From an uncultured Lachnospiraceae bacterium (lineage in GTDB: Bacteria > Bacillota > Clostridia > Oscillospirales > CAG-272): 64,000 nucleotides of DNA. Positions 1 to 64,000 of the stretch are shown piece by piece (the first letter of the stretch is position 1; each line of letters opens with the position of its first letter). The notes below the pieces were generated by a model, which was not told the origin of the DNA, ran no database searches, and worked only from the letters and a program-made list of their open reading frames with translations. The stretch is taken from assembly GCA_964603455.1 (NCBI GenBank), contig CAZRVL010000001.1, forward strand, positions 17,031 to 81,030. The letters run 5' to 3'. Position numbers and translations under genes: made by a program.

Positions 1-217
1 CATATACAGTCTCAGTTTCATCGAAAATATATTCGGGAACTTCCGTGACTGTCTCACGTGGTAAATTCGCGATCTCTGCTAATCTTTCAAGAGCCTGACG
101 CGCAGATCTGTCAGCCATTTGATCTGTATATATGTTATAGCCTGCGATAAAAAGAGCCACTGCGATAAGCAGCAGCCCTATCGTTATCAAAGCAAGTCCG
201 CATTTAGCTCTTCTCAT
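1..217 (-). CDS. Sortase-like membrane-anchored protein, N-terminal fragment (gene runs off the left edge)
   Basis: Not in the ORF track because no stop lies in the window. Manual translation from ATG 217: MRRAKCGLALITIGLLLIAVALFIAGYNIYTDQMADRSARQALERLAEIANLPRETVTEVPEYIFDETETVY. This is a short basic N-terminus plus one TM helix, as in sortase anchors. The ATG overlaps the end of the upstream pilin gene by 14 nt. Confidence 0.4.
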   Translation of the reverse strand, partial: MRRAKCGLALITIGLLLIAVALFIAGYNIYTDQMADRSARQALERLAEIANLPRETVTEVPEYIFDETETVY

Positions 218-1274
218 CGCGGAATACTCCTCTTAAGCATATAATACCTGCCACGATGAATGCTAAGCCGACAGCCGTAAACAGTGGAACAGGCCACCAT
301 ATCTGACCGGTCTGCGGTAGTATCGGAGCATTTTCATCCGGAACAGATGTAGTATCTGCCACACTCGAACTATCCGATGTGCTGTCCGTTTCGGTATCTG
401 TCACAGCATCAACTGTGGTTTCAAGCTCTGTTGATGCTACTGTGGTATCCTCATACTGTGTGGTACCATCCGGCGGAGTTTCGGTCGTATCATCATTACC
501 TGTAGTGTCGGTCGTGTCCTCAGGTTCGTCAGGCTCAGAATGCTTATTTGTTATTACAAACGTAATACCTTCCTGAGTTATCGTCACGACATATCCATCG
601 ATCTCATCCTCGGCAACCGTCCATTTGCTGTTCGGATCGAGTCCTTCCCATGCATAACGCCAGTTGTTTTCCTCATTCAGGACAATCTTATCATATACTT
701 TTCCATCCTTTAGAAGATATACGACTATCTCTCGCGGACGCTCGGCTTCGAAACCCTCGTCATCCCAGACCTTCAAAACCTTGCGGTTCACCGTATCGTC
801 CTCTTTCGGAACATCCTCGGAATCAAACTTTGCATTCACCGTCAGATCATCTTCAAGAAGCACAGTAAACGGAGCAAAATCGTATATCTTGCCGTTTTGA
901 GTATGCCTGTCGGTGATTACAAGATAAAATCCTGCCGAAAGTCCATCGAATACCGCATATCCTTCACTGTTCGATGACACTTTGTCATAAGGTTCAAGTG
1001 CATCGCGGCGGACGAAGCCTTCGAGAGTGTATGCGAGAGAACGCGAATCAAACTCGACATTATATTTTTTAAAATTATCGGATACAGTAAGCTCACCGTA
1101 TCTGTCTTTCTCTGCAACAAGAAATATTTCAAATCCTACTCCACATAAAGGAACTTTTTTGTCTTTGCAGGAGATCGTCAAAGCTATAGAATCATTTGCT
1201 GTGACAGACAGAGCCGAGCATATGATCATCAATATACTCAGTATCACAGCGAATATACGTTTATTCATTTTCAT
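204..1274 (-). CDS. LPXTG-anchored Cna-B-domain pilin (putative minor/basal pilin)
   Basis: SD AAGGAGG lies inside the sortase 3' end; the best-spaced ATG is 1274 (MKMNKRIF, signal peptide). Cna-B signature KVLKVWDDEGFEAERPREIVVYLLKDGKVYDKIVL...WTVAEDEIDGYVVTI. T/D/E/S-rich stalk, then LPQTG, a hydrophobic helix and a basic tail. Confidence 0.75.
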   Translation of the reverse strand: MKMNKRIFAVILSILMIICSALSVTANDSIALTISCKDKKVPLCGVGFEIFLVAEKDRYGELTVSDNFKKYNVEFDSRSLAYTLEGFVRRDALEPYDKVSSNSEGYAVFDGLSAGFYLVITDRHTQNGKIYDFAPFTVLLEDDLTVNAKFDSEDVPKEDDTVNRKVLKVWDDEGFEAERPREIVVYLLKDGKVYDKIVLNEENNWRYAWEGLDPNSKWTVAEDEIDGYVVTITQEGITFVITNKHSEPDEPEDTTDTTGNDDTTETPPDGTTQYEDTTVASTELETTVDAVTDTETDSTSDSSSVADTTSVPDENAPILPQTGQIWWPVPLFTAVGLAFIVAGIICLRGVFRDEKS

Positions 1275-2106
1275 CGGCATCCTCCTTATCTCCGGGCTTT
1301 ACGCACAAAAGCACGGTCAATAAAATGATCAAAAGCGGTATCGCAACGATCGGTGCAACGATCAGCGGATCTATCTGCACGGCATCGGCGGTAACACGCG
1401 CTATCTTTGCTTCTTCGATATTTTCTATTCTATGTCCGCGGACAAGTAGACGGTGAGTATTTATTCCGTAAGGTGTACAGGTGACTATCGTACAATAATC
1501 CTGCCCTTCAACGATCTGCAAAGCATCGGTATCCTGAGGTTCAACTATCAATATCTGATCGACTTCATATGTCAATACCTCGTCAAGCACGCGGAGCATG
1601 AATAGAGAACCGTTCTGAAGCTTATCCAAATTAGTGAACAGCTTCGCGCTCGGAAGTCCTCGGTGTCCCGATAAAACGCAGTGTGTGCTTTTACCGCCGG
1701 TCGGAAGACTCGACCATTCGAGATGGCCGACGGCGATCTGAAGGACAGCTTCATCCGTACCGTGGTATATTGGTAGAGAACAATTTATCTCGGGTATCTC
1801 GATATATCCCATAATTCCAAGTCCCGAAAGATTCAACAGACTGTCGTAAAGCGATTTCTGCTCATCATCGAGCAAGTATGAATTTTCACGCCCGACAAGC
1901 GAAGCATTGTAATCCTTTGCAGCATTCCAAAGTTCATCATATTTGTCAGTATCAAGGTTAGCGACTTCCTCTGCATAGCCGGCTATCGCCTTTGACTGAT
2001 GCAAGGAGTTCCAATAATCGCTTACCGATGGGTACAACAGCAAGGAGAGACCTGCAAAAAGTATTAGAACCAGAAACAGGTTTGTATGGCTTTTATGTTT
2101 TTTCAT
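1261..2106 (-). CDS. srtC: Class C (pilus-polymerising) sortase
   Basis: Active-site motif YCTIVTCTPYGINTHRLLVRGHR, conserved His in VLSGHRGLP, and N- and C-terminal TM segments. SD AAGGAGA sits 8 nt before ATG 2106, so the track start 2142 is an upstream extension. Confidence 0.85.
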   Translation of the reverse strand: MKKHKSHTNLFLVLILFAGLSLLLYPSVSDYWNSLHQSKAIAGYAEEVANLDTDKYDELWNAAKDYNASLVGRENSYLLDDEQKSLYDSLLNLSGLGIMGYIEIPEINCSLPIYHGTDEAVLQIAVGHLEWSSLPTGGKSTHCVLSGHRGLPSAKLFTNLDKLQNGSLFMLRVLDEVLTYEVDQILIVEPQDTDALQIVEGQDYCTIVTCTPYGINTHRLLVRGHRIENIEEAKIARVTADAVQIDPLIVAPIVAIPLLIILLTVLLCVKPGDKEDADENE

Positions 2107-2121
2107 TGCAGGTATCTCCTT

Positions 2122-2140
2122 GCCGCTGCAAAGCAGCGGC
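2122..2140 (-). other. Intercistronic GC-rich hairpin between the major pilin and sortase genes
   Basis: Minus strand reads GCCGCTGC-TTT-GCAGCGGC (8-bp perfect stem), followed directly by the sortase SD. There is no U-run. Confidence 0.6.
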
Positions 2141-2162
2141 ATAATTTAACGAATTTGCATTA

Positions 2163-3629
2163 TCAGCCCTTGATATTCATGCGCTTTCTGGTAACGAGCA
2201 GAACCGCCGCACCTACGCACATTACAGAACCGAGAATGTAGAATATTGTAGTACCGATACCACCGGTCGAAGGAAGCTCAGTACCGGACTGGTTGTTTAC
2301 CTTAGCAACAACAGTAGTATAAGTGAGATCATCGGAATCTTCTCCCTTAGTAGCACCGGTGATGATAACTTCAACATCTTCGGAAAGCTTGTTATATCCG
2401 TCGGGTGCTTTTACCTCACGGAGATAATAAGTATCAGCATCAAGACCATCGATCTCGATCTTACCGTTTTCATCGGTGGTGAGAACGGTATTTTCGGGCC
2501 ATGTGATCGTGCCGCCATTAGCCTCTGGAACATCAACCCAACCTGTAAACTTGCCTTCAACGACAGTAGCTACCTTATCCTTATCTTCATTAAGGAGTAC
2601 GAACTCAGCACCTTCAAGAACTTTTGCTTCGTTTCCGTTTGCATACTTAAGTACATCCATATCCCATGTATAAGTAGTAGTGCTGCTCGGAGGTGTTACC
2701 TTTGTGTTAGTGCTGTCACCATAGCTGAGCGAGCTTTCGTTGGGGTTGCCGGGGAGACCTACAACTGCATTTTCATTGACGGTTGCGGTATAGGAAATGA
2801 CTATCTGATCATTAGCTTCAAGAGTATCGCAGAAAGCCTGAGTAAATTCGACTTCGAAGGTGCAGTCATCATTAAGACCTTCTGTCTTAACGGTGTAATA
2901 TTCTGCATCAACTTCTGTACCGTTCAATGTGATTCCGGTAACACCTGTGTAGGTGAGACCATCGGACATCTTATCGTGGAAAACATAGTTTTCAGCACCT
3001 GCCTGAGCGGTGATGGTGCTCTTGAAGTTTACAGTCTGATTTATATCAGCATCGTTATGATCGCCATATACACCGTTCGAATCCTCTTCAACGGTCTTTA
3101 CATTCTCTGGAGCAACGTTCTTTTCCTGTATGCTGACCTCGGGATTGATAGTATCGAGAGAGCAGAGAGTACCGAGAGTGGTATCAACGAGGTAGTAACC
3201 GAGGTTGAGGTTTTCGAATACTACAGTTGTACTTTCAGCAGTCTTTTCGCCCTGATTGGAACCGAGAGTCTTTGCATATGCCTGTGCAAGCTTAGCAAAT
3301 TCTGCCGCATCGGCATTTTCTACCCATGTTACGTATCCGTCATCATCAACGTTTACATAAGTACCTTCGATTCCATTACCGCTGATGAAATCTTCCCAGT
3401 CGGGAGCGACCGTGTAAGCATACGCATCATTGTCGGTGTCGTAGCTCTCAAGCACGAAGATCTGGTAGACAGTGTATTTCTGACCTACGACTGCGTTTGT
3501 GATAGTGATCTTACCACTATCATCGTTAGTTCCCGCAATTCTGCCGTCAGCCGCATACGCGGGACATACGAACGCGAAAACCATCATGACTGCCAGCAAA
3601 AGTGCGGCAAATCTCTTTGAATTTTTCAT
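2163..3629 (-). CDS. Major (backbone) pilin, LPXTG-anchored
   Basis: Signal peptide MKNSKRFAALLLAVMMVFAFVCPAYA, E-box-like YYLREVKAPDGYNKL, and C-terminal LPSTGG plus TM plus RKRMNIKG. It sits between the tip adhesin and the class C sortase. Confidence 0.75.
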   Translation of the reverse strand: MKNSKRFAALLLAVMMVFAFVCPAYAADGRIAGTNDDSGKITITNAVVGQKYTVYQIFVLESYDTDNDAYAYTVAPDWEDFISGNGIEGTYVNVDDDGYVTWVENADAAEFAKLAQAYAKTLGSNQGEKTAESTTVVFENLNLGYYLVDTTLGTLCSLDTINPEVSIQEKNVAPENVKTVEEDSNGVYGDHNDADINQTVNFKSTITAQAGAENYVFHDKMSDGLTYTGVTGITLNGTEVDAEYYTVKTEGLNDDCTFEVEFTQAFCDTLEANDQIVISYTATVNENAVVGLPGNPNESSLSYGDSTNTKVTPPSSTTTYTWDMDVLKYANGNEAKVLEGAEFVLLNEDKDKVATVVEGKFTGWVDVPEANGGTITWPENTVLTTDENGKIEIDGLDADTYYLREVKAPDGYNKLSEDVEVIITGATKGEDSDDLTYTTVVAKVNNQSGTELPSTGGIGTTIFYILGSVMCVGAAVLLVTRKRMNIKG

Positions 3630-3680
3630 AACAAAAATTCCTTTCTTAATATAAAAATTTTAAAATAAACATTTTTGAGA

Positions 3681-3713
3681 GCAGGAAGAAGAATCAATCG
3701 TCATTCTTCCTGC
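3681..3713 (-). other. Hairpin straddling the tip-adhesin stop codon
   Basis: GCAGGAAGAA (3681-3690) pairs with TTCTTCCTGC (3704-3713), a 10-bp stem with a 13-nt loop containing the stop at 3694-3696. No clean U-run follows. Confidence 0.5.
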
Positions 3714-6700
3714 GTTTTGAATTTGTATAGGCTATGAGCAATACCGAACTGCATATCAAAACAGCTCCGCTTATAACATATACCTCACTTCCTGACCCTC
3801 CGGTCTGCGGAAGCTCATAATAAACTCGGTTTTCAATGCTGCCGTTCCACGCAGCTTCATCACCGTTGACAAGGACTGTTATTTCGTCATATGCAATTAT
3901 AACGGTATATTCCTTGCCGTTTGAAACATATCCATCGGGTATCTTGGTCTCGGTAAGCTTATATATGTGACCGGAAGGTATGCCATCGAAGTAAACACTT
4001 CCGTCAGCTCCGGATACCGCGACCATATCGAGAAGTTCAACACACCCACCGTCTCCGTGACATCCGCTGCACGCGGCTGTGTCGTGGGACAGAGTAAATT
4101 CCGCTCCTTGAAGCGGACTTCCGCGTGTATCGACCTTATCAAATTCCAGTTCGCCGATATATCCGAATACAGATGGTATCGGGAAATCTATCTCCTTTGA
4201 TTCGGAGACTTCACTTGTTCCATTGATCTCCTTTATGACCTTATACTGCAATGTCGTTTCGCCGTTGGTATCATATATATCCCTTTCGACAAATCCATCG
4301 TTTTCGTTTTTCAATCGAACTCTGTAGACAAGCTGATAGGTATATATAGTTTTATCTCCGTTTTTCGATTCGACATAACCAGATCGTTTGAGATCCCATG
4401 TGATCTTTTCTCCGGCAAATGATGCGGTGTTTTCTGCACCATAGGAATGCTCACCGTAAAGATCGCCCTCGATCAGCTTAGGACTCTTATCGTAAAATCC
4501 GATAAATTCGATGTCCTTAATAAGATTTGCGATAGGCGGCATAGGGTCTTCGGCAACCCAGTCAGCCTCGGAAGCATTTGTGACCTCCTGCTTTATTGTT
4601 TCGAAAATCTGATTGTAAGCACCGATCAATCCGGCGGTGTTGGTACTGTCGTAGTAATAGCCTGAGCCGATGCTGTTGCCGAGCCAGTTTTTGTAAGCTG
4701 ATTCATCAGCCGCACCTCCGATTTCGTATGTAGTTCCGGTACGGTCAATGACAGAGAATCCATCCTTTGCAGTATGTGTATCATAGCCTGCAATCGTCTG
4801 ACCGCCGACATCAACGCCTATCGAGAATATAGTAGTTCCGGAATTTTTTATTGAAGTTGCCATCTTTCTTGCACGGATAGCCGCTTCATCACTGTAGCTT
4901 GTTCCGTATAAGCAAGGAGCTCCTATATTATAGTCATAAAATCTTCCGGTAGAATCATACGGGTCGTAGCCGTTATAACCGCTTTCAATATAAGTTGTAG
5001 GGAAGCCGTCACTGAGGAATATTATAAACTTGTTTTTGTTTGAAACGCCGTCCAACATATCAGAAGCCATCTTAAGTCCGGCTTCAATGTTTGTAAACCG
5101 GCTGTGACTTTCTCCATATCCACCGGCATTTATAATTTTTCCTGTTGCGGTACGCATAGTATTTTTCAGCGCATTTGCCTCAGCGTAACTGGTACAAGAC
5201 TCAAGACCGAATATTTCATGCGCATCTGTATTGAATGCAACATATCCGATCTTACTAACGCCGAGAATATTGCTTTCGGCGAACTTATCGAGAAAATCCT
5301 CTGCTGCATCCATTGCGGCTTGATAGCGAGTTATACCGCCGAAGTCATCTGTCATAGTGTTAGAAATATCCATGACGATAACGACTGCCATATCAGGTTC
5401 TTTAACGACTTCTTCGATCTTAGATGTGGTGCTGACCTTCAGAGTTATATCAAAGACATTCTCCAAGTCAGTGCCTTCTATAGTCTTGCTGACTGATACT
5501 CCATCGTCCGGATTTTCATTAGAACCGCCATGGTCTTCGATTTGAACATCTGACGGAGACACAGGTTTGTCATCGGACTCTTCCGAGCCTTCATCATCAA
5601 CGAAATATGCAAAATCGTAATCTTCCTCGGTATAATACGCATAATCGCTGTATTCCTCGAACCATCCGCTTTCAACCAAAGCCTTCCAGTTGTCACCGTG
5701 CGAAGGCTCGGCAATTCTGTTCGGGTCGCATGACTTCACGTCAAGCAGCTTCAAAAGCTCATTATACTGTGCCTTAGTCAGCTTTCCCTCATGATATGCC
5801 AATTCGATCTCGTCTTCAAGCTCGACAGCTTCGATCTCAGGCTCTTTTATCTCATCTATGCGTGATTCAAAAAGCTCATAGAATTTCTGCTGCTGTTCGG
5901 GTGTGTAAAGTGCTATAACCGTATATTCGGCAGATACAGCTGTCAATTTTTCAGTAACTTCATGCTCTGCACAAATATCATCCCATGCTCCGTACACAGA
6001 AGCCGCACCGAGTGTAAGAGAAATATTATCTCCGACCTCTGCATTGTTGACTTTAAGCGAAATACTGCCTTCCGCGCTTTCGGGTATCTTCATATCCTTA
6101 TATCCGACAAGCACCTGAGAGCCTTCGTCCTCGATTATATCAGCTTCATCAAACCATGATATATCCGCAAATTCGACTTTTTCGGAGTTGAACGGAAGAA
6201 CAAATTCATATTTTATCCGTCCGTGTTCGAAAATATCTCCGGTATACGAATCGGCTGAAAGCTCGAAGTTAAATACTATCGTTCCGCCGCTTGCGACCAG
6301 ATACTCGGTATCATCCTCTCTGCCCTCGACATATGTATCACCGAAAGTCAAGCCGCTGACATACGCACTGTCATCCTTAAGGAGCGGAATACGACCGTCT
6401 GTTAGATCGGATATGAGCTTCTCAATCTCTGCCAGCTCATTTTCGATAGAGATCGGCTCTTCACGCTCGGCATTCAGCTTTTCACACTCCCCACGAACAT
6501 AATCTATCATATCGCGAAGCTCTGCAATATAAGCTTCAAGCCCCTCGTTATCGCCATCCGCATAATATCCTTCGATATTCTCGGTGATCTCCTTATCGGA
6601 CGGAAGTATTTCAAGCAACTTCTTGGCTTCCTTCGGCAGATCTTGAACATCCTTCTTTTCTTCAAGCCCGCAGATGAGTTCGCCATCCTTATAGCACTTT

Positions 6701-7491
6701 TCGGAATGAATATGCTCTACATCATCCTTTGTGGTATCTTTCGGATCTTCAACAGTCGAATCGTTCCAATCATGCTTTCCAAACGATGACCACAGATCAT
6801 CGAAATTACCAAACGACCATGAATGACCGAATGATGTTTCGGTAGATGAAGTCTCAGCAGTAGTTTCCTCGATCACCGAATCAACACCACCGGATGATTC
6901 TACAGACGTGTCAATCGACATATCGAAAGATGTATCGCTCGAAATATCAGTCTCAACGGTCGTTTCATCCGATTCTGCTGTGCTCTCATCAAATGTAGTT
7001 TCGGGGACTTCGGTATCAGATACCACTTCATCCGTCGTTATCTCATCAGAGCCCGTCGTCTCATATGAAGCATCAGACTCATCCTTCGACTCTGTGGTTT
7101 CCTCAAAAGCCGTGTCATCTGTGCTTTCAGCAGACGTAATTTCATCAGATGTATCTACGTCTTTAATAGCTACATCTAAAGTTTCTTCGTTTTGATCATC
7201 AGATGTAACATCACTCGGCGGATCGGAATCGGCTTCATCTGATGTATTCGATGAAATATCCGAAGTCTCCGACTCAATCTCATAGGATGAATCGAATGGG
7301 AAGAACCATTCGTTTTCGGGAAATACATATCCGCTCTTTTCACGTTCAAGCGTTATCGCAGGCAGTATAAGAGCATATGTCGTGCAGAATACCACCGCGG
7401 CTGCAAGGAACACTACCAGCTTATACCACCGCGATCTTCGCTTATGCGCCTTTGCATATTTGTCGGCGTCCTTCAAAACGCCCTTTTTCAT
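3694..7491 (-). CDS. Pilus tip adhesin with a von Willebrand factor A domain, LPXTG-anchored
   Basis: A full SD AAAGGAGGTGATC precedes ATG 7491 (MKKGVLKD). Long n-region signal peptide; acidic S/T/D/E-rich region of about 170 aa; vWFA/MIDAS-like VVIVMDISNTMTDD; C-terminal Cna-B-like domains (KLTETKIPDGYVSNGKEYTV); LPQTGGSG plus TM plus KRRKNDD. Confidence 0.75.
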   Translation of the reverse strand: MKKGVLKDADKYAKAHKRRSRWYKLVVFLAAAVVFCTTYALILPAITLEREKSGYVFPENEWFFPFDSSYEIESETSDISSNTSDEADSDPPSDVTSDDQNEETLDVAIKDVDTSDEITSAESTDDTAFEETTESKDESDASYETTGSDEITTDEVVSDTEVPETTFDESTAESDETTVETDISSDTSFDMSIDTSVESSGGVDSVIEETTAETSSTETSFGHSWSFGNFDDLWSSFGKHDWNDSTVEDPKDTTKDDVEHIHSEKCYKDGELICGLEEKKDVQDLPKEAKKLLEILPSDKEITENIEGYYADGDNEGLEAYIAELRDMIDYVRGECEKLNAEREEPISIENELAEIEKLISDLTDGRIPLLKDDSAYVSGLTFGDTYVEGREDDTEYLVASGGTIVFNFELSADSYTGDIFEHGRIKYEFVLPFNSEKVEFADISWFDEADIIEDEGSQVLVGYKDMKIPESAEGSISLKVNNAEVGDNISLTLGAASVYGAWDDICAEHEVTEKLTAVSAEYTVIALYTPEQQQKFYELFESRIDEIKEPEIEAVELEDEIELAYHEGKLTKAQYNELLKLLDVKSCDPNRIAEPSHGDNWKALVESGWFEEYSDYAYYTEEDYDFAYFVDDEGSEESDDKPVSPSDVQIEDHGGSNENPDDGVSVSKTIEGTDLENVFDITLKVSTTSKIEEVVKEPDMAVVIVMDISNTMTDDFGGITRYQAAMDAAEDFLDKFAESNILGVSKIGYVAFNTDAHEIFGLESCTSYAEANALKNTMRTATGKIINAGGYGESHSRFTNIEAGLKMASDMLDGVSNKNKFIIFLSDGFPTTYIESGYNGYDPYDSTGRFYDYNIGAPCLYGTSYSDEAAIRARKMATSIKNSGTTIFSIGVDVGGQTIAGYDTHTAKDGFSVIDRTGTTYEIGGAADESAYKNWLGNSIGSGYYYDSTNTAGLIGAYNQIFETIKQEVTNASEADWVAEDPMPPIANLIKDIEFIGFYDKSPKLIEGDLYGEHSYGAENTASFAGEKITWDLKRSGYVESKNGDKTIYTYQLVYRVRLKNENDGFVERDIYDTNGETTLQYKVIKEINGTSEVSESKEIDFPIPSVFGYIGELEFDKVDTRGSPLQGAEFTLSHDTAACSGCHGDGGCVELLDMVAVSGADGSVYFDGIPSGHIYKLTETKIPDGYVSNGKEYTVIIAYDEITVLVNGDEAAWNGSIENRVYYELPQTGGSGSEVYVISGAVLICSSVLLIAYTNSKRRKNDD

Positions 7492-7524
7492 AGACTCGAT
7501 CACCTCCTTTTTACAAAAGATTTA

Positions 7525-8109
7525 TCAATTCACTTCTCCAAACGAATCAATAGGCCATACTCTGAAAACTATTTTTCCGACTACCTGCTCCTCCGAAACA
7601 CATCCTACCGATGTATTTCTCGAATCCACAGAAGTAGAACGTTTGTCACCCATGCAGAAATAGCGGTTATCCGGAACTTGATACGGCAATTCGATATTGC
7701 AGTCTCCAAGTGCTTTATCGGTCAAATACGGTTCATCGAGCAGTACTTCGTCCACATATACATTGCCCTCCTCGTCTATATCGACCCATTGCCCCGGACG
7801 TGCTATGCAGCGTTTTACCAAAACCTTGTTTCCAATATAAAAAGCCACAAGGTCTCCGGCTTCGAATTTAGATCCCTTAAGGCATACAACAATATCACCT
7901 TCACTCAATGTCGGAACCATCGAAGTACCGTATATCTGCAATACCGGCATAAATATCGTCGCGACCAACACAGCGACCGCGGCGGCTACTATTAATGTAC
8001 ATACCGTACTTCTGAACGCTTTACGATAGCGTCGATTATATCTGACTCGCTTGAGCTCACTCGAAAGCTGTTCAAGCGTTGGAGCACTAATATCAGTCTT
8101 CTTCGCCAT
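7525..8109 (-). CDS. Type I signal peptidase (S26 family) encoded inside the pilus operon
   Basis: Catalytic boxes GTSMVPTL, VKRCIARPG and GDKRSTSVDSR, plus an N-terminal TM. SD GAGGG lies 5 nt before ATG 8109, which sits inside the last 17 nt of the upstream gene. Confidence 0.8.
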   Translation of the reverse strand: MAKKTDISAPTLEQLSSELKRVRYNRRYRKAFRSTVCTLIVAAAVAVLVATIFMPVLQIYGTSMVPTLSEGDIVVCLKGSKFEAGDLVAFYIGNKVLVKRCIARPGQWVDIDEEGNVYVDEVLLDEPYLTDKALGDCNIELPYQVPDNRYFCMGDKRSTSVDSRNTSVGCVSEEQVVGKIVFRVWPIDSFGEVN

Positions 8110-8569
8110 TCGAACCCTCAACAGGTGTTGAAATAGCCGATTGGAGCGTTGAACGCAAAGCGTCTTGATTGTTTAGTATGACAGTAGCACGCTCGACCAC
8201 GGCACGCCAGTATGCCTCAGCCTTAGCACGTATCTTATCGCCCTCATCAGCGGCATTTTTCAAAATATCAGCCGCTTCTTTCTCGGCATTTTCACGTATA
8301 GAGCGACATTCATTTTCGGTATTATCATTTAGCCGCTCGATATTTTCAAGATACTGCTTAGCCGCCTTCTCAGCCGCTTCAAATACACCGTTGAGCAGGA
8401 GCGAAGCCTCGGCAATCGAACCGGCATTTTCAATATTGATCTGTCGGTCGGTCAACTTCGCGCTTGACGCTTCGATCTGCTTTTTTAATCTTTCGTTTTC
8501 TTCGGTCTGTGAGATCAACAGCTCAAGCAGCTCGGTTCGGCTGAGCTTTTGCAGTTCCTTATCTGTCAC
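8093..8569 (-). CDS. Coiled-coil protein of unknown function, first gene of the pilus operon
   Basis: GTG start with SD GGGAGA 6 nt upstream. Heptad-rich E/K/A sequence and no TM. Its end overlaps the signal peptidase start. Confidence 0.5.
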   Translation of the reverse strand: MTDKELQKLSRTELLELLISQTEENERLKKQIEASSAKLTDRQINIENAGSIAEASLLLNGVFEAAEKAAKQYLENIERLNDNTENECRSIRENAEKEAADILKNAADEGDKIRAKAEAYWRAVVERATVILNNQDALRSTLQSAISTPVEGSNGEED

Positions 8570-8610
8570 GTGGCATCTCCCATTCTTCGTTTGGATTATT
8601 TTCGTTAAAT

Positions 8611-8639
8611 ATTATATAACACATTTAAAGATCTGTCAA
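8611..8639 (-). promoter_or_regulatory. Sigma-A type promoter of the pilus operon
   Basis: Minus strand reads TTGACA (8639-8634), a 17-nt spacer, then TATAAT (8616-8611), about 40 nt upstream of the GTG at 8569. Confidence 0.7.
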
Positions 8640-8883
8640 GTCATATAAGTTTAATAAATTGTAAAATTCATGCAAAATCAAACATTTCGGTCGTGCTTTT
8701 GGTTATTATGTCTATTATTTTTTGCTTTCTCAATTGTTTTTTCGAACCGATATTCAACCAAGACGCGCAAAAGAACGATTTTATTTATTTCAAAATAAAA
8801 CTTTCGTATACACTTTTTCGCAAAGCACCTGAATATCTCACGAAGCTTTAATTAATAATATCTTTAAAGGAGATGATAAAAAT

Positions 8884-9834
8884 ATGTGTACTGCCGTGAA
8901 TTTCGGAAAATATTTCGGACGGAATCTCGATAATGAACGCTCATTCGGTGAAAATATAGCTGTGACTCCGCGAAATTTCAAGATCGAGCTGCGCTCCGGA
9001 AAAAGCATATCTTCTCACAAAGCCATGATGGGCATGGCGCATATAAGAAACGGCATTCCGCTCTACTACGACTGCATAAACGAAGTTGGACTGTATATGG
9101 CAGGATTGAATTTTTATGAAGCCGCATACAGACCGCCGTCAGATAAACTTGAAAATATCGCTTCATTTGAGCTTATACCTTATATTTTGTCATATTGTTC
9201 GACTGTAGACGATGCTATAATAATGTTGAAGAAAATAAATCTTACAAACGTGTGCTTCGAACCAGAACTTCTACCCTCTCCGCTGCATTGGATGATTGCA
9301 GACGATAAAAGATCGATAGCCGTAGAATCGACTATCGACCGAATAAATATTTACGAAAATCCGGCAGGAGTGCTCACAAACAGTCCCAATCTTCCAACAC
9401 AGCTGTTTAGCTTGAACAGCTTTATCAAGCTTTCGCCGAAGGCACCGAAAAATAGCTTTGGAATACCGCTCAAAAAGTATAGCCGCGGTATGGGTACGAT
9501 AGGACTTCCGGGAGATCTGTCTTCAAATTCAAGATTCGTGCGCGCTGCATTCGTAAGAGCCAATTCAAAGTATTCAGACAAAAGCTCAGACAATATAAGC
9601 CAATTCTTTCACATACTAAATTCGGTCGAGCAACCATTCGGATGCTGTGAGCTCGAAAGCGGTGAATATGAATACACTATCTATCAAAGCTGCATCGACT
9701 CGGATAGCTCGACATATTATTATCGAACCTATTATGATCAAAGGATACGCTCGGTATCGCTAAAAAACGAATATCTCGACATGGACAGAATAATATCCTT
9801 CGAACTTGAAAACGGTGAAGAAATCTCAATTTAA
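8884..9834 (+). CDS. Choloylglycine hydrolase family Ntn-hydrolase (bile salt hydrolase / penicillin V acylase-like)
   Basis: N-terminal MCTAV with nucleophile Cys2, the GRNLD motif, and about 316 aa. SD AAAGGAGA upstream. Confidence 0.8.
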   Translation: MCTAVNFGKYFGRNLDNERSFGENIAVTPRNFKIELRSGKSISSHKAMMGMAHIRNGIPLYYDCINEVGLYMAGLNFYEAAYRPPSDKLENIASFELIPYILSYCSTVDDAIIMLKKINLTNVCFEPELLPSPLHWMIADDKRSIAVESTIDRINIYENPAGVLTNSPNLPTQLFSLNSFIKLSPKAPKNSFGIPLKKYSRGMGTIGLPGDLSSNSRFVRAAFVRANSKYSDKSSDNISQFFHILNSVEQPFGCCELESGEYEYTIYQSCIDSDSSTYYYRTYYDQRIRSVSLKNEYLDMDRIISFELENGEEISI

Positions 9835-11112
9835 TGCGTCAAATCCATTTGAAAGATCGGCAATAATATCATCTATATGCTCAGTACCGATAGAGAGACG
9901 AATAGTATTAGGCTTTATACCCTGCTCGATAAGCTCCTTCTCCGAAAGCTGGCTGTGGGTAGTCGTAGCCGGATGTATAACAAGACTCTTCACATCGGCA
10001 ACATTTGCAAGGAGCGAGAATATCTTCAAATTATCTATGAATTTGTGCGCCTCGGCAGCTCCGCCATTTATTTCAAAGGTGAATATCGATGCACCGCCAT
10101 TCGGAAAATATTTCTCATACAGCTCATGATCAGGATGCGACTTTATTGATGGATGATTTACCTTTTCAACAAGCGGATGCTTTGTCAGAAATTCGACTAC
10201 TTTTTTGGTATTCTCCGCATGACGTTCGAGACGAAGCGAAAGCGTTTCAGTTCCCTGAAGCAGAAGAAATGCCGCAAACGGTGAGATCGACGCTCCGGTA
10301 TCGCGAAGCAGTATTGCACGGACATATGTGACGAATGCCGCAGCTCCGGCCGCCTTGACAAACGATATGCCGTGATATGACGGATTCGGTTCGGATATTG
10401 CAGGATATTTATCCGATGCTGCCCAGTCAAATTTTCCTGAATCGACTATTATGCCACCAAGTGTAGTTCCGTGACCGCCTATAAACTTTGTTGCGGAATG
10501 CACCACAATATCCGCACCATGCTCTATCGGACGGACAAAATACGGAGTTGCAAAGGTATTGTCAACAACGAGCGGGATACCGTGCTTATGTGCGATCTCA
10601 GCCAATGCGTCTATATCCGGAATATCGCTGTTCGGGTTTCCGAGAGTCTCGATATATATTGCTCTGGTATTTTCCTTTACAGCTGCCTCAACTTCATCAA
10701 GGTCGTGAATATTGACAAAGGTCGCGGTTATACCATAATTCGGCAGGGTATGTGCCAGAAGATTGTAGCTTCCACCGTATATCGTCTTCTGTGCGACAAA
10801 ATGACCGCCGTTTTGACCAAGTGCCTGAAGTGTATAGCTTATCGCAGCAGCTCCCGAAGCGACCGCAAGTCCGGCAACACCGCCTTCGAGTGCGGCGATA
10901 CGCTTTTCGAATACCTCCTGAGTCGAATTTGTAAGTCTTCCGTATATATTTCCGGCATCGGAAAGATCGAATCGTGCTGCGGCATGTGCGCAATCGTGAA
11001 AAACATACGATGTGGTCGCATAGATCGGTACTGCACGGGCATCTGTAGCTATATCCGGCTCTTCCTGTCCGACATGAAGCTGGAGCGTTTCGAATTTATA
11101 ATTATTTGACAT
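9826..11112 (-). CDS. metY: O-acetylhomoserine sulfhydrylase (PLP-dependent)
   Basis: FETLQLHVGQE N-terminus and PLP-lysine motif HSATKFIGGHGT; 428 aa. The 3' end overlaps the convergent hydrolase gene by 9 nt. Confidence 0.85.
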   Translation of the reverse strand: MSNNYKFETLQLHVGQEEPDIATDARAVPIYATTSYVFHDCAHAAARFDLSDAGNIYGRLTNSTQEVFEKRIAALEGGVAGLAVASGAAAISYTLQALGQNGGHFVAQKTIYGGSYNLLAHTLPNYGITATFVNIHDLDEVEAAVKENTRAIYIETLGNPNSDIPDIDALAEIAHKHGIPLVVDNTFATPYFVRPIEHGADIVVHSATKFIGGHGTTLGGIIVDSGKFDWAASDKYPAISEPNPSYHGISFVKAAGAAAFVTYVRAILLRDTGASISPFAAFLLLQGTETLSLRLERHAENTKKVVEFLTKHPLVEKVNHPSIKSHPDHELYEKYFPNGGASIFTFEINGGAAEAHKFIDNLKIFSLLANVADVKSLVIHPATTTHSQLSEKELIEQGIKPNTIRLSIGTEHIDDIIADLSNGFDALN

Positions 11113-11294
11113 TGTATTTGTTTCCTTTCAGTTATCGAATGTTTTTGTATATGATCAAGATAATACCTTCACATTCGTCCGAAACGGAAGTTTGCTCTTA
11201 TAAGTTCTTCAAAGATATTTCTCACAGCTTACCTCCACAGCAGATACTTGCTCTGCCGTATCCTTCCGATTTACCTACTATTTAGGTTGGTAAT

Positions 11295-11323
11295 ATTATA
11301 TCATATTTTTTCGGCTTTGTCAA
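11295..11323 (-). promoter_or_regulatory. Sigma-A type promoter of metY
   Basis: Minus strand reads TTGACA (11323-11318), 17 nt, TATAAT (11300-11295). This leaves a leader of about 175 nt before ATG 11112. Confidence 0.7.
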
Positions 11324-11461
11324 GTGGGAAAAACAAATTATTCCAATAAAAATAACGCCTCGCTTTCGAAGCAGTTTAAGTCAATATTCACAAAGCAGTT
11401 GAAGAATCATTGTGTTGGATAAAAAGTCATATAAAGTATATCGAAAGCTCTATATTAAAAT

Positions 11462-11486
11462 ACACGCCTGCATTGTGCAGACGTGT
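11462..11486 (-). terminator. Rho-independent terminator after the metallophosphoesterase gene
   Basis: ACACGTCTGCA-CAA-TGCAGGCGTGT, an 11-bp stem with one G-U pair, followed by ATTTTAAT. Confidence 0.6.
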
Positions 11487-11492
11487 ACAATT

Positions 11493-12494
11493 TTAATCAT
11501 TAACAATATGATCTACATTGATATGTATATGCTCGACCTCAGCACCGCTTTCCGAAATTTTCAGAAGCGTTCCGCCGTTCAGTCGCTGATCCCAATAGCA
11601 GCCCGCTCCGGTCTTGAGCGAATATACCAAGGTCATTCCCTTATAGTTTATCACATAGTCGTTCACATGCTCATGTCCCACAAGCGTCAATTTAGTATGA
11701 CCGCCGGCATTCACATAGTCAAAATCTCCGGTATCGACCGGATAAGAGCCGACTCCCTCGTACTTTGCACCGTATGCAGTTTTGTAGCCCTCGTTCCAAT
11801 ACTTATGGTCGCGGCTCTCTTCAGGACTTACGGTTTTCGGATCTACCGAACCGTTCCATGCCGCATTGAAAGCATCAAGATATGCGTAATAAGGCATATG
11901 CATTACTAGTGTAGCATTGACACCAAGCTTTTCCGCCTCTTCACGCTGCCATTTGAGTTGATTGTCCATCAAATGCGCCCATTTCTTTGTGATTCTGCCG
12001 TCAGCTCCGGTAAAATCCAGTCTGTCGTGGCTGTCCATCATAAATATCGCATGTATCGGCTTGCCATCCTCTTCAATACTTATAATGTAGTTTCCGCAGC
12101 CCATCTCAGAATCGCCCTTTTCAAATATACAGTGACTTTGCGAGAGCATTATATCGGCATGATGCGAAGCGACTTCCGCGCCGGCTTGATTATCATGATT
12201 TCCAAAGACAAACGCCCACGGTATCTTGTAGGATTCAAGCAGAGCCGAAAAATCCTCATAAGCCGAATCAGCTCGCGGTGAGTCGGCAAATGTAATATCA
12301 CCCGAGACAGTGATGAGATCCGGCTTTGTTTTGGCGATGAGAGAACCGATCGTATATTCAAGTATTCGGCGGTTCTTGCCGTTATCGGCTGCCTTGCACT
12401 CCCATTCATCGGCGGTCAGATGGGTATCGGTGAGGTTTAGAACACGAAACTCGCGATCCTTTGGCTTTTGAAGAATAAACATATTTTCCTCCAT
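11493..12494 (-). CDS. Calcineurin-like metallophosphoesterase
   Basis: Motifs LTDTH, SGDITFAD, GNHD and GHEH. Confidence 0.75.
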   Translation of the reverse strand: MEENMFILQKPKDREFRVLNLTDTHLTADEWECKAADNGKNRRILEYTIGSLIAKTKPDLITVSGDITFADSPRADSAYEDFSALLESYKIPWAFVFGNHDNQAGAEVASHHADIMLSQSHCIFEKGDSEMGCGNYIISIEEDGKPIHAIFMMDSHDRLDFTGADGRITKKWAHLMDNQLKWQREEAEKLGVNATLVMHMPYYAYLDAFNAAWNGSVDPKTVSPEESRDHKYWNEGYKTAYGAKYEGVGSYPVDTGDFDYVNAGGHTKLTLVGHEHVNDYVINYKGMTLVYSLKTGAGCYWDQRLNGGTLLKISESGAEVEHIHINVDHIVND

Positions 12495-12604
12495 ATATTC
12501 TCAGCCTTCGGAGTTTAAAAATTTCTCCATCCGGCATTTTAATTTATTATCGAAACCTGCTGTTAAGCCAACGGCATAGGTAAAAATATATTTGTATATT
12601 AATT

Positions 12605-12628
12605 AAGGTCTCGCAAAAACGAGACCTT
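12605..12628 (-). terminator. Rho-independent terminator
   Basis: AAGGTCTCG-loop-CGAGACCTT, a 9-bp stem with AT-rich flanks, just downstream of the stop at 12645. Confidence 0.65.
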
Positions 12629-12644
12629 ACCTTAATTAATTCGC

Positions 12645-12986
12645 TCAAACATTCTCTTCGGAATAATCCTCATAGTTATACTTATCATATTCGAGCATCT
12701 CGCGGCGAAGCTTCATCATTCTGAGAGTTTCTCTCACCTTTCCGATTAGCAGCACAAGTCCGCTCATGAAGGATATTGCACCGATAAATATCAGGGTCAG
12801 CTTCAATACCGAAATAGAATAATCACCCTTTGAGCCTATCGACATCATCGGAGTCGATTCATGTCCCTTCTTCGAGACCGATACATTCGTATCGAACTTG
12901 GCATTTACCACGAGACCACCCTTCGGGTCAAGGCATTTTACGAACTTTTTTATATTTTTTTTGATCTTTTTAAGTTGCTTTGTCAT
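12645..12986 (-). CDS. Small single-pass membrane protein, unknown function
   Basis: 113 aa with a lysine-rich N-terminus, one TM (LKLTLIFIGAISFMSGLVLLIG) and an acidic tail. It lies 17 nt downstream of the preceding membrane-protein gene. Confidence 0.45.
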   Translation of the reverse strand: MTKQLKKIKKNIKKFVKCLDPKGGLVVNAKFDTNVSVSKKGHESTPMMSIGSKGDYSISVLKLTLIFIGAISFMSGLVLLIGKVRETLRMMKLRREMLEYDKYNYEDYSEENV

Positions 12987-13002
12987 TGCTGCCTCCTGAA
13001 AG

Positions 13003-13629
13003 TTATTTTTTCTTTTCCTTGTCGGCTATATTCGGTCGCGAGGTCGATGTATCCGGCTTCTGCTGTCTCTCCGGGATTATGCGCAGATTATTTGAGCCCA
13101 TAAGATATGAAAATGCGCAAACGTCAATCGACGGCAGAGTCATAATTATGAACCACCACCATATATGTGCCATAGTGCCCGAGCTCTCAGGAAGTCCGGA
13201 TATTAGCAGATTTTCAAGTGTCTTTATTATTCCGAGAAAAGCACCGTTCATAAGTCTCGCGATAGCGTTGCATACAAGGCTCATAACCTGCGAGCCTTCA
13301 CTGTCGATAAGTACACCTATGCCCATGAGAAGTGCAAGGATAAGGTTCGGAACATTTGCACCAATGCCTATGAAAATGCCCTTTTCATTAAACCGGCGCA
13401 TTCTTCCGCCATCGATCTTTATTTTATCAGCAGCTCCAATATCCCAACATATGGTATAGGTTATCGCAAGTCCGAAGACCACCGCAAATATGCTTGACCA
13501 CAAAAGCAGCGAAGCATTTCTGAGTGTCGCTATGGCAAGCATGGTTCCAAAGAACGACATGACTATCTGTGTCAAAAAGACCTTTACCATGCTGTAAGAA
13601 TTTTCCTTTATAAACTGAATAAGTATCAC
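13003..13629 (-). CDS. Polytopic membrane protein, unknown function (start codon uncertain)
   Basis: 208 aa with at least 5 hydrophobic segments and a basic C-terminal tail. The track start is a GTG abutting GAAAGG. No family recognised. Confidence 0.5.
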   Translation of the reverse strand: MILIQFIKENSYSMVKVFLTQIVMSFFGTMLAIATLRNASLLLWSSIFAVVFGLAITYTICWDIGAADKIKIDGGRMRRFNEKGIFIGIGANVPNLILALLMGIGVLIDSEGSQVMSLVCNAIARLMNGAFLGIIKTLENLLISGLPESSGTMAHIWWWFIIMTLPSIDVCAFSYLMGSNNLRIIPERQQKPDTSTSRPNIADKEKKK

Positions 13630-13750
13630 ACCTTTCGGTAATTTTTGTTACTACTATTATATCCTGATTTTCAGTCAAAATCAAGTGGAAACAGTAAAAA
13701 TTTACATCTTATTTTATAAAGATTAACTCATTCATTAAAGCTTATGACAC

Positions 13751-13779
13751 TTGACAAAATGCAAAAAGTGGTGTATAAT
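13751..13779 (+). promoter_or_regulatory. Sigma-A type promoter of the recombinase-MATE operon
   Basis: TTGACA (13751-13756), 17 nt, TATAAT (13774-13779). The transcript would begin with the hairpin TGCAGAC-AATG-GTCTGCA followed by GTTTTT (13788-13811). Confidence 0.7.
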
Positions 13780-13834
13780 AGTGATATGCAGACAATGGTC
13801 TGCAGTTTTTATATATTATTGTGGAGGATATTAA

Positions 13835-14851
13835 ATGCAGACTCTTATAGACCCGGATGAACTTCCGAAGGTCGTTCGGGATTTTATGGCACATAAGCAG
13901 ACTGTCCAAGGAAGAGCTAAAAAAACTATGGAAGAATATGCGCTCGACATACGCACATTTCTGCGTTGGCTGACCTTGAAACGTAAGGGCATAGAAAAAA
14001 TTGATAACGATGAGCTTCAGCAAATAGATATATCCAAGCTCGATACCGAATTTATAACCTCGGTCACATCTGAGGAGATATACACTTTCCTTTTTTATAC
14101 ATTAAATGAAAGACAAAACCAACCGGCATCACGCGCAAGAAAATTATCCGCGCTTAAAAGCTTTTACAAATATATAACCGTATCCGCAAGACTTTCGGAC
14201 AACGACCCGACAAAAAATATTGAAGGTCCTCAGAAAAAGCAATCTCTGCCAAAATATTTGACGCTTGAAGAGAGCGAAGAACTGCTGAATGCGATAAAGA
14301 ACGACACAGAATCGAAAAGTGTCGCACGTGATTACTGCATAGTAACGCTTTTTTTGAACTGCGGAATGCGGCTTTCCGAGCTGTGCAATATAAATCTGTC
14401 TGACATCGATCGAAATTTGGAATCTCTCAGAGTGACCGGAAAGGGATCGAAGGAAAGGCTTATATATCTGAACGATTCCTGCCGCAGAGCGATCTCAGAT
14501 TGGCTTGCCGCACGAAGTACAGACCCCGAAATACGCGACAAGGACGCATTGTTTCTGTCATCGAGACACACGCGCATATCAAACAAGACCGTTCAATGGA
14601 TGGTATATAAATATCTCGATGCGGCAGGTCTCGGAAATAAATCGCTCTCAACGCACAAACTGCGTCACACCGCAGCTACTCTTATGTATCAGAGCGGAAA
14701 TGTTGATGTTCGAGTACTCAAGGATATTCTCGGACATGAGCAGTTGAACACGACTCAAATATACACACACGTGAGCGATGAAAACATGAAAAATGCGATT
14801 GACCACAATCCGTTAAATCAAAGCAAAAACAAAGAGGATAAAGAAAATTAA
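13835..14851 (+). CDS. Tyrosine recombinase, XerC/XerD-like
   Basis: N-terminal SAM-like core-binding region. Catalytic motifs RLSELCNI, HKLRHTAAT and LGHEQLNTTQIYTHV. Confidence 0.85.
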   Translation: MQTLIDPDELPKVVRDFMAHKQTVQGRAKKTMEEYALDIRTFLRWLTLKRKGIEKIDNDELQQIDISKLDTEFITSVTSEEIYTFLFYTLNERQNQPASRARKLSALKSFYKYITVSARLSDNDPTKNIEGPQKKQSLPKYLTLEESEELLNAIKNDTESKSVARDYCIVTLFLNCGMRLSELCNINLSDIDRNLESLRVTGKGSKERLIYLNDSCRRAISDWLAARSTDPEIRDKDALFLSSRHTRISNKTVQWMVYKYLDAAGLGNKSLSTHKLRHTAATLMYQSGNVDVRVLKDILGHEQLNTTQIYTHVSDENMKNAIDHNPLNQSKNKEDKEN

Positions 14852-14854
14852 AAT

Positions 14855-16228
14855 ATGGATACATCTGTCAATATAAAAAGCAAAGCTGATAAAAGTAATC
14901 TGACCGTTGGCTCTCTGCCAAAAAAAATACTTATATTCAGCCTTCCGCTGATGTTCTCAAACGTTCTTCAGGTGCTCTTTAATATGTCCGATATTGCAGT
15001 CGTAGGTCGATTTGCAGGTTCGAAGGCACTCGGCTCGGTCGGTTCTACAACTATAATAGTCATGCTTCTGACCGGAATATTGATCGGCATGGGAAGCGGA
15101 GTAAACGTTATCGTTGCGCGTTGTATCGGCGCAGGTCACAAAAAAGAGATCTCGGATTCTGTACATACAGCGTTTTTGATATGCCTTTTCACCGGTATAA
15201 CCGTTATGCTCGGCGGAATGCTGTTCTGCCGTCCGCTGCTCGAACTTCTCGGAACAAAAGCAGATCTTATAGACGGTGCAGAGCTTTATCTCCGCATATA
15301 TGCAATCGGAATGCCTGCACTCGGAGTATATAACTTCGGAAATGCGGTATACAGTGCAGCCGGAAACACAAAGAAGCCGCTGATATTCCTGCTAATATCA
15401 GGCATAATAAACGTGATACTCAATTTGATATTTGTCATAGTCATCCAGCTCAATGTAGCAGGTGTCGCACTCGCAAGCATAATCGCTCAGTACATCTCAG
15501 CGATCTCGGTAACTGTCTCGCTTATAAGATGTAAGGGAGATCACAAAATAATTCCAAAGAAAATAGGTCTGAATGCACATTTTTCAAAGCAGATAATCGC
15601 GCTCGGTCTTCCGGCAAGCTTTCAGAACTCTATATTCGCGATAGCTAATCTCTTCATTCAAGCCGGAGTCAACAGCTTCGACAGCATAGTTGTTGAAGGA
15701 AACTCAGCCGCTTCAAACGCCGACACGCTCGTATACGACCTGATGGCTGCTATATATACCGCTTGCTCGTCCTTTATGAGCCAAAATCTCGGAGCCGGAA
15801 AGCGTGACAGAGTTATAAAGAGCTATTTTTGGAGTCTTGCATATTCGTTCGGCGCGGCACTCATATTCGGAATATTTCTTGCGGCATTCGGAAATGAATT
15901 TTTGATGCTCTTTACAAAGGACACCGCAGTCGCGGCTGAGGGTATGGAAAGACTAAAGATAATGGCATTTTCATACTGCATATCGGCGTTCATGGACTGC
16001 ACGATAGCGGCTTCGAGAGGACTCGGAAAGAGTCTTGTACCGACTGTTATCGTGATAATGGGTTCGTGCGTATTCCGTGTTGCATGGGTATATACTGTAT
16101 TTGCATATTTCCACACTCTGCCAAGTTTATATCTGCTGTATGCCTTCTCATGGGCAATAACTGCCATTGCCGAAATAATATATTTTGCGCATAGCTTTAA
16201 AAAGCTCAAGCTCCCAAATGTCGCATAA
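14855..16228 (+). CDS. MATE family efflux transporter
   Basis: 457 aa with 12 predicted TM segments. Typical N-terminus LPKKILIFSLPLMFSNVLQVLFNMSDIAVVGRF. It starts 4 nt after the recombinase stop. Confidence 0.85.
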   Translation: MDTSVNIKSKADKSNLTVGSLPKKILIFSLPLMFSNVLQVLFNMSDIAVVGRFAGSKALGSVGSTTIIVMLLTGILIGMGSGVNVIVARCIGAGHKKEISDSVHTAFLICLFTGITVMLGGMLFCRPLLELLGTKADLIDGAELYLRIYAIGMPALGVYNFGNAVYSAAGNTKKPLIFLLISGIINVILNLIFVIVIQLNVAGVALASIIAQYISAISVTVSLIRCKGDHKIIPKKIGLNAHFSKQIIALGLPASFQNSIFAIANLFIQAGVNSFDSIVVEGNSAASNADTLVYDLMAAIYTACSSFMSQNLGAGKRDRVIKSYFWSLAYSFGAALIFGIFLAAFGNEFLMLFTKDTAVAAEGMERLKIMAFSYCISAFMDCTIAASRGLGKSLVPTVIVIMGSCVFRVAWVYTVFAYFHTLPSLYLLYAFSWAITAIAEIIYFAHSFKKLKLPNVA

Positions 16229-16231
16229 GAT

Positions 16232-17014
16232 CTACTTTCCGCGGTAATCGCGTGGTGTTCTTCCCGAAAATTTCATAAAAACACGATTGAAATTTCTCTG
16301 TGAGCCAAAGCCGCAATCATAGGCTATCTGCGTTATGCTCTGATCGGTCTCGCAAAGCAGATAGTATGCTCTTTCGACTCTAAGAGAATTTACAAAATCC
16401 GAGAAGCCGATACCAAGGCATTCGGACATTATGTGCGATATGTATGTGCTGTTGTACCCGATTATCTTTGAAGCATATTCCAAATTGAACTCTTGATTTG
16501 TATAGTTCTTCATGCAGACCGTGAGTATCAATTCTATCGTACTGCATTTTGACTGATTCCACGGTTTGAGCTCCACATTGTCAAAAAATTCGCTCAAAAG
16601 CGAAAGCAACATACCCTTCAAAACATTTTCATTCCGTGTTCCGCGGTTAAAATAATGTCCACAGCACATTATCATATCAGCATACCCCTTAAAAAGCTTC
16701 GATGTGCTTATGACCGGATCCTTTATTCGGTTATAGAGCATTATATTGCTGTACTCAGGAACGCTTGATGGCGGAACAATCATCATCAGCATATAATTTC
16801 GTTCGTCCGAAATATATTCGTGTTCTTCGAACGGCATTGCAAAATACATATCGCCCGGAGTCATTTTATACTCTTTTTCGCCGATCTTGACGGTGAATTT
16901 TCCGGAGATAAGATACAATATCTCAAATTCATAATGAAAATGATTATGGAATGACTTATTTTCCAAAAAGATAGCAAACGGCACTCTTGAATCCTTAACG
17001 AACTGCTTCTCCAA
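16232..17014 (-). CDS. AraC family transcriptional regulator (cupin sensor plus HTH)
   Basis: N-terminal cupin-like region (FHNHFHYEFEILYLISG) and C-terminal AraC HTH (GFGSQRNFNRVFMKFSGRTPRDYR). Confidence 0.8.
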   Translation of the reverse strand: MEKQFVKDSRVPFAIFLENKSFHNHFHYEFEILYLISGKFTVKIGEKEYKMTPGDMYFAMPFEEHEYISDERNYMLMMIVPPSSVPEYSNIMLYNRIKDPVISTSKLFKGYADMIMCCGHYFNRGTRNENVLKGMLLSLLSEFFDNVELKPWNQSKCSTIELILTVCMKNYTNQEFNLEYASKIIGYNSTYISHIMSECLGIGFSDFVNSLRVERAYYLLCETDQSITQIAYDCGFGSQRNFNRVFMKFSGRTPRDYRGK

Positions 17015-17160
17015 AATTACATCATCCTTTCAAAAATTCATGTAATCATTATACCACAAATCACATGATATGTCTATATCATGTTCGAAAAATTCTTTTA
17101 AAAATATATTAATTGAGGTATAATAAACTTGCAAATATAATTTTTGAAAGGATGTTTTTT

Positions 17161-18588
17161 ATGAAAAACAAAATAACAGCTCTGCTCCTCGTTGCAGCTC
17201 AGCTCGCACTCTTCTCATGCGGTGATCAGCAAAACAGCAACACTGAATCTTCAATTGAAGACACTCAAAGCGGCGATACCACAGCAAGTGACGGATATTC
17301 TCCGTCTAAGACATTTGATGACAAAGAGGTAAATATACTTCTTTGGACAGGAAGCCGCATCGCCGTAACAGAGGAAACCGGCGATGTAATAGATGACGCT
17401 GTATATAAAAGGAATCTTAAGGTAGAGGATGAGCTTAAGGTAAAGTTTAAGTATGATTCACGTACCGGTCACGGAAATGAATACAGTTCATGGCTCTCGA
17501 CCTTAAATTCAAGCATACTCGCAGGCGACAACGCATATCAGCTCGCCGGAGGATACGGCTACAGACTTTCAACAGAAGCTCTGAGCGGAAACTTTATGGA
17601 TCTCGCTGACAATCCATACATTGACTTCACAAAGCCATGGTGGCCGTCAAATATAATCGAAGCTGCCGATATAGGCGGAAAAATAACTATGGCATTCGGA
17701 AACATAGATCCTGTATACTATGATTCGACTTATGCGGTATTCTTCAATAAGGTCATTGCCGAGGATAATAAGCTCAATGATATATATCAGCTCGTAAATG
17801 ACGGCAAATGGACGCTCGACAAATTTCTCGAATATTCGCAGACTGCTGCAGATGATCTCAACGGCGATTCAAAAATGACCGAAGAAGACAGATACGGTGT
17901 ACTTTTCGACACGGCTATGTCGATAGACGCATTCATAAATTCCTGCGATATTAAAATAACCTCCAGAGATTCTGACGGACTTCCGAAGCTCATCGGATTA
18001 TCTGAAAAATATATAAATGTACAGCAGAAGCTGCGTTCCGCTATACACAATTCGGATCATGTAAGCTATGGAAATGAAAACAACAGCACGCTTTTTATGA
18101 GCGGAAAAGCACTTTTCATGCCGGTAAGTCTCAAATCCGCACATACTCTCCGCGCAATGGATGACGATTTCGGCATAATCCCTTATCCGAAATACAATGA
18201 GGAACAGGAAAAATACATCACTCACAACTCCATCGGAAACACGACCGCATATCTCGTTCCGATAACCTCGGACGCGGAGCTTGCGGGTTGCGTACTTGAA
18301 GCATTGGCTTATTACGGTTACAAGGATATTCTTCCCGAATACTATGAACGCGCATTAAAGGGTAAGGGCACTCGCGATGATGAATCGGCAGCGATGCTCG
18401 ATTTGATATTCGCCAACATCGAATTTGAATTTACCCAGATATATTCCTTCAATTTCGGCGACAATAAATCACCATCAATGGCACTCAGAGCCTCTGTATA
18501 CTATGACGAAGAGCTGGCATCGACATGGGCTAAGAGTGAAAATCTGTATGAGGAAACGATGAAGAACCTCATAAATGAACTCAAATAA
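17161..18588 (+). CDS. Solute-binding-protein-type lipoprotein, paralog 1 (LplA-like family-1 SBP, no cognate permease nearby)
   Basis: SD GAAAGGA lies 8 nt before ATG 17161. Lipobox LALFSCGD. Family motifs FGIIPYPKYNEEQEKY and YYERALKGKGTRDDESAAMLDLIF. Confidence 0.65.
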   Translation: MKNKITALLLVAAQLALFSCGDQQNSNTESSIEDTQSGDTTASDGYSPSKTFDDKEVNILLWTGSRIAVTEETGDVIDDAVYKRNLKVEDELKVKFKYDSRTGHGNEYSSWLSTLNSSILAGDNAYQLAGGYGYRLSTEALSGNFMDLADNPYIDFTKPWWPSNIIEAADIGGKITMAFGNIDPVYYDSTYAVFFNKVIAEDNKLNDIYQLVNDGKWTLDKFLEYSQTAADDLNGDSKMTEEDRYGVLFDTAMSIDAFINSCDIKITSRDSDGLPKLIGLSEKYINVQQKLRSAIHNSDHVSYGNENNSTLFMSGKALFMPVSLKSAHTLRAMDDDFGIIPYPKYNEEQEKYITHNSIGNTTAYLVPITSDAELAGCVLEALAYYGYKDILPEYYERALKGKGTRDDESAAMLDLIFANIEFEFTQIYSFNFGDNKSPSMALRASVYYDEELASTWAKSENLYEETMKNLINELK

Positions 18589-18671
18589 TTCCAAAATTTA
18601 ACTTGGCAAACAACAATTCTTGTGCAGAAAAAGTGATATGTAAAATATATGTAAATATTTCCTTGAATCTA

Positions 18672-18702
18672 TTGACAAATTTCGGGGGGGGGGTGGTATA
18701 AT
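18672..18702 (+). promoter_or_regulatory. Promoter of SBP paralog 2 with a homopolymeric G10 spacer
   Basis: TTGACA (18672-18677), a 19-nt spacer containing G10, then an extended -10 TGGTATAAT (18694-18702). ATG 18744 follows SD AAGGAGA. Confidence 0.7.
18684..18693 (+). repeat. Homopolymeric G10 tract
   Basis: Read directly as ttcGGGGGGGGGGtgg. I saw no comparable homopolymer elsewhere in the window. Confidence 0.95.
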
Positions 18703-18743
18703 GTTGATATATTATGAATTTTTCTTGCACAAGGAGAATAAAA

Positions 18744-20177
18744 ATGAAGCTCAAATTAACAGCACTGCTGCTCATCGCGGCACAGCTCGCCATGTTTTCA
18801 TGCGGCGATAATTCGAATGTTGATACCGAGACCACAACAGACACACAATCCGAAACGACCGAAGTCGGTGACGGATATTCTGTAAGTAAGACTTTCGAAG
18901 GTCAGGAGGTCAATATCCTGCTTTGGTCATTAACCGGGATCAATGTGACCGAGGAAACAGGAGATGTCATAAACGATGCTGTATATCATAGAAATCTCAA
19001 TGTAGAGGACGAGCTTAAGATAAAGCTCAAATATGATGTACGCGCAGGTCACGGCGGAGATTACGGCAACTGGATATCAACGTTAAATGCAAGCATAATG
19101 GCAGGAGACAATGCTTATCAGTTGGCAGGTGGATACGGATACCGTCTAACCGGAGACTCGCTCAACGACAGCTATATGAACCTGAAAGACAATCCGTATA
19201 TAGACTTCACAAAGCCCTGGTGGCCATCAAATATCATCGAGGCATCCGACCTCGGCGGACGTATGACTGTAGCCTTCGGCAACATCGATCCATCCTATTA
19301 CAACACGACTTACGATATATGCTTTAATAAGCAGATAGCCGAGGATCTCAAATTTGATGATATATACACCATCGTAAAGGATGGCAAATGGACACTCGAT
19401 AAGCTTATAGAATATTCGAAACTCGCGGCTGCAGATCTTGACGGTGATACAAAGATGACAGATGCTGACAGATACGGACTCATTTGTGACAATAATATGT
19501 GTGTAGATGCGTTCATAAATTCCTGCGACATAAAGATAACCGAAAAGGATTCCAACGGTGTTCCTTCACTTATCGGTCTGACCGAGAGATATACAAATCT
19601 CTATGACAAATTATACGATTTTTTGAAGACATCCGATTCGGCATATCTCTGTGATGATATGGACAATGTTAATGTAAAGCTGTTCATGAGCGGAAAAAGT
19701 ATGTTCTTCGCTTCCAGATTCCGCGATATACATACTCTCCGTTCGATGGACGATGATTTCGGTGTAGTTCCATATCCGAAGTACGATGAGGCTCAGGAAG
19801 AATATTATACCTACAATGCTATAGGAAACTCTACCTCGTTCATCGCACCGGTTACAGCCGATGAAGAACTCACCGGATGCCTTCTCGAAGCATTGGCATA
19901 TCACGGATACAAAGAAATTCTTCCCGAATACTACGAACGTGCGCTCAAAGGCAAGGGAACACGTGATGACAGCTCGGCAGAAATGCTCGATATAATATTC
20001 AACAATGTCAAGTATGACTTTACACAGATATACTCCTTCAACTTCGGCGATCAGAAGGCTCCGTCTATGGCTCTCAGAATGTCTTTAAAAAATAGCAATC
20101 CTATCTCATCTCTCTGGGCTTCAAATCAGAACATATACGATGAGACTATGGAAAAACTCACAAGTACACTTAAATAA
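18744..20177 (+). CDS. Solute-binding-protein-type lipoprotein, paralog 2 (tandem duplicate of paralog 1)
   Basis: Lipobox LAMFSCGD. Collinear with paralog 1 along its full length, roughly two-thirds identical by eye. Motifs FGVVPYPKYDEAQEEY and YYERALKGKGTRDDSSAEMLDIIF. Confidence 0.65.
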   Translation: MKLKLTALLLIAAQLAMFSCGDNSNVDTETTTDTQSETTEVGDGYSVSKTFEGQEVNILLWSLTGINVTEETGDVINDAVYHRNLNVEDELKIKLKYDVRAGHGGDYGNWISTLNASIMAGDNAYQLAGGYGYRLTGDSLNDSYMNLKDNPYIDFTKPWWPSNIIEASDLGGRMTVAFGNIDPSYYNTTYDICFNKQIAEDLKFDDIYTIVKDGKWTLDKLIEYSKLAAADLDGDTKMTDADRYGLICDNNMCVDAFINSCDIKITEKDSNGVPSLIGLTERYTNLYDKLYDFLKTSDSAYLCDDMDNVNVKLFMSGKSMFFASRFRDIHTLRSMDDDFGVVPYPKYDEAQEEYYTYNAIGNSTSFIAPVTADEELTGCLLEALAYHGYKEILPEYYERALKGKGTRDDSSAEMLDIIFNNVKYDFTQIYSFNFGDQKAPSMALRMSLKNSNPISSLWASNQNIYDETMEKLTSTLK

Positions 20178-20184
20178 TATGCTT

Positions 20185-20212
20185 CTCCCTGCATTTTTTG
20201 CAGGGAGTTTTT
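20185..20212 (+). terminator. Rho-independent terminator
   Basis: CTCCCTGCA-TTTTT-TGCAGGGAG followed by TTTTT. Confidence 0.8.
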
Positions 20213-20313
20213 ATATATAAATGCACGATTATTTTGACAACTCCACTTGTTTTATTAACAATTTTGGGGTATAATAGAATTATGATAATCAAAGCATTCA
20301 AGGAGAACGCACA

Positions 20314-21726
20314 ATGGAAAATTATGAGAATCCTCACAATATCGCTCCGGAGCTGTTTGAGACCATCTGCGCTCAGCGTGAATTTTTCGCTACTGGAAAG
20401 ACACGTGACATTTCATTCAGAAGACAGCTTCTTATAAATCTGAGAATAATGATACGAGACAACGAAGGACTTATTTTAGAGGCTCTGCGCGCCGATCTCG
20501 GAAAATCCTATACCGAAGCATATATGACCGAGATCGGAATGGTCGATCAGGAAATAAACCATACTCTGCGCTATCTGAAGGTTTGGAATGCGCCCGACAC
20601 GACTGCCACACCGTATTTTCTATGGCCTGCTTCGAGCAAAAAATATCACCATCCACGCGGACTCGTAATGATCTTTTCGCCGTGGAATTATCCGTTCCTT
20701 TTATCTATACAGCCGCTCATCTCCTCGATAGCTGCCGGAAACTGCACAATACTTAAGCTGTCAGAGCAATCTCCGCGTACATCAAAGCTACTTTGTGAGC
20801 TGATCGACAAATATTTTGACCGCGAATACATCGCAGCTTACATCGACAGCTTCGAAGCGGTAAAAGCTGTCCGTTGGGAGCAGTTCGGATTGGTATTTTA
20901 TACCGGAGGTCCGACCGTTGCAAGAATAATCTCAAAAGCGGCGGCAGCTCAGCTCACACCGGTAGTACTTGAACTCGGAGGAAAATCCCCCTGCATAGTT
21001 GACCGAACCGCAAATCTAAAGCTTGCAGCCAAGCGCATTGTCGCCGGAAAGCTGCTCAACGCCGGACAGACCTGTGTTGCACCAGATTATCTTTATGTCG
21101 AATCATGTGTCAAAGAGGAATTTATCGGATATTTAAAGGAATACTGCGACAGATTTTGCCAGGCTTCTCCGACCGAAAACAAATTCTATCCGAAGATAAT
21201 AAACAAAATGCACTTCGACCGACTCAAAAATTATCTTGCCGACGGAGATATAATATTCGGCGGCGAGGTCAATGAGGAAAACAACCGCATATCTCTTACA
21301 CTTATGGAGCATATCAAAAAGGACAGCAAGCTCGCAAGCGAAGAAATATTCGGTCCGATACTGCCGATATTCGAATTCGGAGATATAAATATTGTTATAA
21401 ACACGCTCAAAAAGCGTCCGAAGCCTCTCGCATTATACCTTTTCTCAAAGAACAAGGAGACCTGCAAAAATGTGCTCGACAATCTCGATTTCGGCTGCGG
21501 CTGCATAAACGACACAGTAATGCAAATCGCCAATCCCCACCTTCCCTTCGGCGGTGTCGGCGAAAGCGGAATGGGACGCTATCACGGAAAAGCCGGATTC
21601 GATACCTTCAGCACAGAAGCCTCTGTGATGAAATCTTCATCGCACATAGATATAAATCCCTTCCGCTATCCGCCATATGACGATAATTACGGATTGCTGA
21701 GAGTGATACTCAGGTATCTTATATAA
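20314..21726 (+). CDS. NAD(P)-dependent aldehyde dehydrogenase (class 3-like)
   Basis: Motifs ELGGKSP, catalytic Cys in GQTCVAPDY, EEIFGPILP and FGGVGESGMGRYHG. Confidence 0.85.
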   Translation: MENYENPHNIAPELFETICAQREFFATGKTRDISFRRQLLINLRIMIRDNEGLILEALRADLGKSYTEAYMTEIGMVDQEINHTLRYLKVWNAPDTTATPYFLWPASSKKYHHPRGLVMIFSPWNYPFLLSIQPLISSIAAGNCTILKLSEQSPRTSKLLCELIDKYFDREYIAAYIDSFEAVKAVRWEQFGLVFYTGGPTVARIISKAAAAQLTPVVLELGGKSPCIVDRTANLKLAAKRIVAGKLLNAGQTCVAPDYLYVESCVKEEFIGYLKEYCDRFCQASPTENKFYPKIINKMHFDRLKNYLADGDIIFGGEVNEENNRISLTLMEHIKKDSKLASEEIFGPILPIFEFGDINIVINTLKKRPKPLALYLFSKNKETCKNVLDNLDFGCGCINDTVMQIANPHLPFGGVGESGMGRYHGKAGFDTFSTEASVMKSSSHIDINPFRYPPYDDNYGLLRVILRYLI

Positions 21727-21751
21727 ATTTTATAATCTGTGAAATTACCTC

Positions 21752-21780
21752 TTGCATTCTGTGTCGATTTGTGGTATAAT
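21752..21780 (+). promoter_or_regulatory. Sigma-A type promoter of hom
   Basis: TTGCAT (21752-21757), 17 nt, extended -10 TGGTATAAT ending at 21780. This leaves a leader of about 150 nt. Confidence 0.65.
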
Positions 21781-21935
21781 AGTAGTAAGCTAATATGAGA
21801 AAGGAAACAGAGTTCTGCTCTGCCACTTTCGATCTTAAAAATGCTATCACAAACCAAGCTCCGAGATGGAGCAGAAAGGAAGCTTTTGCGTTGTGATGTG
21901 CAACATCACGTGCAAAACGTTACGGTTATAATAAA

Positions 21936-23129
21936 ATGATAAACGTTGCAATATTCGGATTCGGAGTAGTCGGCGGCGGTACTGCCGAAGTGCTTACGAA
22001 GAATGCCGAGCTGATCGCCGAGCGTGTCGGTGACGGGATAAACATAAAATATATTCTCGATCTGCGCGATTTTCCGGACAGTCCATTCGCAGACAAAATA
22101 GTTCACGATATTAATATCATATTGAATGACCCTGAGGTCAAGATATGTGCTGAGCTTATGGGAGGATCTCATCCCGCATTCGAATTTTCAAAGGCTGCAA
22201 TGGAAGCCGGAAAAAGCGTTGTAACTTCGAACAAGGAAGTAGTCGCTACCTTCGGTCCAGAGCTTCTTGAGATCGCCGCAAAAAACAATGTTCGTTATCT
22301 CTTTGAAGCGAGTGTTGGCGGAGGAATACCGGTGATACATCCTATCGGCTCTTGCCTGACAGCCAATGATATTACCGAGGTCGATGGAATACTTAACGGA
22401 ACTACCAACTATATCCTGACTCAGATGATAAACGAAGGCAAGGATTTTGCGGAAGCACTCGCCGAGGCTCAGGAAAAGGGGTATGCCGAAAAAGATCCGA
22501 CAGCCGATGTTGACGGTATAGACACCTGCAGAAAAATATCCATTCTCTCGGCTATCGCATTCGGAAAATTAATTCCGCCGGAAATGGTAAAGACCGAAGG
22601 AATACGCAGCGTAACTCTCAAGGATGTCGAGATAGCCGAAAAGCTCGGTGCATCGATAAAGCTTATCGGACGTGCAGTGAGAGTTGACGGAAAGCTCTGT
22701 GCAACAGTTGCGCCCATGCTCGTCAAAAATTCAAATCCGCTTGCAAATATTTCGGATGTATACAATGGAGTGCTCGTAAACGGAAATGCTATCGGAGATG
22801 TTATGTTCTACGGAAGAGGTGCGGGAAAACTCCCAACTGCAAGCGCGGTCGTTTCTGATATAATCGACATAGCTACTTACCTTGACCATCCGATACACAA
22901 TGTGCATATATGGGAACGTCTTCCCGAATCCGAACTGCTCGATGCAGACCATCTCAAATCCAAATTCTATCTGCGCTTTGACAAAAAGCCAAACCATTGC
23001 CTGTGTATGCTTGATGCAGAGGTTGTTGAGGACAGCGAAGACTGCTATGCGGTCGTTACAGGCGAGGTCAATCCGCTTGAGATCGGTATCACGCTCGCAG
23101 AAAAATATACTGCAATGAGAATCCTTTAA
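21936..23129 (+). CDS. hom: Homoserine dehydrogenase
   Basis: N-terminal Rossmann motif VAIFGFGVVGGG, substrate domain NGTTNYILTQM and ADVDGIDT, and a C-terminal ACT-like region. Confidence 0.85.
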   Translation: MINVAIFGFGVVGGGTAEVLTKNAELIAERVGDGINIKYILDLRDFPDSPFADKIVHDINIILNDPEVKICAELMGGSHPAFEFSKAAMEAGKSVVTSNKEVVATFGPELLEIAAKNNVRYLFEASVGGGIPVIHPIGSCLTANDITEVDGILNGTTNYILTQMINEGKDFAEALAEAQEKGYAEKDPTADVDGIDTCRKISILSAIAFGKLIPPEMVKTEGIRSVTLKDVEIAEKLGASIKLIGRAVRVDGKLCATVAPMLVKNSNPLANISDVYNGVLVNGNAIGDVMFYGRGAGKLPTASAVVSDIIDIATYLDHPIHNVHIWERLPESELLDADHLKSKFYLRFDKKPNHCLCMLDAEVVEDSEDCYAVVTGEVNPLEIGITLAEKYTAMRIL

Positions 23130-23135
23130 AATAGC

Positions 23136-23164
23136 AAGATCGGGAACGAAATGCTCCCGATCTT
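23136..23164. terminator. Bidirectional terminator between hom and the sigma factor gene
   Basis: AAGATCGGGA-9 nt-TCCCGATCTT with A/T runs on both sides. Confidence 0.65.
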
Positions 23165-23167
23165 ATT

Positions 23168-24805
23168 TTATTTCTGCTTTTCTTCGTATATCAAGACCAC
23201 TGGAGGGCAGCAGTAATCTACATCTGCCAGATGCAGTCCTCTCTCATACGCTTCTCTGATAACAAGCATAACAATACACTCTGTAGCCGGAAGATAGCGA
23301 TACATATCGCTTACACCCTTCAAATGTTTCGGCAGCGACAGCATATTACCCTTAAGATACTCTGCATATTCTCCGCCAAGCTCAGACTTCAGTTCATCGA
23401 AGCATTTTTCGATCAATGAGCTTATCTTTTTGAAATTCTCTCGCTCAACGATCGGAATATCTACCTTCAGTTCACCATCTTCTCTGATTATAAGTCCCGT
23501 ACACTTTATGAGATCGGGGAGCTTTTCTATCATTGCGGACGATATTCCGCTGTTTTCGACTGGAAGTTTTTTGTATATACACCAGAGCAACTTTCGTATT
23601 TCATTAAAATACAGCTCATATCCGCAGACAGCGAATCTGTGTGGGTTATCCCACAGAGTCGTGTCAAATTCTACCATCTGCAAAAATTTCGCATCAAAAT
23701 GATCGCATTCACCGCCATCTGTGCGATGTCCTCCGATAACACTGTATTCCTTCACTCTATCAAGCTCCTCGCTTTGATAACCGGACGGAGTATAATATCC
23801 GCTCGCAGTCCAGCTTCCTCCGTCACGCCGATTCGGATGTCTGTATGTGCTGTTGTCTGACAGCCTGAGCTGAAAACGTTGCAATGCACAGAGCAGAAAA
23901 TAACGTTCGAGCTTCGTCCTGCTGTGAACGTTCATCTCACGAACGAAATCAAGCCGGTCGAGTTCGTTTAATCTATTCGACAAAATATTCCATATTCTGT
24001 CAAAACGTTCCTTTATAAATTTTTGCTGTGCCGGGAAATGCTGTATCAAGTCTTCCGGACGATATATTATAAAATCGGTATAATATCTTTTTCCGTCAGT
24101 CTCGACCATAAGCTCGGCATTCGTAAGTTTTCTGATAATAGGTTCAATATATACGGTCGGTATTCCGAGCGCATTTGCAAGCTCTACCGCCGTGAGCGGT
24201 CTTTCGTATGCGGATATTAGCAGATTCTGCGCTATGAGATCGTCTTCAACGCAGGACATCGGCTCACCGTGAAGTCCTTCGCTTCCGCTTATCGAAAGAT
24301 TCAGCGTTCCGGGTATATTGTTTCTTGCTTCGTTCATTTGTGTAAATCCCTCCTTGATCTTTTCGCGACCTGCCGAAAGTCTGCTCTTGACCGTTCCTGA
24401 CGGCAGACCCATATGATAAGCTATATCCGATATAGTTTGACCGTTATAGTAATAACGTATCATAACCTCACGTGTTGTTTTGGACAGATAATTTATTTCA
24501 CGTCTCACACGCTCGGCTTCCTCGATCAGTTCATCATCACCTTCATCTGCTGCAATATTATCAGCCTCGAAAATATCGACTGTCGGCGGCTGTGAATACC
24601 TCTTTCTCAGCATACTGTTAAATTTGTGCATAAACGTATTCGCAAGCCAGGTCTTCGGATATTCTATCACTCCGCCTCTTCTCAAATATGCCAAGGCATC
24701 GAGAAAGGTTTCGGACACCAGATCCTCGGCATCCTCATATGATGAGCATTTCGATTCGGCAAATCTTCGTATGTAATCATAATATTCAAGCAGTTGGTCA
24801 TCCAT
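23168..24805 (-). CDS. ECF-type sigma-70 family factor fused to a C-terminal extension of about 370 aa
   Basis: SD AAAGGAGA lies 7 nt before ATG 24805. Region 2 (YEDAEDLVSETFLDALAYL) and region 4 (GQTISDIAYHMGLPSGTVKSRLSAGREKIKEG) are present. A winged-helix-like segment (LTAVELANALGIPTVYIEPIIRKLTNAELMVE) follows, then a large unassigned domain with no TM. Confidence 0.7.
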   Translation of the reverse strand: MDDQLLEYYDYIRRFAESKCSSYEDAEDLVSETFLDALAYLRRGGVIEYPKTWLANTFMHKFNSMLRKRYSQPPTVDIFEADNIAADEGDDELIEEAERVRREINYLSKTTREVMIRYYYNGQTISDIAYHMGLPSGTVKSRLSAGREKIKEGFTQMNEARNNIPGTLNLSISGSEGLHGEPMSCVEDDLIAQNLLISAYERPLTAVELANALGIPTVYIEPIIRKLTNAELMVETDGKRYYTDFIIYRPEDLIQHFPAQQKFIKERFDRIWNILSNRLNELDRLDFVREMNVHSRTKLERYFLLCALQRFQLRLSDNSTYRHPNRRDGGSWTASGYYTPSGYQSEELDRVKEYSVIGGHRTDGGECDHFDAKFLQMVEFDTTLWDNPHRFAVCGYELYFNEIRKLLWCIYKKLPVENSGISSAMIEKLPDLIKCTGLIIREDGELKVDIPIVERENFKKISSLIEKCFDELKSELGGEYAEYLKGNMLSLPKHLKGVSDMYRYLPATECIVMLVIREAYERGLHLADVDYCCPPVVLIYEEKQK

Positions 24806-24910
24806 ACTGTTTTCTCCTTTCATGAGTATAGTCGCAAAAATATTTAAATGGTTCGGTCAAAGATCGATTTTTTATTTTCTGCTCAGATTTATATAGTTTT
24901 AATAAATCAC

Positions 24911-24939
24911 TTGACAAATATTTTACAATGTGCTATAAT
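24911..24939 (+). promoter_or_regulatory. Sigma-A type promoter of the GDPD gene
   Basis: TTGACA (24911-24916), 17 nt, TATAAT (24934-24939). Confidence 0.7.
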
Positions 24940-24996
24940 ATAAATATCTTTAATAGGATATTTTATCACCATGAAGATAACGAAAGGATAAAGCTC

Positions 24997-25764
24997 ATGA
25001 GCACATATATGAAAATGAATAAGACATGGATCTCTTCGGCACATCAGGGATTCGTTAAAGACGGTGTACACCAAAATACTCTCGCCGCATATCTTTTGGC
25101 TGCCGATAAGGGCGCGGATATGATCGAGACCGATGAAAGAACTACTAAAGACGGAATAATAGTTGCAAATCACGACCCATCTGTAAAGGCATTCAATGAA
25201 AACGGTGAATTGGTCGAATATGTCATTTCCGAAACGAATTATGAAGACATAGCAAAGCTGCGCTTTGTAAAGGGCGGCGATGATGGCTGTCGTGTCCCGA
25301 CACTTAAGGAAGTTCTCCATCTCGCATATTTCACCGGAATGTGTCTGAATATCGACCTCAAGGAAGGAATTACACATGCCGAGGAGATCGCAGAAATGGT
25401 CGTAAGTTCGGGTATGCGCGGAAGAGTCGTATATGCTACTAATGCTTCCGGAGCGGCTGCAATAAACAAGATACTCGCTATCGACCCTGATGCAAGATTC
25501 ATAGACACCAAACAGAATTATACAAGAGAAAAGTTAGCAGATGTAAAGGACTACGCTAACAAGTGCTTCGTATACACAGGTGATTTTTCGGATGAAAACA
25601 TAGCCGAAATACGTAAGAGCGGCTGTATGCTCGCGACTATTTCGCTTAATGCGGACAATGCGAAGGCGGCATTCAAGCATCATCCAGACATGGCTGAATA
25701 TCCTCACACCAGCGATTTTGAGGCTATAGACAAAGAGATACTCAATGCGGTAAAATACTGGTAA
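24997..25764 (+). CDS. Glycerophosphodiester phosphodiesterase family protein
   Basis: SD GAAAGGA lies 8 nt before ATG 24997. GDPD signature SSAHQGFVKDGVHQNTLAAY...GADMIETDERTTKDGIIVANHD. Confidence 0.75.
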   Translation: MSTYMKMNKTWISSAHQGFVKDGVHQNTLAAYLLAADKGADMIETDERTTKDGIIVANHDPSVKAFNENGELVEYVISETNYEDIAKLRFVKGGDDGCRVPTLKEVLHLAYFTGMCLNIDLKEGITHAEEIAEMVVSSGMRGRVVYATNASGAAAINKILAIDPDARFIDTKQNYTREKLADVKDYANKCFVYTGDFSDENIAEIRKSGCMLATISLNADNAKAAFKHHPDMAEYPHTSDFEAIDKEILNAVKYW

Positions 25765-25777
25765 AATATATTTTTTG

Positions 25778-25806
25778 CGGACGATCCATTCGTCCGTTTT
25801 TGTTTT
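25778..25806 (+). terminator. Rho-independent terminator
   Basis: CGGACGA-TCCAT-TCGTCCG followed by TTTTTGTTTTT. Confidence 0.75.
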
Positions 25807-25920
25807 TGGGGGCTAATTGATCACACAGAAAAACTGTAAAATTCAGGAATCTGTTTTATAACCGTCACAATAGTGTGCTAAAATGTTATCGTCGATATAC
25901 GACAGAAAGGATGATGCAAA

Positions 25921-26592
25921 TTGCAATTCAGACACGAAGTCAAGCATATGATAAATCCATATGATATGCTGATACTTAGGCAACGACTTCGAGCGGTCAT
26001 GAAAACGGACAGTCATGTGATAGGAGGAAAATACGAGATACGAAGCTTGTATTTCGACAATATATATGACAAAGCACTCCGTGAAAAACTTGATGGAGTG
26101 AATATCCGTGAAAAATACCGCATACGCCTTTACAACAACGACCCATCTGTCATACATCTCGAACGCAAATTCAAGCATGGAGATCTCGGATATAAGGATT
26201 CGGCTCTTTTGACTCCATGTGAAGCCGAGCGCATAGTAAACGGTGAGATCGAATGGATGTCCGAAAGCCAAAACGATGTAATTCTTGGATTCTACACAAG
26301 AATAAAAAACGAAGGACTTCGTGCAAAGGTGATAGTCGATTATACACGTGAGCCATTCATATATGAAGCCGGAAATGTGCGTGTGACATTGGATCACGAT
26401 ATTCGAACCGGGCTTTCCTGCAAGTCACTTCTCGATCCGAAGTGCGCAACGATACCAATAAAGGATTCGCCTGCTATACTTGAAGTCAAGTGGGATAATT
26501 TTCTGCCTGACGTAATACGTGATGCAGTACAGCTTGATTGCAGATCGGCTTCGGCATTTTCAAAATATGCCGCCTGTCGAATGTACGATTAA
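25921..26592 (+). CDS. VTC-domain (Vtc4-like polyphosphate polymerase / triphosphate-tunnel) protein
   Basis: TTG start 9 nt after SD AGAAAGGA. N-terminus MQFRHEVKH and YEIRSLYFDN are typical of bacterial VTC-domain proteins. 223 aa, soluble. Confidence 0.7.
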   Translation: MQFRHEVKHMINPYDMLILRQRLRAVMKTDSHVIGGKYEIRSLYFDNIYDKALREKLDGVNIREKYRIRLYNNDPSVIHLERKFKHGDLGYKDSALLTPCEAERIVNGEIEWMSESQNDVILGFYTRIKNEGLRAKVIVDYTREPFIYEAGNVRVTLDHDIRTGLSCKSLLDPKCATIPIKDSPAILEVKWDNFLPDVIRDAVQLDCRSASAFSKYAACRMYD

Positions 26593-26666
26593 GTCAAGCT
26601 TTCCGACACAGATCAAATTTTAACCAAGAAAGGATGCCTTTCTAAAACAAAGGCAATGGGAATAAA

Positions 26667-27338
26667 ATGTCATTCAACGATATATTCAAATCAAGTTTCC
26701 TTGAAAACGTCACGGCAGTCAGTCTGCTCGATATGTTCCTGACCATATTGCTGTCATTCGGCATAGGTCTATTCATATTCCTCATATACAAAAAAACTTA
26801 TCGCGGCGTTATGTATTCCGCAAGCTTCGGCACTACTCTCGTTGCTCTGACAATGATAACCTCTGTCGTTATCCTCGCCGTTACATCTAATGTAGTATTA
26901 TCACTCGGTATGGTCGGTGCATTGTCGATAGTTCGTTTTCGTACCGCTATCAAAGAACCGCTCGATATAGCATTTTTATTCTGGTCTATCGGTGCGGGTA
27001 TCGTGCTTGCCGCAGGAATGATACCGCTTGCCGTAATAAGCAGCGTTATAATAGGCATCGTACTCCTCGTCTTTGTAAACAAAAAATCATATTCGCATCC
27101 ATACATGGTCGTGCTGAACTGCTGCGATCATGAGAGCGAAACACGTGCGGCTGAGTTTCTAAATAAAAATGTGATAAAGAGTGTTGTCAAGAGCAAATCA
27201 GCTGTAAAGGGTGCGGTTGAATTAAATATCGAAGTAAGATTAAAGGATGACAACACAGATTTCGTAAGTACGCTTTCCGAAATGCAGGGTGTGAACAGCG
27301 CAGTTATTGTTTCCTACAACGGCGAATATATGGGATAG
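26667..27338 (+). CDS. DUF4956-type membrane protein
   Basis: Four N-terminal TM helices including the conserved VGALSIVRFRTAIKEPLDIAFLFWSIGAGI, plus a soluble tail of about 85 aa. It is the middle gene of the VTC/CotH triad. Confidence 0.6.
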   Translation: MSFNDIFKSSFLENVTAVSLLDMFLTILLSFGIGLFIFLIYKKTYRGVMYSASFGTTLVALTMITSVVILAVTSNVVLSLGMVGALSIVRFRTAIKEPLDIAFLFWSIGAGIVLAAGMIPLAVISSVIIGIVLLVFVNKKSYSHPYMVVLNCCDHESETRAAEFLNKNVIKSVVKSKSAVKGAVELNIEVRLKDDNTDFVSTLSEMQGVNSAVIVSYNGEYMG

Positions 27339-27341
27339 ATC

Positions 27342-29282
27342 ATGTCACAAAGCAAACATTTTGAAAAGTTCGCGTGGAGCGTGACAGCTCTGATGCTAGT
27401 CATCACGATATTATTTATGAACGGAAGCTCGCTCGGAATACAGGTATCGGCACGTACTATGGGCTATGAGACGAGATTATTCGACAATTCAAGAATGCAC
27501 ACCATAGATATTGTTATGGATGACTGGGACGATCTAATTGCAAATGCCGCCGATGAAGAATATTATAACGCAAGCATAGTTATAGACGGAGAGGCATATA
27601 AAAATGTCGGAATACGCGCAAAAGGCAATACTTCCCTCTCAAACGTTGCCTCAATGGGAAGCGAACGCTACAGCTTAAAGATCGAATTTGACCACTATGA
27701 CAGCACAAAGACCTATTACGGACTCGATAAGCTCTGTCTCAACAATCTAATTCAGGATTCGACTATGATGAAGGACTATCTGACATATACTCTGATGAAC
27801 GAATTTGGAGTAAATGCACCACTGTGCAGCTTTACATACATCACAGTAAACGGCAATGACTGGGGAATGTATCTCGCGGTAGAAGGAATCGAGGATGCCT
27901 TTCTGACGAGAAATTACGGTTCTGACCACGGCGAGCTATATAAACCCGACAGCATGAGCTTCGGCGGCGGCAGAGGGAACGGCAAAGATTTCGACATGAA
28001 TGAGATAATGGAAAATTTTGATTTTTCGGACGTATCTATGCCACAGTTTCCAAACAGCATGGCTGACGGTGATATGCAAATGTATCGTGAAAGCGGCGAT
28101 ATGAAAAACGATATGGGAAATATCGAGCCGCCGAATATGAATAGCGGTATACCGCAGATGTCAGATACAGATCTTCCGAATCTCGAAGATACGAAAGAAA
28201 ATGATCTCGGAGATTTGTCATTTGGCGGAAAAGACCTCGGTAAAGCCGATCACAGAGAAATGGGCGGATTCGGCGGTGGAATGGGTTCATCAGATGTAAA
28301 GCTGCAATATATAGATGATGAGCTTGATAGCTATTCAAATATATGGGACAATGCAAAGACAAATATTTCCGAAGCCGATAAAAAGCGGTTGATTGAGTCC
28401 TTAAAATCATTATACGAATATGACAACATAGAAGATGTCGTTGACATTGATGGCGTTCTAAAATATTTCGTAGTACACAATTATGTCGTGAACGGTGACA
28501 GCTACACCGGCTCGATGGTACACAACTACTATCTCTATGAAAAAGATGGTCAGCTTTCGATGATACCATGGGATTACAACCTCGCATTCGGTACATTTGC
28601 CGGCGGTAATGCGTCTTCAACCGTCAACGAGCCGATAGATTCTCCCACATCAGATCCCGATGACCGACCGATGTGGGGATGGATATTGTCTGATGAAAAA
28701 TACACCGAAATGTATCACGAATACTTTTCGGAATTACTTAAGATAGATATTTCACAGATAATCGACAGCGCATATGAGCTTATAAAGGATTATGTCGAAA
28801 AAGACCCGACAAAATTCTATGACTATGATGAATTTGAAAAGGGCGTATCGACTTTGCGCGAATTTTGTAAGCTTCGCAGCGAAAGCATAGAAATACAGCT
28901 CGAAAACAACGAAACTTACGAAGCTATGAATTATTCAGATGCTTCGCATATAACGCTTTCGGATATGGGTTCGATGGATATGGGCAAAAACACCAATATG
29001 AATGAAATGCCGAATATTGGTCAGATGCTGCCCGAAGGCTTCAGAGCAGATGGCTCTAACGGTGAGATACCGAACGATACGGCGCGAAATGACCGAAGTG
29101 ACAAAAATTTCGATAATTTTGAAAAAGATCAAAAGCAAGAACGCTTTGAAGGCATGAATACACCCGATATGCAGCTTCCGAACGGTTCTCGGACAGTATC
29201 TAATGTAAATTCATGGATACTTGTCGGAATATCCTTTGCTGTGCTTTGTATCGGAATAATCATTGCAAAAATCCACAAATAG
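27342..29282 (+). CDS. CotH-family atypical kinase-like protein, membrane-anchored at both ends
   Basis: It starts 4 nt after the DUF4956 stop. N-terminal TM (FAWSVTALMLVITILFM) and C-terminal TM (WILVGISFAVLCIGIIIA). CotH-like core (YSLKIEFDHY, MMKDYLTYTLMNEFGV, GELYKPD, HNYYLYEKDG...WDYNLAFG). Confidence 0.7.
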   Translation: MSQSKHFEKFAWSVTALMLVITILFMNGSSLGIQVSARTMGYETRLFDNSRMHTIDIVMDDWDDLIANAADEEYYNASIVIDGEAYKNVGIRAKGNTSLSNVASMGSERYSLKIEFDHYDSTKTYYGLDKLCLNNLIQDSTMMKDYLTYTLMNEFGVNAPLCSFTYITVNGNDWGMYLAVEGIEDAFLTRNYGSDHGELYKPDSMSFGGGRGNGKDFDMNEIMENFDFSDVSMPQFPNSMADGDMQMYRESGDMKNDMGNIEPPNMNSGIPQMSDTDLPNLEDTKENDLGDLSFGGKDLGKADHREMGGFGGGMGSSDVKLQYIDDELDSYSNIWDNAKTNISEADKKRLIESLKSLYEYDNIEDVVDIDGVLKYFVVHNYVVNGDSYTGSMVHNYYLYEKDGQLSMIPWDYNLAFGTFAGGNASSTVNEPIDSPTSDPDDRPMWGWILSDEKYTEMYHEYFSELLKIDISQIIDSAYELIKDYVEKDPTKFYDYDEFEKGVSTLREFCKLRSESIEIQLENNETYEAMNYSDASHITLSDMGSMDMGKNTNMNEMPNIGQMLPEGFRADGSNGEIPNDTARNDRSDKNFDNFEKDQKQERFEGMNTPDMQLPNGSRTVSNVNSWILVGISFAVLCIGIIIAKIHK

Positions 29283-29299
29283 AATATCAAAATAAGACA

Positions 29300-29330
29300 G
29301 CACCTCAAAAGTAAAATGCTTTTGGGGTGC
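29300..29330. terminator. Bidirectional terminator
   Basis: GCACCTCAAAAG-7 nt-CTTTTGGGGTGC, a 12-bp stem with one G-U pair, between the convergent CotH and SGNH genes. Confidence 0.7.
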
Positions 29331-29349
29331 ATATCATTTTCAGAGCAGA

Positions 29350-30072
29350 TCATTCACAGAGCATAGTTTTTAGCAGCTCATATGCAAACATCCAATGAAG
29401 CTCACGTGTCGGATGATTTGCGTGATTTGACAAAAGTCTATTGGTATCAACTCCGCCTTCAGCCATCTTTTGCCAGATCAAATTGCAATCACATATTTTC
29501 ACATCAAGCTCTTCAGCTGTTTTTCTTCCGAGTTCAAGATATTTTTCAAGCCATCCGTCTCGTTCATTTTCGCTGATTGAGCGTATACAGCTCTCAAGTA
29601 TCTTGTCGCTGTCCTTATAATCGGCATAATTACACCTGAGATTCGGAGTCATGAATATCGCTTCAGCACCGCTGTTTTGTATCCTTTTGAATATTTCCTT
29701 AAGAGATTCTCCGTACCTTTCAAGCTCGGTTTCCTTTCTTCCGGCATCATTCAGACCATAGCATACAACTACAAGATCCGGAGAAAAGCTGAGAACATCG
29801 AGTTCGAGCCTTGCAAGTCCGTTCCAAGAGGTATCACCGCTAATTCCGGCATTTATAATGTTTACCGATACTGACGGATATATTATAGCGAGAAGGCTTT
29901 TGAGCTTTGACGAATAAGCTTCATCGGGATAAAATGTAGTCTTGACCTGTCCGTTTTCACTGTATATCTCAAAGCAGCCCTGAGTCACACTGTCTCCCAA
30001 AAAGGCTATCACCGGCTGTCGGCAGGAATTTAAATTGCTCTGCTTTTCCTTGAAACGTTCGATTATCTTCAT
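29350..30072 (-). CDS. SGNH/GDSL-type hydrolase (esterase)
   Basis: Start MKIIERF at 30072 forms an ATGA overlap with the upstream stop. Block I is FLGDSVTQG and block III is CYGLNDAG. Confidence 0.7.
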   Translation of the reverse strand: MKIIERFKEKQSNLNSCRQPVIAFLGDSVTQGCFEIYSENGQVKTTFYPDEAYSSKLKSLLAIIYPSVSVNIINAGISGDTSWNGLARLELDVLSFSPDLVVVCYGLNDAGRKETELERYGESLKEIFKRIQNSGAEAIFMTPNLRCNYADYKDSDKILESCIRSISENERDGWLEKYLELGRKTAEELDVKICDCNLIWQKMAEGGVDTNRLLSNHANHPTRELHWMFAYELLKTMLCE

Positions 30073-32072
30073 ATGAATAATTCCTCCATTCCCCAATCGG
30101 ATAAGAATATTACCGCGAATGCATAGCACAAATGGAAGAGCGAGGTGTTCCATTTCGAAGCTTTTCCCCACGCTTCAATTGTCGTGGTATGACCTTCGGC
30201 GATCATATTCAGCCATCTGGAATCGTTTTTGATCATTTCGCAAATAAGATCATTTCGTCCGAGTCTTTTAAGTCCGGTCATCGATGCAAAGGTCATAAAG
30301 AATGCCGAGGAAGTTGCCGGCTTGCTCATGATCATATCTACTATATTATTCATAGTCTCATCATTAGGACAAAGCCCCATTGCGAGTGCCATAGCATTTG
30401 ACGGTAACGCACAATGTCCACTTTCTGGCGAATCGCGGAATAGATTTTTCTCCGGGCAGAAGAATGTGGCTCTATAAGCTTTCACAAGCTCATCGGTATC
30501 TCGATATATCGGACGACCGAGCTTTTTCGCGATCTTATTTAACGAATTTATCGCGCCTATATAATATGCGTTTATGACATTGTGTGTTCCGACTGCTACT
30601 TTCCCCTCTGTAAGGTCAAAATCATATGAATCGCGTGCTTCCTGCGGCCAATCTACCACACACCATTTGTCAAGATCGTACAAAAGATGATCTTCACGCT
30701 CATATTCGGTTCTGTATGCGTCAAGCACAGCTGCAACACGGTCGAAATTCTCTGCAGCGAAATCAGTATTGCCGGATATATGTATCTGTGCAAGCAAAAG
30801 CTCTGGAAGCATCAGGACATATTCTGCGATCTCCTGCATGAATGAACAGGGCGAACAGGTCATAAGAGTCGGAGTTATAAAGGCTGTGTCGAGCGCATTC
30901 GTGATCATTTTTTCCATCATAGAGGTGTCATCAGTAAGTATCGCAAGCGCAGTACTCGTATATGAGCCGTCACCGAGATATTGTCCCTTCTCACGCTCCA
31001 TACAGTCCTGAATGACCTCTTGAACACCGTATTTTAAGGAATGCACACAAAGCTCCCATACAGCCTTTAACTTCGGATCGTCATATGCACATCCACGTTT
31101 TGCTTCGAACGGATAATGACGTGAAATAAATGCGATCTCACTTATCTCGCACCCTTCAGGAAGGATAAGCTCCATATATCTGAATGACATATAATCATAT
31201 TGATCAAATCTGTCAACCCTGCCCGAAAGCACCATTTCTTCTTCATATGTACAGTTCGCACGGAGCTTATAGCGGACATTGCCGTCATCATTCAGCTCCT
31301 GCCCACATAATAATTTCAGTGTCTCACCTGCTTTTCCAACCGCATTAAAGATAGGGTATCCAACATACTGACTTCCGAAATCGACCATAAGCCCATTATC
31401 TGTTTTTTGAACAGATATCGGAGCTATGATCTCAAAATCGAGTGGTTTTGTAGGCTGTTCAATAAATTTGTAGTCTGCATATTCGTTGATAGCTGAATCA
31501 GACCAATAAGAATCATCGTATTCGGGCTGTTCGAAGCCTATCTCGGCTGAACGGCAATCGTACATCTCCATGAACTGCGTATCATATCCGACCTTGCCTA
31601 TCACATGATAAGCTGTATGGATAGTGCATTTTGTCTTCTCGGAGCTTTTTGCTTTCAGAACACCATCCTCGAATATGTCATATATAAGCCCATGCCGATT
31701 GTCCGCACTGCACCATACGCGGTTCACGAGTCCCTGATAGTATGTGTGGAATGCAACGGTATTTTTTCCCTTACGGACATGATCGGTTATATCAACCTTC
31801 ATATAGTAATATTTGAAATCGAAGCCCGGAGCAGGACCTTGAGTTACAAAGTTTCCGTTTATATAGAGCTTGAAATAATCATCGGCTGTGAGATATATGT
31901 ATACTTTTCCACCGTTATACTCAAAGCTGTCTCTAAAAAGTATATGCTGATCCTGCGGCATATCGCCGGGCGCAGGAGCTTTTTCAAGCTGCCTGTGCCA
32001 AAGCTTTACCGGTTTGAAGTCCTTTAAAGACGGATGTGTTATAAGCCTTCCGTCAAAGATATGGTTTTCCAT
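30069..32072 (-). CDS. Alpha-L-rhamnosidase-like (GH78-type six-hairpin) glycoside hydrolase, cytoplasmic
   Basis: Rhamnosidase-N-like segment (YFKLYINGNFVTQGPAPGFDFKYYYMKVDITDHVRKGKNTVAFH) followed by a large alpha/alpha-toroid-sized region. No signal peptide. Confidence 0.6.
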   Translation of the reverse strand: MENHIFDGRLITHPSLKDFKPVKLWHRQLEKAPAPGDMPQDQHILFRDSFEYNGGKVYIYLTADDYFKLYINGNFVTQGPAPGFDFKYYYMKVDITDHVRKGKNTVAFHTYYQGLVNRVWCSADNRHGLIYDIFEDGVLKAKSSEKTKCTIHTAYHVIGKVGYDTQFMEMYDCRSAEIGFEQPEYDDSYWSDSAINEYADYKFIEQPTKPLDFEIIAPISVQKTDNGLMVDFGSQYVGYPIFNAVGKAGETLKLLCGQELNDDGNVRYKLRANCTYEEEMVLSGRVDRFDQYDYMSFRYMELILPEGCEISEIAFISRHYPFEAKRGCAYDDPKLKAVWELCVHSLKYGVQEVIQDCMEREKGQYLGDGSYTSTALAILTDDTSMMEKMITNALDTAFITPTLMTCSPCSFMQEIAEYVLMLPELLLAQIHISGNTDFAAENFDRVAAVLDAYRTEYEREDHLLYDLDKWCVVDWPQEARDSYDFDLTEGKVAVGTHNVINAYYIGAINSLNKIAKKLGRPIYRDTDELVKAYRATFFCPEKNLFRDSPESGHCALPSNAMALAMGLCPNDETMNNIVDMIMSKPATSSAFFMTFASMTGLKRLGRNDLICEMIKNDSRWLNMIAEGHTTTIEAWGKASKWNTSLFHLCYAFAVIFLSDWGMEELFI

Positions 32073-32089
32073 AAATTACACCTTATATT

Positions 32090-33544
32090 TTATTCAGACA
32101 TCATATTCATAAATGAGTCGATCTCTGCCTGCGCTCCCTCAGCATACTGCTCATACCACGAAGCAAAATCTGTGCTGTTATTTATGCAGACAAGCTCCTC
32201 AAGCGTGTAGAACAGCTTCATCATGTTAGTTCCGAAGCCGAAATAGTTCATTCCCGCGTCATATACGATATTGTCGAATATAATATCCATCATAGCTGCT
32301 GAATCATCATCGCGTGACAGCTTTCCGACAAGCGTAACATCATAATATGCGGGGATAGTGGTCTTCTGACTGATATAGCTCATATAATCGATGACCTTCG
32401 CGACCATTTCGGGATTCTTTATAGATGCAGGTATACACATAAGAGAGCCCCAGTCATTTGTATAATAGTTGTCCTGTGCTTCATCGTATTTCGGAAATGG
32501 AAGTATGCCGAAATCAACATCGCTGTCTCGAAAATCGTATATCTGATAGAGAGGATACCATTGGAAGAGCGAACGTCCGCTGTCCATATTTATCTGCACG
32601 GATTTATCGTTCACGTAAGCATACGACCAGATATAGATCGATTGGTCGTTGTTAAGTGCTTTATTGAATTTTTCAATTATGTCTATAGTTTTTTCGCTGT
32701 AGTATGCCAACTCAAAGCCATCATCATTCTTATCTGCAAGGAATATGTCACATGCATATGGAATGCAGTTGAGTATCCAGTTACCGAGTCCGGTGATGCC
32801 GTATTGATCATTCACGTCCATAGTCGAATCGCCGTTAATATCGACTGTCGCTTTTTCAGCCATCTCATACATTTTATCGAAAGTCCATGTTCCATCGTAT
32901 ACAAGCTTATATGGATCTTCCATTCCGAAATCGGTTATCATGTCCTTATTGAACAATATGCAGCATGGATTTGCTATCATGTAATCCGAAACAGCATAAT
33001 ATTGCTTATCTCCGAGAGAGAGCGCATCGTTGAAGTTTCGGTTGTAATAATCCTTTGAGAAGTCAATATACGGCAGCTCGTTCCAATCGTAAAGGCTTCC
33101 GCTCGTCAGCATATCAGATACACCGCGTATACAGTGCGGAAGAGCCAATTGGAAGGAATCGTCTCCGGCAGCTACTGTCTGCTGCACCGTACTTGCAAGA
33201 TCACGATGTGTCGGAACGATATAGTTTTCTATCTCGACACCAAGATAATCTTCGGTCATGAGCTCACGCTCATATATCGCATCATTCATACGGTCGCCGT
33301 TCGCTTCCTCAGCAAAGAAATATTCATCATAGAAAGGAAGCTCGAATGCGAGTATAGTGAATTTCTCACCGCCGAAATCAGATCTTTCAAAATCCGGAGT
33401 ATCAGCAGCCTTTGTACCGCTATCAGAGTTCGAAGCAGAGCTATCGCTTGATGCTTCGGTATTTTCTCCGTTTTCGTTATTGCCGCATGAGAACGCGGAA
33501 AGCAACATGGACGCTAAAAGTATCAGGGTTATCGCTCTTTTCAT
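32090..33544 (-). CDS. Solute-binding-protein-type lipoprotein, paralog 3
   Basis: SD GAAAGGA precedes ATG 33544; the track start 33562 is a TTG inside the SD. Lipobox LSAFSCGN. Motifs FGILPFPKYDEAQDNY and YYDVTLVGKLSRDDDSAAMMDIIF. Confidence 0.6.
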   Translation of the reverse strand: MKRAITLILLASMLLSAFSCGNNENGENTEASSDSSASNSDSGTKAADTPDFERSDFGGEKFTILAFELPFYDEYFFAEEANGDRMNDAIYERELMTEDYLGVEIENYIVPTHRDLASTVQQTVAAGDDSFQLALPHCIRGVSDMLTSGSLYDWNELPYIDFSKDYYNRNFNDALSLGDKQYYAVSDYMIANPCCILFNKDMITDFGMEDPYKLVYDGTWTFDKMYEMAEKATVDINGDSTMDVNDQYGITGLGNWILNCIPYACDIFLADKNDDGFELAYYSEKTIDIIEKFNKALNNDQSIYIWSYAYVNDKSVQINMDSGRSLFQWYPLYQIYDFRDSDVDFGILPFPKYDEAQDNYYTNDWGSLMCIPASIKNPEMVAKVIDYMSYISQKTTIPAYYDVTLVGKLSRDDDSAAMMDIIFDNIVYDAGMNYFGFGTNMMKLFYTLEELVCINNSTDFASWYEQYAEGAQAEIDSFMNMMSE

Positions 33545-33580
33545 TTTGATATTTCCTTTCAATGAAAAATTATTTTTAGA

Positions 33581-34153
33581 TCATTCGGGTCTATCTTCAA
33601 GAGTGAGCTCGTAATCTCCGAGATGCTTGACCTTGAAGCCGTTTTTCTTATATTCGTTGTAATCGAAAGCTTCGAGCTCATCGATAGCTAATTTGTGGAA
33701 CTCATAGAAATTGTGCCACCATTCATAGCCGCTGCCAAGCTCTGCACCAAGGTAAGCATCCGCTATATCGCAGCCCATCTTCGGCGCAACATAAAACGCC
33801 CCCATCGCCAGAACATTTACACCGTTTCCTGTTATTGCGCGAAGCGCAGCAGGAACACTTTCGACCACTCCGGCATGTACGTGCGGACACTTTGAGGCCG
33901 CGATATGTATACCCATTCCGGTACCGCAAAATATGAGTGCGCGCTCAAATTCCCCTTCTGAAATCATCGAACCGACTCTGAGTCCAACTCTGTGGAACAT
34001 AAGATCGGTATCGTTCGGATCTGAATCGGCACGAACTCCGACATCGGTTATTTTCCACCCCTTCTTTTTCAGATGCTCTACGACCGCCTCCTTCAGCGGA
34101 TAGCCGGCGAAATCCGCACCGACCAAAAGCTCCTTTTCTTTGATGGTTTTCAT
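33581..34153 (-). CDS. RpiB/LacA/LacB family sugar-phosphate isomerase with a C-terminal extension of about 40 aa
   Basis: GADFAGYPLKEAVVEHLKKKGWKITDVG and active-site region IFCGTGMGIHIAASK. 190 aa, against about 150 for canonical RpiB. Confidence 0.75.
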   Translation of the reverse strand: MKTIKEKELLVGADFAGYPLKEAVVEHLKKKGWKITDVGVRADSDPNDTDLMFHRVGLRVGSMISEGEFERALIFCGTGMGIHIAASKCPHVHAGVVESVPAALRAITGNGVNVLAMGAFYVAPKMGCDIADAYLGAELGSGYEWWHNFYEFHKLAIDELEAFDYNEYKKNGFKVKHLGDYELTLEDRPE

Positions 34154-34207
34154 AAGATTACCTCTGCTTTCTCTCCGTTCGGAGTATTTTTTATTCCGAC
34201 CATATGG

Positions 34208-35209
34208 TCAAAATATATTTACTGTGGAATTTCTCTCTATAACCTCTGTCGGAATACGTATCTTTTCATATTCCGAGCTTTTTTCCGAGATCAGTTTTTT
34301 TATTAGCTCAGCGGTATTCAATGCGAGAGCCTTTATATCCTGTCTCACGGTCGTAAGAGGTATCGGAGATGTGATAGAGAATATACTGTCATCGAAGCCT
34401 GCAACAGATACTGTTTCGGGTATTTTTATCCCGGCAGAGACCAGACGGTTAACTACTCCGAGCGCAACGAAATCATTTACACACACGATAGCATCCGGCG
34501 GTGACTTAATGAATTTTTCAGCGGCATCGAAGGCTGCCGTATAGTCGATCTTATCAATGCAAACTATTTCAAAATCGACATTTTCGTTAAGCGATTCGAT
34601 AAATGCCTTGGTTCGACAGTCTATCGTCCATGTTCCCGAAAGTCCGGTCATGTATGCTACTCTTTTCGGGAATCTTGAAAGTATCTTTTCCACAAGGCTG
34701 TGCATTCCGCTTTCAAGATCACAGTACACACAGCTCATATCCTCGATAAAGGTAGTCGCGCATACCGTGGGAATATCCGAAGTCTTCAACAGCTTAAGTG
34801 ATGCCGAAAGGTCAAGCGGCAGATTTATAGGAACATAGATTATTCCCTCTACCTTTGAAGCTATCATATCACGTATCGCTCGTTCCTCCTTTGTAGGCGA
34901 GTTTGACGAGATGAATATCGAAAGTGAGAATCCGATCTCCGAAACTCGGTCTGAAAGCTCCTTTACAAACGAGGAATAATATATATTTTCAATATCCGGA
35001 ACTACCAGACCGAGCATTCCGCTTTTCTGCCTGACAAGTCGTCTTGCATAAAGATTTGGAACATATCCGAGCTCATCAGCAACTTTTTTTATAAGCTCCC
35101 GCGTTTCGAGCTTAACAAGAGAATTTCCGTTGAGAGCCAATGAAACCGTGGCTTCGGACATATTGACTGCCTTAGCTATGTCACATATAGTAACCGATCT
35201 TTTTGCCAT
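34208..35209 (-). CDS. LacI family transcriptional regulator
   Basis: SD GGAGG lies 5 nt before ATG 35209 (MAKRSVTICDIAKAVNMSEATVSLALNG, the HTH), followed by a periplasmic-binding-fold effector domain. Confidence 0.85.
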   Translation of the reverse strand: MAKRSVTICDIAKAVNMSEATVSLALNGNSLVKLETRELIKKVADELGYVPNLYARRLVRQKSGMLGLVVPDIENIYYSSFVKELSDRVSEIGFSLSIFISSNSPTKEERAIRDMIASKVEGIIYVPINLPLDLSASLKLLKTSDIPTVCATTFIEDMSCVYCDLESGMHSLVEKILSRFPKRVAYMTGLSGTWTIDCRTKAFIESLNENVDFEIVCIDKIDYTAAFDAAEKFIKSPPDAIVCVNDFVALGVVNRLVSAGIKIPETVSVAGFDDSIFSITSPIPLTTVRQDIKALALNTAELIKKLISEKSSEYEKIRIPTEVIERNSTVNIF

Positions 35210-35227
35210 ATGAACCTCCGTCTTAAA

Positions 35228-35243
35228 TTTAAAACGTTTCAAA
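35228..35243. promoter_or_regulatory. Candidate LacI-family operator in the lacI-type gene leader
   Basis: TTTAAAACGTTTCAAA is a 16-bp palindrome with one mismatch centred on CG, matching the TGAAACGTTTCA-type half-sites of LacI/CcpA-family operators. It lies between the predicted -10 and the SD. Confidence 0.45.
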
Positions 35244-35266
35244 AATATTGTATAAACTATATTAAA

Positions 35267-35295
35267 ATTATATCATTTAATCTCAGATTTGTCAA
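35267..35295 (-). promoter_or_regulatory. Sigma-A type promoter of the lacI-rpiB-SBP-GH-esterase operon
   Basis: Minus strand reads TTGACA (35295-35290), 17 nt, TATAAT (35272-35267). Confidence 0.65.
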
Positions 35296-35401
35296 TCATT
35301 AAAGCGCATAAAATATATAATCATATATAAATATTTATGCGTATAATCGCCTATATCAACATTAAAAATCAATTTTTTAAAACAGGCTCTAATAACATAC
35401 A

Positions 35402-35437
35402 AAAAGACAGCTCCATCATTAAGTGAAGCTGTCTTTT
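35402..35437 (-). terminator. Rho-independent terminator about 160 nt downstream of the GH stop
   Basis: AAAAGACAGCT-loop-AGCTGTCTTTT with A/T-rich flanks. Confidence 0.65.
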
Positions 35438-35596
35438 AAATCTATTTCGAAGATTTTTGTTTTTTCGCTCATTCAGCATTGACTACCAAGCCAACTTTTA
35501 GAACACCGGCTCTGCATTTGCGAAATCAGTTCATTTTAATTATTTTCAGGACATAGCTTTTCAGCAGTCGCCGAGCTGAACATCGGTTCATTTAAT

Positions 35597-37306
35597 TTAT
35601 CTTACTATTTCGATCTCAGACGGAGCGTTTATCTCGACTTTGCCATCCTTATCGGCATATATCTCGACCTTACCGAATGGTGTCGGATATGTTCCGCGGA
35701 TCCAATCGAGTCCGCAGAGATCCGGTTTAATTTCGAGCTTCTTGCAGCCTGCTTCGAGTATCTTGACACCGAGCACATGACGTGCAATGAATATGCACGG
35801 ACCGGATGACCAACCATGGCAAAGGCTATGGCGAAGTCCCGTGTAGCAGTATTTACCGAAATCTGCGTGTATATCCTTTTCGCCTTCGGGAACTATCTCA
35901 TCGATTCTGTGTGCATCCCACACTCCGTTTTCATCGGTAGTCCAATCGAGGTCAAAATCCTCCCAGAAGGTAGTCGCACCGAGCTTGAGCATAGCACCGT
36001 AGTATTCCTTCATATCCGCAAGAGCCTCTTTCGTCTTTCCTGCCATTGCGCGAGCCGACAGTATATAATATGAATAATATGTAGAATATCCGTGCGCACC
36101 GTTTTTCGAAATGATCTCCTCATCGACAGTCTTAGGATCTGCGATACCCGAAAGAGCAAGCAGCGATGAAGCCGATTTTGCCTTAAGTGCCGGAACGTGT
36201 TTCTTCATGCGTTCAACTGTATCATGGCAGAGCGCGGCAAGCTCATCCTCACCGAATATTCCGCAAAATTCCGCACAGGTATCTATAGCCATCGAAAGAA
36301 GTCCCTGAAGTCCGCATGCCTTTGCTTCAGGATCATCGTTCGTAGGCCAGTCAAGGAATCTCCAATCGGGAATATTTTCCTTTCCGTTTTCATCAACGAG
36401 CGAGCAAAGCACCGGAGCTATCGAGGTTATGTAATCCTTCTGCTCATTGAGATACTCGACATTTCCGTTCTGGAGGTAGTAATCGCGCTGACACATTATC
36501 CACCAGAGAGTATATGAGGGGATATTGTTCATCCAGTGAGGCTTTGAATTTGACCAGTCTGTAGGATTTCTTGCAAGCTCGGGGTCTATCGGAGTTATAT
36601 CTCTGACCGAATCAAGGCTTCTCGAAACGACCTCGTTGTCACCGAAGACAGAGCATATCGTCATGACTTCGGGGTGCATATCGCCTATCCAAACAAGACG
36701 GTCACGCTTTATGCCGTCCCACATATATTCCTGCATATTGAGGTGAGCGGTGTATGCGGCAGTATCGTATATTTTAGTGATCTCGCTGTCCGAGCAGTCG
36801 AACGAACCAACATAATCTATATCGCGGATTATGAGCACACCTTCGATAGCCTTGAGTGCAAGTTCTTCGCCCTCAACAAGCTCTATGCAGACAAATCTGA
36901 AGCCGGATTCATTTGTATCTGTTCCGGAATAGCCGCTCAAAGAGAGTCTGAAATCGCGGTTTGCATGGTCATTGGTCGAACCTCTTTCAGTTACAGGAGT
37001 TAGAGCCTCTGTGACCGATTCGCCGAGTCTTACATTGACGGTAACTCTTTTAGGCTTTACCCATTGAGCCAATATTCTGATGCTTCCGTGGATCTCGCGT
37101 CCGAAATCGACAAGTATCATCGCACCATTTTTAAGAACCGTGCAGTGCGAAGCATCAAACGAGATCTGACCTATGCGGTCTTCAAGCATCTCCTCGGGGT
37201 TTTGAATATCGCCTGCCGTCTTGACTATTCTTGTGGGGCGAAGATAATATCTTGTACGCGGATCTGTATCAAATGTATGCAGACCGAATTTATCTGTGAG
37301 TTTCAT
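35597..37306 (-). CDS. Rhamnosidase-like (GH78-type) six-hairpin glycoside hydrolase, cytoplasmic
   Basis: C-terminal signature SLCHGWSSGPCIFIARHVLGVKILEAGCKKLEIKPDLCGLDWIRGTYPTPFGKVEI is typical of the rhamnosidase catalytic/C-terminal junction. No signal peptide. Confidence 0.55.
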   Translation of the reverse strand: MKLTDKFGLHTFDTDPRTRYYLRPTRIVKTAGDIQNPEEMLEDRIGQISFDASHCTVLKNGAMILVDFGREIHGSIRILAQWVKPKRVTVNVRLGESVTEALTPVTERGSTNDHANRDFRLSLSGYSGTDTNESGFRFVCIELVEGEELALKAIEGVLIIRDIDYVGSFDCSDSEITKIYDTAAYTAHLNMQEYMWDGIKRDRLVWIGDMHPEVMTICSVFGDNEVVSRSLDSVRDITPIDPELARNPTDWSNSKPHWMNNIPSYTLWWIMCQRDYYLQNGNVEYLNEQKDYITSIAPVLCSLVDENGKENIPDWRFLDWPTNDDPEAKACGLQGLLSMAIDTCAEFCGIFGEDELAALCHDTVERMKKHVPALKAKSASSLLALSGIADPKTVDEEIISKNGAHGYSTYYSYYILSARAMAGKTKEALADMKEYYGAMLKLGATTFWEDFDLDWTTDENGVWDAHRIDEIVPEGEKDIHADFGKYCYTGLRHSLCHGWSSGPCIFIARHVLGVKILEAGCKKLEIKPDLCGLDWIRGTYPTPFGKVEIYADKDGKVEINAPSEIEIVR

Positions 37307-37341
37307 TTAAAATTTCCTTTCGGTAAAGTTTATTTCATATT

Positions 37342-37371
37342 ATTATAGCATATTTTAAGGTCGATTGTCAA
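37342..37371 (-). promoter_or_regulatory. Sigma-A type promoter of the 35597-37306 hydrolase gene
   Basis: Minus strand reads TTGACA (37371-37366), 18 nt, TATAAT (37347-37342). Confidence 0.65.
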
Positions 37372-37553
37372 TGGATTTTCCGAAATAAAGTATGATTTTT
37401 TTGTTCTTTGAAACGGCGTGATCTGTGCTTGGTCTAATCGTACAAATCAATGCAATTTAATATGCGTACTGCACCAAAGCCTTTTATAATGATTGCGCTG
37501 CTATTAAAGCTATCAAAATATTGTCTGCTCAATGCAGATCCGCATATAAAATC

Positions 37554-37578
37554 AAGGCTCTCGCATTCGGAGAGCCTT
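37554..37578 (-). terminator. Rho-independent terminator after the AI-2E transporter gene
   Basis: AAGGCTCTC-7 nt-GAGAGCCTT followed on the minus strand by GATTTTAT. Confidence 0.7.
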
Positions 37579-37582
37579 TGTA

Positions 37583-38953
37583 TTATTTCTTTTTGAACTT
37601 TTTGAAAAAAGCTTTTACTCTTTCGCCGATAGGATTTTCACTCAGACCGGCAGTCAGCGATGCCAACTTTGCCGCTAAGGTATGAGAATCATCATCGGTC
37701 AATGTCCTCTCCTCCACTCCGGTATAATAATCAAGAGTTTCGGTCGGAAGTTCACGCTTTGAAAGGCGTTTTTCGACTGCGATCTTCAAAAGTGAATATA
37801 TCACCGAGAAAAGCGGAACGGCTATCACCATTCCGAGCAGTCCCATTAGTCCGCCCATGACTGTTATCGAGAACAAAACCCAAAGAGATGCGAGTCCGGT
37901 CGTCTGTCCGACTATCTTCGGCTTTATCACGTTTCCGTCCATCTGCTGGATGACAAGTATTATCACAGCAAACCACAATGCCTTTATCGGGTCTACTATG
38001 AATATTATGAGAAAGCTCGGTATCGCGCCTATGAACGGTCCTGCGACCGGTATGATATTAGTTATTCCAACTATAGAACCGACAAGCACAGAATACGGCA
38101 TATTGAATATCGCGCACACCGCAAAACATAGTATTCCCACGATAAGCGAATCGAGTATTTCTCCTGTGATGAATCCGCCGAATGTACGGTCTGTGAAGTT
38201 GCAGAGTTCGAGTATGCTGTTATACATTCTGGTGCTTGTGACCGAACGAAGCAGCTTTTTCAGCTGTGCTATGAGCTTTTCCTTCGATGCAAGGAAGTAT
38301 ATCGAAAAGCATATTCCGAGTATCACATTTATAAAGCCACTGGCGATACCGGAGAATACATTCATCATCTGCGGAACATAGTCCTTTATCGACACGGTTA
38401 TATCCGCTATGAGGTCCTCAAGCTTTTCGGTAAATTTTTCAAAATTTATATATTTTTCGAAAAAGTCACTTACCGTATTCACATCGCTGCCGAACGCCTC
38501 TGAAAAGACCGAATCGGTAAAAAATCTGTCCAAGCTTTCGGCAAAATCATTTATTAGCTGCGATGTACTTTGTATGTATCCGCTCATCTTGCTCGAAAGA
38601 TCGATAAAGCTCAGGTATATCTGCGGAACGATGAGCAACAGCAGGACGGTCAATATGATGAGCACAATTATCACTGTTACAAGTATCGACAATCCGCGTT
38701 TCAAACCCTTCTGCCGCTTTGATGTCACTTTAAAGCGCACTATATGCTTTTCGGAAAATTCAAGTATCGGATTTATAAGATACGCTATCACAAGTCCTAT
38801 CCACACCGGCGAAAGTATGGAATTAAGCTTATCTAAGCCCGCCGCTATGAAAGGAAAATTCATTACAGCCGTCAGGAGCATGATTATTATAAATGCCGTG
38901 ACGATCGTATATACAGCGATCGTATTATATTTTGGATTTCGATCGATCTTCAT
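37583..38953 (-). CDS. AI-2E family transporter (PerM/UPF0118)
   Basis: 456 aa, polytopic. Conserved C-terminal half (IPVAGPFIGAIPSFLI...IQQMDGNVIKPKIVGQTTGLASLWVLFS). Confidence 0.8.
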   Translation of the reverse strand: MKIDRNPKYNTIAVYTIVTAFIIIMLLTAVMNFPFIAAGLDKLNSILSPVWIGLVIAYLINPILEFSEKHIVRFKVTSKRQKGLKRGLSILVTVIIVLIILTVLLLLIVPQIYLSFIDLSSKMSGYIQSTSQLINDFAESLDRFFTDSVFSEAFGSDVNTVSDFFEKYINFEKFTEKLEDLIADITVSIKDYVPQMMNVFSGIASGFINVILGICFSIYFLASKEKLIAQLKKLLRSVTSTRMYNSILELCNFTDRTFGGFITGEILDSLIVGILCFAVCAIFNMPYSVLVGSIVGITNIIPVAGPFIGAIPSFLIIFIVDPIKALWFAVIILVIQQMDGNVIKPKIVGQTTGLASLWVLFSITVMGGLMGLLGMVIAVPLFSVIYSLLKIAVEKRLSKRELPTETLDYYTGVEERTLTDDDSHTLAAKLASLTAGLSENPIGERVKAFFKKFKKK

Positions 38954-39134
38954 GCGATTCCTCCGTTATGACTTTACTATATAAATTCTACTCTAAAACA
39001 ATAGGTTTGTCAAGAGGTTTCCTTCTTTTTTTAAAGCAGCGCATGACAAAATTAACATATTAGCCAAAAATGTGACAGTTTTCTGATGAATGCTCACGAA
39101 AATTGAAAATTAAGTGAATTTATGCGAGTTTATA

Positions 39135-39163
39135 TTGCAAAACGGCTCAAAATGTGGTATTAT
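39135..39163 (+). promoter_or_regulatory. Sigma-A type promoter of the nad/aro operon
   Basis: TTGCAA (39135-39140), 17 nt, extended -10 TGGTATTAT ending at 39163. Confidence 0.6.
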
Positions 39164-39198
39164 ATTATAGTACAAATATATTCTTCGGGAGCAATCAC

Positions 39199-40119
39199 AT
39201 GATAAACAATACAAATAAGGAAATCGCTGAGGAAATACTGCGCTTAAAAAAGGAAAAGGACGCACTTATCCTCGCTCATTATTACCAGAGACTTGAGATC
39301 CAGCAGGTAGCCGACATCTTCGGTGACTCCTTCGAGCTTTCAAAAAAAGCTAAGCTTGCACAAAATCAACTGATCATATTCTGTGGTGTAAGCTTTATGG
39401 CTGAAAGTGCAAAGATACTCAATCCGACAAAGAAGGTAGTCCTTCCGAGAGCCGACGCAGGCTGTCGTATGGCAAACATGGTCACGCCCGAAGATATTCT
39501 GGCTCTGCGCGAAAAATATCCCAAAGCGGCTGTCGTATGCTATGTAAATTCATCTGCTGCGACAAAAGCGGTATCTGACATTTGCTGCACTTCATCGAAT
39601 GCGATAAAGGTCGTCGGAAGTCTGCCGAACAAGCAGATAATCTTCGTCCCCGACAAAAATCTCGGTGCATACGTTGCAAAGGCTTTTCCAGAAAAGGAAT
39701 TCATACTTCATTCAGGCTTCTGTCCGACTCACAAGAACATAACCGCTGAAGAGGTCGAAAAAGCCAAGGCTCTTCATCCGAATGCGCTGCTTGCTGTACA
39801 TCCCGAATGTGAGAAGGAAGTTCTCGATGCCTCAGACTTCATCGGAAGCACATCGCAGATAATCGACTACTGTGTCAAGACCGACAGCGAAGAATTCATA
39901 ATCGGAACTGAGGTCGGAGTCGTTGACCGGTTGAGCTTCTATCACCCCGAAAAAAAATATCATCTGTTGACACCTTATCTCGTTTGCTCGGATATGAAAA
40001 AGACTGAGCTTTCGGATGTTCTGAATGCACTCAAAACAGAGGAGCATGAGGTCATCATGACAAATGACGAGATCGAAGCCGCAAGTCTTCCGCTCGAACG
40101 GATGGTCGCGATAAAATAA
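39199..40119 (+). CDS. nadA: Quinolinate synthase
   Basis: Start MINNTNKE. Motifs ILAHYYQ, FCGVSFMAESAKIL and three conserved Cys regions (AGCRMA, CYVNSSA, GFCPTH). Confidence 0.9.
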   Translation: MINNTNKEIAEEILRLKKEKDALILAHYYQRLEIQQVADIFGDSFELSKKAKLAQNQLIIFCGVSFMAESAKILNPTKKVVLPRADAGCRMANMVTPEDILALREKYPKAAVVCYVNSSAATKAVSDICCTSSNAIKVVGSLPNKQIIFVPDKNLGAYVAKAFPEKEFILHSGFCPTHKNITAEEVEKAKALHPNALLAVHPECEKEVLDASDFIGSTSQIIDYCVKTDSEEFIIGTEVGVVDRLSFYHPEKKYHLLTPYLVCSDMKKTELSDVLNALKTEEHEVIMTNDEIEAASLPLERMVAIK

Positions 40120-40133
40120 AGGAGATATAAATT

Positions 40134-40976
40134 ATGCAAATCTATGGACAGGCACTTGATAAGATCATTTTAAACGCACTTGAGGAGGATGTCGGAACGG
40201 GAGACATAACAACTCTCTCGACCATCCCCGAAAATCGGATCGCGCATGGCTTATACAAGGCCAAGGAATGCGGCGTGCTCTGCGGAATCGATGTTGCCAA
40301 GCGTGTATTCGAACTGATCGATCCCACTATTGAATTTACCGCAATAAAAAAAGACGGAGACCTTGTAAACATAAATGACATAGTTGCCGAGGTCAAGGGA
40401 AAGGCAGCTAATGTGCTCACCGGTGAGCGCGTTGGACTCAATCTCATGCAGCGTATGTCGGGCATTGCCACAAGAACAGCCGAAGCTGTTAAGCAGGTCG
40501 AGGGAACTCAGGCTAAGATCTGCGATACGCGAAAGACTACTCCCGGACTCAGAATACTTGAAAAATATGCTGTCAGAGTCGGCGGCGGAACAAATCATCG
40601 CTTCAATCTCGCAGATGGTGTGCTCATAAAGGATAATCACATAGTTGCAGCCGGTTCTATAACCGAAGCAGTCAAATCGGCAAGACAGAATATTCCTCAC
40701 ACACTTAAGATCGAAGTCGAGGTCGAGACCTTCGCAGGACTTGAAGAAGCTCTCAATGCCGGAGCAGATATAATCATGCTCGACAATATGAGCTGTGCAG
40801 CAATGAAGCAGGCTGTAAAGATGGTCGGTGGAAGGGCTTTGACCGAAGCCTCGGGAAATATGGGCGACAGAGATCTCAGAGAGGTCGCCGAATGCGGTGT
40901 CGATCTCATAAGCATAGGTGCGCTGACTCATTCGGTGCGCGCTCTCGACATCAGCTTGAAATTTACTATTGAATGA
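40134..40976 (+). CDS. nadC: Nicotinate-nucleotide pyrophosphorylase (carboxylating)
   Basis: Motifs EDVGTGDITT, ICDTRKTTPGLR, GGGTNHRFNL and IMLDNM. Confidence 0.9.
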   Translation: MQIYGQALDKIILNALEEDVGTGDITTLSTIPENRIAHGLYKAKECGVLCGIDVAKRVFELIDPTIEFTAIKKDGDLVNINDIVAEVKGKAANVLTGERVGLNLMQRMSGIATRTAEAVKQVEGTQAKICDTRKTTPGLRILEKYAVRVGGGTNHRFNLADGVLIKDNHIVAAGSITEAVKSARQNIPHTLKIEVEVETFAGLEEALNAGADIIMLDNMSCAAMKQAVKMVGGRALTEASGNMGDRDLREVAECGVDLISIGALTHSVRALDISLKFTIE

Positions 40977-42016
40977 TCATGGAAAAAATAATCGTAAAAC
41001 ATACGATGGGCGAATATCCGATATATGTCGGTGAGGATATTCTTGAGGACGCACTTTGTGAGTTTTTCAAAACAAGATCGTATGACAGGATATTTATCGT
41101 AACCGACAGCAATGTTAGCCGTTTGTACGACAACAAACTTCATGAAACACTCGAAAAGCTCGACATCACCTTCTGCGGATATTATTCCTTCCTCGCAGGG
41201 GAGAAATCAAAAAATCTCGGCACAGTGTCCGAAATGTACGATATGTTCGCAAAAACACATCTCACCAGAAAATCGCTCGTCATCGCGCTCGGTGGAGGAG
41301 TGGTCGGAGATATGGCAGGCTTTGCGGCGGCGACCTTCCTTCGCGGCATAGATGTGCTTCAAATACCGACTACCCTGCTCTCCCAGATAGATTCATCAAT
41401 CGGCGGCAAGACAGGTGTGGATCTCGAATACGGAAAAAATCTGGTAGGTGCATTCCATCAGCCAGTAGCGGTAATATCCGACAGCCTTTTTCTTGAAACA
41501 TTGCCGAAACATTTTGTAAATGACGGAGTGGGTGAAGCAATAAAGACCGGACTCATCGGTGATGCTGAGCTTTTCTGCGGAATAGAGACGCAGACCATAT
41601 CGCGTGCCGAGCTGATAACACGATGTGCAAGATTCAAGGCTGACATAGTTACTAAGGATGAATTTGAATCGGGTCTTCGCAAAATACTGAACTTCGGTCA
41701 CACTATAGGTCATGCTGTTGAAAAGCTCGGAAACTTCGAACGCTTTTCTCACGGAGAATCGGTCGGCATAGGAATGCTCTACGCAGCAAAGATCGGCGAA
41801 AAGCTCGGATATATGAAGTGCTTCGAACGTATCAAATCTACACTCAAGCTATGTGGTCTTCCGACCGATATGGACTACTTGCCTGACGAGCTTATAAATA
41901 TAGCGGCAAGTGATAAAAAGCGCAGCGGCGATTCGATCTCATTCATTCTTCTCGATGAGATCGGCACTCCGAAGATAGTTGATATAAACATAGATGAACT
42001 GAGAGGTATGCTGTGA
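40973..42016 (+). CDS. aroB: 3-dehydroquinate synthase
   Basis: Motifs GGGVVGDMAGFAAATFLRGI, QIPTTLLSQIDSSIGGKTG and NFGHTIGHAVE. The start forms an ATGA overlap with the nadC stop. Confidence 0.85.
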   Translation: MIMEKIIVKHTMGEYPIYVGEDILEDALCEFFKTRSYDRIFIVTDSNVSRLYDNKLHETLEKLDITFCGYYSFLAGEKSKNLGTVSEMYDMFAKTHLTRKSLVIALGGGVVGDMAGFAAATFLRGIDVLQIPTTLLSQIDSSIGGKTGVDLEYGKNLVGAFHQPVAVISDSLFLETLPKHFVNDGVGEAIKTGLIGDAELFCGIETQTISRAELITRCARFKADIVTKDEFESGLRKILNFGHTIGHAVEKLGNFERFSHGESVGIGMLYAAKIGEKLGYMKCFERIKSTLKLCGLPTDMDYLPDELINIAASDKKRSGDSISFILLDEIGTPKIVDINIDELRGML

Positions 42017-43275
42017 CGATATTCAAACCATTAAAAATGTGCGGAGATGTCAGAGTTCCGGCTTCGAAAAGTCAAGCACACCGTGCGCTCATATGCGCAG
42101 CTTTGGCAGGCAACAGCAAGATCACCGGACTTACGCCTTCTCAGGATATGACTGCCACTCTCGGTGCTTTAAAGGCACTCGGAGCTGATATTGAAGCTGA
42201 TTTCGAAAAGGGTACTGCGGTATCCGGGAAACCACTGGTCAGATGTGAAAATGATATTGATTCTTCTGATTACTCGGTCATAGACTGCGGAGAATCGGCT
42301 TCAACTCTGCGCTTTATGATACCGATAGCCGCAGCTCTCGGACGAAATGTAGAATTTATCGGTCACGGAAGACTTCCCGAGCGCACGACAATGCTGTACA
42401 AGCCGTTGCTTGAAGCTCACGGTGTCAGGATGGATTATCCGAATGGTGGAAAATTTCTGCCTCTCAGACAATCCGGGAAACTTACCGATGGCATATATGA
42501 GATACGCGGAGATATATCCTCGCAGTTTGTCACAGGTCTTATATATGCGCTGTCGATAGTCGGAGAAGGAAGCGTAAGGCTCACTACAAAACTTGAAAGC
42601 CGTCCGTATGCCGACATGACTGTCGATGTTATGAGACGCTTCGGCATAAATATAGCCGACAATGATGATTCGTATATAATCTCTGGAAAATACAGCCCAA
42701 CGTCAATGGATGTTGAGGGTGATTGCTCGCAGGCGGCATTTTTCGCTGTGCCTGCCGCGATACATGGCAGTATAAGACTTTTCGGTATAGATCAAAGCAC
42801 CAAACAGGGAGATTTCAAGCTCTTTGAGATACTCAAGGGCTTCGGCGCAAAGGTCGAATATTCGGAAAATATCATAACAGTAAGCGAAGGTAAGCTAAAG
42901 GCATATGACATTGATGCTTCGGACATACCCGATCTTGTGCCGGCACTCGCAGTGCTTGCCGCATACTCTGAAGGACAGACACGCATATACAATGCCGGAC
43001 GGCTCAGACTCAAAGAGAGCGATCGCATAGCGACCACCGTTGATATGATAAATTCGCTCGGCGGAGAGGCATTTGCGACTGATGACGGCATTGTGATAAC
43101 CGGAAAAGAAAAGCTTTCAGGCGGAAAGGTCAAGTCATACGGCGATCACAGAATAGCTATGGCAGCGGCGGCGGCTTCTGTCGGCTGCAAAGCTGATGTC
43201 GAGGTAGATGATATGAGCTGCACCGCAAAATCCTTCCCGAACTTCACGGATCTATTCGAAGCCGACCGAGCATAA
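42013..43275 (+). CDS. aroA: 3-phosphoshikimate 1-carboxyvinyltransferase (EPSP synthase)
   Basis: GTG start overlaps the aroB stop (GTGA). Motifs VPASKSQAHRALI, RLKESDRI and YGDHRIAMA. Confidence 0.9.
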   Translation: MTIFKPLKMCGDVRVPASKSQAHRALICAALAGNSKITGLTPSQDMTATLGALKALGADIEADFEKGTAVSGKPLVRCENDIDSSDYSVIDCGESASTLRFMIPIAAALGRNVEFIGHGRLPERTTMLYKPLLEAHGVRMDYPNGGKFLPLRQSGKLTDGIYEIRGDISSQFVTGLIYALSIVGEGSVRLTTKLESRPYADMTVDVMRRFGINIADNDDSYIISGKYSPTSMDVEGDCSQAAFFAVPAAIHGSIRLFGIDQSTKQGDFKLFEILKGFGAKVEYSENIITVSEGKLKAYDIDASDIPDLVPALAVLAAYSEGQTRIYNAGRLRLKESDRIATTVDMINSLGGEAFATDDGIVITGKEKLSGGKVKSYGDHRIAMAAAAASVGCKADVEVDDMSCTAKSFPNFTDLFEADRA

Positions 43276-43314
43276 AGGCTTTATCTGCTATTATTTATAA
43301 AAGGACTGATATAA

Positions 43315-44856
43315 TTGAAACAATATCTATATTCGAAATCTATCGAAGAGCTTCCTGTAAGTCATTGTGATGTACTGGTTGTCGGCGCGGGCATAGCCGG
43401 ACTTTATGCGGCGCTTGAGCTTCCCTCCGAGCTGAATGTAACTATAGCGACCAAGGTCGGATTTGATATGTCAAACTCATATCTCGCTCAGGGAGGCATA
43501 GCTTCGGTTATCGATTCTTCAGACAGATTCGATTCGCATATCGAGGATACCCTAAAGGCAGGTGCCGGTGAATGCGATCTCAAAGCCGTCACGACCCTTG
43601 TAAAGGAAGGACCTGAGAACATACGCCACCTTGTTGATATGCTCGTTCCATTCGACAAAAAGGACGATGGCTCGCTCATGATAACCCGTGAAGGCGGTCA
43701 TTCCTGCCGCAGAATAGTCCATTGCGGAGGTGATGCGACCGGTCGAGAGGTCACAAAGCGTCTCACCGAGATAGCTCTCACACGGGATAACATAACTATA
43801 CTCCAAAACACAAATCTCATAGATATATTGACAGAGAACGGTGCAGTTGTCGGTGCGCTGCTTTCTGGAGAAAAGGATCACATAGTGTCCTGTTCAAAGA
43901 TCATTCTCGCCACAGGCGGAATAGGTGCGCTGTATGAGCATACTACCAATCCCTCCGGTGCAGTCGGTGACGGTATAGCAGCAGCAGCCAGAGCCGGTGC
44001 AAAGGTCGTGAACATGGAATTTGTACAGTTCCATCCGACTACGATGATACCTCAGTCAGGTCAGACCGAACGCAGATTCCTTATCTCCGAAGCTGTCCGC
44101 GGTGAAGGCGGTATATTGAAGAACCATTTGGGCGAAGCCTTTATGCAGGGCAAGCATCCACTCGCAGATCTCGCTCCGCGTGATATTGTGACACGTGAGA
44201 TACTCCATGAAATGCGCAGAACAGGCGAAGCTCATGTATTCCTTGATGTTTCTGCTATGAGTGAGGAGTTTTTCGCAAAACGTTTCCCAACAATATACGG
44301 CGAGTGCAAGAAATACGGTATCAACATTCCACGCGATATGATCCCTGTTGAGCCGGCTCAGCATTATCTTATGGGCGGTATCGAAACAGATATTGATGCA
44401 AGGACCTGTGTAAAGGGTCTCTATGCCTGTGGAGAATGCGCATGGACAGGTGTTCACGGTGCAAACAGGCTGGCAAGCAATTCTATGCTCGAATGCCTTG
44501 TATTCGGGCGCAGAGCCGCAAGATCGGCAGCCAACGACAAATTTGCCGAAAAACAGGATAGATTCTCGATCAAAACAGTCGAAGGGAAACCTATTTCGGA
44601 TGAATATATCGAAACCAAGCGAAGTGAACTCCGCGCTGTGATGACCGAAAACCTAAACGCCGTAAGAACACTTTCGGGAATGGCAAAGGCAAAAGATTAT
44701 GTTGATAAACTTCTTGCAGAGCTTGATATGAGCTCAATTTCCACAAAGCGCGGATATGAGCTTTACTCACTTTCCACAGCCGCAAAATTCATAACCGATG
44801 GTGCATTGGCACGTGAAAAATCGGTCGGTGCGCATTATGTCGAATACTGTGAATAA
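43315..44856 (+). CDS. nadB: L-aspartate oxidase
   Basis: TTG start. FAD motif VLVVGAGIAGLYAAL, plus RFLISEAVRGEGG and GLYACGECAWTGVHGANRLASNS. Confidence 0.9.
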   Translation: MKQYLYSKSIEELPVSHCDVLVVGAGIAGLYAALELPSELNVTIATKVGFDMSNSYLAQGGIASVIDSSDRFDSHIEDTLKAGAGECDLKAVTTLVKEGPENIRHLVDMLVPFDKKDDGSLMITREGGHSCRRIVHCGGDATGREVTKRLTEIALTRDNITILQNTNLIDILTENGAVVGALLSGEKDHIVSCSKIILATGGIGALYEHTTNPSGAVGDGIAAAARAGAKVVNMEFVQFHPTTMIPQSGQTERRFLISEAVRGEGGILKNHLGEAFMQGKHPLADLAPRDIVTREILHEMRRTGEAHVFLDVSAMSEEFFAKRFPTIYGECKKYGINIPRDMIPVEPAQHYLMGGIETDIDARTCVKGLYACGECAWTGVHGANRLASNSMLECLVFGRRAARSAANDKFAEKQDRFSIKTVEGKPISDEYIETKRSELRAVMTENLNAVRTLSGMAKAKDYVDKLLAELDMSSISTKRGYELYSLSTAAKFITDGALAREKSVGAHYVEYCE

Positions 44857-44949
44857 ACCGGAGTTTTCCACATTTCCAACAGGCTTTTCCCCAAATTCCG
44901 AGGTTGTGGCAAACAGAGTGTGGAAATATTCTGTGGAAAATGTGGAAAA
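44737..44949. promoter_or_regulatory. Cluster of seven DnaA-box-like 9-mers (three forward, four reverse)
   Basis: Forward: ATTTCCACA 44737, CTTTCCACA 44770, TTTTCCACA 44864. Reverse: TTTGCCACA 44905-44913, ATTTCCACA 44919-44927, TTTTCCACA 44932-44940 and 44941-44949. They were compared with the DnaA-box consensus TTATCCACA / TT(A/T)TNCACA. Confidence 0.5.
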
Positions 44950-46030
44950 TGCAATACGTTTTCAGCTCAAGAAGCTCGGCTGTTCGGATATGTTCAAGGA
45001 TAAGAGGGTCGCAATAAAGCCGAACCTCGTCATGAAAAAATCTCCCGAAGCTGCTGCTACTACTCATCCGATAGTTCTCGAAGCTATGCTAAGGATACTC
45101 AAAGAATCGGCTGCCGACATAGTTATCGCCGAAAGTCCTCCCGGTGTATACACGGAATCTGCGCTTAAAGGCTTTTACAATGCCTGCGGTATCACCGAAG
45201 TTGCCGAAAGATATTCGGTAAGGCTAAATTTTGACACATCGAGCCGAGAGGTCAGCATACCATATGCCAAAAGTGCGCATATGTTCGAGCTGATAACTCC
45301 GATGCTCGATGCCGATGTCATAGTCAATCTTGCAAAGCTCAAAAGTCATGCGCTGACTAAATTCAGCGGCACTGTCAAGAATTATTTCGGAACTGTTCCG
45401 GGAATAACGAAGGTCGAAACACATGCAAGATTTCCCGATTACGGTGATTTTGCCTCTATGCTCGTTGATCTATGCTCATATTTTGCATTTTCGAAGCCGA
45501 CATTCAATATACTTGACGGAATATTGGCTATGGAAGGAAACGGTCCTACCGGCGGCGATGCCCGCGAGCTCGGATGGCTTCTTTCCGGACTCAACCCATA
45601 CAACGTCGATATAGTCGGAGCAAAACTGATCGGATTCGACGATATTATGATGCTGAACGAAGCAATAAAACGCGGATATGCGGTGAGTGAGCCGCTTGTG
45701 TACGGAGATCCTTTGGAAATTGTGGAAAACTTTAAGCTGCCTGACACATCCGGCTCGACTTCAGCTCTCGAATGGCTTTCAAAAGCCTTCGGAGGCAGGC
45801 TGTACAAATGGCTCCAACCGCGTCCTGAGGTTTCCACAAATATGTGCATAAGTTGTGGGGAATGTGTAAGAAGCTGTCCCCAAAAGACGATCAGGATAGT
45901 TGAAGGAAAGAAACGACACGCACTTATCGATGATTCGGGCTGCATAAAATGTTACTGCTGCCAGGAAATGTGTCCGGTCAAGGCAGTTCGGATAAAGAAA
46001 AATCCGATAATGAAGTTACTTGGGGGTTAA
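44837..46030 (+). CDS. DUF362-domain protein with a C-terminal 2x[4Fe-4S] ferredoxin domain (start uncertain)
   Basis: DUF362-like N-terminal region (KRVAIKPNLVMKKSPEAAATTHPIVLEAMLRILKE). Two ferredoxin-type Cys clusters: CISCGECVRSCP and CIKCYCCQEMCP. ATG 44837 has no good SD and overlaps nadB by 20 nt; in-frame GTG candidates lie at 44906 and 44918. Confidence 0.7.
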   Translation: MSNTVNKPEFSTFPTGFSPNSEVVANRVWKYSVENVENAIRFQLKKLGCSDMFKDKRVAIKPNLVMKKSPEAAATTHPIVLEAMLRILKESAADIVIAESPPGVYTESALKGFYNACGITEVAERYSVRLNFDTSSREVSIPYAKSAHMFELITPMLDADVIVNLAKLKSHALTKFSGTVKNYFGTVPGITKVETHARFPDYGDFASMLVDLCSYFAFSKPTFNILDGILAMEGNGPTGGDARELGWLLSGLNPYNVDIVGAKLIGFDDIMMLNEAIKRGYAVSEPLVYGDPLEIVENFKLPDTSGSTSALEWLSKAFGGRLYKWLQPRPEVSTNMCISCGECVRSCPQKTIRIVEGKKRHALIDDSGCIKCYCCQEMCPVKAVRIKKNPIMKLLGG

Positions 46031-46033
46031 GAT

Positions 46034-46918
46034 TTGAACATAACATTATTAGCACACGCAAAGATAAATCTCTGGCTCGACATAAAATCCAAACGAGTTG
46101 ACGGCTATCACAACATCGAAAGCATCATGCAGACCGTGAGCTTATGTGATGAACTGACGATAGAGCGGCTCGATCGAGGCAAAGGTATAACTATGCGCTG
46201 TGATGACAACAGCCTTGACTGCGGAAGGACAAATCTATGCACACGCGCTGCCGAAACCTTTTTAAGCTCGGTCGGAATAAACGAATACAGCATATCTATA
46301 GACCTAAAAAAACGCATTCCGATCTCTGCCGGACTTGGAGGCGGAAGCACAGACGCAGCCGCTGTGATACGTGCGCTGAATAAACTGTTCGAGCTTCGGC
46401 TGTCAGTCGATGAGCTTTGCAGGATAGGCGTAAAAGTCGGTGCAGATGTTCCATTCTGTATACGCGGCAAAACTGCTGTTGTACGCGGTATAGGAGATAT
46501 TCTCGAAGAATGTGAAAAAATGCCGAAATGTCCGATACTGATCGCCTGCGACGGTGAATCGGTATCGACTCCCGAAGCATACGGAATGATGGATGAACTC
46601 TACGGCGATTTCACATCGAGAACGAAAAGCGCATATGAGCTTGCAGATACCTTCAAATCCGGTGACATCTCGAAGATCGCAAACGGATTTTACAATATAT
46701 TTGAATCTGCGATACTCAAAAAGCGTCCGCGAGCGCAGTATCTTAAGGATTTCATGCTGTCATCGGGTGCGTTGAACGCGCTGATGAGCGGAAGTGGGCC
46801 TTCGGTGTTCGGTGTATACGATGAGCTTGCAAAAGCCGAAGCGGCTGCCGATGAGCTTAAGCACAATGGCATTAAGGCTGTAGTATGCGAGCCATATTAC
46901 GATAACGCCCGTCTGTAA
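46034..46918 (+). CDS. ispE: 4-diphosphocytidyl-2-C-methyl-D-erythritol kinase
   Basis: TTG start. Motifs AKINLWLDIKSKRVDGYHNIES and the GHMP kinase motif PISAGLGGGSTDAAA. Confidence 0.85.
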   Translation: MNITLLAHAKINLWLDIKSKRVDGYHNIESIMQTVSLCDELTIERLDRGKGITMRCDDNSLDCGRTNLCTRAAETFLSSVGINEYSISIDLKKRIPISAGLGGGSTDAAAVIRALNKLFELRLSVDELCRIGVKVGADVPFCIRGKTAVVRGIGDILEECEKMPKCPILIACDGESVSTPEAYGMMDELYGDFTSRTKSAYELADTFKSGDISKIANGFYNIFESAILKKRPRAQYLKDFMLSSGALNALMSGSGPSVFGVYDELAKAEAAADELKHNGIKAVVCEPYYDNARL

Positions 46919-47002
46919 TATATTTAAGACGATCTATATAAACATTTATGCTCACATAGAGCGGAAAGGATGCTTTCAAAACGAAAGCAATGGTATATCA
47001 TA

Positions 47003-48067
47003 ATGAAGCTTTTAAAACCTGTCTCGGCACTTCTTGCCCTGACCCTCGTATCTGCACAGCTTTTTGCGTGCGGTGACAGCAAATCAAATTCGGATACCTT
47101 CGATTACAGCAAAGGACTCGACAACAACGGATTCTTTGAGAACGTCAAGGCTTCGGATTATGTCAATCTTCCCGACTATAAAGGAATTGAATTTGATGGC
47201 TCGATACTCACAGCTGCCGAGGATGAAGTTCAGACTCAGCTCGATGGTGTTCTCGAAATATATTCGACATACGAAGAGATAACCGATGCCGAAGTCAAAG
47301 ACGGCGATACAGTCAATATTGATTATGTAGGCTCTGTGGACGGCGTTGAATTTGCCGGCGGAAGCACTCAGGGTCAGGGTACGATAGTTACTATCGGTGT
47401 TACCTCATATATAGACGATTTTCTTGAGCAGCTCATCGGTCACAAGCCGGGCGATACCTTTGATGTTAATGTCACCTTCCCCGATCCTTATCCGAACAAC
47501 ACTGATCTCAGCGGCAAGGATGCGGTATTCAAGACCACTATAAATTATATCCAGGGCGAAGAGATCTCGGCTGAGCTTACTAATGAGCTGGCTGCTTCCT
47601 ATGGCTTTGATTCTGCCGATGCGATGATGGAAAATATTCGTGAATGGGTAGTTGACAAGCAGAAGTTCGAATTTTTCACCGACATTCTTGCAAAAGCTAC
47701 CGCTTCCAAGGACATTCCTCAGTCGGTCATAGATTATGTTATCGATTACGACATCTCGCAGTATGAATATTACGCTTCGGCTTATCAGATGACAGTCGAT
47801 GAGATCATCACGAATCTTCTCGGCTACGATTCCAAGCAGGCTTATATTGATGCGAATATGGATATATATGAGGAAAACGCAGTCCAGTATCTCGCGGCTC
47901 AGGCTATTGCAGAGCTTGAAGGCTTGACTGTGACAGATGCCGACATCGAGGAAGCCGGATACACCGATACACAGATAGATACCTACGGACTCCCCTATAT
48001 CAAGCAGTATATCCTCTTCCAGTCGAAGATCCCGAACTATATCATCGAAAACGGACAGGCAAAGTAA
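47003..48067 (+). CDS. Lipoprotein with a trigger-factor-type FKBP PPIase domain and trigger-factor C-terminal-like region
   Basis: Lipobox AQLFACGD. PPIase domain GDTVNIDYVGSVDGVEFAGGSTQGQGTIVTIGVTSYIDDFLEQLIGHKPGDTFDVNVTFPDPY matches the trigger-factor pattern. The ribosome-binding N-domain is absent. Confidence 0.65.
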   Translation: MKLLKPVSALLALTLVSAQLFACGDSKSNSDTFDYSKGLDNNGFFENVKASDYVNLPDYKGIEFDGSILTAAEDEVQTQLDGVLEIYSTYEEITDAEVKDGDTVNIDYVGSVDGVEFAGGSTQGQGTIVTIGVTSYIDDFLEQLIGHKPGDTFDVNVTFPDPYPNNTDLSGKDAVFKTTINYIQGEEISAELTNELAASYGFDSADAMMENIREWVVDKQKFEFFTDILAKATASKDIPQSVIDYVIDYDISQYEYYASAYQMTVDEIITNLLGYDSKQAYIDANMDIYEENAVQYLAAQAIAELEGLTVTDADIEEAGYTDTQIDTYGLPYIKQYILFQSKIPNYIIENGQAK

Positions 48068-48071
48068 GCTT

Positions 48072-48875
48072 ATGGAGACAAACAAGACACATGAAATGGT
48101 CGATAGAGTATTCCGTTCGACCGCGAATTATGATGACTTCGAAAAGCTGTGCGAATTGTTTCGTTCAGCTAAGGCGGTATGCACACTGACCGATGAGAAC
48201 AGGAATCGTCCGTTCTTCGCTCCGTATATATACACCTGCTCCTGCTGTGGCGTTACATTAGCCGATGAAAACTGGAACTGTGTTGCCTTCACCGAAAATA
48301 ACGTATTGAGCGTTCGACCTATATCGAATGATTATTACGTATATACGCTTGAAGTTGAGACCACTTGTGAGGTATATCCGCGCCAAAGCGATGAGATCGC
48401 CGACAGGAACGTTGTATATCTTTCCTTCTATACACTTCCTAAGGAAGGCAAAAAGGAGCAGGACAGCCGTTCTGACGATGAGAGCTACAAGGCATTCGAT
48501 ATAGGAATGAATCGGCTATTTACAGGCATATATGATCTCGATACGCTCGGATGGTTCTGTGATACCGTAATGGCGGTATACGATGCTTCGTGCGATCCCG
48601 ACGAAGCGATGATGATGCTGACGATAAACGAGCGAGTACAAGATCCTACCTCAAATGCGGTTTACGTAAATGAGATCAACTATGATAAAAAATCACTGAC
48701 ATTTGCTGCCGATGCCGGAAACGGAGAAACTTTGACTTTGACATTATCTCCGGAAAGGGTAATGGGAGTTGAACGCATAGCTTGTGTAAACAATTCCTTC
48801 TACTGTGTTGAGATCGATCTCGCTCAAACTTCCACATCCTCCCCATCATACATTCAATTAGGAATCTTTCTCTAA
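48072..48875 (+). CDS. Hypothetical cytoplasmic protein, no family recognised
   Basis: 267 aa, starting 4 nt after the lipoprotein stop. Cys pairs (YTCSCCG, CVAF, TTCEVY). No TM or signal peptide. Confidence 0.5.
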   Translation: METNKTHEMVDRVFRSTANYDDFEKLCELFRSAKAVCTLTDENRNRPFFAPYIYTCSCCGVTLADENWNCVAFTENNVLSVRPISNDYYVYTLEVETTCEVYPRQSDEIADRNVVYLSFYTLPKEGKKEQDSRSDDESYKAFDIGMNRLFTGIYDLDTLGWFCDTVMAVYDASCDPDEAMMMLTINERVQDPTSNAVYVNEINYDKKSLTFAADAGNGETLTLTLSPERVMGVERIACVNNSFYCVEIDLAQTSTSSPSYIQLGIFL

Positions 48876-48879
48876 ACGA

Positions 48880-49002
48880 GCAATAGTCAAGTGATCTGTA
48901 CAGAAAACTTATTATATCTCTCCCATAGTGTCACTTCCATACGGGAGCAGAGATCTGTTTTAAAAGACAACGATCTGTAATCAGCACAGATCATGCTATT
49001 GC
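48880..49002 (+). repeat. Intergenic repeat copy A (123 nt, with terminal inverted arms)
   Basis: It begins GCAATAGTCAAGTGATCTGTAC. The 5' arm GCAATAG..TGATCTGT (48880-48899) is complementary to ACAGATCA..CTATTGC (48986-49002). The core is homologous to copies B and C. Confidence 0.7.
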
Positions 49003-49024
49003 AATATATCTCAAAATCAAGTAC

Positions 49025-49058
49025 AAGGCGTGTCCGACTTATTGTCGGACACGCCTTT
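49025..49058 (+). terminator. Rho-independent terminator
   Basis: AAGGCGTGTCCGAC-TTATT-GTCGGACACGCCTTT, a 12-bp perfect GC-rich stem. Confidence 0.8.
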
Positions 49059-49127
49059 CAATACATACCACTTGATTTTTGTCGGCACGATGGTCGGATT
49101 TTTTCCCCTTTTATACGGATTTTGGGG

Positions 49128-49156
49128 TTGAATTTTTTGAGAAAATAGTGTATAAT
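49128..49156 (+). promoter_or_regulatory. Sigma-A type promoter of the GH127 gene
   Basis: TTGAAT (49128-49133), 17 nt, TATAAT (49151-49156). Confidence 0.65.
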
Positions 49157-49213
49157 AGTTGTAGTAAGATCAATGACGATCAACTAATATTGTTTATTTA
49201 AGGAGATAATATC

Positions 49214-51046
49214 ATGATCAACGCACTTTCGCATGATAAGATCAAGCTCACTTCAGGCTTTTGGAAGGAAAAACAAACGATGGTGAGAAAAACCACCATC
49301 ATGAACGTCTACAAGCGTTTTAAAGAAACCGGACGCTTCGATGCCTTTAAAATGAACTGGAAAGAGGGCGAGCCCAACAAGCCGCATATCTTCTGGGACT
49401 CGGATGTTGCTAAATGGCTCGAATCTGTCGCTTACCTCACTAAGGAATCCCCTGAGCCAGAGCTCGAAGCCATCGTCGATGAAGTAGTCGATGACATCGA
49501 AAGGGGTCAAATGGAAGACGGTTACTTCAATATCTATTACGAGCTCTTTGAGCCGAACAACCGCTTCACAGTACGCGGAAACCATGAGCTCTACTGTGCA
49601 GGTCATCTCATTGAAGCCGCTATCGCTTACGATGATGCTACAGGCAAGCATAAATTCCTCAACCTTATGCTGAAATATGCCGCTTATATCGAGAAGGTAT
49701 TCAAGATCGATCAGTCGGCTGCATTCGATTCTCCCGGTCATGAAGAAATAGAGCTCGCCCTTGTTAAGCTCTATGACTACACCGGAGACCGCAGATGGCT
49801 CGACCTCTCGCTTTTCTTCATCAACAACCGCGGCTCTCAGGCTAAGCTCCCCGAAGGCGACAACTACCACCGTGATACAAACATACAGGATCATGCTCCG
49901 GTTCGTGAGCAGTTCACAGCAGAGGGTCATGCAGTCCGTGCATGCTATCTCTACTGCGCTATGGCTGACCTCGCACTTCGTGAAAATGACGAAGGTCTTA
50001 AGAATGCCTGCGATAAGATATTCAAAGATATAACACAGTCGAAGATGTACATAACCGGTGCTATCGGCTCTACAAAGAATGCGGAAGCCTTTGAGGATGC
50101 CTATCGCCTTCCCGATGACACAGCTTACGGCGAGACCTGCGCGGCTCTTGCACTGGCTCTCTTCGCACGCAGAATGACAAGACTTGACCCAGATTCGGTA
50201 TACGCCGATACTGTTGAGCGCGTAATATACAATGGATTTCTCTCGGGAGTGTCGCTTGACGGAAAGTCCTTCTTCTATGAAAATGCACAGGAGATCGACC
50301 TTGAGAACCGCAAGATCGTCCGTGCCTCACTCCATAACAACCGCAATACCCACTTCCCGATAACTCAGCGTATTGAGGTATTCGGCTGCTCCTGCTGTCC
50401 TCCGAATGTGACAAGATTCATTCCGTCCATTGGTGATTTCATCTACAATTATACAAATGATATGGTTTACGTGAACCAGTATATGTCGAACGAAGCCGAT
50501 TTCGGCGATTTCAAGATAGAACAAAAGACTGGCTATCCGTATGACGGATCGGTCAGCATAGTATGCGACAAAGACAAAAAGCTCGCGATAAGGATCCCCG
50601 GTTGGTGCGATGTATGGACTTTAAAGTGCGGCGGTAAGGCAGTAAATGCCGAGGTCGTAAAGGGATATGCAATGCTCGAAGCGAATGGCGGCGAGGAAAT
50701 CGTGCTTGATATGCGCATAGAACCTAAGAAGGTGCGTGCGGATATGCGCGTAAGAGAAAATCGCGGACAGATGGCAGTGACCTACGGTCCGTTCGTAATG
50801 TGCATGGAAGGTGTTGACAACGGCGGTAGCTTATCCAACGTAGAACTCGGTGCGAACTTTGTGGTATCGCACGATGATGAGCTGAATGTTCCGTGCGTAT
50901 ATGCAGATGCGGTTCGAGTAGATGTAGCTTCATTATATTCGAACAAAGTAACAGAATCGCCGTTCCGCGCAAAGCTAATCCCGTATTTTGCATTTGCGAA
51001 CCGCGGTGAATGCGACCTCAAGATCTGGGTAGCAAGTCGCAAATAA
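49214..51046 (+). CDS. GH127 (DUF1680) beta-L-arabinofuranosidase-like hydrolase, cytoplasmic
   Basis: N-terminus GFWKEKQ...FDAFKMNW...HIFWDSDVAKWLE, GHEEIELALVKLY, and the Cys-rich metal/catalytic motif FGCSCCPPNV typical of GH127. Confidence 0.8.
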   Translation: MINALSHDKIKLTSGFWKEKQTMVRKTTIMNVYKRFKETGRFDAFKMNWKEGEPNKPHIFWDSDVAKWLESVAYLTKESPEPELEAIVDEVVDDIERGQMEDGYFNIYYELFEPNNRFTVRGNHELYCAGHLIEAAIAYDDATGKHKFLNLMLKYAAYIEKVFKIDQSAAFDSPGHEEIELALVKLYDYTGDRRWLDLSLFFINNRGSQAKLPEGDNYHRDTNIQDHAPVREQFTAEGHAVRACYLYCAMADLALRENDEGLKNACDKIFKDITQSKMYITGAIGSTKNAEAFEDAYRLPDDTAYGETCAALALALFARRMTRLDPDSVYADTVERVIYNGFLSGVSLDGKSFFYENAQEIDLENRKIVRASLHNNRNTHFPITQRIEVFGCSCCPPNVTRFIPSIGDFIYNYTNDMVYVNQYMSNEADFGDFKIEQKTGYPYDGSVSIVCDKDKKLAIRIPGWCDVWTLKCGGKAVNAEVVKGYAMLEANGGEEIVLDMRIEPKKVRADMRVRENRGQMAVTYGPFVMCMEGVDNGGSLSNVELGANFVVSHDDELNVPCVYADAVRVDVASLYSNKVTESPFRAKLIPYFAFANRGECDLKIWVASRK

Positions 51047-51091
51047 TCAAGTATGTGACAAAAAAGCATGAGGTATGACCTTATCAGCCGT

Positions 51092-51187
51092 GCGGAGTAT
51101 CTCCGCCGGCAATAGTCAAATGATGTGTACCAAAAATCGTTAAGTATCTACTATCAGCCGCACTTCATCGTGACATAAACAGAGGGC
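51092..51187 (+). repeat. Intergenic repeat copy B (about 96-nt core)
   Basis: CGGAGTATCTCCGCCGGCAATAGTCAAATGATGTGTACC...TATCAGCCGCACTTCATCGTGACATAAACAGAGGG. A partial extra sub-copy (AAAGCATGAGGTATGACCTTATCAGCCG) lies at 51063-51091. Confidence 0.7.
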
Positions 51188-51280
51188 TTGTAAAACGAAA
51201 TTAGTACTACTAAAAGTGTGTTCAAACAGACATTTTACATTAAATGTACAGCATTTCATATTATAGGAGGAGCGCGGCTA

Positions 51281-52099
51281 ATGAAGTCTGAGCAAAAGTA
51301 TTCAAATTATGAATATTTAACATATGAGCACGGCAGCACACCGCCGCGATATTGTAATTCCGGAAAGTTCACTTCTCGAAGTGAATGGATACATCCTCTT
51401 TACAACAATGAGACTACAGAGCTTATGTTTGTGACCGAAGGAGAATTTCTGCTCGAAGAGAACGGAAACGAGTATAAACTTTCATCGGGAGATATAATAT
51501 ATCTCGATGCCGGAAAAACACACAAGGGTGTAAAGATCACCGATTCGAAGGTATCATTCTACTGGATACATTTTTATCTTCCGAACGGTGAGGTCATGCC
51601 TATAAAGCATCTTACCTTACGTGAGGTATATCCGGTGAGCTTATTATGCCGTCAGATACTGCATTATGCCGAGAGCAAGGCAAGTCCAAAGGTATTGGAC
51701 AGCTTATTATGTGTACTGATCGAAGAGATCGACTCTCAGGACATAAAAAAAGAGTCGCTCGATTCATTAGCCGAGCGCATAGTGGAATGGCTCAGGATAA
51801 ACTCAGATCGTCAGTTAAAGACTTCTGACATCTCCGAGCGGTTTGGCTACAATGAGGATTACATCTCCCGTTTATTAAAGCATGAATACGGTCGTACATT
51901 AAAACAGATGATAGTTGACAAGCGCATGGAGTACATCAAATACCTATTATCCGAGACTGAGCTTACTCTGACCGACATATCCTTTCGTTCCGGATTTACC
52001 GATGTAAAATTATTTCTAAAGTTCTTTGCTTATCACGAGGGCATAACTCCGACCGAATACCGCGCTACATACAAGTCCGGTCACACCAACAACCGCTGA
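51281..52099 (+). CDS. AraC family transcriptional regulator
   Basis: SD AGGAGG upstream of ATG 51281 (MKSEQKY). Cupin-like N-domain and C-terminal HTH (GFTDVKLFLKFFAYHEGITPTEYR). Confidence 0.8.
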   Translation: MKSEQKYSNYEYLTYEHGSTPPRYCNSGKFTSRSEWIHPLYNNETTELMFVTEGEFLLEENGNEYKLSSGDIIYLDAGKTHKGVKITDSKVSFYWIHFYLPNGEVMPIKHLTLREVYPVSLLCRQILHYAESKASPKVLDSLLCVLIEEIDSQDIKKESLDSLAERIVEWLRINSDRQLKTSDISERFGYNEDYISRLLKHEYGRTLKQMIVDKRMEYIKYLLSETELTLTDISFRSGFTDVKLFLKFFAYHEGITPTEYRATYKSGHTNNR

Positions 52100-52101
52100 C
52101 A

Positions 52102-52197
52102 ACGGAGTGTCTCAGCCAACAATAGTCACATAATGTTTACCGAAAGCATTAGGTATGTCCCATCAACCGCATTTTATCGTGACAGGAACAGAATGGA
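52102..52197 (+). repeat. Intergenic repeat copy C (about 96-nt core)
   Basis: CGGAGTGTCTCAGCCAACAATAGTCACATAATGTTTACC...CATCAACCGCATTTTATCGTGACAGGAACAGAATGG. It aligns base-for-base with copy B with one indel, and roughly 70 percent of positions match by eye. Confidence 0.7.
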
Positions 52198-52272
52198 TAT
52201 TTATGAGACGGCAACGATTGGTAATGATTATTTTTATAGAATATCTATCTCATGCGATACAAAATCGATAAT

Positions 52273-52303
52273 AAAAGTGCCTGACTTTCGGTCAGGCACT
52301 TTT
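52273..52303. terminator. Bidirectional terminator
   Basis: AAAAGTGCCTGAC-TTTCG-GTCAGGCACTTTT between the convergent AraC and SBP4 genes. Confidence 0.8.
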
Positions 52304-52323
52304 ATAGTTATATACGATACACG

Positions 52324-53802
52324 TCACTCGATATTTCTTACCAGTTCGGTGATCTCAGCAAGATAATTTTCTGCCGATGATTTGTTTGAATCATAGTATG
52401 AAGTTATGTTTACATTCTTTTTGGCAATATTGTCGCGGTATGAGTTCATAGGAGAGAACTTGTACTTTCCGCTCGCTTCAAGGAACATCGAGAAGTCATA
52501 TTTTCTCGAATCCATGATGAGATCAAGCATCTTCAGAGAATTTTCATCGCGAACGCCCTTCTCTGCCAACGAGACCTCATATACCGCAGGTCTCATATAT
52601 TTGTAGCCGTATGCAGACATACACTCTACAACTTCACCGATCACTTCAAGCTTTTCATCACTTATGTTTATCGGGAGGAAGAAGACTCCGGTACGTCCAA
52701 GCATATGCGTTTGATATTCTGCCTGATTCTCATCGAGCTTCGGGTACGGAAGTATTCCGTAGTCGTCACTCATTGATCTAAGGTCTGTTCCGATAAGATA
52801 ATTCAAAAGCATCGGCGAGAATAATGCCTGTCCGTTCGCAAAATTAACTCGATAATCATACGGTGCGTTCGTATCTACATAAGCCCCCGAATTGTTCCAG
52901 TAGAGATCATACAGCTTCTCTATCGATGTAACCAATCTGTCACTGTAGAAATCTACGACCGGGTAATTGTCGCTGTCGCGTCCTATTGATGTAACACCGT
53001 GCGACACCATGAAAGCGTCAAGTGTTGCAAATGAATCGGTATATAAGCCGTAAATATCATCCGCATCGCTCTGATTGTTTCCGTTTAGATCGACATATAC
53101 ATCCTTTGTAAGCGAATATGCCTTGTCCATAGTCCATTTACCAGACTCGACTGTCTCGTAAATATCGCCGATATTCCACTCATCTGCAAGACGCTTATTG
53201 AACACCCACGTCCAACACATCGTTATATTTGTGGAACAAGCATCAGAAAGTATTCCGAATTGACTGTCACCTATCTTTATCTGCTCGTTAGCATCCTCTA
53301 CATACCACGGCTTAGAAAGGTCGTAACCCTTCACATCGTTCCACGGCATTACCGTTCCGCTCGTTATGATATTTCCGGCATATATCGCCTTCATAACATA
53401 CATATCACAGAGATTGTCACCTGCCAGAATGCTCTGATTGAAGGTCGAGACCGAATCGCGTTCGGCGAATGAGCAGTCGTATACCAATTTCACGCCAAGA
53501 CGATTTTCGGTTTCGATATTGCGCTTATATATCGCGTCATCGACCGGTTCACCGGTCTGCTCGGCTTCGAATGCCTCGGAATCCACATAGTTGTAGCCTG
53601 CCGCTCCGTAGCCGAATATCCTTATCTCCATTCCATCCATATCGCGCTGAGGAAGCTCATCGTATATGTCTACCTCGTTAGAGGTAGTCTCATTAGAACT
53701 TGTTTGCTCAGTTCCCCCCTCAGTGGAAATAGTTTCATTTCCGCACGCTGCTGTCGAAATCAGCAGAGACGCAAGAAGTGCAACAGATACCGCCTTTTTC
53801 AT
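52324..53802 (-). CDS. Solute-binding-protein-type lipoprotein, paralog 4
   Basis: SD GAAAGGA lies 11 nt before ATG 53802. Lipobox ISTAACGN. Motifs YGILPYPKLDENQAEY and YEVSLAEKGVRDENSLKMLDLIM. Confidence 0.6.
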   Translation of the reverse strand: MKKAVSVALLASLLISTAACGNETISTEGGTEQTSSNETTSNEVDIYDELPQRDMDGMEIRIFGYGAAGYNYVDSEAFEAEQTGEPVDDAIYKRNIETENRLGVKLVYDCSFAERDSVSTFNQSILAGDNLCDMYVMKAIYAGNIITSGTVMPWNDVKGYDLSKPWYVEDANEQIKIGDSQFGILSDACSTNITMCWTWVFNKRLADEWNIGDIYETVESGKWTMDKAYSLTKDVYVDLNGNNQSDADDIYGLYTDSFATLDAFMVSHGVTSIGRDSDNYPVVDFYSDRLVTSIEKLYDLYWNNSGAYVDTNAPYDYRVNFANGQALFSPMLLNYLIGTDLRSMSDDYGILPYPKLDENQAEYQTHMLGRTGVFFLPINISDEKLEVIGEVVECMSAYGYKYMRPAVYEVSLAEKGVRDENSLKMLDLIMDSRKYDFSMFLEASGKYKFSPMNSYRDNIAKKNVNITSYYDSNKSSAENYLAEITELVRNIE

Positions 53803-53825
53803 TAATATATCCATCCTTTCATAAA

Positions 53826-56342
53826 TTATTTTTTATAGTTCCAATGCTCATCGGGGAGAATATCATACGGGCGCAGAAATTCGAGCTTTCTGTAGTCACC
53901 GAAATTTTCCTTTGCCTGGAAGCATATTGAAACACCTCCGCTTATATGCTTTCCGACATAGCAACCACGCTTCTCATCATATTCAAGCTCACATTTCGGA
54001 CCTCTCCAAAGATCCCAGACACCGCCGACAAATGCTGTTCCTCCCTTTTCGGGATATATCGTCAGTTCGGCATCGCAAAGTCCGTTTATGACATATCTTT
54101 CATCGTTGTTGACCACAACGTCCGCAACATGTTCGCGCTTTAAAGAGATCTTCGAACGCTTTTCCTGCTTCACGAAGACACGGCAGTCGGTATGTATCCA
54201 TCTTGACAACGGATACGTTCCGATACTGTTGTCGATGGTAAATTCGCTATTGTCAAACGCAGGTGCTCCGAGCGGAGTCGTGTAATTCATCTTTACTGAA
54301 GCATCCTTTGCAAAGAGATTATATACAAGCGAATTGCGGCATTTTGCGAACTGAACTATCGGAAGATTATCATCAACACTGAAGGTCTCAAACGTCAAGC
54401 CATATCCGAACAGCTCAAGCGCACATCTCGGGAGCATCGCAGTCGGGAAATACTTCGAAGGCATGAGCTTCGGAGGGAGTCCGCCCTTGTCTCCGTGAGG
54501 GAACGAGCCGCGTATCCATACAAGCCCCATATCCTTGTTATAGGTCATATACGCACGCTTTTCGCCGTCCTTCGATACCTCGGCAGCGACATAAGTGCTA
54601 CCGTTCGAAATCTCGCCGATACCGCCGTTCGACATGAGAGAGGGATGGGAGATCATATTGGAATATTCATTCACCTCAGCCTTGTCGAGCTTAAGCTCAG
54701 TCGAAAGCTCAAGTTCACCGCAAAGCTCGGTCGAATATGCTATGCCGACAGCATCAAGAAGCTTTCTTGACGCATTTCGCAAACTTCCGACCAGGATAAC
54801 TCTAACACCCTTCTCAATAGCCTCGAACAATGCCGCTTCGAGTCGGCTGTCAGCCTTCGGAACAGGTGTGAAAAGTATAGTGTTCACGAGTCCGGACTTA
54901 TCACAGACGATGAAATTCTCATCGGATATTACGCTGTTCAGCGGCATTCCCATATCAATAGCCGCTTCAACATACCAGTCGTCCATGAAAATCTCCGAGA
55001 TATGTCCCTCATGAAGACCGCTCTCGCAGTATGCCTCGAAGGGATATACCCATGTTACAAGTCCGGCCTCATCGGGATAATCGTTGTATGCGGTAAGAAG
55101 GTGCGGTATGACCTCATTCGGACAACGTTCGGGAAGTCTGCCGTATGAATCGTCTGCCGACAGGAAGCTGAGTCCGAACGGCTTTGTAACCTCAAGCTTT
55201 TCGTCGAGTCGAGCCAAAGCGAGCGGAAGATATATATCATGCGGACTGCGGTCATATCTGTCGAACCACGGCGAATTTATCCACCATGGGTCATGTATAT
55301 AATAACGAAGGTTGAAGCCCTTCTCAGGCAAACGTGCAGTATGCGACATACAGCCTGCAAGCTCAAGACCGAAACGATAGTTGAGCGGTGCCCAGGGAGA
55401 GTTCGGCGGTGCTACAAGGTTCTTTTGAGAATATATCTCATCTATCGGACAGCCGTGCGCCGAAATATCCATTCCGGTCGAGAGATTCGAGCCGCGTGTT
55501 TCGACCCTTGTATCGCCGATCTCGGCTGTGAAATATTTCCAGAACTCAGATATGTTATCGCGCACCTTTTTTGCGCCGTCAAAGTTGAATTCAGTTCCGT
55601 TGAAAAGCTCACCTGTCCAGTTCCAGGAAGCGAGCGAGAAACCGAAGCCGTTCGACAGCCAAATATAGTCAAAGCCCAGATCGCGCTTCATAGCCATGAA
55701 CTGCCGTCCCAAGAACTCACCGATATGCGTACCTTCGGGAATACCGTTCGGATAAGCGGCATAATGCCTGTCATCACCGTGAAGCCTTGATGCACAATGC
55801 ACCCACATCTTGCTTCCCATAATATCGCCCTTGCATATCTCGGTGTGGCGGTTGTATTTAAAGTCTGACCATGCAAATTCAGGTCCCGGATCAAAGGTCT
55901 CGCCTACCTCGATGTCAAAGCCTGTGATCTCTTTACCGACACGCTTCATGATCGAAATTATGCGTTTCAGATCACCATAGGTCATTTCGGGCGGATTTTC
56001 GATGTAGTTCAGCGGATAAGCATGAAGACTGAGACGATCTGCGCGTGAATGCGGGTCTGATTCTCTGTTCCAGTTTCCTATACCGAGATATTTGCACCAT
56101 TCAAAGCTGTCATCCATATTGCCGGAATATTCGAGTATCTCCGAGCCGTCGCTCGTCCAAAAAAGCAGCGCACAGCCCGTTGCATATTTAAGTAGCGGTC
56201 TCCACTGATCAAACAGCTCACGTGCGACCTTTTCAAAGCCTTCATCGCTCATATCTCTGCCAAAAGGCTTAAGGCTTATCTCAAGGCATACTCTTCCGGC
56301 ATTCGTTGTGCTTTTATATTCGTAATTAAACATTATTTTCAC
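53826..56342 (-). CDS. Large cytoplasmic protein of unknown family (candidate carbohydrate-active enzyme)
   Basis: An uninterrupted 838-aa ORF with no signal peptide or TM, and no family motif I can name. It is flanked by the isomerase and SBP4 genes with 12- and 23-nt gaps. Confidence 0.5.
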   Translation of the reverse strand: MKIMFNYEYKSTTNAGRVCLEISLKPFGRDMSDEGFEKVARELFDQWRPLLKYATGCALLFWTSDGSEILEYSGNMDDSFEWCKYLGIGNWNRESDPHSRADRLSLHAYPLNYIENPPEMTYGDLKRIISIMKRVGKEITGFDIEVGETFDPGPEFAWSDFKYNRHTEICKGDIMGSKMWVHCASRLHGDDRHYAAYPNGIPEGTHIGEFLGRQFMAMKRDLGFDYIWLSNGFGFSLASWNWTGELFNGTEFNFDGAKKVRDNISEFWKYFTAEIGDTRVETRGSNLSTGMDISAHGCPIDEIYSQKNLVAPPNSPWAPLNYRFGLELAGCMSHTARLPEKGFNLRYYIHDPWWINSPWFDRYDRSPHDIYLPLALARLDEKLEVTKPFGLSFLSADDSYGRLPERCPNEVIPHLLTAYNDYPDEAGLVTWVYPFEAYCESGLHEGHISEIFMDDWYVEAAIDMGMPLNSVISDENFIVCDKSGLVNTILFTPVPKADSRLEAALFEAIEKGVRVILVGSLRNASRKLLDAVGIAYSTELCGELELSTELKLDKAEVNEYSNMISHPSLMSNGGIGEISNGSTYVAAEVSKDGEKRAYMTYNKDMGLVWIRGSFPHGDKGGLPPKLMPSKYFPTAMLPRCALELFGYGLTFETFSVDDNLPIVQFAKCRNSLVYNLFAKDASVKMNYTTPLGAPAFDNSEFTIDNSIGTYPLSRWIHTDCRVFVKQEKRSKISLKREHVADVVVNNDERYVINGLCDAELTIYPEKGGTAFVGGVWDLWRGPKCELEYDEKRGCYVGKHISGGVSICFQAKENFGDYRKLEFLRPYDILPDEHWNYKK

Positions 56343-56354
56343 CCTTTCTTTAAA

Positions 56355-57791
56355 TCATGCGAGCGGTTTTTCGAGCTTTATGCCCATCATACGCGCAAAT
56401 ATTTCGATTTCCTTCATATGATCTCCGACACCGAGAGCCAGATGATGTGTAGGTCCTGCCGCACACCAACGCTCAACAAATTCATTTGCCGGGACATTGA
56501 AACGGCATTTTGTGTTCGTGTTTCCGGTAGCAGGTATCGCGCCCGGTCTCGATTCACCATTCGCCGCTATCAGCTTCATAGCTCCGTCTCGTCCTACCGA
56601 ACAGGATAACAGCGATATTTCACCGGTTTTAAGCTTAAATTCAACCGAAACTCCCGCCCCGGATTTTCCGTGGAACTTTTTCAGCTTTCGAAGCACCGGA
56701 CGCTCATCGCTGATATTTATATTGTGCGGACCGTCATGACCTATGAGTACGATGTCATCGACCGTATCGAACGGATGAAGCTCCGCAAACGAACCACCGC
56801 CGCCTATGCGGTTCATTATCAGCATAGCCGCTGCAGTCTTCAGATCGGCTTCTCCTGCCAACGGTATCCCGCGGCTCGTAAGGAGTGAATTTCCGATGAT
56901 CAGATTTGATGCTATCCGCTCATATTCATTGCCGTTCTCGCCCTTGTAGTAATATGCCAGTGCGGTAAGACCGTTTTTCTCGACAAGCTCGTCAAGTCCG
57001 ACCGAGCATTTTGCGGCAAGCTCAAGATCCGAATCGCTGACATAATCGGTCAATGGGTCATTCGATGGCTCACGAATATCGAATATCGACTTTATGACTT
57101 CGATGCGTTCCTTCACCTGTTGTTCGGTAACAGAATTGACATATTCACAAAGTTCACACATTTCGAGCATCTTGACATGAGCTCCGAACGCCGCCGAGAA
57201 CGCAGTCGGGTCGGTATTCATGTCATACATTCCATCATAAGTGTGACCGAGATAACCGAATTTCGCATACTTGAATGCCGAGACAGCCGATATTGCACGC
57301 TCCAACAAACCGACACGTTTAGCTATAACCTCACGATCATTTGCAGTCTCGACCAGAAGAAAAGGCTTCTTAGCACCGAGCCGTTCGTAAACTCCGACAA
57401 ACTCAGGCATTGAACATATGTCATCATTCATAAGCTGCATATAAGTTGTGGTTTTGGAGTAATCGAGCCTTTCGAGCGGTTGGAGAGCGACCAATATCTG
57501 AGGTATGTTGAGATATTTCGCAAACGGGAACACGACCTGAGAGGTTATGTAGGTTGACATTATTATGAACAGCGCATCAAGATCGAACGAGGCAGCCTTT
57601 TTAAGGCATATATATGAGCTGTCAATATCATCGGCAAAGCCGAGGTCGATGACTTCAACGTCATCCGAAAAATATTTTGCGAAATCGACCTGTTTTTGTC
57701 TCAGATCATCAAGAAGACCATCAAACTGCGGCCAGTATATGTAGTGACCCATTCCGATAAGTCCTATCCGAGCCTTACGTGTGTGAAGCAT
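56355..57791 (-). CDS. L-fucose/L-arabinose isomerase family protein
   Basis: 478 aa. The N-terminus ARIGLIGMGHYIYWPQFDGLLDDL and overall size fit the COG2407-type sugar isomerases. The SD is weak. Confidence 0.55.
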   Translation of the reverse strand: MLHTRKARIGLIGMGHYIYWPQFDGLLDDLRQKQVDFAKYFSDDVEVIDLGFADDIDSSYICLKKAASFDLDALFIIMSTYITSQVVFPFAKYLNIPQILVALQPLERLDYSKTTTYMQLMNDDICSMPEFVGVYERLGAKKPFLLVETANDREVIAKRVGLLERAISAVSAFKYAKFGYLGHTYDGMYDMNTDPTAFSAAFGAHVKMLEMCELCEYVNSVTEQQVKERIEVIKSIFDIREPSNDPLTDYVSDSDLELAAKCSVGLDELVEKNGLTALAYYYKGENGNEYERIASNLIIGNSLLTSRGIPLAGEADLKTAAAMLIMNRIGGGGSFAELHPFDTVDDIVLIGHDGPHNINISDERPVLRKLKKFHGKSGAGVSVEFKLKTGEISLLSCSVGRDGAMKLIAANGESRPGAIPATGNTNTKCRFNVPANEFVERWCAAGPTHHLALGVGDHMKEIEIFARMMGIKLEKPLA

Positions 57792-57955
57792 TTTTTAGCC
57801 ATAAGTCTCCGATAATACGGAAGCTTCCTTTCGGGATATTTTTATGTGTCGATATAGCGACAAGTTTATATAAATATAATACCACATTAAAACAGCCATG
57901 TAAATGGACAAATCGACCAAAATAGCACAATACGACCACTCAGGTGAATTTTTTC

Positions 57956-57984
57956 TTGACAAATCCACAGTTTGGGTGTAAAAT
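57956..57984 (+). promoter_or_regulatory. Sigma-A type promoter of the AraC gene at 58018
   Basis: TTGACA (57956-57961), 17 nt, TAAAAT (57979-57984). Confidence 0.6.
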
Positions 57985-58017
57985 ATAATCATGATAATTT
58001 TTAGAAAGGAGCATCAA

Positions 58018-58851
58018 ATGAACGACCAGGTTCAGCAGGCAGATTTCGACATACAGATACGCGAACTGCTTTTAGTTCACAAAAACACCTTTATCCATCG
58101 CTTCAAATGGACAGAATACCGCAGCGGACGGATTATAGACGGCTTCACGATGTGCGTATCCGGAAAAGCATACTTCGACTTTGGCAGCTTCGGCTTCGAG
58201 CTGAATGCGGGCGAAGCGGTATTTCTTCCGGCTGCAAGCTCATATGTAGTGCGCTGTGAGAGCGAAGAACCATTCATACATTATACAATCAATTTCAGAC
58301 TCGAACCGAGTGAAGACCCCGACTGCAAGGTAACGGCATTCTCCGAAATATCCGCAGGAAATCTCAGGCATATCACAAGCTCTGACAGCGCAAATATCTA
58401 TCTCGTAAGACTTGAAGAACTGCTGTCTGTCTGGCAAAGCAAAAAAAACGGCTATCGCGTGAAAGCCAAGGCAATATTATATGATCTGCTCTACCTATAC
58501 TTCACCGATGCAGGTCGCACTCACCGAAATCGTGACGAATATAATATGCTCCTCCCCGCAAAAAAACTGCTCGACGCACACTACAGTGGCTCTGAAACTA
58601 CCGCAGAATTAGCAGAGCTGTGCAATATGAGCGTAACGACCTTCAGACGGATGTTCACAAAGCTTTTTGCCATGCCGCCGATGGAATATAAGACAAATAA
58701 GCGCATACTTCGCGCAAAGGATCTTCTGCTCTCGGGACAGTATTCTATAAGCGAAGCGGCACATGAGGTCGGATTTACCGATCCGAATTACTTCACAAGA
58801 GTCTTCAAGGCACGCGAAGGCATCTCACCGTCCGAATTTATTCGCGGCTGA
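58018..58851 (+). CDS. AraC family transcriptional regulator
   Basis: SD AGAAAGGAG lies 6 nt before ATG 58018. Cupin-like N-domain and HTH (GFTDPNYFTRVFKAREGISPSEF). Confidence 0.8.
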   Translation: MNDQVQQADFDIQIRELLLVHKNTFIHRFKWTEYRSGRIIDGFTMCVSGKAYFDFGSFGFELNAGEAVFLPAASSYVVRCESEEPFIHYTINFRLEPSEDPDCKVTAFSEISAGNLRHITSSDSANIYLVRLEELLSVWQSKKNGYRVKAKAILYDLLYLYFTDAGRTHRNRDEYNMLLPAKKLLDAHYSGSETTAELAELCNMSVTTFRRMFTKLFAMPPMEYKTNKRILRAKDLLLSGQYSISEAAHEVGFTDPNYFTRVFKAREGISPSEFIRG

Positions 58852-58856
58852 TATAT

Positions 58857-58900
58857 AAAAAGCTATCCTTCCAAATTTCCACGGAAGGATAGCTTTTTTT
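58857..58900. terminator. Bidirectional terminator
   Basis: AAAAAGCTATCCTTCC-10 nt-GGAAGGATAGCTTTTTTT, a 12-bp stem with A and T runs. Confidence 0.8.
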
Positions 58901-58910
58901 CATTAAATTG

Positions 58911-59933
58911 TCATTCTCTGTTATACTTTCTGAAAAGCTCAATAGCGGGCTTGCCCTTTGGAGTAAAGCCACAGTTTCCGGCAGGGTCTGAGTCGAGGAA
59001 TGGACGATCGAGCTGCTCATCCCACTTCCACCAGCATATTCCGCGCCACCAGCTCTCGTTCTTAAAGGTCTCAACGACCGCTTCGAGATAATTTGCCTGT
59101 TCCATGCCGTCATATTTCGGAGTAAGACTCCAACCGGCAGGACTCATCGCACCGCCCTCTCTCGATGTACAGCCGCATTCGCCGAAAAGCAATGGCTTGC
59201 CGTATATTTCGGCGCATTTTCTGAACCTTTCAAGCAGTGGCACAAATGCTGTCTTCAGCTCTTCGAGTGTAGGATTCGGTTTAGTAGCTGCCTTGTAGTA
59301 GCAGCTTATCGACAGAAGATCGAGGTCATGGAACCAATGATTTTTGTTCTTAACCGCCGCTTCGAAGTCGATATGCCCAAGATGACAGGTGTGACAGGAG
59401 GTTACAGGACCGCTGTAAACCTCTCGAACCGCTCGAATGACCTCCTTCCATTGACTGTTGAAAGGAACTATGAGGTCCAATTCGCTGTCAAGACAGAACA
59501 TTTCGCAGCCTGTGCGCTCGGCTATCTTTGCATAATGAACCGAACGCGCCTTCATGCTCCTGAACCATCTCGCAGCATGATCGGTCGCACAGCCCGGAAT
59601 GCGGTTAGCCGAATCCCATGGAAACCATGTAGAAAGTCTGTCCGAGCCATCAAGTCCTTCGAGCATCGGTCTAAGCTGTATCTTTATGCCAAGACTGTGA
59701 AGATAGTTTATCATATCCACAAGCTCTATATCGGTCGGGGTCAGCTCAAAATCCATGAACTGGAAATTTGCCGAATAGTTCTCCTGGAACACAGTAGCGA
59801 CAAGAGTCACCCACTTTATACCGGCAGCCGCAATAGCATCGGCTTCAGCCTTAGCCTCAGGCGATTCATAATATCCGGCTTTCGCACGGAATCCGAATGT
59901 AACACCATATTGTCTTTCATCGATAACGTTCAT
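58911..59933 (-). CDS. TIM-barrel glycoside hydrolase, clan GH-A-like (GH113/GH5-like), cytoplasmic
   Basis: 340 aa. Beta/alpha-barrel-like pattern with candidate catalytic Glu residues (FCLDSELD, LLFGECGCTS). ATGA overlap with the upstream gene. The family assignment is tentative. Confidence 0.45.
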   Translation of the reverse strand: MNVIDERQYGVTFGFRAKAGYYESPEAKAEADAIAAAGIKWVTLVATVFQENYSANFQFMDFELTPTDIELVDMINYLHSLGIKIQLRPMLEGLDGSDRLSTWFPWDSANRIPGCATDHAARWFRSMKARSVHYAKIAERTGCEMFCLDSELDLIVPFNSQWKEVIRAVREVYSGPVTSCHTCHLGHIDFEAAVKNKNHWFHDLDLLSISCYYKAATKPNPTLEELKTAFVPLLERFRKCAEIYGKPLLFGECGCTSREGGAMSPAGWSLTPKYDGMEQANYLEAVVETFKNESWWRGICWWKWDEQLDRPFLDSDPAGNCGFTPKGKPAIELFRKYNRE

Positions 59934-61573
59934 TTTGATTCTCCTTTTGTGCTCTTAAAAAGAACACCGTATTTTAAATTATTTACAAAAAGCATATCAT
60001 GTTCGGTCGAAAGCTCTGCAGTCTCATCGTCCCAAATATTTATGACTTCAAGTTGTTCGTAAAGCGGTATCTCTATTACCTTTTTAGAGATAATAGACTC
60101 ATCCTTTAAGTCACGCAGTATATTCTTCCAGTTGTACGACTTGTTTCTCAGATAACCGAGTACCGAATTTTTGCCGCGCAGGATGAGAAGAATAAATTCA
60201 TCATCCTCATATACAAATGATCTGAACTCTTCGCGATCAAATTCTATACCGCGTGAAAGTATCTCGATAGGCTTGAAATATTTATAAAGATTCTTTGACT
60301 CGACATATCGTCCGTCCCAATGCCAGATATGACCACAACCTGCCGCACAGCAGAATATCGGAGTATAAACGAGATCACAGAATATCATTCCGTTGTGATC
60401 GGCATTGTAATATCTGAAAGGTCCGGAATGACAGTTGTTGACCGCTCCGGTCTCAGCGACTATAAACGGCTTGTTCGGCTCTGCGAGACGAACTACCGCA
60501 TCACGTATCAGAGCTATCGTGTCATCATGGCAGATCTCATAGCCTGAACCTTGATCGAGGTAGCGATGCACCTGTTTTATATCCGAAAGCTCCCAGACGA
60601 AATTTTTATACAGCTCATATACTCCGTCACAGTCGAAGCTTCCGAGAGAATTCATCACTAAATGCCGCTTGAAAAGTTCCTTTACTTTCGGGAGCATATA
60701 CCTGTTCCATTCGAGCATCTCATTCCAAGGCAAGCAGTTCATTTCGTTCCAAAGCTCTATGCCGAATACAGTCGGATCTCCCGAAAAGCGTTTGGCAAGC
60801 TCTTTGACCTTATAAAGCCACTTTTCGCGCCAAACATCATCTCTGAGCCATTCTGCGGCACTTTTACAGCGTCGGTCTCCGATATAAAGCCGCTTATTGA
60901 ACTTTCGGAAAACATCATCCGAATATGAATCCGAATCCGCGACTCTCTCATAATCAAAGAATCTGAATTGTTCCAGAGTGAGCTTCAGTTTTATATCATA
61001 TTTTTTCGAAAGCTCTACTAGATATTCGATTTTCGAAAGCTTTATATTGTCAAGCACTCCGGCTTCTTCTGTGTCCGGCGAAAAATATTCGTGACCTATC
61101 CATATTCTGACAATATTCACACCGTTTTTGCTGCATTCGCGAAACCAATGCTCGTATTGACGCATTCCGAGATACTTGAAACCCGAGCAACCGAACTCAT
61201 CGCCGTTTGACTTCGAATACGGAGTTATAAAGGCTAAGTTTATGCCTATCGGGCAAAACGAAGTCGAGTCACTGTAGGCAAAATATCTCGGATCTTTCTT
61301 ACTAACTTCAACATATCCGTGCAGATCCGATTCGACACATTCAAATTCTCCGCCGTCAAAGCTGTATACTCCAAGCTCATCCGGGAAAAATCTGACAAGC
61401 TTATAAGGACTCTGAACAGCCGTCACTCTTTCTCCGCCCTCATCATCATAGTAAAATTCTATCGGTTGATATTCAAACGGTTCGAGGATCGTCACTTTTC
61501 CGCTCGGAGACACAAGAGTGATGCTATGCTCACTCTTGTATTCAAATTTTCCGTATAACTTTATCTGCTCCAT
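59930..61573 (-). CDS. GH5-like (clan GH-A) glycoside hydrolase, cytoplasmic
   Basis: Acid/base motif GIELWNEMN and nucleophile-type motif PFIVAETGAV. No signal peptide. Confidence 0.6.
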   Translation of the reverse strand: MEQIKLYGKFEYKSEHSITLVSPSGKVTILEPFEYQPIEFYYDDEGGERVTAVQSPYKLVRFFPDELGVYSFDGGEFECVESDLHGYVEVSKKDPRYFAYSDSTSFCPIGINLAFITPYSKSNGDEFGCSGFKYLGMRQYEHWFRECSKNGVNIVRIWIGHEYFSPDTEEAGVLDNIKLSKIEYLVELSKKYDIKLKLTLEQFRFFDYERVADSDSYSDDVFRKFNKRLYIGDRRCKSAAEWLRDDVWREKWLYKVKELAKRFSGDPTVFGIELWNEMNCLPWNEMLEWNRYMLPKVKELFKRHLVMNSLGSFDCDGVYELYKNFVWELSDIKQVHRYLDQGSGYEICHDDTIALIRDAVVRLAEPNKPFIVAETGAVNNCHSGPFRYYNADHNGMIFCDLVYTPIFCCAAGCGHIWHWDGRYVESKNLYKYFKPIEILSRGIEFDREEFRSFVYEDDEFILLILRGKNSVLGYLRNKSYNWKNILRDLKDESIISKKVIEIPLYEQLEVINIWDDETAELSTEHDMLFVNNLKYGVLFKSTKGESK

Positions 61574-61575
61574 AC

Positions 61576-63048
61576 TCAGTCCTCAAGTGCCATAATATCT
61601 GCAAGATATTCTTCGCACATGGTATTTACAGCTTCTTCCTGCGAAGCCCATGTCGATGCCCAACCCCCGGTCGGTCTAGAGATAGCATTTCTCAAAGTGG
61701 TTGATATAGCTTTCATCATAGGTCCGTGAACCACACCGAAATCAAAGCTGATATGTCCTCTTATAAGATCGAACATCTGTGCGCTTATGTCATCACGCGA
61801 ATACTTTACCTTTAATGCCTTCTCATAGTATGCCGGAGTTACCGAACGATAGTTCTCGCTCGCCAAAGCTTCGAGTACAGCCGCACAATTTTCCACATTT
61901 GCGGTCTTAAGTATTCCGAACAGCGAATAAGTTGCTCTCGATGAGGAAATATATTCGGACTGCTCCTCATCATATTTGGGGTATGGAAGGATACCGAAAT
62001 CGAAATCCATATCTCTGAATATTTCGGAATTTTTAAATTCACCTGTCATAAAAAGTGAGCGTCCATCTGAGAATATCTTAGTCTCATCTGAGTCCTCCGG
62101 CAACTGTTCGAGACAAGAATCGTTTTCCATTATGGTCTTGAATTTGTCGATAAGCGAAACTATCTGCTCAGAGCCAAGAACATATTCAAAAAGTCCTTCT
62201 GAGTTCTTCTCGGTAAGTCTGAGTCCGCAGGACAAAACAAAGTTCGGCGCATGATTCACGTTCGAAAAATAAAATCCGAATTGGTCTTCGAGATCGACCG
62301 AGGTATTGCCGTTTAAGTCGCTGTACATTGACGATGCCATCTCTGTCATCTTGTCAAGCGTCCACTTTCCGTTATTGACCAACTGATACGGATCATCAAG
62401 ATGATTTTGCTCGATCATATTCTTGTTGAAATAAAAGCACATCACCCCTTTTACAACACCAAGGCAGGCTTCTCCCGAACACATATACATACGTCCGTTC
62501 ACCGAAAGCTCATCGACCAACTCAGCCGGCCACCAATCCGAATCGAAGTTGAGATACGGTATGTCACTCTTGAGCAGGTTTACGAACATTCCCTCCTGCG
62601 CAAGATACGGCATTATATTCGAAAGTCCGGCAGCTATATCAATAGAACCGTCATTCGCCAAAACGCTCGATCTCACCGTGTCCATGTATATGTTGCGGTC
62701 ACCCCAGAAGTCCTCGGAAGTGTTCGAGATATATTCGAGGTTCACGTTAAGGCGTTCCTCTATGGCACGGTTTCGGTTGTATATCGCGTCATCGACAATA
62801 TCGCCGCTCTCCTCCGCGTCAAATTCACTTTCGATGGTATCGCCGCGAACATATATTTTAACAGTTGCGTCATTTAGATTTGTGCCGACCGGAATATTGT
62901 CTATCGAGGTCTCGACTCCCGAAGAAATTTGATCATCTGCCGAAGTATCATCAGACTGCATACCATCCGAGTCCGAGCACGCTGTAAAAGAAGTTATCGA
63001 GGCTAACATAGCTACCAAAAGCAGCTTTGAGATCATTCGCTTTTTCAT
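61576..63048 (-). CDS. Solute-binding-protein-type lipoprotein, paralog 5
   Basis: Lipobox TSFTACSD. Motifs FGILPYPKYDEEQSEY and YYEKALKVKYSRDDISAQMFDLIR. Confidence 0.6.
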   Translation of the reverse strand: MKKRMISKLLLVAMLASITSFTACSDSDGMQSDDTSADDQISSGVETSIDNIPVGTNLNDATVKIYVRGDTIESEFDAEESGDIVDDAIYNRNRAIEERLNVNLEYISNTSEDFWGDRNIYMDTVRSSVLANDGSIDIAAGLSNIMPYLAQEGMFVNLLKSDIPYLNFDSDWWPAELVDELSVNGRMYMCSGEACLGVVKGVMCFYFNKNMIEQNHLDDPYQLVNNGKWTLDKMTEMASSMYSDLNGNTSVDLEDQFGFYFSNVNHAPNFVLSCGLRLTEKNSEGLFEYVLGSEQIVSLIDKFKTIMENDSCLEQLPEDSDETKIFSDGRSLFMTGEFKNSEIFRDMDFDFGILPYPKYDEEQSEYISSSRATYSLFGILKTANVENCAAVLEALASENYRSVTPAYYEKALKVKYSRDDISAQMFDLIRGHISFDFGVVHGPMMKAISTTLRNAISRPTGGWASTWASQEEAVNTMCEEYLADIMALED

Positions 63049-63149
63049 TTTATTACCATAGCATTTGCAAATGCAGCTTTACACTGCAAAGCCAAAGCAT
63101 CCTTTCTGTTCCGTATAGAAACATGTTTTTAAAGTTTATTATGAAAAAT

Positions 63150-64000
63150 TCATCTGTTGTTGTCAAGTATTCCCTTTAGATAACCTATCGCAAACATCCG
63201 ACCGAGCGCATCGTATCCGTCCTGCTTTCCGCTTTCAAACGGAAGTGTCGGAACATGATCGACTCTTATCGGAATATCACTTGCACCGTTCTTGCAGTAC
63301 TTTGTATAGAGACGTATCGCATCTGCCATATCAATATCACCGTTATCGTGATATGTTTCGGAGAAATCTTTCTTTACACCGCGTACATTTCTGAAATGCA
63401 CGAAGAATATTTTATCAGCCAATGTAGGTATCGCCTCACCAAGCTCCTCACCCATCAGTTTGTAGCACGCTTGACAGAAGGTCACACCCAGATTAGGCGA
63501 ATCTGCCACTGACATACCGCGCTTTATAGCTTCAAGGCTCGTAAATATCCTTCCGACTCTGCCAAGCGATGCAAGCGGCGGATCATCCGGATGAAGTGCC
63601 AGCTTTATGCCGTATTTCTCCGCATACGGTATTACCGCCTTTATAAAATAGACATAATTCTCCCAAACCTGCTCACTCGGCAGCACATATCCGTCATCAC
63701 AAAAATCATCGAGCTTGAATCCTGTGACATATGCTCCTCCGCGTTCCGGCAGAGTCTTAGACGTGCGCGTCCAGCCGTAATGTGCCATAAAATTAAAGCA
63801 CACCGTGGTTACCCCCTCGCGTCCAAGGTTCTCCATAAGCTTTATAAAGGCTTCTATCGACTCATCACGCATATTGTCTCCAAGCTTTATATGATCGTGG
63901 AGCGAATTTGGGAGCGGCTCGACAACTAGCGGAGTTATACCATGAGATCTGAATCGATCACATACGGTCTTCAGCATTTCGGATGAAGTGACATCGAAGT
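63150..64000 (-). CDS. uxuA: Mannonate dehydratase, 5'-truncated by the window edge
   Basis: Motifs VCFNFM, LALHPDDPP, FVHFRNV and RVDHV. The frame stays open upstream of the track Met (63977) to position 64000 (..FDVTSSEMLKT). Confidence 0.8.
   Translation of the reverse strand, partial: FDVTSSEMLKTVCDRFRSHGITPLVVEPLPNSLHDHIKLGDNMRDESIEAFIKLMENLGREGVTTVCFNFMAHYGWTRTSKTLPERGGAYVTGFKLDDFCDDGYVLPSEQVWENYVYFIKAVIPYAEKYGIKLALHPDDPPLASLGRVGRIFTSLEAIKRGMSVADSPNLGVTFCQACYKLMGEELGEAIPTLADKIFFVHFRNVRGVKKDFSETYHDNGDIDMADAIRLYTKYCKNGASDIPIRVDHVPTLPFESGKQDGYDALGRMFAIGYLKGILDNNR

Follow-up and report, generated by a model that had tools for sequence, protein, structure and literature searches.

How do sugars enter the cell at a locus that encodes five candidate sugar-binding lipoproteins beside cytoplasmic glycosidases and no ABC transporter to which the lipoproteins could deliver? 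The window, that is, the whole 64-kb stretch of DNA that was analysed, poses this question. An earlier note on the same DNA had offered two answers, a shared permease encoded elsewhere or a non-transport role such as surface glycan capture or sensing. We compared the five proteins with solved and annotated binding proteins, scanned the window for transporter components, and surveyed the loci of their relatives in other genomes.

Five paralogous lipoproteins and their gene modules

The five ORFs that the earlier note had described as paralogous lipoproteins were recovered as such at the positions listed below, and encode proteins of about 480 amino acids with 31-64% identity. They aligned end to end, with 56 invariant columns, and the identities of SBP2, SBP3, SBP4, and SBP5 to SBP1 were 64, 31, 31, and 34%, respectively. 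The lipobox cysteine behind the hydrophobic N-terminus was invariant in all five paralogs and in 64 of the 64 family members aligned. The stretch after this cysteine is the low-complexity linker noted earlier; it has a high content of S, T, D, E, and N and is disordered in the AF2 model of SBP1 (pLDDT < 50 for residues 1-42). Both collinear motifs reported for the paralogs were seen in the alignment of the five and of family members. On the basis of the lipobox and the hydrophobic N-terminus, the five proteins are taken as membrane-anchored lipoproteins. The features of the window that bear on the question are as follows, with the evidence in brackets.

16232..17014, minus strand: AraC-type regulator (cupin + HTH_18), divergent from SBP1/SBP2 (Pfam; no membrane segment)
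17161..18588, plus strand: SBP1, 475-aa lipoprotein of the orphan binding-protein family (ORF translation, alignment, AF2 model, Foldseek)
18744..20177, plus strand: SBP2, tandem paralog, 64% identical to SBP1 (alignment)
20314..21726, plus strand: aldehyde dehydrogenase, same-strand gene downstream of SBP2 (Pfam PF00171)
29350..30171, minus strand: GDSL/SGNH esterase, end of the SBP3 operon (Pfam)
30069..32072, minus strand: GH78 alpha-L-rhamnosidase without signal peptide (Pfam, hydropathy scan)
32090..33544, minus strand: SBP3, family member within the rhamnosidase operon (alignment)
33581..34153, minus strand: RpiB/LacAB-type sugar-phosphate isomerase, upstream of SBP3 (Pfam)
34208..35242, minus strand: LacI-family regulator (Pfam)
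35597..37306, minus strand: GH78-like protein with the six-hairpin domain only (Pfam PF17389)
49214..51046, plus strand: GH127 beta-L-arabinofuranosidase, cytoplasmic (Pfam; equivalent neighbour in relative L095)
51218..52099, plus strand: AraC-type regulator (cupin + HTH) (Pfam)
52324..53802, minus strand: SBP4, final gene of the AraA-like / 838-aa / SBP4 operon (alignment, hairpin, synteny)
53826..56342, minus strand: 838-aa protein, predicted GH42/GH164-like glycosidase fold, no Pfam model
56355..57791, minus strand: AraA-like (L-arabinose isomerase-like) protein, 478 aa (Pfam, synteny)
57991..58851, plus strand: AraC-type regulator, divergent from the AraA-like operon (Pfam)
58911..59933, minus strand: GH113 enzyme (Pfam PF22612, E = 1e-70)
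59930..61573, minus strand: 547-aa GH5-like (clan GH-A) enzyme (PDB sequence matches)
61576..63048, minus strand: SBP5, opening gene of the SBP5 / GH5-like / GH113 operon (alignment, promoter-like site)
63150..63977, minus strand: UxuA-like mannonate dehydratase, lying upstream of SBP5 and probably truncated at the end of the window (Pfam)

Except for the SBP1/SBP2 tandem pair, the SBP genes of the window are separated from cytoplasmic enzyme genes by 3-19 bp; SBP3, for instance, lies 19 bp past the RpiB-like gene and 18 bp ahead of the GH78 gene. A strong terminator-like hairpin (52305-52271, minus strand) lies beyond SBP4, and promoter-like sites precede SBP5 (63166-63138, minus strand; 11 of 12 positions match) and the AraC-type gene at 57991..58851 (57956-57984). 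The gene order of the SBP4 operon is also present in L095, and by synteny the AraA-like gene is always paired with the 838-aa gene.

Pfam confirmed three AraC-type and one LacI-type regulators next to the SBP genes, all of them soluble and without membrane segments in Pfam and hydropathy scans. The hydropathy scan likewise found no N-terminal hydrophobic segment in any glycosidase ORF, in agreement with the earlier statement that the hydrolases lack signal peptides. Three assignments of the earlier note were refined: the enzyme previously known only as a TIM barrel belongs to GH113; the one called GH5-like is a clan GH-A relative of a solved DUF5060-domain protein (E = 1e-12) and also matched an endo-beta-mannanase in the PDB; and the 838-aa protein has a predicted fold of the GH42/GH164 type. 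Because the neighbouring enzymes are cytoplasmic, their ligands must be imported.

Fold and relation to family-1 binding proteins

The AF2 model of SBP1 had a pLDDT of 89.6 and a pTM of 0.86, and Foldseek aligned it over its full length with Lmo0181, TMBP, UgpB, AbnE, the beta-arabinobiose-binding protein, and RafE at E = 1e-13 to 1e-14 (lowest 2e-14). These results establish the solute-binding-protein fold and refute the possibility, which the earlier note had raised, that the proteins are not of this fold.

At the sequence level, none of the five proteins matched PF01547, PF13416, or PF12010 (DUF3502) in Pfam at E <= 0.01, and an NCBIfam scan of the five gave no relevant match. Precomputed Pfam family-1 matches were only "weak" or "faint" and occurred on about 12% of the relatives listed. 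PDB sequence searches gave marginal matches only (best E = 0.0076 with a 5-sequence profile and 0.077 with a 64-sequence profile), and hhalign comparisons of the family profile with E. coli UgpB (probability 0.35%) and with two Christensenellales binding proteins were not significant. The comparison with Butyrivibrio WP_073386918.1 gave a probability of 99.86% (E = 5e-31, 400 columns). This protein is a PF01547 member (48.9 bits), its match to the solved structure of AbnE has E = 8e-7, and two sugar permease genes directly precede its gene. Since the family profile has no direct match to UgpB, the link to transport proteins runs through the fold and this one bridging homologue. The fold and the profile homology to one PF01547 protein indicate that the five proteins are divergent, distant relatives of family-1 (sugar-type, CUT1) binding proteins. 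The label "LplA type" given to them earlier does not hold because DUF3502 is absent, and hhalign against a true DUF3502 binding protein reached a probability of only 3%. We found no description of this binding-protein family in the literature.

ABC components in the window

The absence of an ABC permease or ATPase from the 64 kb, on which the earlier note had built its question, was confirmed. Pfam scans of the long non-nested ORFs of the window found neither BPD_transp_1 nor ABC_tran, phmmer runs over all six frames with 18 permease seeds yielded zero window matches at E <= 10, and MalK and UgpC seeds gave none. At control loci from Enterococcus, Listeria, Christensenellales, and Butyrivibrio, the permease seeds recovered all permeases at E = 7e-14 to 3e-35. 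The hydropathy scan showed two polytopic transporters of full size in the window, one MatE (14855-16228) and one AI-2E (37583-38953); both were rejected as SBP partners because neither recurs beside family genes elsewhere. The same scan found two small 3-helix proteins, a 208-aa ORF (13003-13629) and a DUF4956 protein (26667-27338).

Family-wide survey of loci

At 50% identity, the family falls into at least 6,731 clusters. We surveyed 239 full-length family genes with 10-kb flanks, which amounted to 1.77 Mb of non-redundant sequence. The sample was built around binding-protein genes, is not random, and is biased towards sugar-utilisation loci, and its relatives are all metagenome-assembled, many on short contigs. 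From the sampled loci alone, a genome carries at least 10-14 copies (at least 14 in one genome), and tandem arrays of 3-5 family genes are frequent.

Only one sugar-type permease gene was found in the 1.77 Mb. It lies in locus L156 at a distance of 4.7 kb from the binding-protein gene; a radical-SAM gene and, on the opposite strand, a CorA gene separate the two. No sugar-type permease was in an operon with any of the 239 family genes. A homologue search with the Butyrivibrio permease as the query returned Lachnospiraceae proteins only. Two amino-acid-type systems were also present in the sampled DNA, and each is accompanied by an SBP_bac_3 protein of its own. For this reason we rejected as candidates the short permease and ATPase genes that converge on family genes at L032 and L047. 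Ten 6-helix ORFs (200-310 aa) near family genes were rejected as permeases as well, since they belong to the chromate, ABC-3, BrkB, Rce1, PlsY, EamA, and other unrelated families.

Among 88 ORFs of at least 150 aa with at least 4 predicted membrane segments, drawn from the first 83 loci and the window, no recurrent neighbour cluster was found, and the polytopic ORFs tested belonged to unrelated families. Another 21 ORFs, each of about 500 aa, formed a BLAST cluster that resembled a recurrent neighbour but was discarded; the members compared were antisense shadow ORFs within family genes. The commonest non-self neighbour was an AraC-type gene (46 genes at 33 loci), and the AraC-type gene at 16232..17014 of the window is a member of this cluster. 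The 112 same-strand neighbours in other genomes were led by AP_endonuc_2, GFO/IDH/MocA, GH2, GH43, GH28, GH31, GH113, and melibiase. Some family members stand in non-carbohydrate contexts, for example downstream of a G5/M23 peptidase gene or next to genes for tRNA synthetases. The missing permease linkage is a family-wide trait in uncultured gut Clostridia, and a permease pair just outside the window is very unlikely, because no linked sugar-type permease accompanied the 239 family genes within their 10-kb flanks.

Interpretation

We put at roughly 60% the probability that the five proteins are membrane-anchored substrate receptors from a divergent family-1 branch that feed shared translocators encoded elsewhere. 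By analogy with the Bug proteins of Bordetella, the receptors would most likely be interchangeable and served by a few distant translocators. Each SBP gene sits in a small regulon of its own, which also comprises cytoplasmic glycosidases and enzymes of sugar conversion and is served by a soluble regulator of the AraC or LacI type. The receptor would trap one kind of oligosaccharide at the cell surface and dock on a translocator, made of two permease subunits and an ATPase, that is encoded elsewhere and common to many receptors; the imported sugar would be cleaved in the cytoplasm, and the sugar or its product would induce the local regulon through the regulator. We infer the ligand classes, the docking, the sharing, and the identity and number of the translocators. 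Judging from the neighbouring genes, SBP3 likely binds rhamnosides, SBP4 beta-L-arabinofuranosides, and SBP5 beta-mannosides. Between the two answers of the earlier note, we favour the shared permease, and disfavour direct sensing through the adjacent regulators because these are soluble and have no membrane segments.

A non-transport role, in which the lipoproteins capture surface glycans or signal and hand no ligand to an ABC translocator, is unlikely. It would account for the near absence of linked permeases in the 1.77 Mb, for a divergence great enough to lose the Pfam family-1 signal, and for the family members in non-sugar contexts, and signalling has been proposed for orphan Bug proteins (PMC11452294). 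However, the cupin-AraC and LacI regulators are soluble and cannot touch an extracellular protein, and no membrane protein, sensor or otherwise, is a recurrent neighbour of family genes; three-component signalling, in particular, finds no adjacent membrane-bound sensor kinase or transducer in the sampled loci. Moreover, the cytoplasmic location of the neighbouring enzymes means that ligand import would still be needed, and most family motifs are common to the permease-linked Butyrivibrio homologue.

Delivery of the ligands to a non-classical partner, either a secondary transporter or an undescribed membrane component in place of a type-I ABC permease, appears quite improbable. We know of no family-1 sugar-binding protein that serves a non-ABC carrier, no membrane protein family is enriched beside the family genes, and the nearest homologue, WP_073386918.1, is permease-linked. 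What speaks for such a partner is the extreme sparseness of sugar-type permease genes in the sampled DNA and the existence, in principle, of binding-protein-dependent secondary transporters (TRAP, TTT; PMC11452294). A similarly low probability attaches to the idea that ABC translocators for this family are absent from these Clostridia and that the fold has been reused, without a permease, as a lipid-anchored glycan-capture layer. Such a layer could pass ligands to another carrier class or an undescribed membrane partner and, if real, would be a Gram-positive counterpart of surface glycan-binding proteins.

A dedicated permease pair for each binding protein at a distant locus is highly improbable. 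The single sugar-type permease of L156 is compatible with it, but at least 10-14 family genes per genome would call for 20 or more permease genes in a genome of a few Mb, only one permease was found in a sample biased towards sugar-utilisation loci, and the tandem arrays of 3-5 binding-protein genes are without permeases. That permeases only seem to be absent, through faulty assembly or MAG fragmentation at these loci, is barely credible. The metagenomic origin of all relatives and the short contigs of many might suggest it, but the same arrangement occurs in 40 independent assemblies at species level, with contigs of 190-540 kb among them, and the genes are tightly packed in operons. The rearrangement considered in the earlier note is made unlikely by the gene order kept in the independent assembly of L095 and by a near-identical strain that has each of the SBP2, SBP3, SBP4, and 838-aa gene clusters (longest contig 52,417 bp).

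Significance

Most family genes are annotated as "hypothetical protein", and no Pfam or NCBIfam model covers the family. Because of this poor annotation, a large part of what abundant uncultured Clostridia of gut and rumen can take up as sugar is invisible in annotated metagenomes. If dozens of receptors share a few translocators, the result would be a type-I ABC importer built like the group-II ECF or Bug/TTT systems: many specificity subunits would plug into a single engine, and each would be regulated together with the enzymes that belong to it. This layout would alter genome-based substrate prediction by making receptors, not permeases, the genes to count, and would be a natural system for the question of how one translocator accepts many receptors. 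The position of receptor genes beside the enzymes for their ligands leads to testable ligand predictions.

Comparison with known systems

The nearest annotated homologue is WP_073386918.1 of Butyrivibrio fibrisolvens D1 pNP243, a 501-aa "extracellular solute-binding protein". It resembles the window family in its length class and N-terminal lipobox and in the motifs FNK...W-T-x-x-K, D-x-D/N-x-D-G...D-x-Y-G, and DDxGxxPxPK. It differs in that it passes the Pfam threshold and is permease-linked, whereas the window family is unlinked, and the identity is only about 21-25%.

The solved proteins AbnE (6rjy), the beta-L-arabinobiose-binding protein (6lcf), Lmo0181 (5f7v), UgpB, TMBP, and RafE have the same two-lobe fold, with target-normalised TM-scores of 0.61-0.70 to the SBP1 model at 12-16% identity. 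They and the window family are found in oligosaccharide-utilisation gene contexts, but the mature protein of the window family is about 40-60 residues longer. These solved proteins are encoded with their permeases.

LplA-type DUF3502 proteins, such as the 494-aa protein of L091 (18379-19863; DUF3502 score 66.8 bits), are lipoproteins too; like the window family, they have lengths of about 490-500 aa and belong to clusters for glycoside utilisation. An LplA-type gene of Christensenellales lies near an AraA-like / 813-aa cassette akin to that of the window and adjoins two permease genes. The LplA-type proteins carry DUF3502, in contrast to the window family.

Shared ABC ATPases are represented by MsmX and MsmK. 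The closest analogue in the way of working is the Bug/TctC family of Bordetella, an expanded receptor family most of whose members have no nearby membrane partners and are presumed to share distant ones (PMC11452294). As in the window family, many paralogs stand without nearby partners. Nevertheless, Bug/TctC proteins belong to another protein family, work with a secondary TTT carrier, and are found in Proteobacteria. They reside in the periplasm without a lipid anchor, and their ligands are carboxylates, not glycans; the likeness is one of analogy only because the window proteins are not TctC homologues (no Pfam match). The Cbc transporter of Pseudomonas uses several receptors (CbcX, CaiX, and BetX), and orphan binding proteins (LT-SBP) have been described in Bifidobacterium (PMC8110962). 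These systems and MsmX/MsmK follow the same principle, in which several receptors from other loci depend on a single translocator or ATPase. They involve two to a handful of receptors, or the sharing of an ATPase only, whereas the window family is unlinked as a whole, across at least 6,731 clusters and with ten or more copies per genome.

Identification and fold of the lipoprotein family

The five paralogous lipoproteins (SBP1–SBP5, numbered by position in the window) and their neighbouring genes are as follows.

Family members in the window and their gene neighbourhoods
SBP1, 17161–18588 (+): family member, in tandem with SBP2; a divergent AraC gene adjoins the pair, and an aldehyde dehydrogenase gene follows it
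SBP2, 18744–20177 (+): family member, second gene of the tandem pair
SBP3, 32090–33544 (−): family member; operon and neighbours LacI, RpiB-like, SBP3, GH78, GDSL esterase
SBP4, 52324–53802 (−): family member; operon AraA-like, 838-aa protein, SBP4, with GH127 and two AraC genes nearby
SBP5, 61576–63048 (−): family member; operon SBP5, GH5-like, GH113, with a UxuA-like gene upstream

The five ORFs, proposed as paralogs in the earlier note, proved to be real: their products were alignable over the whole length (identity to SBP1 of 64, 31, 31, and 34% for SBP2–SBP5 in the alignment of five), with 56 invariant columns that included the lipobox cysteine. The lipobox, linker, and collinear motifs described for them were also present. 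The stretch of 30–40 residues after the cysteine was rich in S/T/D/E/N and was disordered in the structure model, and both motifs were seen in the five-protein alignment and were kept in a 64-sequence family alignment.

No Pfam or NCBIfam model matched any of SBP1–SBP5. A word-indexed search retrieved 733 homologues, nearly all from uncultured Clostridia and annotated as "hypothetical protein", and the family profile, used in an exhaustive hmmsearch, retrieved 6,731 clusters at 50% identity (E ≤ 1e-30). The AlphaFold2 model of SBP1, calculated with 64 homologues as input, was confident (pLDDT 89.6, pTM 0.86). Foldseek aligned it over its full length with family-1 sugar-binding proteins in the PDB, including Lmo0181, the trehalose/maltose-binding protein, UgpB, AbnE, the β-L-arabinobiose-binding protein, and RafE (12–16% identity, E = 1e-13 to 1e-14), and the solute-binding-protein fold expected from the sequence was thus borne out.

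The family profile reached neither Escherichia coli UgpB nor any solved chain, and the sequence link to the family-1 proteins therefore needs a bridge. A 501-aa protein of Butyrivibrio fibrisolvens aligned with the profile over 400 columns (hhalign probability 99.86%, E = 5e-31); this protein is a PF01547 member, matches AbnE (E = 8e-7), and is encoded directly after two sugar permease genes. Together with the fold match, these results place the family among the family-1 binding proteins as a divergent branch, and its nearest annotated relative is permease-linked. The label of LplA type, which denotes large binding proteins with a DUF3502 domain, had to be abandoned: DUF3502 is absent, and no match was obtained between the family profile and a genuine DUF3502 binding protein.

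The Butyrivibrio gene lies in an unusual cluster of B. fibrisolvens pNP243 (L096, 1–11320), in which NHL-repeat, YIP1-family, and DUF5696 proteins are encoded between two permease pairs. Genes for two large binding proteins of 501 and 536 aa follow, and the first of these is the annotated protein closest to the window family. Residues 232–246 of SBP1 carry a conserved D-L-N-G-D-x-x-x-D-x-x-D-x-Y-G, found in the same columns in all paralogs and in the Butyrivibrio relative; as a sequence pattern it is similar to the calcium loop of EF-hands or dockerins.

Search for linked permeases

A Pfam scan of the window's long, non-nested ORFs detected no BPD_transp_1 or ABC_tran domain. A hydropathy scan revealed two full-size polytopic transporters, MatE (14855–16228) and AI-2E (37583–38953), and two small 3-helix proteins, a 208-aa ORF product (13003–13629) and DUF4956 (26667–27338). 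Six-frame phmmer searches of the window with 18 permease and two ATPase seeds gave no match. The earlier statement that the 64 kb encode no ABC permease or ATPase is therefore upheld.

We extended the search to 80 loci from 40 species-level genomes, 80 metagenome loci, and several contexts obtained by exact protein look-up, which without redundancy amounted to 1.77 Mb around 239 full-length family genes. This sample was searched with a permease HMM and 18 phmmer seeds from E. coli, Enterococcus, Listeria, Christensenellales, and Butyrivibrio. Three permease genes were found in total, one of the sugar type and the rest of the amino-acid type. The sugar-type gene is at the edge of one contig (L156); a distance of 4.7 kb separates it from the family gene, and this interval holds a radical-SAM gene and, on the opposite strand, a CorA gene. 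In control loci, the same seeds recovered every permease, including one pseudogene, with E = 7e-14 to 3e-35. The lack of linked permeases is a property of the whole family. Tandem arrays of 3–5 family genes were frequent, and partial sampling gave at least 10–14 family copies per genome.

The two amino-acid-type systems were rejected as partners, each having its own SBP_bac_3 protein, and ten other ORFs, similar to permeases in size and predicted to have multiple membrane helices, belonged to unrelated families.

Gene neighbourhoods

The enzymes that share operons with the binding-protein genes of the window have no signal peptides, and the genes are tightly packed. A strong promoter-like site lies upstream of SBP5 and a strong terminator-like hairpin downstream of SBP4. 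The commonest non-self neighbour of family genes was an AraC-type regulator gene, usually divergent (46 genes at 33 loci). In other genomes, 112 same-strand neighbours were assigned most often to the Pfam families AP_endonuc_2, GFO/IDH/MocA, GH2, GH43, GH28, GH31, GH113, melibiase, and UxuA, and the 25 most frequent families included no transporter family.

The 838-aa protein encoded beside SBP4 (53826–56342 (−)) had 2,576 homologues and no match in Pfam or among PDB sequences. Its AlphaFold2 model was confident (pLDDT 90.6) and resembled GH42 β-galactosidases and GH164 β-mannosidases at 9–11% identity; it is a candidate for an unmodelled glycosidase family. Its gene was always paired with an AraA-like gene (approximately 476–478 aa; 56355–57791 (−) in the window) and an AraC regulator gene. 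In a Christensenellales genome, an AraC, AraA-like, 813-aa cassette is followed by GH106, two permeases, and a DUF3502 binding protein. In a closer relative of the window (L095), the order is AraC, AraA-like, 827-aa, 493-aa, GH127, and AraC, as in the window, and no permease is present; the gene at the position of SBP4, whose 493-aa product has no recorded Pfam family, is presumably a family member. GH127 is near this gene in both the window and L095, and the candidate glycosidase may act on arabinofuranosides.

In one subgroup of the family, the gene immediately follows that of a G5/M23 peptidase, a conserved setting of non-glycosidase genes (L002, 7263–11494; L023, 7504–11470; L088, 8315–11470), with a GalT gene also nearby in L002 and L088. 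This is a hint that some members may work outside glycan regulons. Long antisense ORFs inside family genes recur (32561–33058 (+) and 62401–62877 (+) in the window; L021, L033, L061, L074, and others), and are regular enough to make up a separate 21-member BLAST cluster; we take them for shadow ORFs arising from codon bias, not genes.

Other genes of the window

A 551-aa protein (23168–24823 (−)) has N-terminal sigma-70 regions 2 and 4 and a C-terminal extension of approximately 390 aa without Pfam match or membrane segment; two similar genes (512–523 aa) lie near a family member in a relative (L088, 5219–6790 and 13689–15227). The cluster at 25921–29282 (+), which follows a GDPD phosphodiesterase gene, encodes a VTC-domain protein, the DUF4956 membrane protein, and a CotH-kinase-like protein of 646 aa that has membrane segments near its N- and C-termini. 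In a sortase-dependent pilus cluster (204–8121 (−)), the tip pilin is a protein of 1,269 aa with VWA and SpaA domains; the cluster also encodes an LPXTG backbone pilin, a sortase, a Cna_B pilin, and a type-I signal peptidase. The choloylglycine (bile-salt) hydrolase gene at 8884–9834 points to a gut organism. The same-strand block at 39154–44856 (+), in which nadA, nadC, and nadB for NAD synthesis are interleaved with shikimate-pathway aroB and aroA, is an unusual arrangement.

Proposed mode of action

Since the enzymes reside in the cytoplasm and ligands are sensed by soluble regulators, the glycans have to be taken up. In fold, anchoring, and homology, the lipoproteins are all as in ABC receptors. 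The simplest reading, with a probability of about 0.6, is that they act as plug-in specificity subunits, each co-regulated with the enzymes for its own ligand, and that all would dock on a single translocator, or a small set of them, encoded at other loci. The fold, the homology, the gene context, and the uncoupling from permeases have been demonstrated; the ligands, the docking, and the sharing are inferences. A single homologue search for the lineage's own permeases recovered none. Of the two readings in the earlier note, the shared permease is thus favoured but unproven. The adjacent regulators, having no membrane or extracellular part, are unlikely to receive a signal from the lipoproteins directly. 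A non-transport role appears unlikely. That the ligands are passed to a membrane partner outside the ABC class, or to an unknown one, is quite improbable. Dedicated but unlinked permease pairs have little probability. An assembly artefact is barely credible, because L095 keeps the gene order of the window and a near-identical strain has clusters for SBP2, SBP3, SBP4, and the 838-aa gene (longest contig listed for each, 52,417 bp).

Comparison with known systems

The sharing of ATPases is well established, with MsmX and MsmK as examples. ABC importers that recruit several receptors have been reported on a small scale for Cbc in Pseudomonas and an orphan LT-SBP in Bifidobacterium (PMC8110962). 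The closest analogue of the proposed working principle would be the Bug/TctC family, known from Bordetella and other Proteobacteria, in which dozens to hundreds of receptors without nearby membrane partners are thought to share distant ones (PMC11452294); Bug/TctC is a different protein family and its partner is a secondary carrier. We found no description in the literature of the present family or of family-wide uncoupling of sugar-binding proteins in Clostridia. The fold and principle are familiar. No existing model covers the family, and uncoupling on this scale and with this consistency appears undescribed. The family is a solid, testable comparative-genomics lead that is relevant to the annotation of uncultured gut Clostridia.

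Follow-up and report, generated by a model that had tools for sequence, protein, structure and literature searches.

A run of ten G residues (G10) lies in the spacer that separates the -35 element from the -10 element of the promoter in front of a lipoprotein gene, paralog 2, in the 64-kb stretch of DNA analysed here (hereafter the window). From its anatomy, conservation and distribution, we propose that G10 is a conserved, slippage-prone homopolymer in a SigA-type promoter spacer, and that it would provide "volume control" of paralog 2 of the kind known from Neisseria meningitidis porA, a reading to which we assign a probability of roughly 0.55. The same design recurs before distant relatives of paralog 2 and before surface-protein genes in gut metagenomes, where sister loci differ in tract length.

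Anatomy of the promoter upstream of paralog 2

Read directly on the + strand, the promoter consists of a perfect consensus -35 hexamer TTGACA (18672-18677), a 19-nt spacer AATTTC-G10-TGG (18678-18696) and an extended -10 element (18694-18702), in which TG at 18694-18695 (positions -15/-14) and one further G precede TATAAT (18697-18702). The G10 homopolymer itself (18684-18693) fills 10 of the 19 spacer bases. These positions agree with those given in a preliminary description of the window. As in promoters of the porA type, for which a minimum of about 8 nt was applied, the homopolymer is uninterrupted and stands between recognisable hexamers, flanked by TTGACA and TGGTATAAT. The end of the -10 element (18702) is 42 nt upstream of the paralog 2 gene, whose ATG (18744) is preceded at a distance of 7 nt by the Shine-Dalgarno sequence AAGGAG (18731-18736, + strand).

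The spacer had been called sub-optimal by comparison with spacers of 17-18 nt elsewhere in the window. The comparison holds: six of the other perfect TTGACA...TATAAT pairs show a 17-nt spacer and one an 18-nt spacer, and one further perfect pair with a 22-nt spacer is probably due to chance. A TG at the extended -10 position lessens the need for the -35 element in sigma-70-type promoters. The presence of this TG therefore weakens the view that a length of 19 nt is strongly sub-optimal.

The G10 promoter is not necessarily the sole source of paralog 2 transcripts. No terminator is predicted in the gap that separates paralog 2 from the gene directly upstream, paralog 1 (18589-18743), so that transcripts begun at the paralog 1 promoter could run on into paralog 2. 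An imperfect inverted repeat brackets the promoter on the + strand, with 14-nt arms at 18619-18632 (left) and 18720-18733 (right) that are 86% complementary; the right arm abuts the Shine-Dalgarno sequence, and the two arms could pair in a read-through RNA (z = -2.3). A search of 16900-20400 against Rfam returned no match. An intramolecular quadruplex needs more than one G run, and on this reasoning a G-quadruplex was set aside.

Paralog 2 belongs to a family of lipoproteins with a solute-binding-protein fold

Paralog 2 (18744-20177, + strand) encodes a 477-aa lipoprotein whose translation carries a signal peptide and the lipobox MFSC (Cys20), as expected of a surface product. It is followed by an intrinsic terminator (20185-20207, + strand) with a 9-bp stem containing 6 G-C pairs and then a T run. 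Paralog 1 (17161-18588, + strand) encodes a 475-aa lipoprotein of the same family that is 63% identical to paralog 2. Divergent from paralog 1 lies a gene for an AraC-family regulator (16232-17014, - strand; HTH_18 and AraC_binding in Pfam, AraC-type in NCBIfam), an arrangement also present in contig L007. A XerC/D-like tyrosine recombinase gene (13835-14851) with a perfect promoter is found 4 kb upstream of the G10 promoter. The nearest named relatives of the bacterium, an uncultured member of the gut Clostridia, are metagenome-assembled genomes of Oscillospiraceae ('Ruminococcaceae').

The earlier label of solute-binding lipoprotein is upheld by lipobox and fold, and not by direct Pfam or NCBIfam support, since neither database returned a match for paralog 2. 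A sequence-profile search of the PDB gave no match for it either, and the identification comes from fold comparison only. With a Foldseek probability of 1.0, the AlphaFold model (pLDDT 87.9) matched ABC-transporter proteins that bind sugars (maltose/UgpB/RafE kind), and these we take to belong to the CUT1 class; TM-scores against TMBP, UgpB, RafE, AbnE and MalE3 were 0.45-0.70. Profile support is weak across the family, with SBP_bac_1 or SBP_bac_8 matches in 3 of 26 members. Paralog 1 has a weak SBP_bac_8 match, and its ortholog P0003, which differs by 2 residues, has an SBP_bac_8 match on record. Paralog 2 thus appears, on the evidence of its predicted fold, to be a lipoprotein with a two-lobed, sugar-type (CUT1-like) solute-binding-protein fold.

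Among the scanned neighbours of the five family genes in the window we found AraC and LacI regulators, glycoside hydrolases and metabolic enzymes, and no permease genes; two of these neighbours (59930-61573 and 53826-56342) had no Pfam match. As no cognate permease was found among these neighbours, a role of the family as transporter components is putative.

G10 is exceptional in the window

No other G or C run in the 64-kb window reaches 7 nt, which bears out the earlier remark that no homopolymer comparable to G10 was seen elsewhere; beside G10, only a single C6 reaches 6 nt. G/C runs of at least 6 are scarcer than expected (2 seen, 4.2 expected). A first-order Markov model fitted to the window predicts ~0.005 G/C runs of at least 10 per window, and none of 200 simulated windows contained one. 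G10 and its flanks are identical in the window and in the Logan assemblies of SRR14160765, SRR27361838, SRR17244091, SRR17244096 and SRR6824203.

The G10 core is conserved inside a divergence hotspot

The tract is G10 in all six assemblies (the window, L001, L002, L003, L004 and L006/L007), which come from no more than three independent lineages. If lengths were distributed as at S1, one of the metagenomic loci described below, three identical draws would have P ~0.09. With three lineages and this value, the uniform G10 counts only weakly against slippage.

The promoter lies in a 52-nt core block (18667-18718, + strand), including the -35 hexamer, that shows 0/52 differences from the L002/L003 lineage. 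The intergenic DNA flanking this core is 88.5% and 92% identical to that lineage (a difference of 8-11.5%). The paralog 2 coding sequence is 91.4% identical between lineages, against 98-99% for neighbouring genes, with dS 0.31 and dN/dS 0.13, against a dS of ~0.05 for the neighbours. At the surrounding hotspot rate, the chance of finding no change in 52 nt is ~0.009. Paralog 2 and the remaining intergenic region are a local divergence hotspot between strains, and the G10 core is conserved inside it. Such divergence is typical of exposed, selected surface proteins.

The ends of two SRR27361838 contigs (52 kb and 26 kb) and contigs of three other samples lie within 30 nt of a tract; samples with contig breaks at the tract include SRR27361838, SRR14160765 and SRR17244088. 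L007 ends at 18698, L006 starts at 18673 and L001 starts at 18667. These positions misfit the branch points of a G9/G10/G11 bubble at k = 31 and are better explained by missing k-mers, so that contig ends cannot separate heterogeneity from sequencing trouble: the breaks are compatible with read-level heterogeneity, and equally with sequencing trouble at G10.

A scan for the exact flanks with free tract length (TTGACAAATTTC-N4-18-TGGTATAATGTTGA) gave 0 matches in the metagenome contigs, a set from which the window species is absent. The species is likewise not among the scanned genome contigs, where the best match was 57% identical. Look-ups via paralog 2, paralog 1 and an aldehyde dehydrogenase added contigs from SRR36265358 and SRR36265372 and a second SRR14160765 contig, none of which spans the promoter.

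The same promoter design in a distant subfamily

Promoters built in this way are also found in a distant paralog subfamily (~30% identity) of related species. The RUG11171 genome (L081) has CTATTGACA-AATTCA-G10-TG-TATAAT, L089 and L090 have CTATTGACA-AAAAT-G11-TG-TATAAT, and in L088 the tract is interrupted (GGGTGAGGGG). The spacer is constant at 18 nt whether it holds G10, G11 or the interrupted version. Therefore, selection in this subfamily acts on the spacing of the consensus state, and the promoter can work with no homopolymer in it.

Across 438 kb with 80 family loci, 7 of the 8 G/C runs of at least 8 fall at the 5' ends of family genes (-200 to +150 of the start), a zone that makes up 8.4% of the sequence (binomial P = 2e-7). 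One of the seven is a G9 inside the coding region of an N-terminal linker.

Poly-G-spacer promoters vary in tract length across metagenomes

Metagenome contigs were scanned with the pattern TATTGACAAA-N1-5-G7+-N1-9-TATAAT, and 80 instances were analysed. Spacers of 15-19 nt were found in 82% of them. About a quarter stand clearly before lipoprotein or type IV pilin-like genes, a proportion obtained with a crude ORF call that left many others unassigned. Tracts were located near contig ends with only a ~2-fold excess (KS p = 0.05).

Several loci were recovered as series that differ in tract length only. S1, whose closest named homolog is from Faecalibacterium prausnitzii and whose promoter has the form TATTGACAAATATAT-Gn-TATAAT, occurs with G9, G10, G11 and G12; here, L153 (G9) and L135/L137 (G11) have flanks that are 98.8-100% identical. 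S2 ranges from G11 to G14, S3 occurs as G9 and G10 (flanks 98.5-99.8% identical) and S4 as G8 and G9 (flanks 95.5-100% identical). Since near-identical strains, with flanks that are 97-100% identical at several of these loci, differ in tract length at such promoters, slippage occurs in this bacterial group.

Proposed mechanism

We propose that a housekeeping-sigma (sigma-70/SigA-type) consensus promoter, TTGACA-19 nt-TGnTATAAT, drives the second of two tandem lipoprotein genes, and that replication slippage at its G tract would gain or lose G residues and thereby shift the distance from the -35 element to the -10 element. G9 or G8 (spacers of 18 or 17 nt) would be expected to make the promoter stronger and G11 or more (at least 20 nt) to make it weaker, and a selective benefit may attach to such changes in transcription. 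The basal level would be held by the extended -10 TG, with paralog 1 read-through as a second input; the outcome would consequently be graded, with no clean on/off switch, and these two features could also damp the effect of a one-base change. G10 would be the prevailing state in the populations sampled, and the promoter would be one member of a wider class with poly-G spacers before surface-protein genes of gut Clostridia.

The preliminary description had suggested a slipped-strand phase-variable promoter acting as an on/off or volume control. Promoter anatomy, the lipoprotein target, conservation, recurrence and sister-locus length variation all speak for slippage, but at the paralog 2 locus itself no length variation was seen in six assemblies from three lineages. 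As to the mode of control, the graded form fits better than the on/off form.

More tentatively, and at slightly less than even odds, we suggest that poly-G tracts in -35/-10 spacers (occasionally in 5' coding or upstream positions) constitute a widespread, undescribed form of slippage phase variation in gut Clostridia (Oscillospiraceae and relatives), including Faecalibacterium prausnitzii, an abundant commensal of humans. The proteins whose expression these tracts would adjust are hypervariable surface lipoproteins, type IV pilin-like proteins and an expanded family of 'orphan' lipoproteins with a solute-binding fold, and G10 of the window would be one such tract.

Alternative explanations

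The alternative that retains most weight, although we consider it unlikely, is that the G-rich spacer is a fixed element whose exact length is under purifying selection. The element would then have a structural or regulatory role (promoter strength, melting, or contact with a regulator or RNA polymerase), and slippage variants would be rare deleterious noise. Exactly G10 in three lineages despite the high dS of the adjoining gene is what such an element would give, and the 18-nt spacer maintained by the second subfamily with any of its three tract versions and the clustering of metagenomic spacers at 15-19 nt agree with it. It fits poorly, however, with the sister loci, where near-identical flanks enclose tracts of G9 to G12, G11 to G14, G9/G10 and G8/G9; length is therefore not fixed in this promoter class. 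Furthermore, G-richness alone needs no unbroken run of 10-16 G residues, which costs mutations, and these genomes otherwise avoid long G/C runs.

Considerably less probable is a promoter that needs an activator or a distortion of the DNA, in which the 19-nt spacer would keep activity weak until realignment by a MerR-like protein or recruitment by an AraC-type one, the G run being incidental filling. MerR-type promoters typically have 19-nt spacers, and the spacer found here is within their range of 19-20 bp. No MerR-family gene was found among the neighbours scanned, however, and no dyad symmetry occurs within or across the spacer (18672-18702), the nearby inverted repeats only flanking the whole promoter. 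The neighbouring regulator is of the AraC type, and the conservation of its gene beside paralog 1 in L007 would suit recruitment, but that gene pairs with paralog 1 and not with the G10 promoter. The second subfamily and most members of the class have spacers of 15-18 nt, and the homopolymeric nature of the filling is left unexplained.

We regard as very improbable an invertible promoter, in which the repeat arms at 18619-18632 and 18720-18733 would be a recombinase site, a XerC/D-like enzyme would flip the ~115-bp segment and the G run would play no part. The arms do bracket the promoter, the tyrosine recombinase gene lies 4 kb upstream with its perfect promoter, and one MEGAHIT contig, L005, has its start within the right arm. 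Against this, all promoter-spanning assemblies show one orientation only, the Logan contig breaks lie at the G tract and not at the arms, and the arms are short (14 nt), imperfectly complementary (86%) and, on the right, without one T in the second lineage. Described invertible promoter segments measure roughly 150-800 bp, and the segment here is much smaller.

Finally, two-colour Illumina chemistry does give poly-G artefacts, but a chance or neutral homopolymer, or a sequencing or assembly artefact, is effectively refuted by the rarity of such runs, by the conservation of G10 inside a divergence hotspot, by its recurrence at homologous promoter positions in other species and by the six independent assemblies that share G10 with its context, on which last ground an assembly artefact was rejected.

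Implications

Discussion of how gut commensals phase-vary mostly concerns invertible promoters and shufflons, and contingency loci that work through repeats have come mainly from pathogens (Neisseria, Haemophilus, Campylobacter, Helicobacter, Mycoplasma). Judged from sequence, the paralog 2 promoter is probably a slipped-strand volume-control promoter, which would be new for gut Clostridia. If slippage at poly-G spacers does operate as proposed, abundant gut Clostridia would have an inexpensive mutational means of varying the expression of surface lipoproteins, pilins and proteins of the glycan-binding type, and gut commensals would have, in addition to invertible promoters, a second major route to phase variation. 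This would matter for escape from phage and IgA, for division of labour during nutrient capture and for the persistence of strains, and would account for the assembly breaks that recur in metagenomes and for 'hypervariable' small genes there. Faecalibacterium prausnitzii can be cultured. Since one member of the poly-G promoter class is traced to this species and public read sets exist for the window locus, the class is directly testable.

Comparison with known systems

The closest known counterpart is porA of Neisseria meningitidis, in which a poly-G tract between -35 and -10 gives high expression at 11G, 2.2-fold lower expression at 10G and 13-fold lower expression at 9G, each one-base change altering the hexamer spacing, and in which most isolates have one prevailing tract length (PMC3639595). 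Like the window promoter, porA has a G homopolymer (9-11 residues) in a sigma-70-type spacer before a major surface-protein gene, and its single prevailing length matches the uniform G10 of the window locus. The two differ in that porA encodes a porin of a Gram-negative pathogen and has spacers of 15-17 nt, whereas the window promoter belongs to a Gram-positive-type gut commensal of the Clostridia, precedes the gene of a lipoprotein with a solute-binding-protein fold and combines a 19-nt spacer with an extended -10. The poly-C promoters of opc and fetA in Neisseria meningitidis are grouped with porA.

In Helicobacter pylori sabA, the T-tract lies upstream of -35, outside the -35/-10 spacer, and acts via DNA geometry. 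This 'rheostat' and the poly-A tract of Neisseria nspA produce stepwise tuning and not on/off switching (PMC4081817, PMC6389960). Both differ from the window promoter in having T or A tracts and in coming from Gram-negative pathogens. In Bordetella fim genes the tract stands between an activator site and the -10 element. In Cutibacterium (Propionibacterium) acnes and Bordetella pertussis, strains differ in the poly-C or poly-G tracts that stand at the promoters or 5' ends of genes for adhesins and surface proteins (PMC4746626, PMC6560440, PMC1891110), but these species are of other phyla and show no link to solute-binding-type lipoproteins.

Invertible promoters are given as the mechanism usually considered for gut commensals in one source (PMC13484286). 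Those of Bacteroides polysaccharide and utilisation loci and of Clostridioides difficile (cwpV and flagellar switches) likewise produce surface phase variation in gut anaerobes, but by site-specific inversion and not by slippage, and no inversion is seen in the window assemblies. Our literature search, of incomplete journal coverage, found no report that promoters of Clostridia, Lachnospiraceae, Ruminococcaceae or Faecalibacterium phase-vary through a poly-G or other homopolymer tract.

Two further systems come close to the window case from different sides. In the sortase-dependent pilus clusters of Bifidobacterium breve, a poly-G slippage switch has been demonstrated by deep sequencing and is under selection in vivo (PMC9187656). 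As in the window, the host is a Gram-positive gut commensal and a poly-G tract is associated with a surface structure; however, Bifidobacterium breve is an Actinobacterium, and its tract is intragenic, so that frameshifts give on/off control and no promoter-spacer element is involved. In Mycoplasma hyorhinis, a member of a Firmicutes-derived lineage, a poly-A tract (~17-20 nt) in the -35/-10 spacer switches the vlp family of variable surface lipoproteins. The vlp tract is poly-A, its host belongs to the wall-less Mollicutes and its products are repetitive antigens without a solute-binding fold, but it shares with the window promoter a homopolymer placed in the spacer and surface lipoproteins as the target.

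A single long G tract in the paralog 2 promoter

Upstream of paralog 2, a lipoprotein gene of 477 codons whose ATG starts at 18744, direct reading gives ...ATCTA TTGACA AATTTC GGGGGGGGGG TGG TATAAT GTTGATA..., with all elements on the + strand: the -35 hexamer TTGACA (18672-18677), a G10 homopolymer (18684-18693), the TG of an extended -10 (18694-18695), the -10 hexamer TATAAT (18697-18702) and, ahead of the start codon, AAGGAG (18731-18736). The two hexamers are 19 nt apart. This anatomy is as proposed in the preliminary description, which also held that strong promoters elsewhere in the window have 17-18-nt spacers; indeed, the remaining perfect TTGACA...TATAAT pairs are spaced by 17 nt in six cases and by 18 nt in one, barring a single 22-nt pair that is probably a chance occurrence. 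Most of the perfect promoters begin TTGACAAA, and TGn is present in several. The further claim that no comparable homopolymer exists elsewhere is borne out: the G10 is the sole G or C run of at least 7 in the 64-kb window, and lowering the threshold to 6 adds just one C6. Under a first-order Markov model, about 0.005 runs of at least 10 are expected per window (0 of 200 simulated windows had one), and runs of at least 6 are under-represented (2 observed, 4.2 expected).

The paralog 2 protein begins MKLKLTALLLIAAQLAMFSCG... and carries a lipoprotein signal with Cys20. It has no match in Pfam or NCBIfam, and 3 of its 26 aligned relatives match SBP_bac_1 or SBP_bac_8. An AlphaFold model built on this 26-relative alignment (pLDDT 87.9, pTM 0.86) was matched by Foldseek, with probability 1.0, to ABC-transporter sugar-binding proteins, including trehalose/maltose-binding protein, UgpB, RafE, AbnE and MalE3. 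On these matches of the predicted structure, the product is assigned as a lipoprotein with a solute-binding-protein fold. Thus, the earlier label of solute-binding protein holds at the level of the modelled fold and finds no counterpart in the domain databases.

Paralog 1 (17161-18588, +), 63% identical to paralog 2, lies directly upstream and is oriented divergently to the gene of an AraC-family regulator (16232-17014, -). The stretch separating the two paralogs has no predicted terminator, and an Rfam search around them gave no match; a terminator is predicted after paralog 2 (20185-20207, +). Three distant family members, all on the - strand (32090-33562, 52324-53814 and 61576-63048), bring to five the genes of this divergent solute-binding-fold lipoprotein family within the window. 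A scan of genes next to these five revealed no transporter permease; the neighbours encode glycoside hydrolases (GH113, GH127 and rhamnosidase-type), esterases (including a GDSL esterase), AraC/LacI regulators and metabolic enzymes, and two of the neighbours have no Pfam match. The five lipoproteins may be "orphan" binding proteins that share one transporter whose genes lie elsewhere, or surface glycan-binding proteins. Uncultured gut Clostridia harbour many members of the family (842 related protein clusters at E-values up to 0.001), with more than 583 loci in reference genomes, frequently several per genome.

The promoter core is conserved within a divergence hotspot

Exact-protein look-ups in Logan assemblies of five runs recovered the locus in three lineages: the window and contig L001 (SRR14160765), identical to each other; L006 and L007 (SRR27361838), about 99.3% identical to the window; and L002, L003 and L004 (SRR17244091, SRR17244096 and SRR6824203). 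Between the third lineage and the window, identity is 98.1-99.0% for paralog 1, aldehyde dehydrogenase and homoserine dehydrogenase, 91.4% for the paralog 2 coding sequence, and 88.5% and 92% for intergenic positions 18589-18666 and 18719-18743, respectively. dS reaches 0.31 in paralog 2 (dN/dS = 0.13) and 0.045-0.049 in two downstream genes. Given this high dS and low identity, positions 18589-20177 stand out as a local hotspot of divergence among strains of a single species (as compared with L002/L003), and paralog 2 with its upstream region looks like an old or imported surface-protein allele. Inside the hotspot, the 52-nt core promoter (18667-18718) is 100% identical, with 0 differences, an outcome with a chance of about 0.009 at the hotspot's own rate, which argues for selection on the promoter core, including the uninterrupted G10.

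The tract is exactly G10 in every promoter-carrying contig of all three lineages. The comparison of tract length among strains suggested in the preliminary description thus revealed no difference, a result of low power, as three equal lengths drawn from a distribution like that of series S1 (see below) would arise by chance with P of about 0.09. This invariance favours the main rival explanation, that the G10 is a fixed G-rich spacer held at an exact length. MerR-like, inverton and artefact readings of the element each failed specific tests.

The tract is clearly an assembly break point. In SRR27361838, a 26-kb contig stops 5 nt past it and a 52-kb contig begins 11 nt before it, the two overlapping by 26 nt; L001 begins 17 nt before the tract, L005 29 nt after it, and L091, from a sister locus, 16 nt after its own poly-G tract. 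Altogether, contigs of four samples (L001, L005, L006, L007 and L091) have an end less than 30 nt away from a poly-G tract. The break positions are better matched by missing k-mers than by a clean length bubble and are therefore ambiguous, being compatible with both length heterogeneity and sequencing-quality loss.

Several other features were noted around the locus. An imperfect inverted repeat surrounds the promoter (arms 18619-18632 and 18720-18733, the right arm adjoining the Shine-Dalgarno sequence). In RNA that reads through from paralog 1, its arms could pair (minimum free energy -36.3 kcal/mol, z = -2.3); such predicted pairing could partly mask the ribosome site; transcripts begun at the G10 promoter would be without the left arm. 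In L003 (SRR17244096), a +1 insertion at window position 17859 (CTC-AAC to CTCAAAC) splits paralog 1 into reading frames of 245 and 223 aa, which may mean that the gene is a pseudogene in this strain or that the assembly is wrong. Located 4 kb upstream of the locus and kept in L007, the gene for a XerC/D-like tyrosine recombinase (13751-14851, 338 aa) has a perfect TTGACA-17-TATAAT promoter, and its product scores under the XerC and XerD equivalog cut-offs; no link between it and the G10 promoter was found. An A8 run (14920-14927) lies about 66 nt into a MatE-family transporter gene (14855-16228).

G-tract promoters recur in the lipoprotein family

A survey of 438 kb of reference-genome sequence, covering 80 family loci, yielded 8 G/C runs of at least 8, 7 of which fall between -200 and +150 relative to the start of a family gene, an interval that covers 8.4% of the total length (binomial P = 2e-7). 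This enrichment could be owed partly to homopolymer-permissive intergenic DNA. The clearest recurrence is L081 (rumen genome RUG11171, 1253-1280), where a terminator is followed by CTATTGACA-AATTCA-G10-TG-TATAAT, with an 18-nt spacer, ahead of a lipoprotein gene whose 486-aa product shares about 30% identity with paralog 2. Orthologs of the L081 gene in other species carry the promoter at about 1410-1445, also with 18-nt spacers: CTATTGACA-AAAAT-G11-TG-TATAAT in L089 and L090 from two Logan samples (87% protein identity) and CTATTGACA-AATCAT-GGGTGAGGGG-TG-TATAAT in L088 (94%). These sequences indicate that the 18-nt spacing is conserved at consensus level while the tract varies, being G10, G11 or broken (GGGTGAGGGG). 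Such constant spacing in a second subfamily again speaks for a fixed spacer. The L092 ortholog (73% protein identity) has no G tract; at about 1380-1440, a (TA)n-rich spacer, ATATATATATATACATATATATAT, precedes TGTGATATAAT, giving this promoter a simple repeat of a different kind.

Further runs occupy other positions. The MAG Clostridiales bacterium ABMPRH_126_1 has four G9/C9 runs at three family genes (L014 and L033). In L014, two G9 runs (2372-2380 and 4067-4075) sit some 120 nt before tandem family genes, within an upstream module that is duplicated; they precede by 19 nt the -35 of a likely promoter (TTGATT-17-TATAAT). The runs of L033 (2289-2297 and 2546-2554) are a C9 in a long upstream leader and a G9 in the N-terminal linker coding region; this G9, which codes for Gly-Gly-Gly, is a candidate frameshift switch. 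The leader of L027 contains a C9 (49-57).

Tract length varies at promoters of the same design

Scanning metagenomes with the pattern TATTGACAAA-N1-5-G7-N1-9-TATAAT returned 81 stretches, 80 of which were analysed (L093-L172; examples are L153, L135, L137, L113, L107, L133, L143 and L150). Spacers measure 15-19 nt in 82% of the 80, versus 56% expected with both gaps uniform. About a quarter clearly precede lipoprotein or type IV pilin-like (N-terminal methylation motif) genes, a figure counting clear cases only, as downstream genes were called by a crude ORF search and many were left unassigned; one lipoprotein has 1,872 aa, and several further products resemble signal-peptide proteins.

At the level of this class, our argument rests on same-locus length series, not on enrichment. 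Series S1, before a lipoprotein of about 195 aa, comprises G9 (L153), G10 (L111, L142), G11 (L095, L135, L137) and G12 (L113, L123), with close variants that have G10, G12 and G14; the flanks of L153 (G9) and L135/L137 (G11) are 98.8-100% identical. S2, before a pilin-like protein, has G11, G11, G12, G13 and G14, with 89-95% identity in the downstream flank and only 24-50% upstream (400-nt alignment). S3, before the 1,872-aa lipoprotein, has G9, G9 and G10 (flanks 98.5-99.8%), and S4, with no assigned downstream gene, G8 or G9 (flanks 95.5-100%). Such differences between near-identical flanks show that tract length at promoters of this design changes between closely related gut Clostridia strains. 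They count against a fixed spacer at paralog 2, as does the fact that long G/C runs are generally avoided in these genomes.

In S1, promoter and signal peptide are conserved and the mature lipoprotein is hypervariable (65-90% identity), the same pattern of a conserved promoter before a variable lipoprotein as at paralog 2. The S1 lipoprotein family comprises 1,453 protein clusters; the product of an S1 flanking gene is found on 663 contigs, one of 2.86 Mb, and the source is a very common human-gut species, traced through the nearest named homolog of the lipoprotein, which is from Faecalibacterium prausnitzii (79% identical). The protein cluster of the S2 neighbour has one member named "Eubacteriales bacterium".

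Mechanistic model and known systems

In the mechanism that we favour as the best reading, a slippage-prone G tract would set the spacing of the -35 and -10 hexamers, the prevailing state being a 19-nt spacer next to an extended -10 (TG). Promoter activity would rise if one or two G's were lost and fall if G's were gained; this effect is expected to be graded, given the TG element and the read-through that may come from paralog 1. We infer that the tract slips at this locus, that slippage alters transcription and that it has any adaptive value, and put the probability that the G10 promoter is a functional slippage dial slightly above even, at roughly 0.55. The earlier reading as a phase-variable promoter is supported in part: it gains from the anatomy, the conservation, the surface-protein target, the family recurrence and the length variation at analogous loci, and loses from the invariant tract at paralog 2 itself.

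Homopolymer-spacer switching is familiar from Gram-negative pathogens and Mycoplasma. Our literature search, of incomplete coverage, turned up no description of varying poly-G promoter spacers, whether in Clostridia, Lachnospiraceae, Ruminococcaceae or Faecalibacterium or for lipoproteins of the solute-binding type, in keeping with the preliminary description, whose author was aware of no such case for solute-binding lipoproteins of Clostridia-like organisms. The occurrence of poly-G-spacer promoters as a class in gut Clostridia is more interesting than the single locus. The Gram-positive examples that the search found, Bifidobacterium breve pili (PMC9187656) and Cutibacterium acnes (PMC4746626), involve intragenic or 5'-end tracts, whereas that of paralog 2 lies in a promoter spacer. 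The closest likeness is to Neisseria porA, where tract length likewise alters hexamer spacing: expression is high with 11G, 2.2-fold lower with 10G and 13-fold lower with 9G, and one tract length is common to the great majority of isolates (PMC3639595), a single prevailing length that resembles the uniform G10 at paralog 2.

Follow-up and report, generated by a model that had tools for sequence, protein, structure and literature searches.

Organization of the locus

Within the window, the whole stretch of 64,000 nucleotides that was analyzed, three open reading frames on the forward strand encode a VTC-domain protein, a DUF4956 protein and a CotH-family protein. The first two are separated by 74 nt and the last two by 3 nt, and the group is framed by two terminator-like hairpins:

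25777..25797, + strand: terminator-like hairpin and T-run, 8-bp stem with 5 GC pairs, then TTTTTGTTTTT
25855..25884, + strand: candidate sigma-70-type promoter (TTTATA, 18-nt spacer, TG, TAAAAT), a consensus match only
25921-26592, + strand: VTC reading frame, 223 aa, TTG start
26635..26655, + strand: palindromic stem-loop in the VTC–DUF4956 spacer (TGCCTTT, 7-nt loop, AAAGGCA)
26667-27338, + strand: DUF4956 reading frame, 223 aa
27342-29282, + strand: CotH reading frame, 646 aa
29300..29330, + strand: terminator-like hairpin and T-run, 14-bp stem, 3' boundary of the operon

An initial annotation of this DNA had listed these reading frames, gaps and flanking terminators, all of which were recovered, and the domains it named were matched by Pfam HMMs in all three proteins: PF09359 in VTC (E=1.5e-36, 126.6 bits versus a cut-off of 23, profile positions 1-230 of 235), PF16316 in DUF4956 (E=3.4e-11, 43.6 bits versus a cut-off of 30.6) and PF08757 in CotH (E=1.1e-58, 199.7 bits, in two stretches around an insert). 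The upstream hairpin resembles a terminator that would end the preceding glycerophosphodiesterase (GDPD) gene and thereby set the 5' boundary of the operon; 3' of the candidate promoter, an AAAGGA ribosome-binding site lies ~10 nt ahead of the TTG of VTC. The stem-loop in the spacer has no T-run after it on the + strand and is listed on the - strand by the hairpin scan, and the MFE fold of the spacer is another hairpin, which overlaps the palindrome. Each of the three families occurs in one copy in the window. The neighbours of the trio are the glycerophosphodiesterase gene directly upstream, a GDSL hydrolase gene and a rhamnosidase gene, and the identical locus was found in several independent assemblies.

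The VTC-domain protein

The protein is soluble, as had been proposed: hydropathy reveals no transmembrane (TM) segment, and, unlike Vtc4, it consists of a single domain with neither an SPX nor a TM domain attached. Its AlphaFold2 model (pLDDT 94.2, pTM 0.90) is rich in long strands. A profile built from 35 diverse homologues, from which conservation was also derived, finds Vtc4 (3g3q, E=2e-11) as its best match among solved structures; at E<=1 it matches Vtc4, Vtc2 and Vtc3 only, and no CYTH, thiamine triphosphatase or CyaB-type enzyme. Mapping on Vtc4 and the family alignment yields the following positions:

VTC, putative tunnel residues: R4, K8, R67, R69, E81, K83, K92, R143, R154, D158, E188, K190, S214, K215

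The first seven of these and R143 and R154 are invariant or near-invariant in the family. Vtc4 R196, K200, R264, R266 and E279 align to R4, K8, R67, R69 and E81, and Vtc4 K281, K294, R361 and R373 to K83, K92, R143 and R154, while the correspondences of Vtc4 E426 with E188 and of K458 with K215 come from a weaker second stretch of the alignment. The counterparts of K200, R264, R266, K281, R361, R373, E426 and K458 are invariant or at least 90% conserved across the 35 homologues. Because the catalytic residues of Vtc4 are conserved in this way, the protein is probably a polymerase that makes polyphosphate (polyP). An ExExK motif is typical of hydrolytic CYTH enzymes; its first Glu position is occupied by R4 here and by an Arg (R196) in Vtc4 as well. 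The near-invariant E6, in turn, sits at the position of Vtc4 Thr198 in the family alignment and profile match, and the chemistry of the bacterial protein could therefore differ. Mutational analysis of Vtc4 showed that the R264A/R266A/E426N variant is catalytically impaired (PMC9911596).

The DUF4956 protein

The initial annotation had assigned four TM helices to the middle protein. This number has to be revised: an AlphaFold2 model of moderate confidence (pLDDT 73.8) contains five helices (residues 20-44, 52-72, 76-93, 98-115 and 119-137) and a C-terminal ACT-like domain, and both the hydropathy blocks and the positive-inside pattern are consistent with five TM segments.

26724-27077, + strand: predicted TM region, aa 20-137, five helices (AlphaFold2)
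26910-26966, + strand: invariant motif M82-V-G-x-L-S-x-x-R90-F-R92-x-A-x-K96-x-x-x-D100, predicted cytoplasmic face
27102-27314, + strand: predicted ACT-like domain, aa 146-216, beta-alpha-beta-beta-alpha-beta (AlphaFold2)

DUF4956 is the best conserved member of the trio (65-81% identity versus 57-76% for VTC), and its RFR...K...D motif is unchanged across phyla. All 58 aligned homologues match PF16316, and 30 of them also match PF02308, the Pfam MgtC family (best E 1.2e-5). The window protein itself matches the NCBIfam MgtC/SapB model with E=1.8e-6 and 27.7 bits, below the curated cut-off of 214, and gives no match to Pfam MgtC at E<=0.05. In a Foldseek search against the PDB the C-terminal domain alone was matched, with the C-terminal domain of M. 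tuberculosis MgtC (2lqj) at rank 2 and a TM-score of 0.67 on the target. These sequence and fold matches are weak but consistent, and they suggest that DUF4956 belongs to the MgtC superfamily. Some homologues carry the label YhiD at JGI. MgtC, SapB and YhiD share with DUF4956 an architecture of five TM helices and then an ACT-like domain in the cytoplasm, which for DUF4956 is a prediction. In Pfam, DUF4956 is a family apart, and its invariant core, MVGxLSxxRFRxAxKxxxD, is specific to it. The partners differ as well: DUF4956 is accompanied either by VTC, obligately in Firmicutes-type loci, or by membrane-fusion and TolC-like proteins in Hymenobacter, whereas for MgtC no comparable partner is known, be it an enzyme or a transport protein. 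The MgtC family is functionally linked to phosphate and ATP homeostasis (PMC7980370), and its characterized members are regulators that act via protein contacts and are not known channels (PMC7980370; PMC12345266).

In yeast, the tunnel domain of Vtc4 is a slow enzyme on its own, and in the complex synthesis is tied to a channel whose lining consists of basic residues; three-TM VTC membrane domains form this pentameric channel and SPX domains serve regulation (PMC9911596). The bacterial pair shares with the Vtc4/Vtc3/Vtc1 complex a homologous tunnel domain with conserved counterparts of the catalytic residues, a polymerase with a small polytopic membrane protein as its constant partner, and basic residues at the cytoplasmic membrane face, the last being predicted for DUF4956. 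It differs in that its VTC protein is free-standing at 223 aa, has neither SPX nor a fused three-TM domain and carries E6 in place of Thr198; in that DUF4956, with five TM helices and an ACT-like domain, bears no resemblance to Vtc1; and in that the proposed destination of the polymer is the cell exterior instead of the vacuole lumen. A yeast-type architecture was rejected for this pair, the VTC protein being a single domain without TM segments and its partner a five-helix MgtC-like protein. The earlier idea of a split polyP synthase/channel is partly supported and needs amending in one respect: in terms of homology, DUF4956 is no re-creation of the VTC membrane domain.

The CotH protein

The third protein matches the solved B. 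cereus CotH structure 5jd9 (E=3.4e-10) and is organized as follows:

27342-27452, + strand: predicted signal peptide, aa 1-37, VSA|R cleavage-type site
~aa 45-205, + strand: N-lobe
27957-28301, + strand: variable insert, aa 206-320, about 100-115 aa, acidic, Met- and Gly-rich
aa 321-520, + strand: C-lobe with D386, H394-N395 and D411
aa 521-618, + strand: disordered linker
29202-29267, + strand: C-terminal TM, aa 621-642, then a KIHK tail

As first described, the 646-aa protein has hydrophobic segments at both ends (residues 10-28 and 621-642 by hydropathy). The N-terminal one is found in all 64 complete homologues and the C-terminal TM in 50 of the 64. Because of its signal peptide and C-terminal anchor, the bulk of the protein is predicted to lie outside the cell, in agreement with the original proposal. 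The insert and the linker differ widely among homologues. The counterparts of the catalytic and the metal-binding aspartate are D386, which falls on the NFD motif of 5jd9 in the alignment, and D411, which falls on its PWD motif; they are kept in 49/65 and 57/65 sequences, respectively. The metal-binding aspartate of the PWD motif is presumably D251 in B. subtilis.

The Bacillus protein (PDB 5jd9/5jda), a Ser/Thr kinase of the spore coat that uses ATP in vitro (PMC7821199), has the Pfam CotH domain in common with the window protein, which also possesses a residue aligned to B. subtilis D228 and the PWD motif; the D228Q variant of the B. subtilis enzyme has been described as catalytically inactive (PMC7821199). 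Unlike Bacillus CotH, the window protein carries a signal peptide together with a membrane anchor, is predicted to reside on the exterior of the vegetative cell, and has its two lobes split by the insert. Neither cotB nor cotG is among its neighbours. Given the signal peptide, the C-terminal anchor and this gene environment, a role in the spore coat was rejected.

CotH has been described as a distant relative of the Fam20C-family kinases (PMC7821199). By analogy only, Fam20-type kinases of the secretory pathway and CotH would both act outside the cytosol, the location of CotH being predicted. For their ATP, eukaryotic Fam20-type enzymes depend on import into the Golgi lumen. No such supply is known at the surface of Gram-positive cells, and the VTC/DUF4956 pair might fill this gap.

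Co-conservation and genomic context

Two independent scans were conducted, one of genome loci anchored on VTC and one of 80 metagenome loci anchored on DUF4956. In the first scan, VTC is directly followed by DUF4956 in 78/78 evaluable loci, and in the second this holds for 74/74 loci that have upstream sequence; the two genes share a strand in both sets. CotH adjoins the pair in 70 of the 74 evaluable genome loci; the other four keep VTC-DUF4956 and have no CotH gene within about 8-10 kb. Among the metagenome loci the figure is 66/80, the rest being mostly truncated contigs with one clear negative. Co-conservation, on which the initial annotation had made its proposal depend, thus stands because the trio is adjacent in most loci of both scans. 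Since the arrangement recurs in 70/74 genome loci and most of the 80 metagenome loci, it is not due to chance, and the trio is almost always inherited together.

The trio appears in two gene orders, and the polysaccharide contexts in which it occurs number at least three and are unrelated to one another. Within the clade of the window it stands alone, often beside a two-component system, while in more distant lineages it lies within exopolysaccharide loci. Relatives often have a TTCACA-N5-TTCACA box together with the adjacent two-component system, which indicates environmental control. Neither a glycerophosphodiesterase gene among the relatives nor pel-type genes among the four nearest genes per side in 70 related loci are recurrent neighbours. 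Four Hymenobacter genomes have DUF4956 flanked by an HlyD-like membrane-fusion protein (E=1.3e-9) on one side and a TolC-like OEP on the other, a place that belongs to the inner-membrane transporter in tripartite efflux operons. This arrangement hints at a transport role for DUF4956. A VTC partner is absent from these operons, and the DUF4956 family is therefore not dedicated to polyP.

Relation to described loci

The trio is already present in the literature (PMC2879425; bioRxiv 10.1101/768473 = PMC7112168; PMC12345266), and, in line with the initial annotation, the searchable literature yielded no experimentally established function for it. In S. intermedius, SIR_1594-1592 (cotH / 'PPP' / DUF4956) were described as accessory genes of a Gram-positive pel operon (10.1101/768473 = PMC7112168; PMC12345266), and loss of the DUF4956 and CotH genes reduces Pel-dependent aggregation (PMC12345266). 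The pel-operon set consists of the same three contiguous families with a secreted CotH, a cytoplasmic VTC and a membrane-embedded DUF4956 with an ACT domain. Its order is CotH-VTC-DUF4956, however, as opposed to VTC-DUF4956-CotH in the window, and its CotH has an FN3 domain in place of the C-terminal TM anchor and acidic insert. No pel-type gene was found from 8 kb upstream to 10 kb downstream of the window trio and no DUF4832 gene near it. An assignment as a pel-operon accessory set (cotH, PPP, DUF4956, DUF4832) was rejected, as there is no contiguous pelDEA(DA)FG. The published claim that the synteny is absent outside pel loci does not hold, because the trio stands alone here and in related loci.

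C. perfringens NELoc-2 encodes VTC, a protein annotated as 'tubulin/FtsZ', CotH, a 685-aa protein, a HEAT-repeat protein and a chitin-synthase-like GT2 (PMC2879425). Its order of VTC, a roughly 225-aa membrane protein and CotH is that of the window, and in operons of this type from Planococcus, Paraclostridium and one JGI metagenome contig the middle gene is DUF4956. NELoc-2 differs by its shorter CotH (497 aa) and a duplicated VTC-membrane protein pair with a resolvase gene between the copies, and none of the genes that follow CotH there, those for a protein of roughly 700 aa, a HEAT-repeat protein and a GT2 glycan synthase, is present in the window.

Proposed mechanism and alternatives

The reading we favour, to which we assign a probability of about 40%, is an envelope phosphorylation module in which polyP synthesis is coupled to export and feeds a surface CotH enzyme. 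Judging from the Vtc4 residues it retains, the soluble VTC protein would use ATP to build polyP on the cytoplasmic side of the membrane. In an oligomer of DUF4956, the invariant basic residues R90, R92 and K96 could form a cytoplasmic-face ring that takes over the growing chain, and the oligomer could move the chain, or its phosphoryl groups, across the membrane, while its cytoplasmic ACT-like domain may dock or gate the polymerase. CotH, which in this clade is predicted to be secreted and TM-tethered, would then accept the exported polyP as donor or substrate and could phosphorylate a surface polymer, be it an exopolysaccharide or a surface protein. The strict VTC-DUF4956 pairing, the transporter position in Hymenobacter, the recurrence of the trio in polysaccharide loci, the slowness of the isolated Vtc4 tunnel domain and the reduced aggregation of the S. 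intermedius deletion strain are circumstantial evidence in favour; the resemblance of DUF4956 to MgtC, whose characterized members are regulators, and not to the three-TM VTC domain, E6 in place of Vtc4 Thr198, the Hymenobacter operons without VTC, the four loci without CotH and the published suggestion of a cytoplasmic polyP pool count against it. To our knowledge, no enzyme of protein-kinase-like fold uses polyP as donor. The stricter version, in which VTC and DUF4956 are a dedicated polyP synthase-exporter and CotH draws its phosphoryl groups from exported polyP and not from ATP, appears rather unlikely to us.

Alternatively, nothing may be exported at all: DUF4956 would be an MgtC-like regulator or anchor with an ACT sensor over VTC, polyP would be a cytoplasmic phosphate, energy or stress buffer, and CotH would work separately on environmental ATP, linked to the pair through co-regulation in a surface or phosphate-stress programme. 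The MgtC-superfamily signals and the YhiD names at JGI fit this picture, as do the regulatory roles of MgtC proteins with their ties to phosphate and ATP homeostasis (PMC7980370; PMC12345266), the authors' suggestion in the preprint of PMC12345266 that polyP may remain cytoplasmic, the pairs without CotH, and the two-component system and TTCACA-N5-TTCACA box near relatives' loci. We nevertheless consider it doubtful, for it leaves unexplained why in about 95% of loci a polymerase of the cytoplasm has an enzyme from beyond the membrane encoded next to it, across two orders and at least three unrelated polysaccharide contexts, and why DUF4956 occupies the transporter slot of the tripartite-efflux-like operon of Hymenobacter; an extracellular kinase would moreover be left with unreliable external ATP.

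PolyP could also be made and exported by VTC and DUF4956 as an end product, serving at the surface or in the matrix as a polyanion with affinity for cations or host factors. CotH would then not draw on it as a donor; it would use ATP on surface targets, or merely bind or position the polymer. Such a role would draw on the same pairing and export evidence as the phosphorylation module; PMC10653871 and PMC12772234 report secreted or extracellular polyP for some bacteria, the variable acidic, Met-/Gly-rich insert and linker of CotH could bind cations, and the general kinase motifs of the Bacillus enzyme, which uses ATP, are retained in CotH. The conserved catalytic motifs, however, argue for an enzymatic role that is genetically tied to the pair, and an independent CotH would have no reason to be so tightly linked, which makes this option unlikely in our estimation. 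It is quite improbable that the VTC-domain protein is no polymerase and instead hydrolyzes tri- or polyphosphate or cyclizes nucleotides within a signalling or scavenging trio. E6 at the second ExExK Glu position (Thr198 in Vtc4), the missing SPX and TM domains and the glycerophosphodiesterase gene directly upstream would suit such chemistry. Against it stand the restriction of profile matches at E<=1 to Vtc4, Vtc2 and Vtc3, the arginine shared by R4 and Vtc4 R196 at the first Glu position, the invariant aligned counterparts of the mutation-tested Vtc4 residues R264, R266 and E426, and the finding that the glycerophosphodiesterase gene does not recur beside relatives' loci.

If the stricter version, with CotH fed by exported polyP, were true, monoderm bacteria could add phosphate to exopolysaccharides or surface proteins beyond their membrane. 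The trio may thereby offer phosphate-bond energy a route to the cell exterior.

Organization of the gene trio in the window

Three adjoining genes of the window encode a VTC-domain protein, a DUF4956 protein and a CotH-family protein. All three ORFs are on the + strand. As the initial annotation had it, they lie at exactly the positions it gave and are separated by gaps of 74 and 3 nt; its three domain assignments are upheld by Pfam profile matches, and its placement of the trio between two terminators agrees with terminator-like hairpins with T-runs on either side:

Features of the trio and its neighbours in the window
23168-24823, - strand: sigma-70-family protein, 551 aa, upstream of the trio and divergent from the GDPD gene
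24928-25764: glycerophosphodiester phosphodiesterase (GDPD) gene, upstream of the trio, with its own promoter and terminator
25777-25797: terminator-like hairpin with T-run
25855-25884: candidate promoter of the trio
25921-26592, + strand: VTC gene, 223 aa, TTG start; Pfam VTC (PF09359), E=1.5e-36
26667-27338, + strand: DUF4956 gene, 223 aa; Pfam DUF4956 (PF16316), E=3.4e-11
27342-29282, + strand: CotH gene, 646 aa; Pfam CotH (PF08757), E=1.1e-58
29300-29330: terminator-like hairpin with T-run
29350-37306, - strand: GDSL hydrolase, two rhamnosidase-family proteins, a 484-490-aa ORF, a LacAB/RpiB-family isomerase and a LacI-type regulator

Each of the three families occurs in a single copy within the window, and the GC content is uniform over the trio region. 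An identical locus is found in several metagenome assemblies independent of one another, and contigs long enough to show the flanks have the same ones; the nearest relatives of the trio belong to gut and rumen Clostridia. The 74-nt spacer between VTC and DUF4956 (26593-26666) contains a palindromic stem-loop (26635-26655), one arm of which includes AAAGG; no T-run follows it on the + strand, and it could influence how the DUF4956 message is translated or how stable it is.

The trio is adjoined by unrelated genes on both sides, and a search for adjoining pel or other polysaccharide genes found none. The phosphate-related GDPD gene next to it is not a recurrent neighbour among relatives. Its promoter (24911-24939) is a perfect consensus of TTGACA, a 17-nt spacer, TG and TATAAT, and since the ATG at 24928 falls inside this promoter, the true GDPD start is probably further downstream. 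In the 551-aa sigma-70-family protein, regions 2 and 4 fall within the first ~160 residues, and a ~390-aa extension without a Pfam match follows; NELoc-2, a C. perfringens locus carrying the trio, likewise starts with a gene for a sigma factor, located two genes before VTC (PMC2879425). The downstream gene set, in which the ORF of about 484 aa has a lipoprotein-like N-terminus and no Pfam match, fits a plant-polysaccharide-degrading organism.

VTC and DUF4956 form an obligate pair

The initial annotation had staked its proposal on the three genes being co-conserved across genomes, and in two scans they are. The first scan was anchored on VTC, with search patterns built on 12 closer VTC sequences and one genome per species; it yielded 80 loci (57-76% identity), which with a single exception come from gut, rumen or similar Clostridia-type MAGs. 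VTC was directly followed by DUF4956 in 78/78 loci with downstream sequence, and CotH was adjacent in 70 of the 74 evaluable loci, the pair standing alone in four; the median gap between DUF4956 and CotH was 10 nt. The second scan covered metagenome contigs, using a DUF4956 consensus as anchor and a broad CotH model that also catches divergent CotH proteins. Among its 80 loci, VTC→DUF4956 adjacency was found in all 74 with upstream sequence, and CotH was adjacent in 66, the remainder being mostly truncated contigs with one clear negative. Two gene orders were seen, VTC-DUF4956-CotH (52 loci) and CotH-VTC-DUF4956 (13 loci). As VTC→DUF4956 adjacency is constant through both scans and both orders, these two genes constitute the invariant core, an obligate pair, with CotH as a near-constant third member.

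One metagenome locus (L153:3350-9637) carries a tandem duplication, CotH-VTC-DUF4956-CotH-VTC-DUF4956. It recalls NELoc-2, where a duplicated pair, VTC plus a protein annotated as 'tubulin' (probably DUF4956), flanks a resolvase gene.

The VTC protein retains residues aligned with the catalytic residues of Vtc4

Compared with solved structures, a profile of 35 diverse homologues matched only yeast Vtc4, Vtc2 and Vtc3 (best 3g3q, E=2e-11). In the alignment, Vtc4 residues R196, K200, R264, R266, E279, K281, K294, R361, R373 and D377 (full-length numbering) correspond to R4, K8, R67, R69, E81, K83, K92, R143, R154 and D158 of the window's protein, respectively, and a weaker second stretch pairs E426/K428 with E188/K190 and S457/K458 with S214/K215. 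These positions coincide exactly with columns of the family alignment that are invariant or at least 90% conserved, and a Vtc4 R264A/R266A/E426N mutant is catalytically impaired (PMC9911596). One consistent difference is a near-invariant glutamate (E6) in the bacterial proteins where Vtc4 carries Thr198. The AlphaFold2 model has many long strands (pLDDT 94.2, pTM 0.90), and neither a TM segment nor an SPX domain was found by Pfam and hydropathy.

The family is large: in a library made up of 50%-identity cluster representatives, 4,085 entries match at E<=0.001. The literature searched yielded no characterised protein of the bacterial family, and a 2023 review maps Vtc4 across eukaryotes only, naming PPK1 as the main bacterial polyphosphate (polyP) enzyme (PMC10657179). 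Ten homologues (P0194, P0214, P0227, P0236, P0243, P0244, P0261, P0265, P0266 and P0156) bear N-terminal extensions of 140-270 aa without a Pfam match. In the five extensions that were read, Lys, Arg, Pro, Glu and Gln abound and the sequence appears disordered; the long VTC proteins thus carry basic extensions in place of membrane domains. Nor did a natural VTC-DUF4956 fusion emerge as evidence of physical contact: In the only homologue combining both, P0240 (371 aa), a truncated VTC (aa 2-170) runs into a DUF4956 that is likewise truncated (aa 168-270), with an unrelated tail behind it; the protein is probably a deletion or assembly chimera.

DUF4956 is a predicted five-TM protein of the MgtC superfamily

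DUF4956 is the best conserved member of the trio, with 65-81% identity among relatives versus 57-76% for VTC. The four TM segments originally assigned to it give way to five helices in the AlphaFold2 model (moderate confidence, pLDDT 73.8; 20-44, 52-72, 76-93, 98-115 and 119-137), followed by a C-terminal beta-alpha-beta-beta-alpha-beta domain. Positive charges cluster in the loops 42-51, 90-97 and 138-140, and the remaining two loops have none; this pattern suggests an N-out, C-in topology, which would place the C-terminal domain in the cytoplasm, beside VTC. The core motif MVGxLSxxRFRxAxKxxxD is invariant across Clostridia, Bacilli and Bacteroidota, and its R90, R92 and K96 are located at the cytoplasmic end of helix 3.

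A Foldseek search of the PDB with the model returned ACT- and ferredoxin-like folds, with the C-terminal domain of M. tuberculosis MgtC (2lqj) at rank 2; no match spanned the TM region and no Vtc protein was matched. A Vtc1-like membrane domain was accordingly rejected, given the five helices, the ACT-like domain and the restriction of PDB matches to the C-terminal domain. The window's protein matches NCBIfam MgtC/SapB with E=1.8e-6, far under the curated cut-off, and Pfam MgtC is also matched by 30 of 58 family members; the same superfamily placement was reached for SIR_1592, the S. intermedius DUF4956 protein (PMC12345266). DUF4956 is accordingly taken as an MgtC-superfamily protein with five predicted TM helices, whose invariant basic motif is predicted to face the cytoplasm.

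In four Hymenobacter genomes with differing flanks, DUF4956 lies in a conserved unit between a ~360-aa protein and a TolC-like outer-membrane protein (OEP):

Hymenobacter three-gene units
L083: 6739-9979
L089 and L090: 5835-9089
L176: 3828-7077
L177: 3856-7050

The upstream protein has an N-terminal anchor, a coiled-coil-like region and no Pfam match; its weak but consistent matches are to membrane-fusion adaptors of the HlyD, DevB, CzcB and RND types, all under curated cut-offs (best HlyD, E=1.3e-9). Profile comparison ruled out that it is a divergent VTC protein, and no VTC gene occurs in these units. The arrangement resembles a tripartite efflux operon in which DUF4956 takes the place of the inner-membrane transporter, and it supports a transport role of the DUF4956 family; the absence of VTC shows that polyP is not the family's sole business.

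CotH is predicted to face the outside

At its N-terminus CotH has the usual elements of a cleaved signal peptide (basic n-region, hydrophobic core of 17 residues, VSA|R site), and the C-terminus consists of a TM helix (621-642) and a KIHK tail. The predicted topology therefore sustains the earlier view that the bulk of the protein is outside the cell, with or without cleavage of the N-terminal segment. Complete homologues (n=64) share the N-terminal hydrophobic segment without exception, and 50 of them have the C-terminal TM helix. By sequence the protein matches B. cereus CotH, whose structure is solved (E=3.4e-10); D386 aligns with the catalytic D228 of B. subtilis, and the protein also has the conserved HN and PWD motifs (H394-N395, D411). 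An acidic Met/Gly-rich insert (~aa 206-320) and the pre-anchor linker vary widely among homologues.

Genomic contexts and upstream control

The locus is a further member of a gene trio that has already been described and whose function is putative. It is known from NELoc-2 (PMC2879425), whose annotation calls the membrane protein 'tubulin/FtsZ', and cotH/'PPP'/DUF4956 are accessory genes of Gram-positive pel operons (10.1101/768473). In S. intermedius, loss of the DUF4956 and CotH genes reduces Pel-dependent aggregation (PMC12345266). The authors of that study state that the synteny is absent outside pel loci (PMC12345266 and its preprint), which the present loci contradict, as the trio is seen in four contexts: stand-alone, in a seven-gene operon, in Wzy/glycosyltransferase clusters and, from the literature, in pel operons.

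The window represents the stand-alone arrangement, for which no recurrent polysaccharide genes were found among the four nearest neighbours per side (70 loci). The seven-gene operon encodes a 285-308-aa protein with a weak AP_endonuc_2/TIM-barrel match, VTC, DUF4956, CotH, a ~700-aa protein without a Pfam or NCBIfam match, a HEAT-repeat protein and a chitin-synthase-like GT2; it occurs on a Planococcus plasmid, in Paraclostridium and on one JGI metagenome contig (L094), which lacks the first gene. NELoc-2 matches this operon from VTC onward (PMC2879425).

Seven-gene operon
L082: 4470-12824
L092 and L093: 6435-14793
L094: 7268-14689

In Butyrivibrio and Pseudobutyrivibrio, CotH-VTC-DUF4956 lies within Wzy- or glycosyltransferase-rich polysaccharide clusters.

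Upstream of the trio, an OmpR-type response regulator (~230 aa) is encoded in 27/70 loci and a HisKA histidine kinase (~410 aa, two TM segments) in 35/70, co-directional or divergent. A Pfam scan of one representative kinase gave no match for its ~125-aa external region.

Two-component genes upstream of VTC (examples)
L024: 5152-6384
L029: 7304-7996

In the first-scan loci (L001-L080), the 200 nt preceding the VTC start contain a direct repeat TTCACA-N5-TTCACA (<=2 mismatches) in 29/79 relatives, as against 2.3% of shuffled sequences; the repeat lies mainly on the + strand and mainly 75-160 nt from the start (e.g., L007, L016, L041 and L078); in the relatives inspected it lies between the stop codon of the histidine kinase and a hairpin. 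The repeat resembles PhoP/OmpR-type boxes and hints at environmental, possibly phosphate-linked, control. Both a dedicated two-component system and the conserved box upstream are frequent in the window's clade; beside the window's own trio we looked for a two-component system and found none, and the best box candidate in the window has four mismatches, which is chance level.

A coupled model and its alternatives

What the data show is confined to the sequence-level identity of the three proteins, the conservation of aligned catalytic residues, the predicted topology and the strict linkage. With a cytoplasmic polymerase and an enzyme outside, the most economical link crosses the membrane, and DUF4956 is the sole membrane-spanning component. 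VTC would make polyP at the membrane, a DUF4956 oligomer would pass it outward with the invariant RFR...K cluster as entrance, and CotH would use it on a surface polymer. We assign this coupled model a probability of about 0.4. Its parallel is yeast, where the Vtc4 tunnel domain alone is slow and synthesis is coupled to a Lys/Arg-lined channel (PMC9911596); this is analogy, not homology. The mechanistic idea, proposed in the initial annotation and not found in the literature searched, is plausible and directly testable.

Weighing against export, the MgtC proteins characterised so far are regulators (PMC7980370), and the S. intermedius authors consider that polyP may remain cytoplasmic (preprint of PMC12345266). 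DUF4956 might then be an MgtC-like regulator or anchor and polyP would stay inside, a reading we regard as rather unlikely; the Hymenobacter units, with DUF4956 in a transporter slot, favour transport. The use of polyP by CotH is a separate matter: We know of no kinase-fold enzyme that uses polyP, which counts against the coupled model. Exported polyP could itself be the product while CotH, on the predicted outer side, works with ATP; we give this slightly less credence still. That the VTC protein runs another tunnel-enzyme reaction appears improbable; its bacterial-type E6 stands beside an otherwise retained set of Vtc4 residues.

Implications

New here are the occurrence of the trio beyond pel loci and the obligate VTC-DUF4956 pair; the predicted five-TM MgtC-superfamily assignment of DUF4956, its basic cytoplasmic-face motif and its transporter-like slot in Hymenobacter; and the frequent two-component system and upstream box in the window's clade. 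The module is found in gut and rumen Clostridia, in streptococcal pel loci and in a C. perfringens locus linked to strains from necrotic enteritis (PMC2879425), which gives it host and biofilm relevance. To our knowledge, no dedicated bacterial polyP exporter has been described, although extracellular bacterial polyP is reported (PMC10653871, PMC12772234). If true, the coupled model would bear on whether bacteria possess a VTC-type polyP synthase, on the route by which polyP exits bacterial cells and on the phosphoryl-donor supply for a kinase outside the Gram-positive cell. If DUF4956 is instead a regulator, its strict pairing with VTC would nonetheless provide a defined enzymatic partner for the MgtC superfamily.
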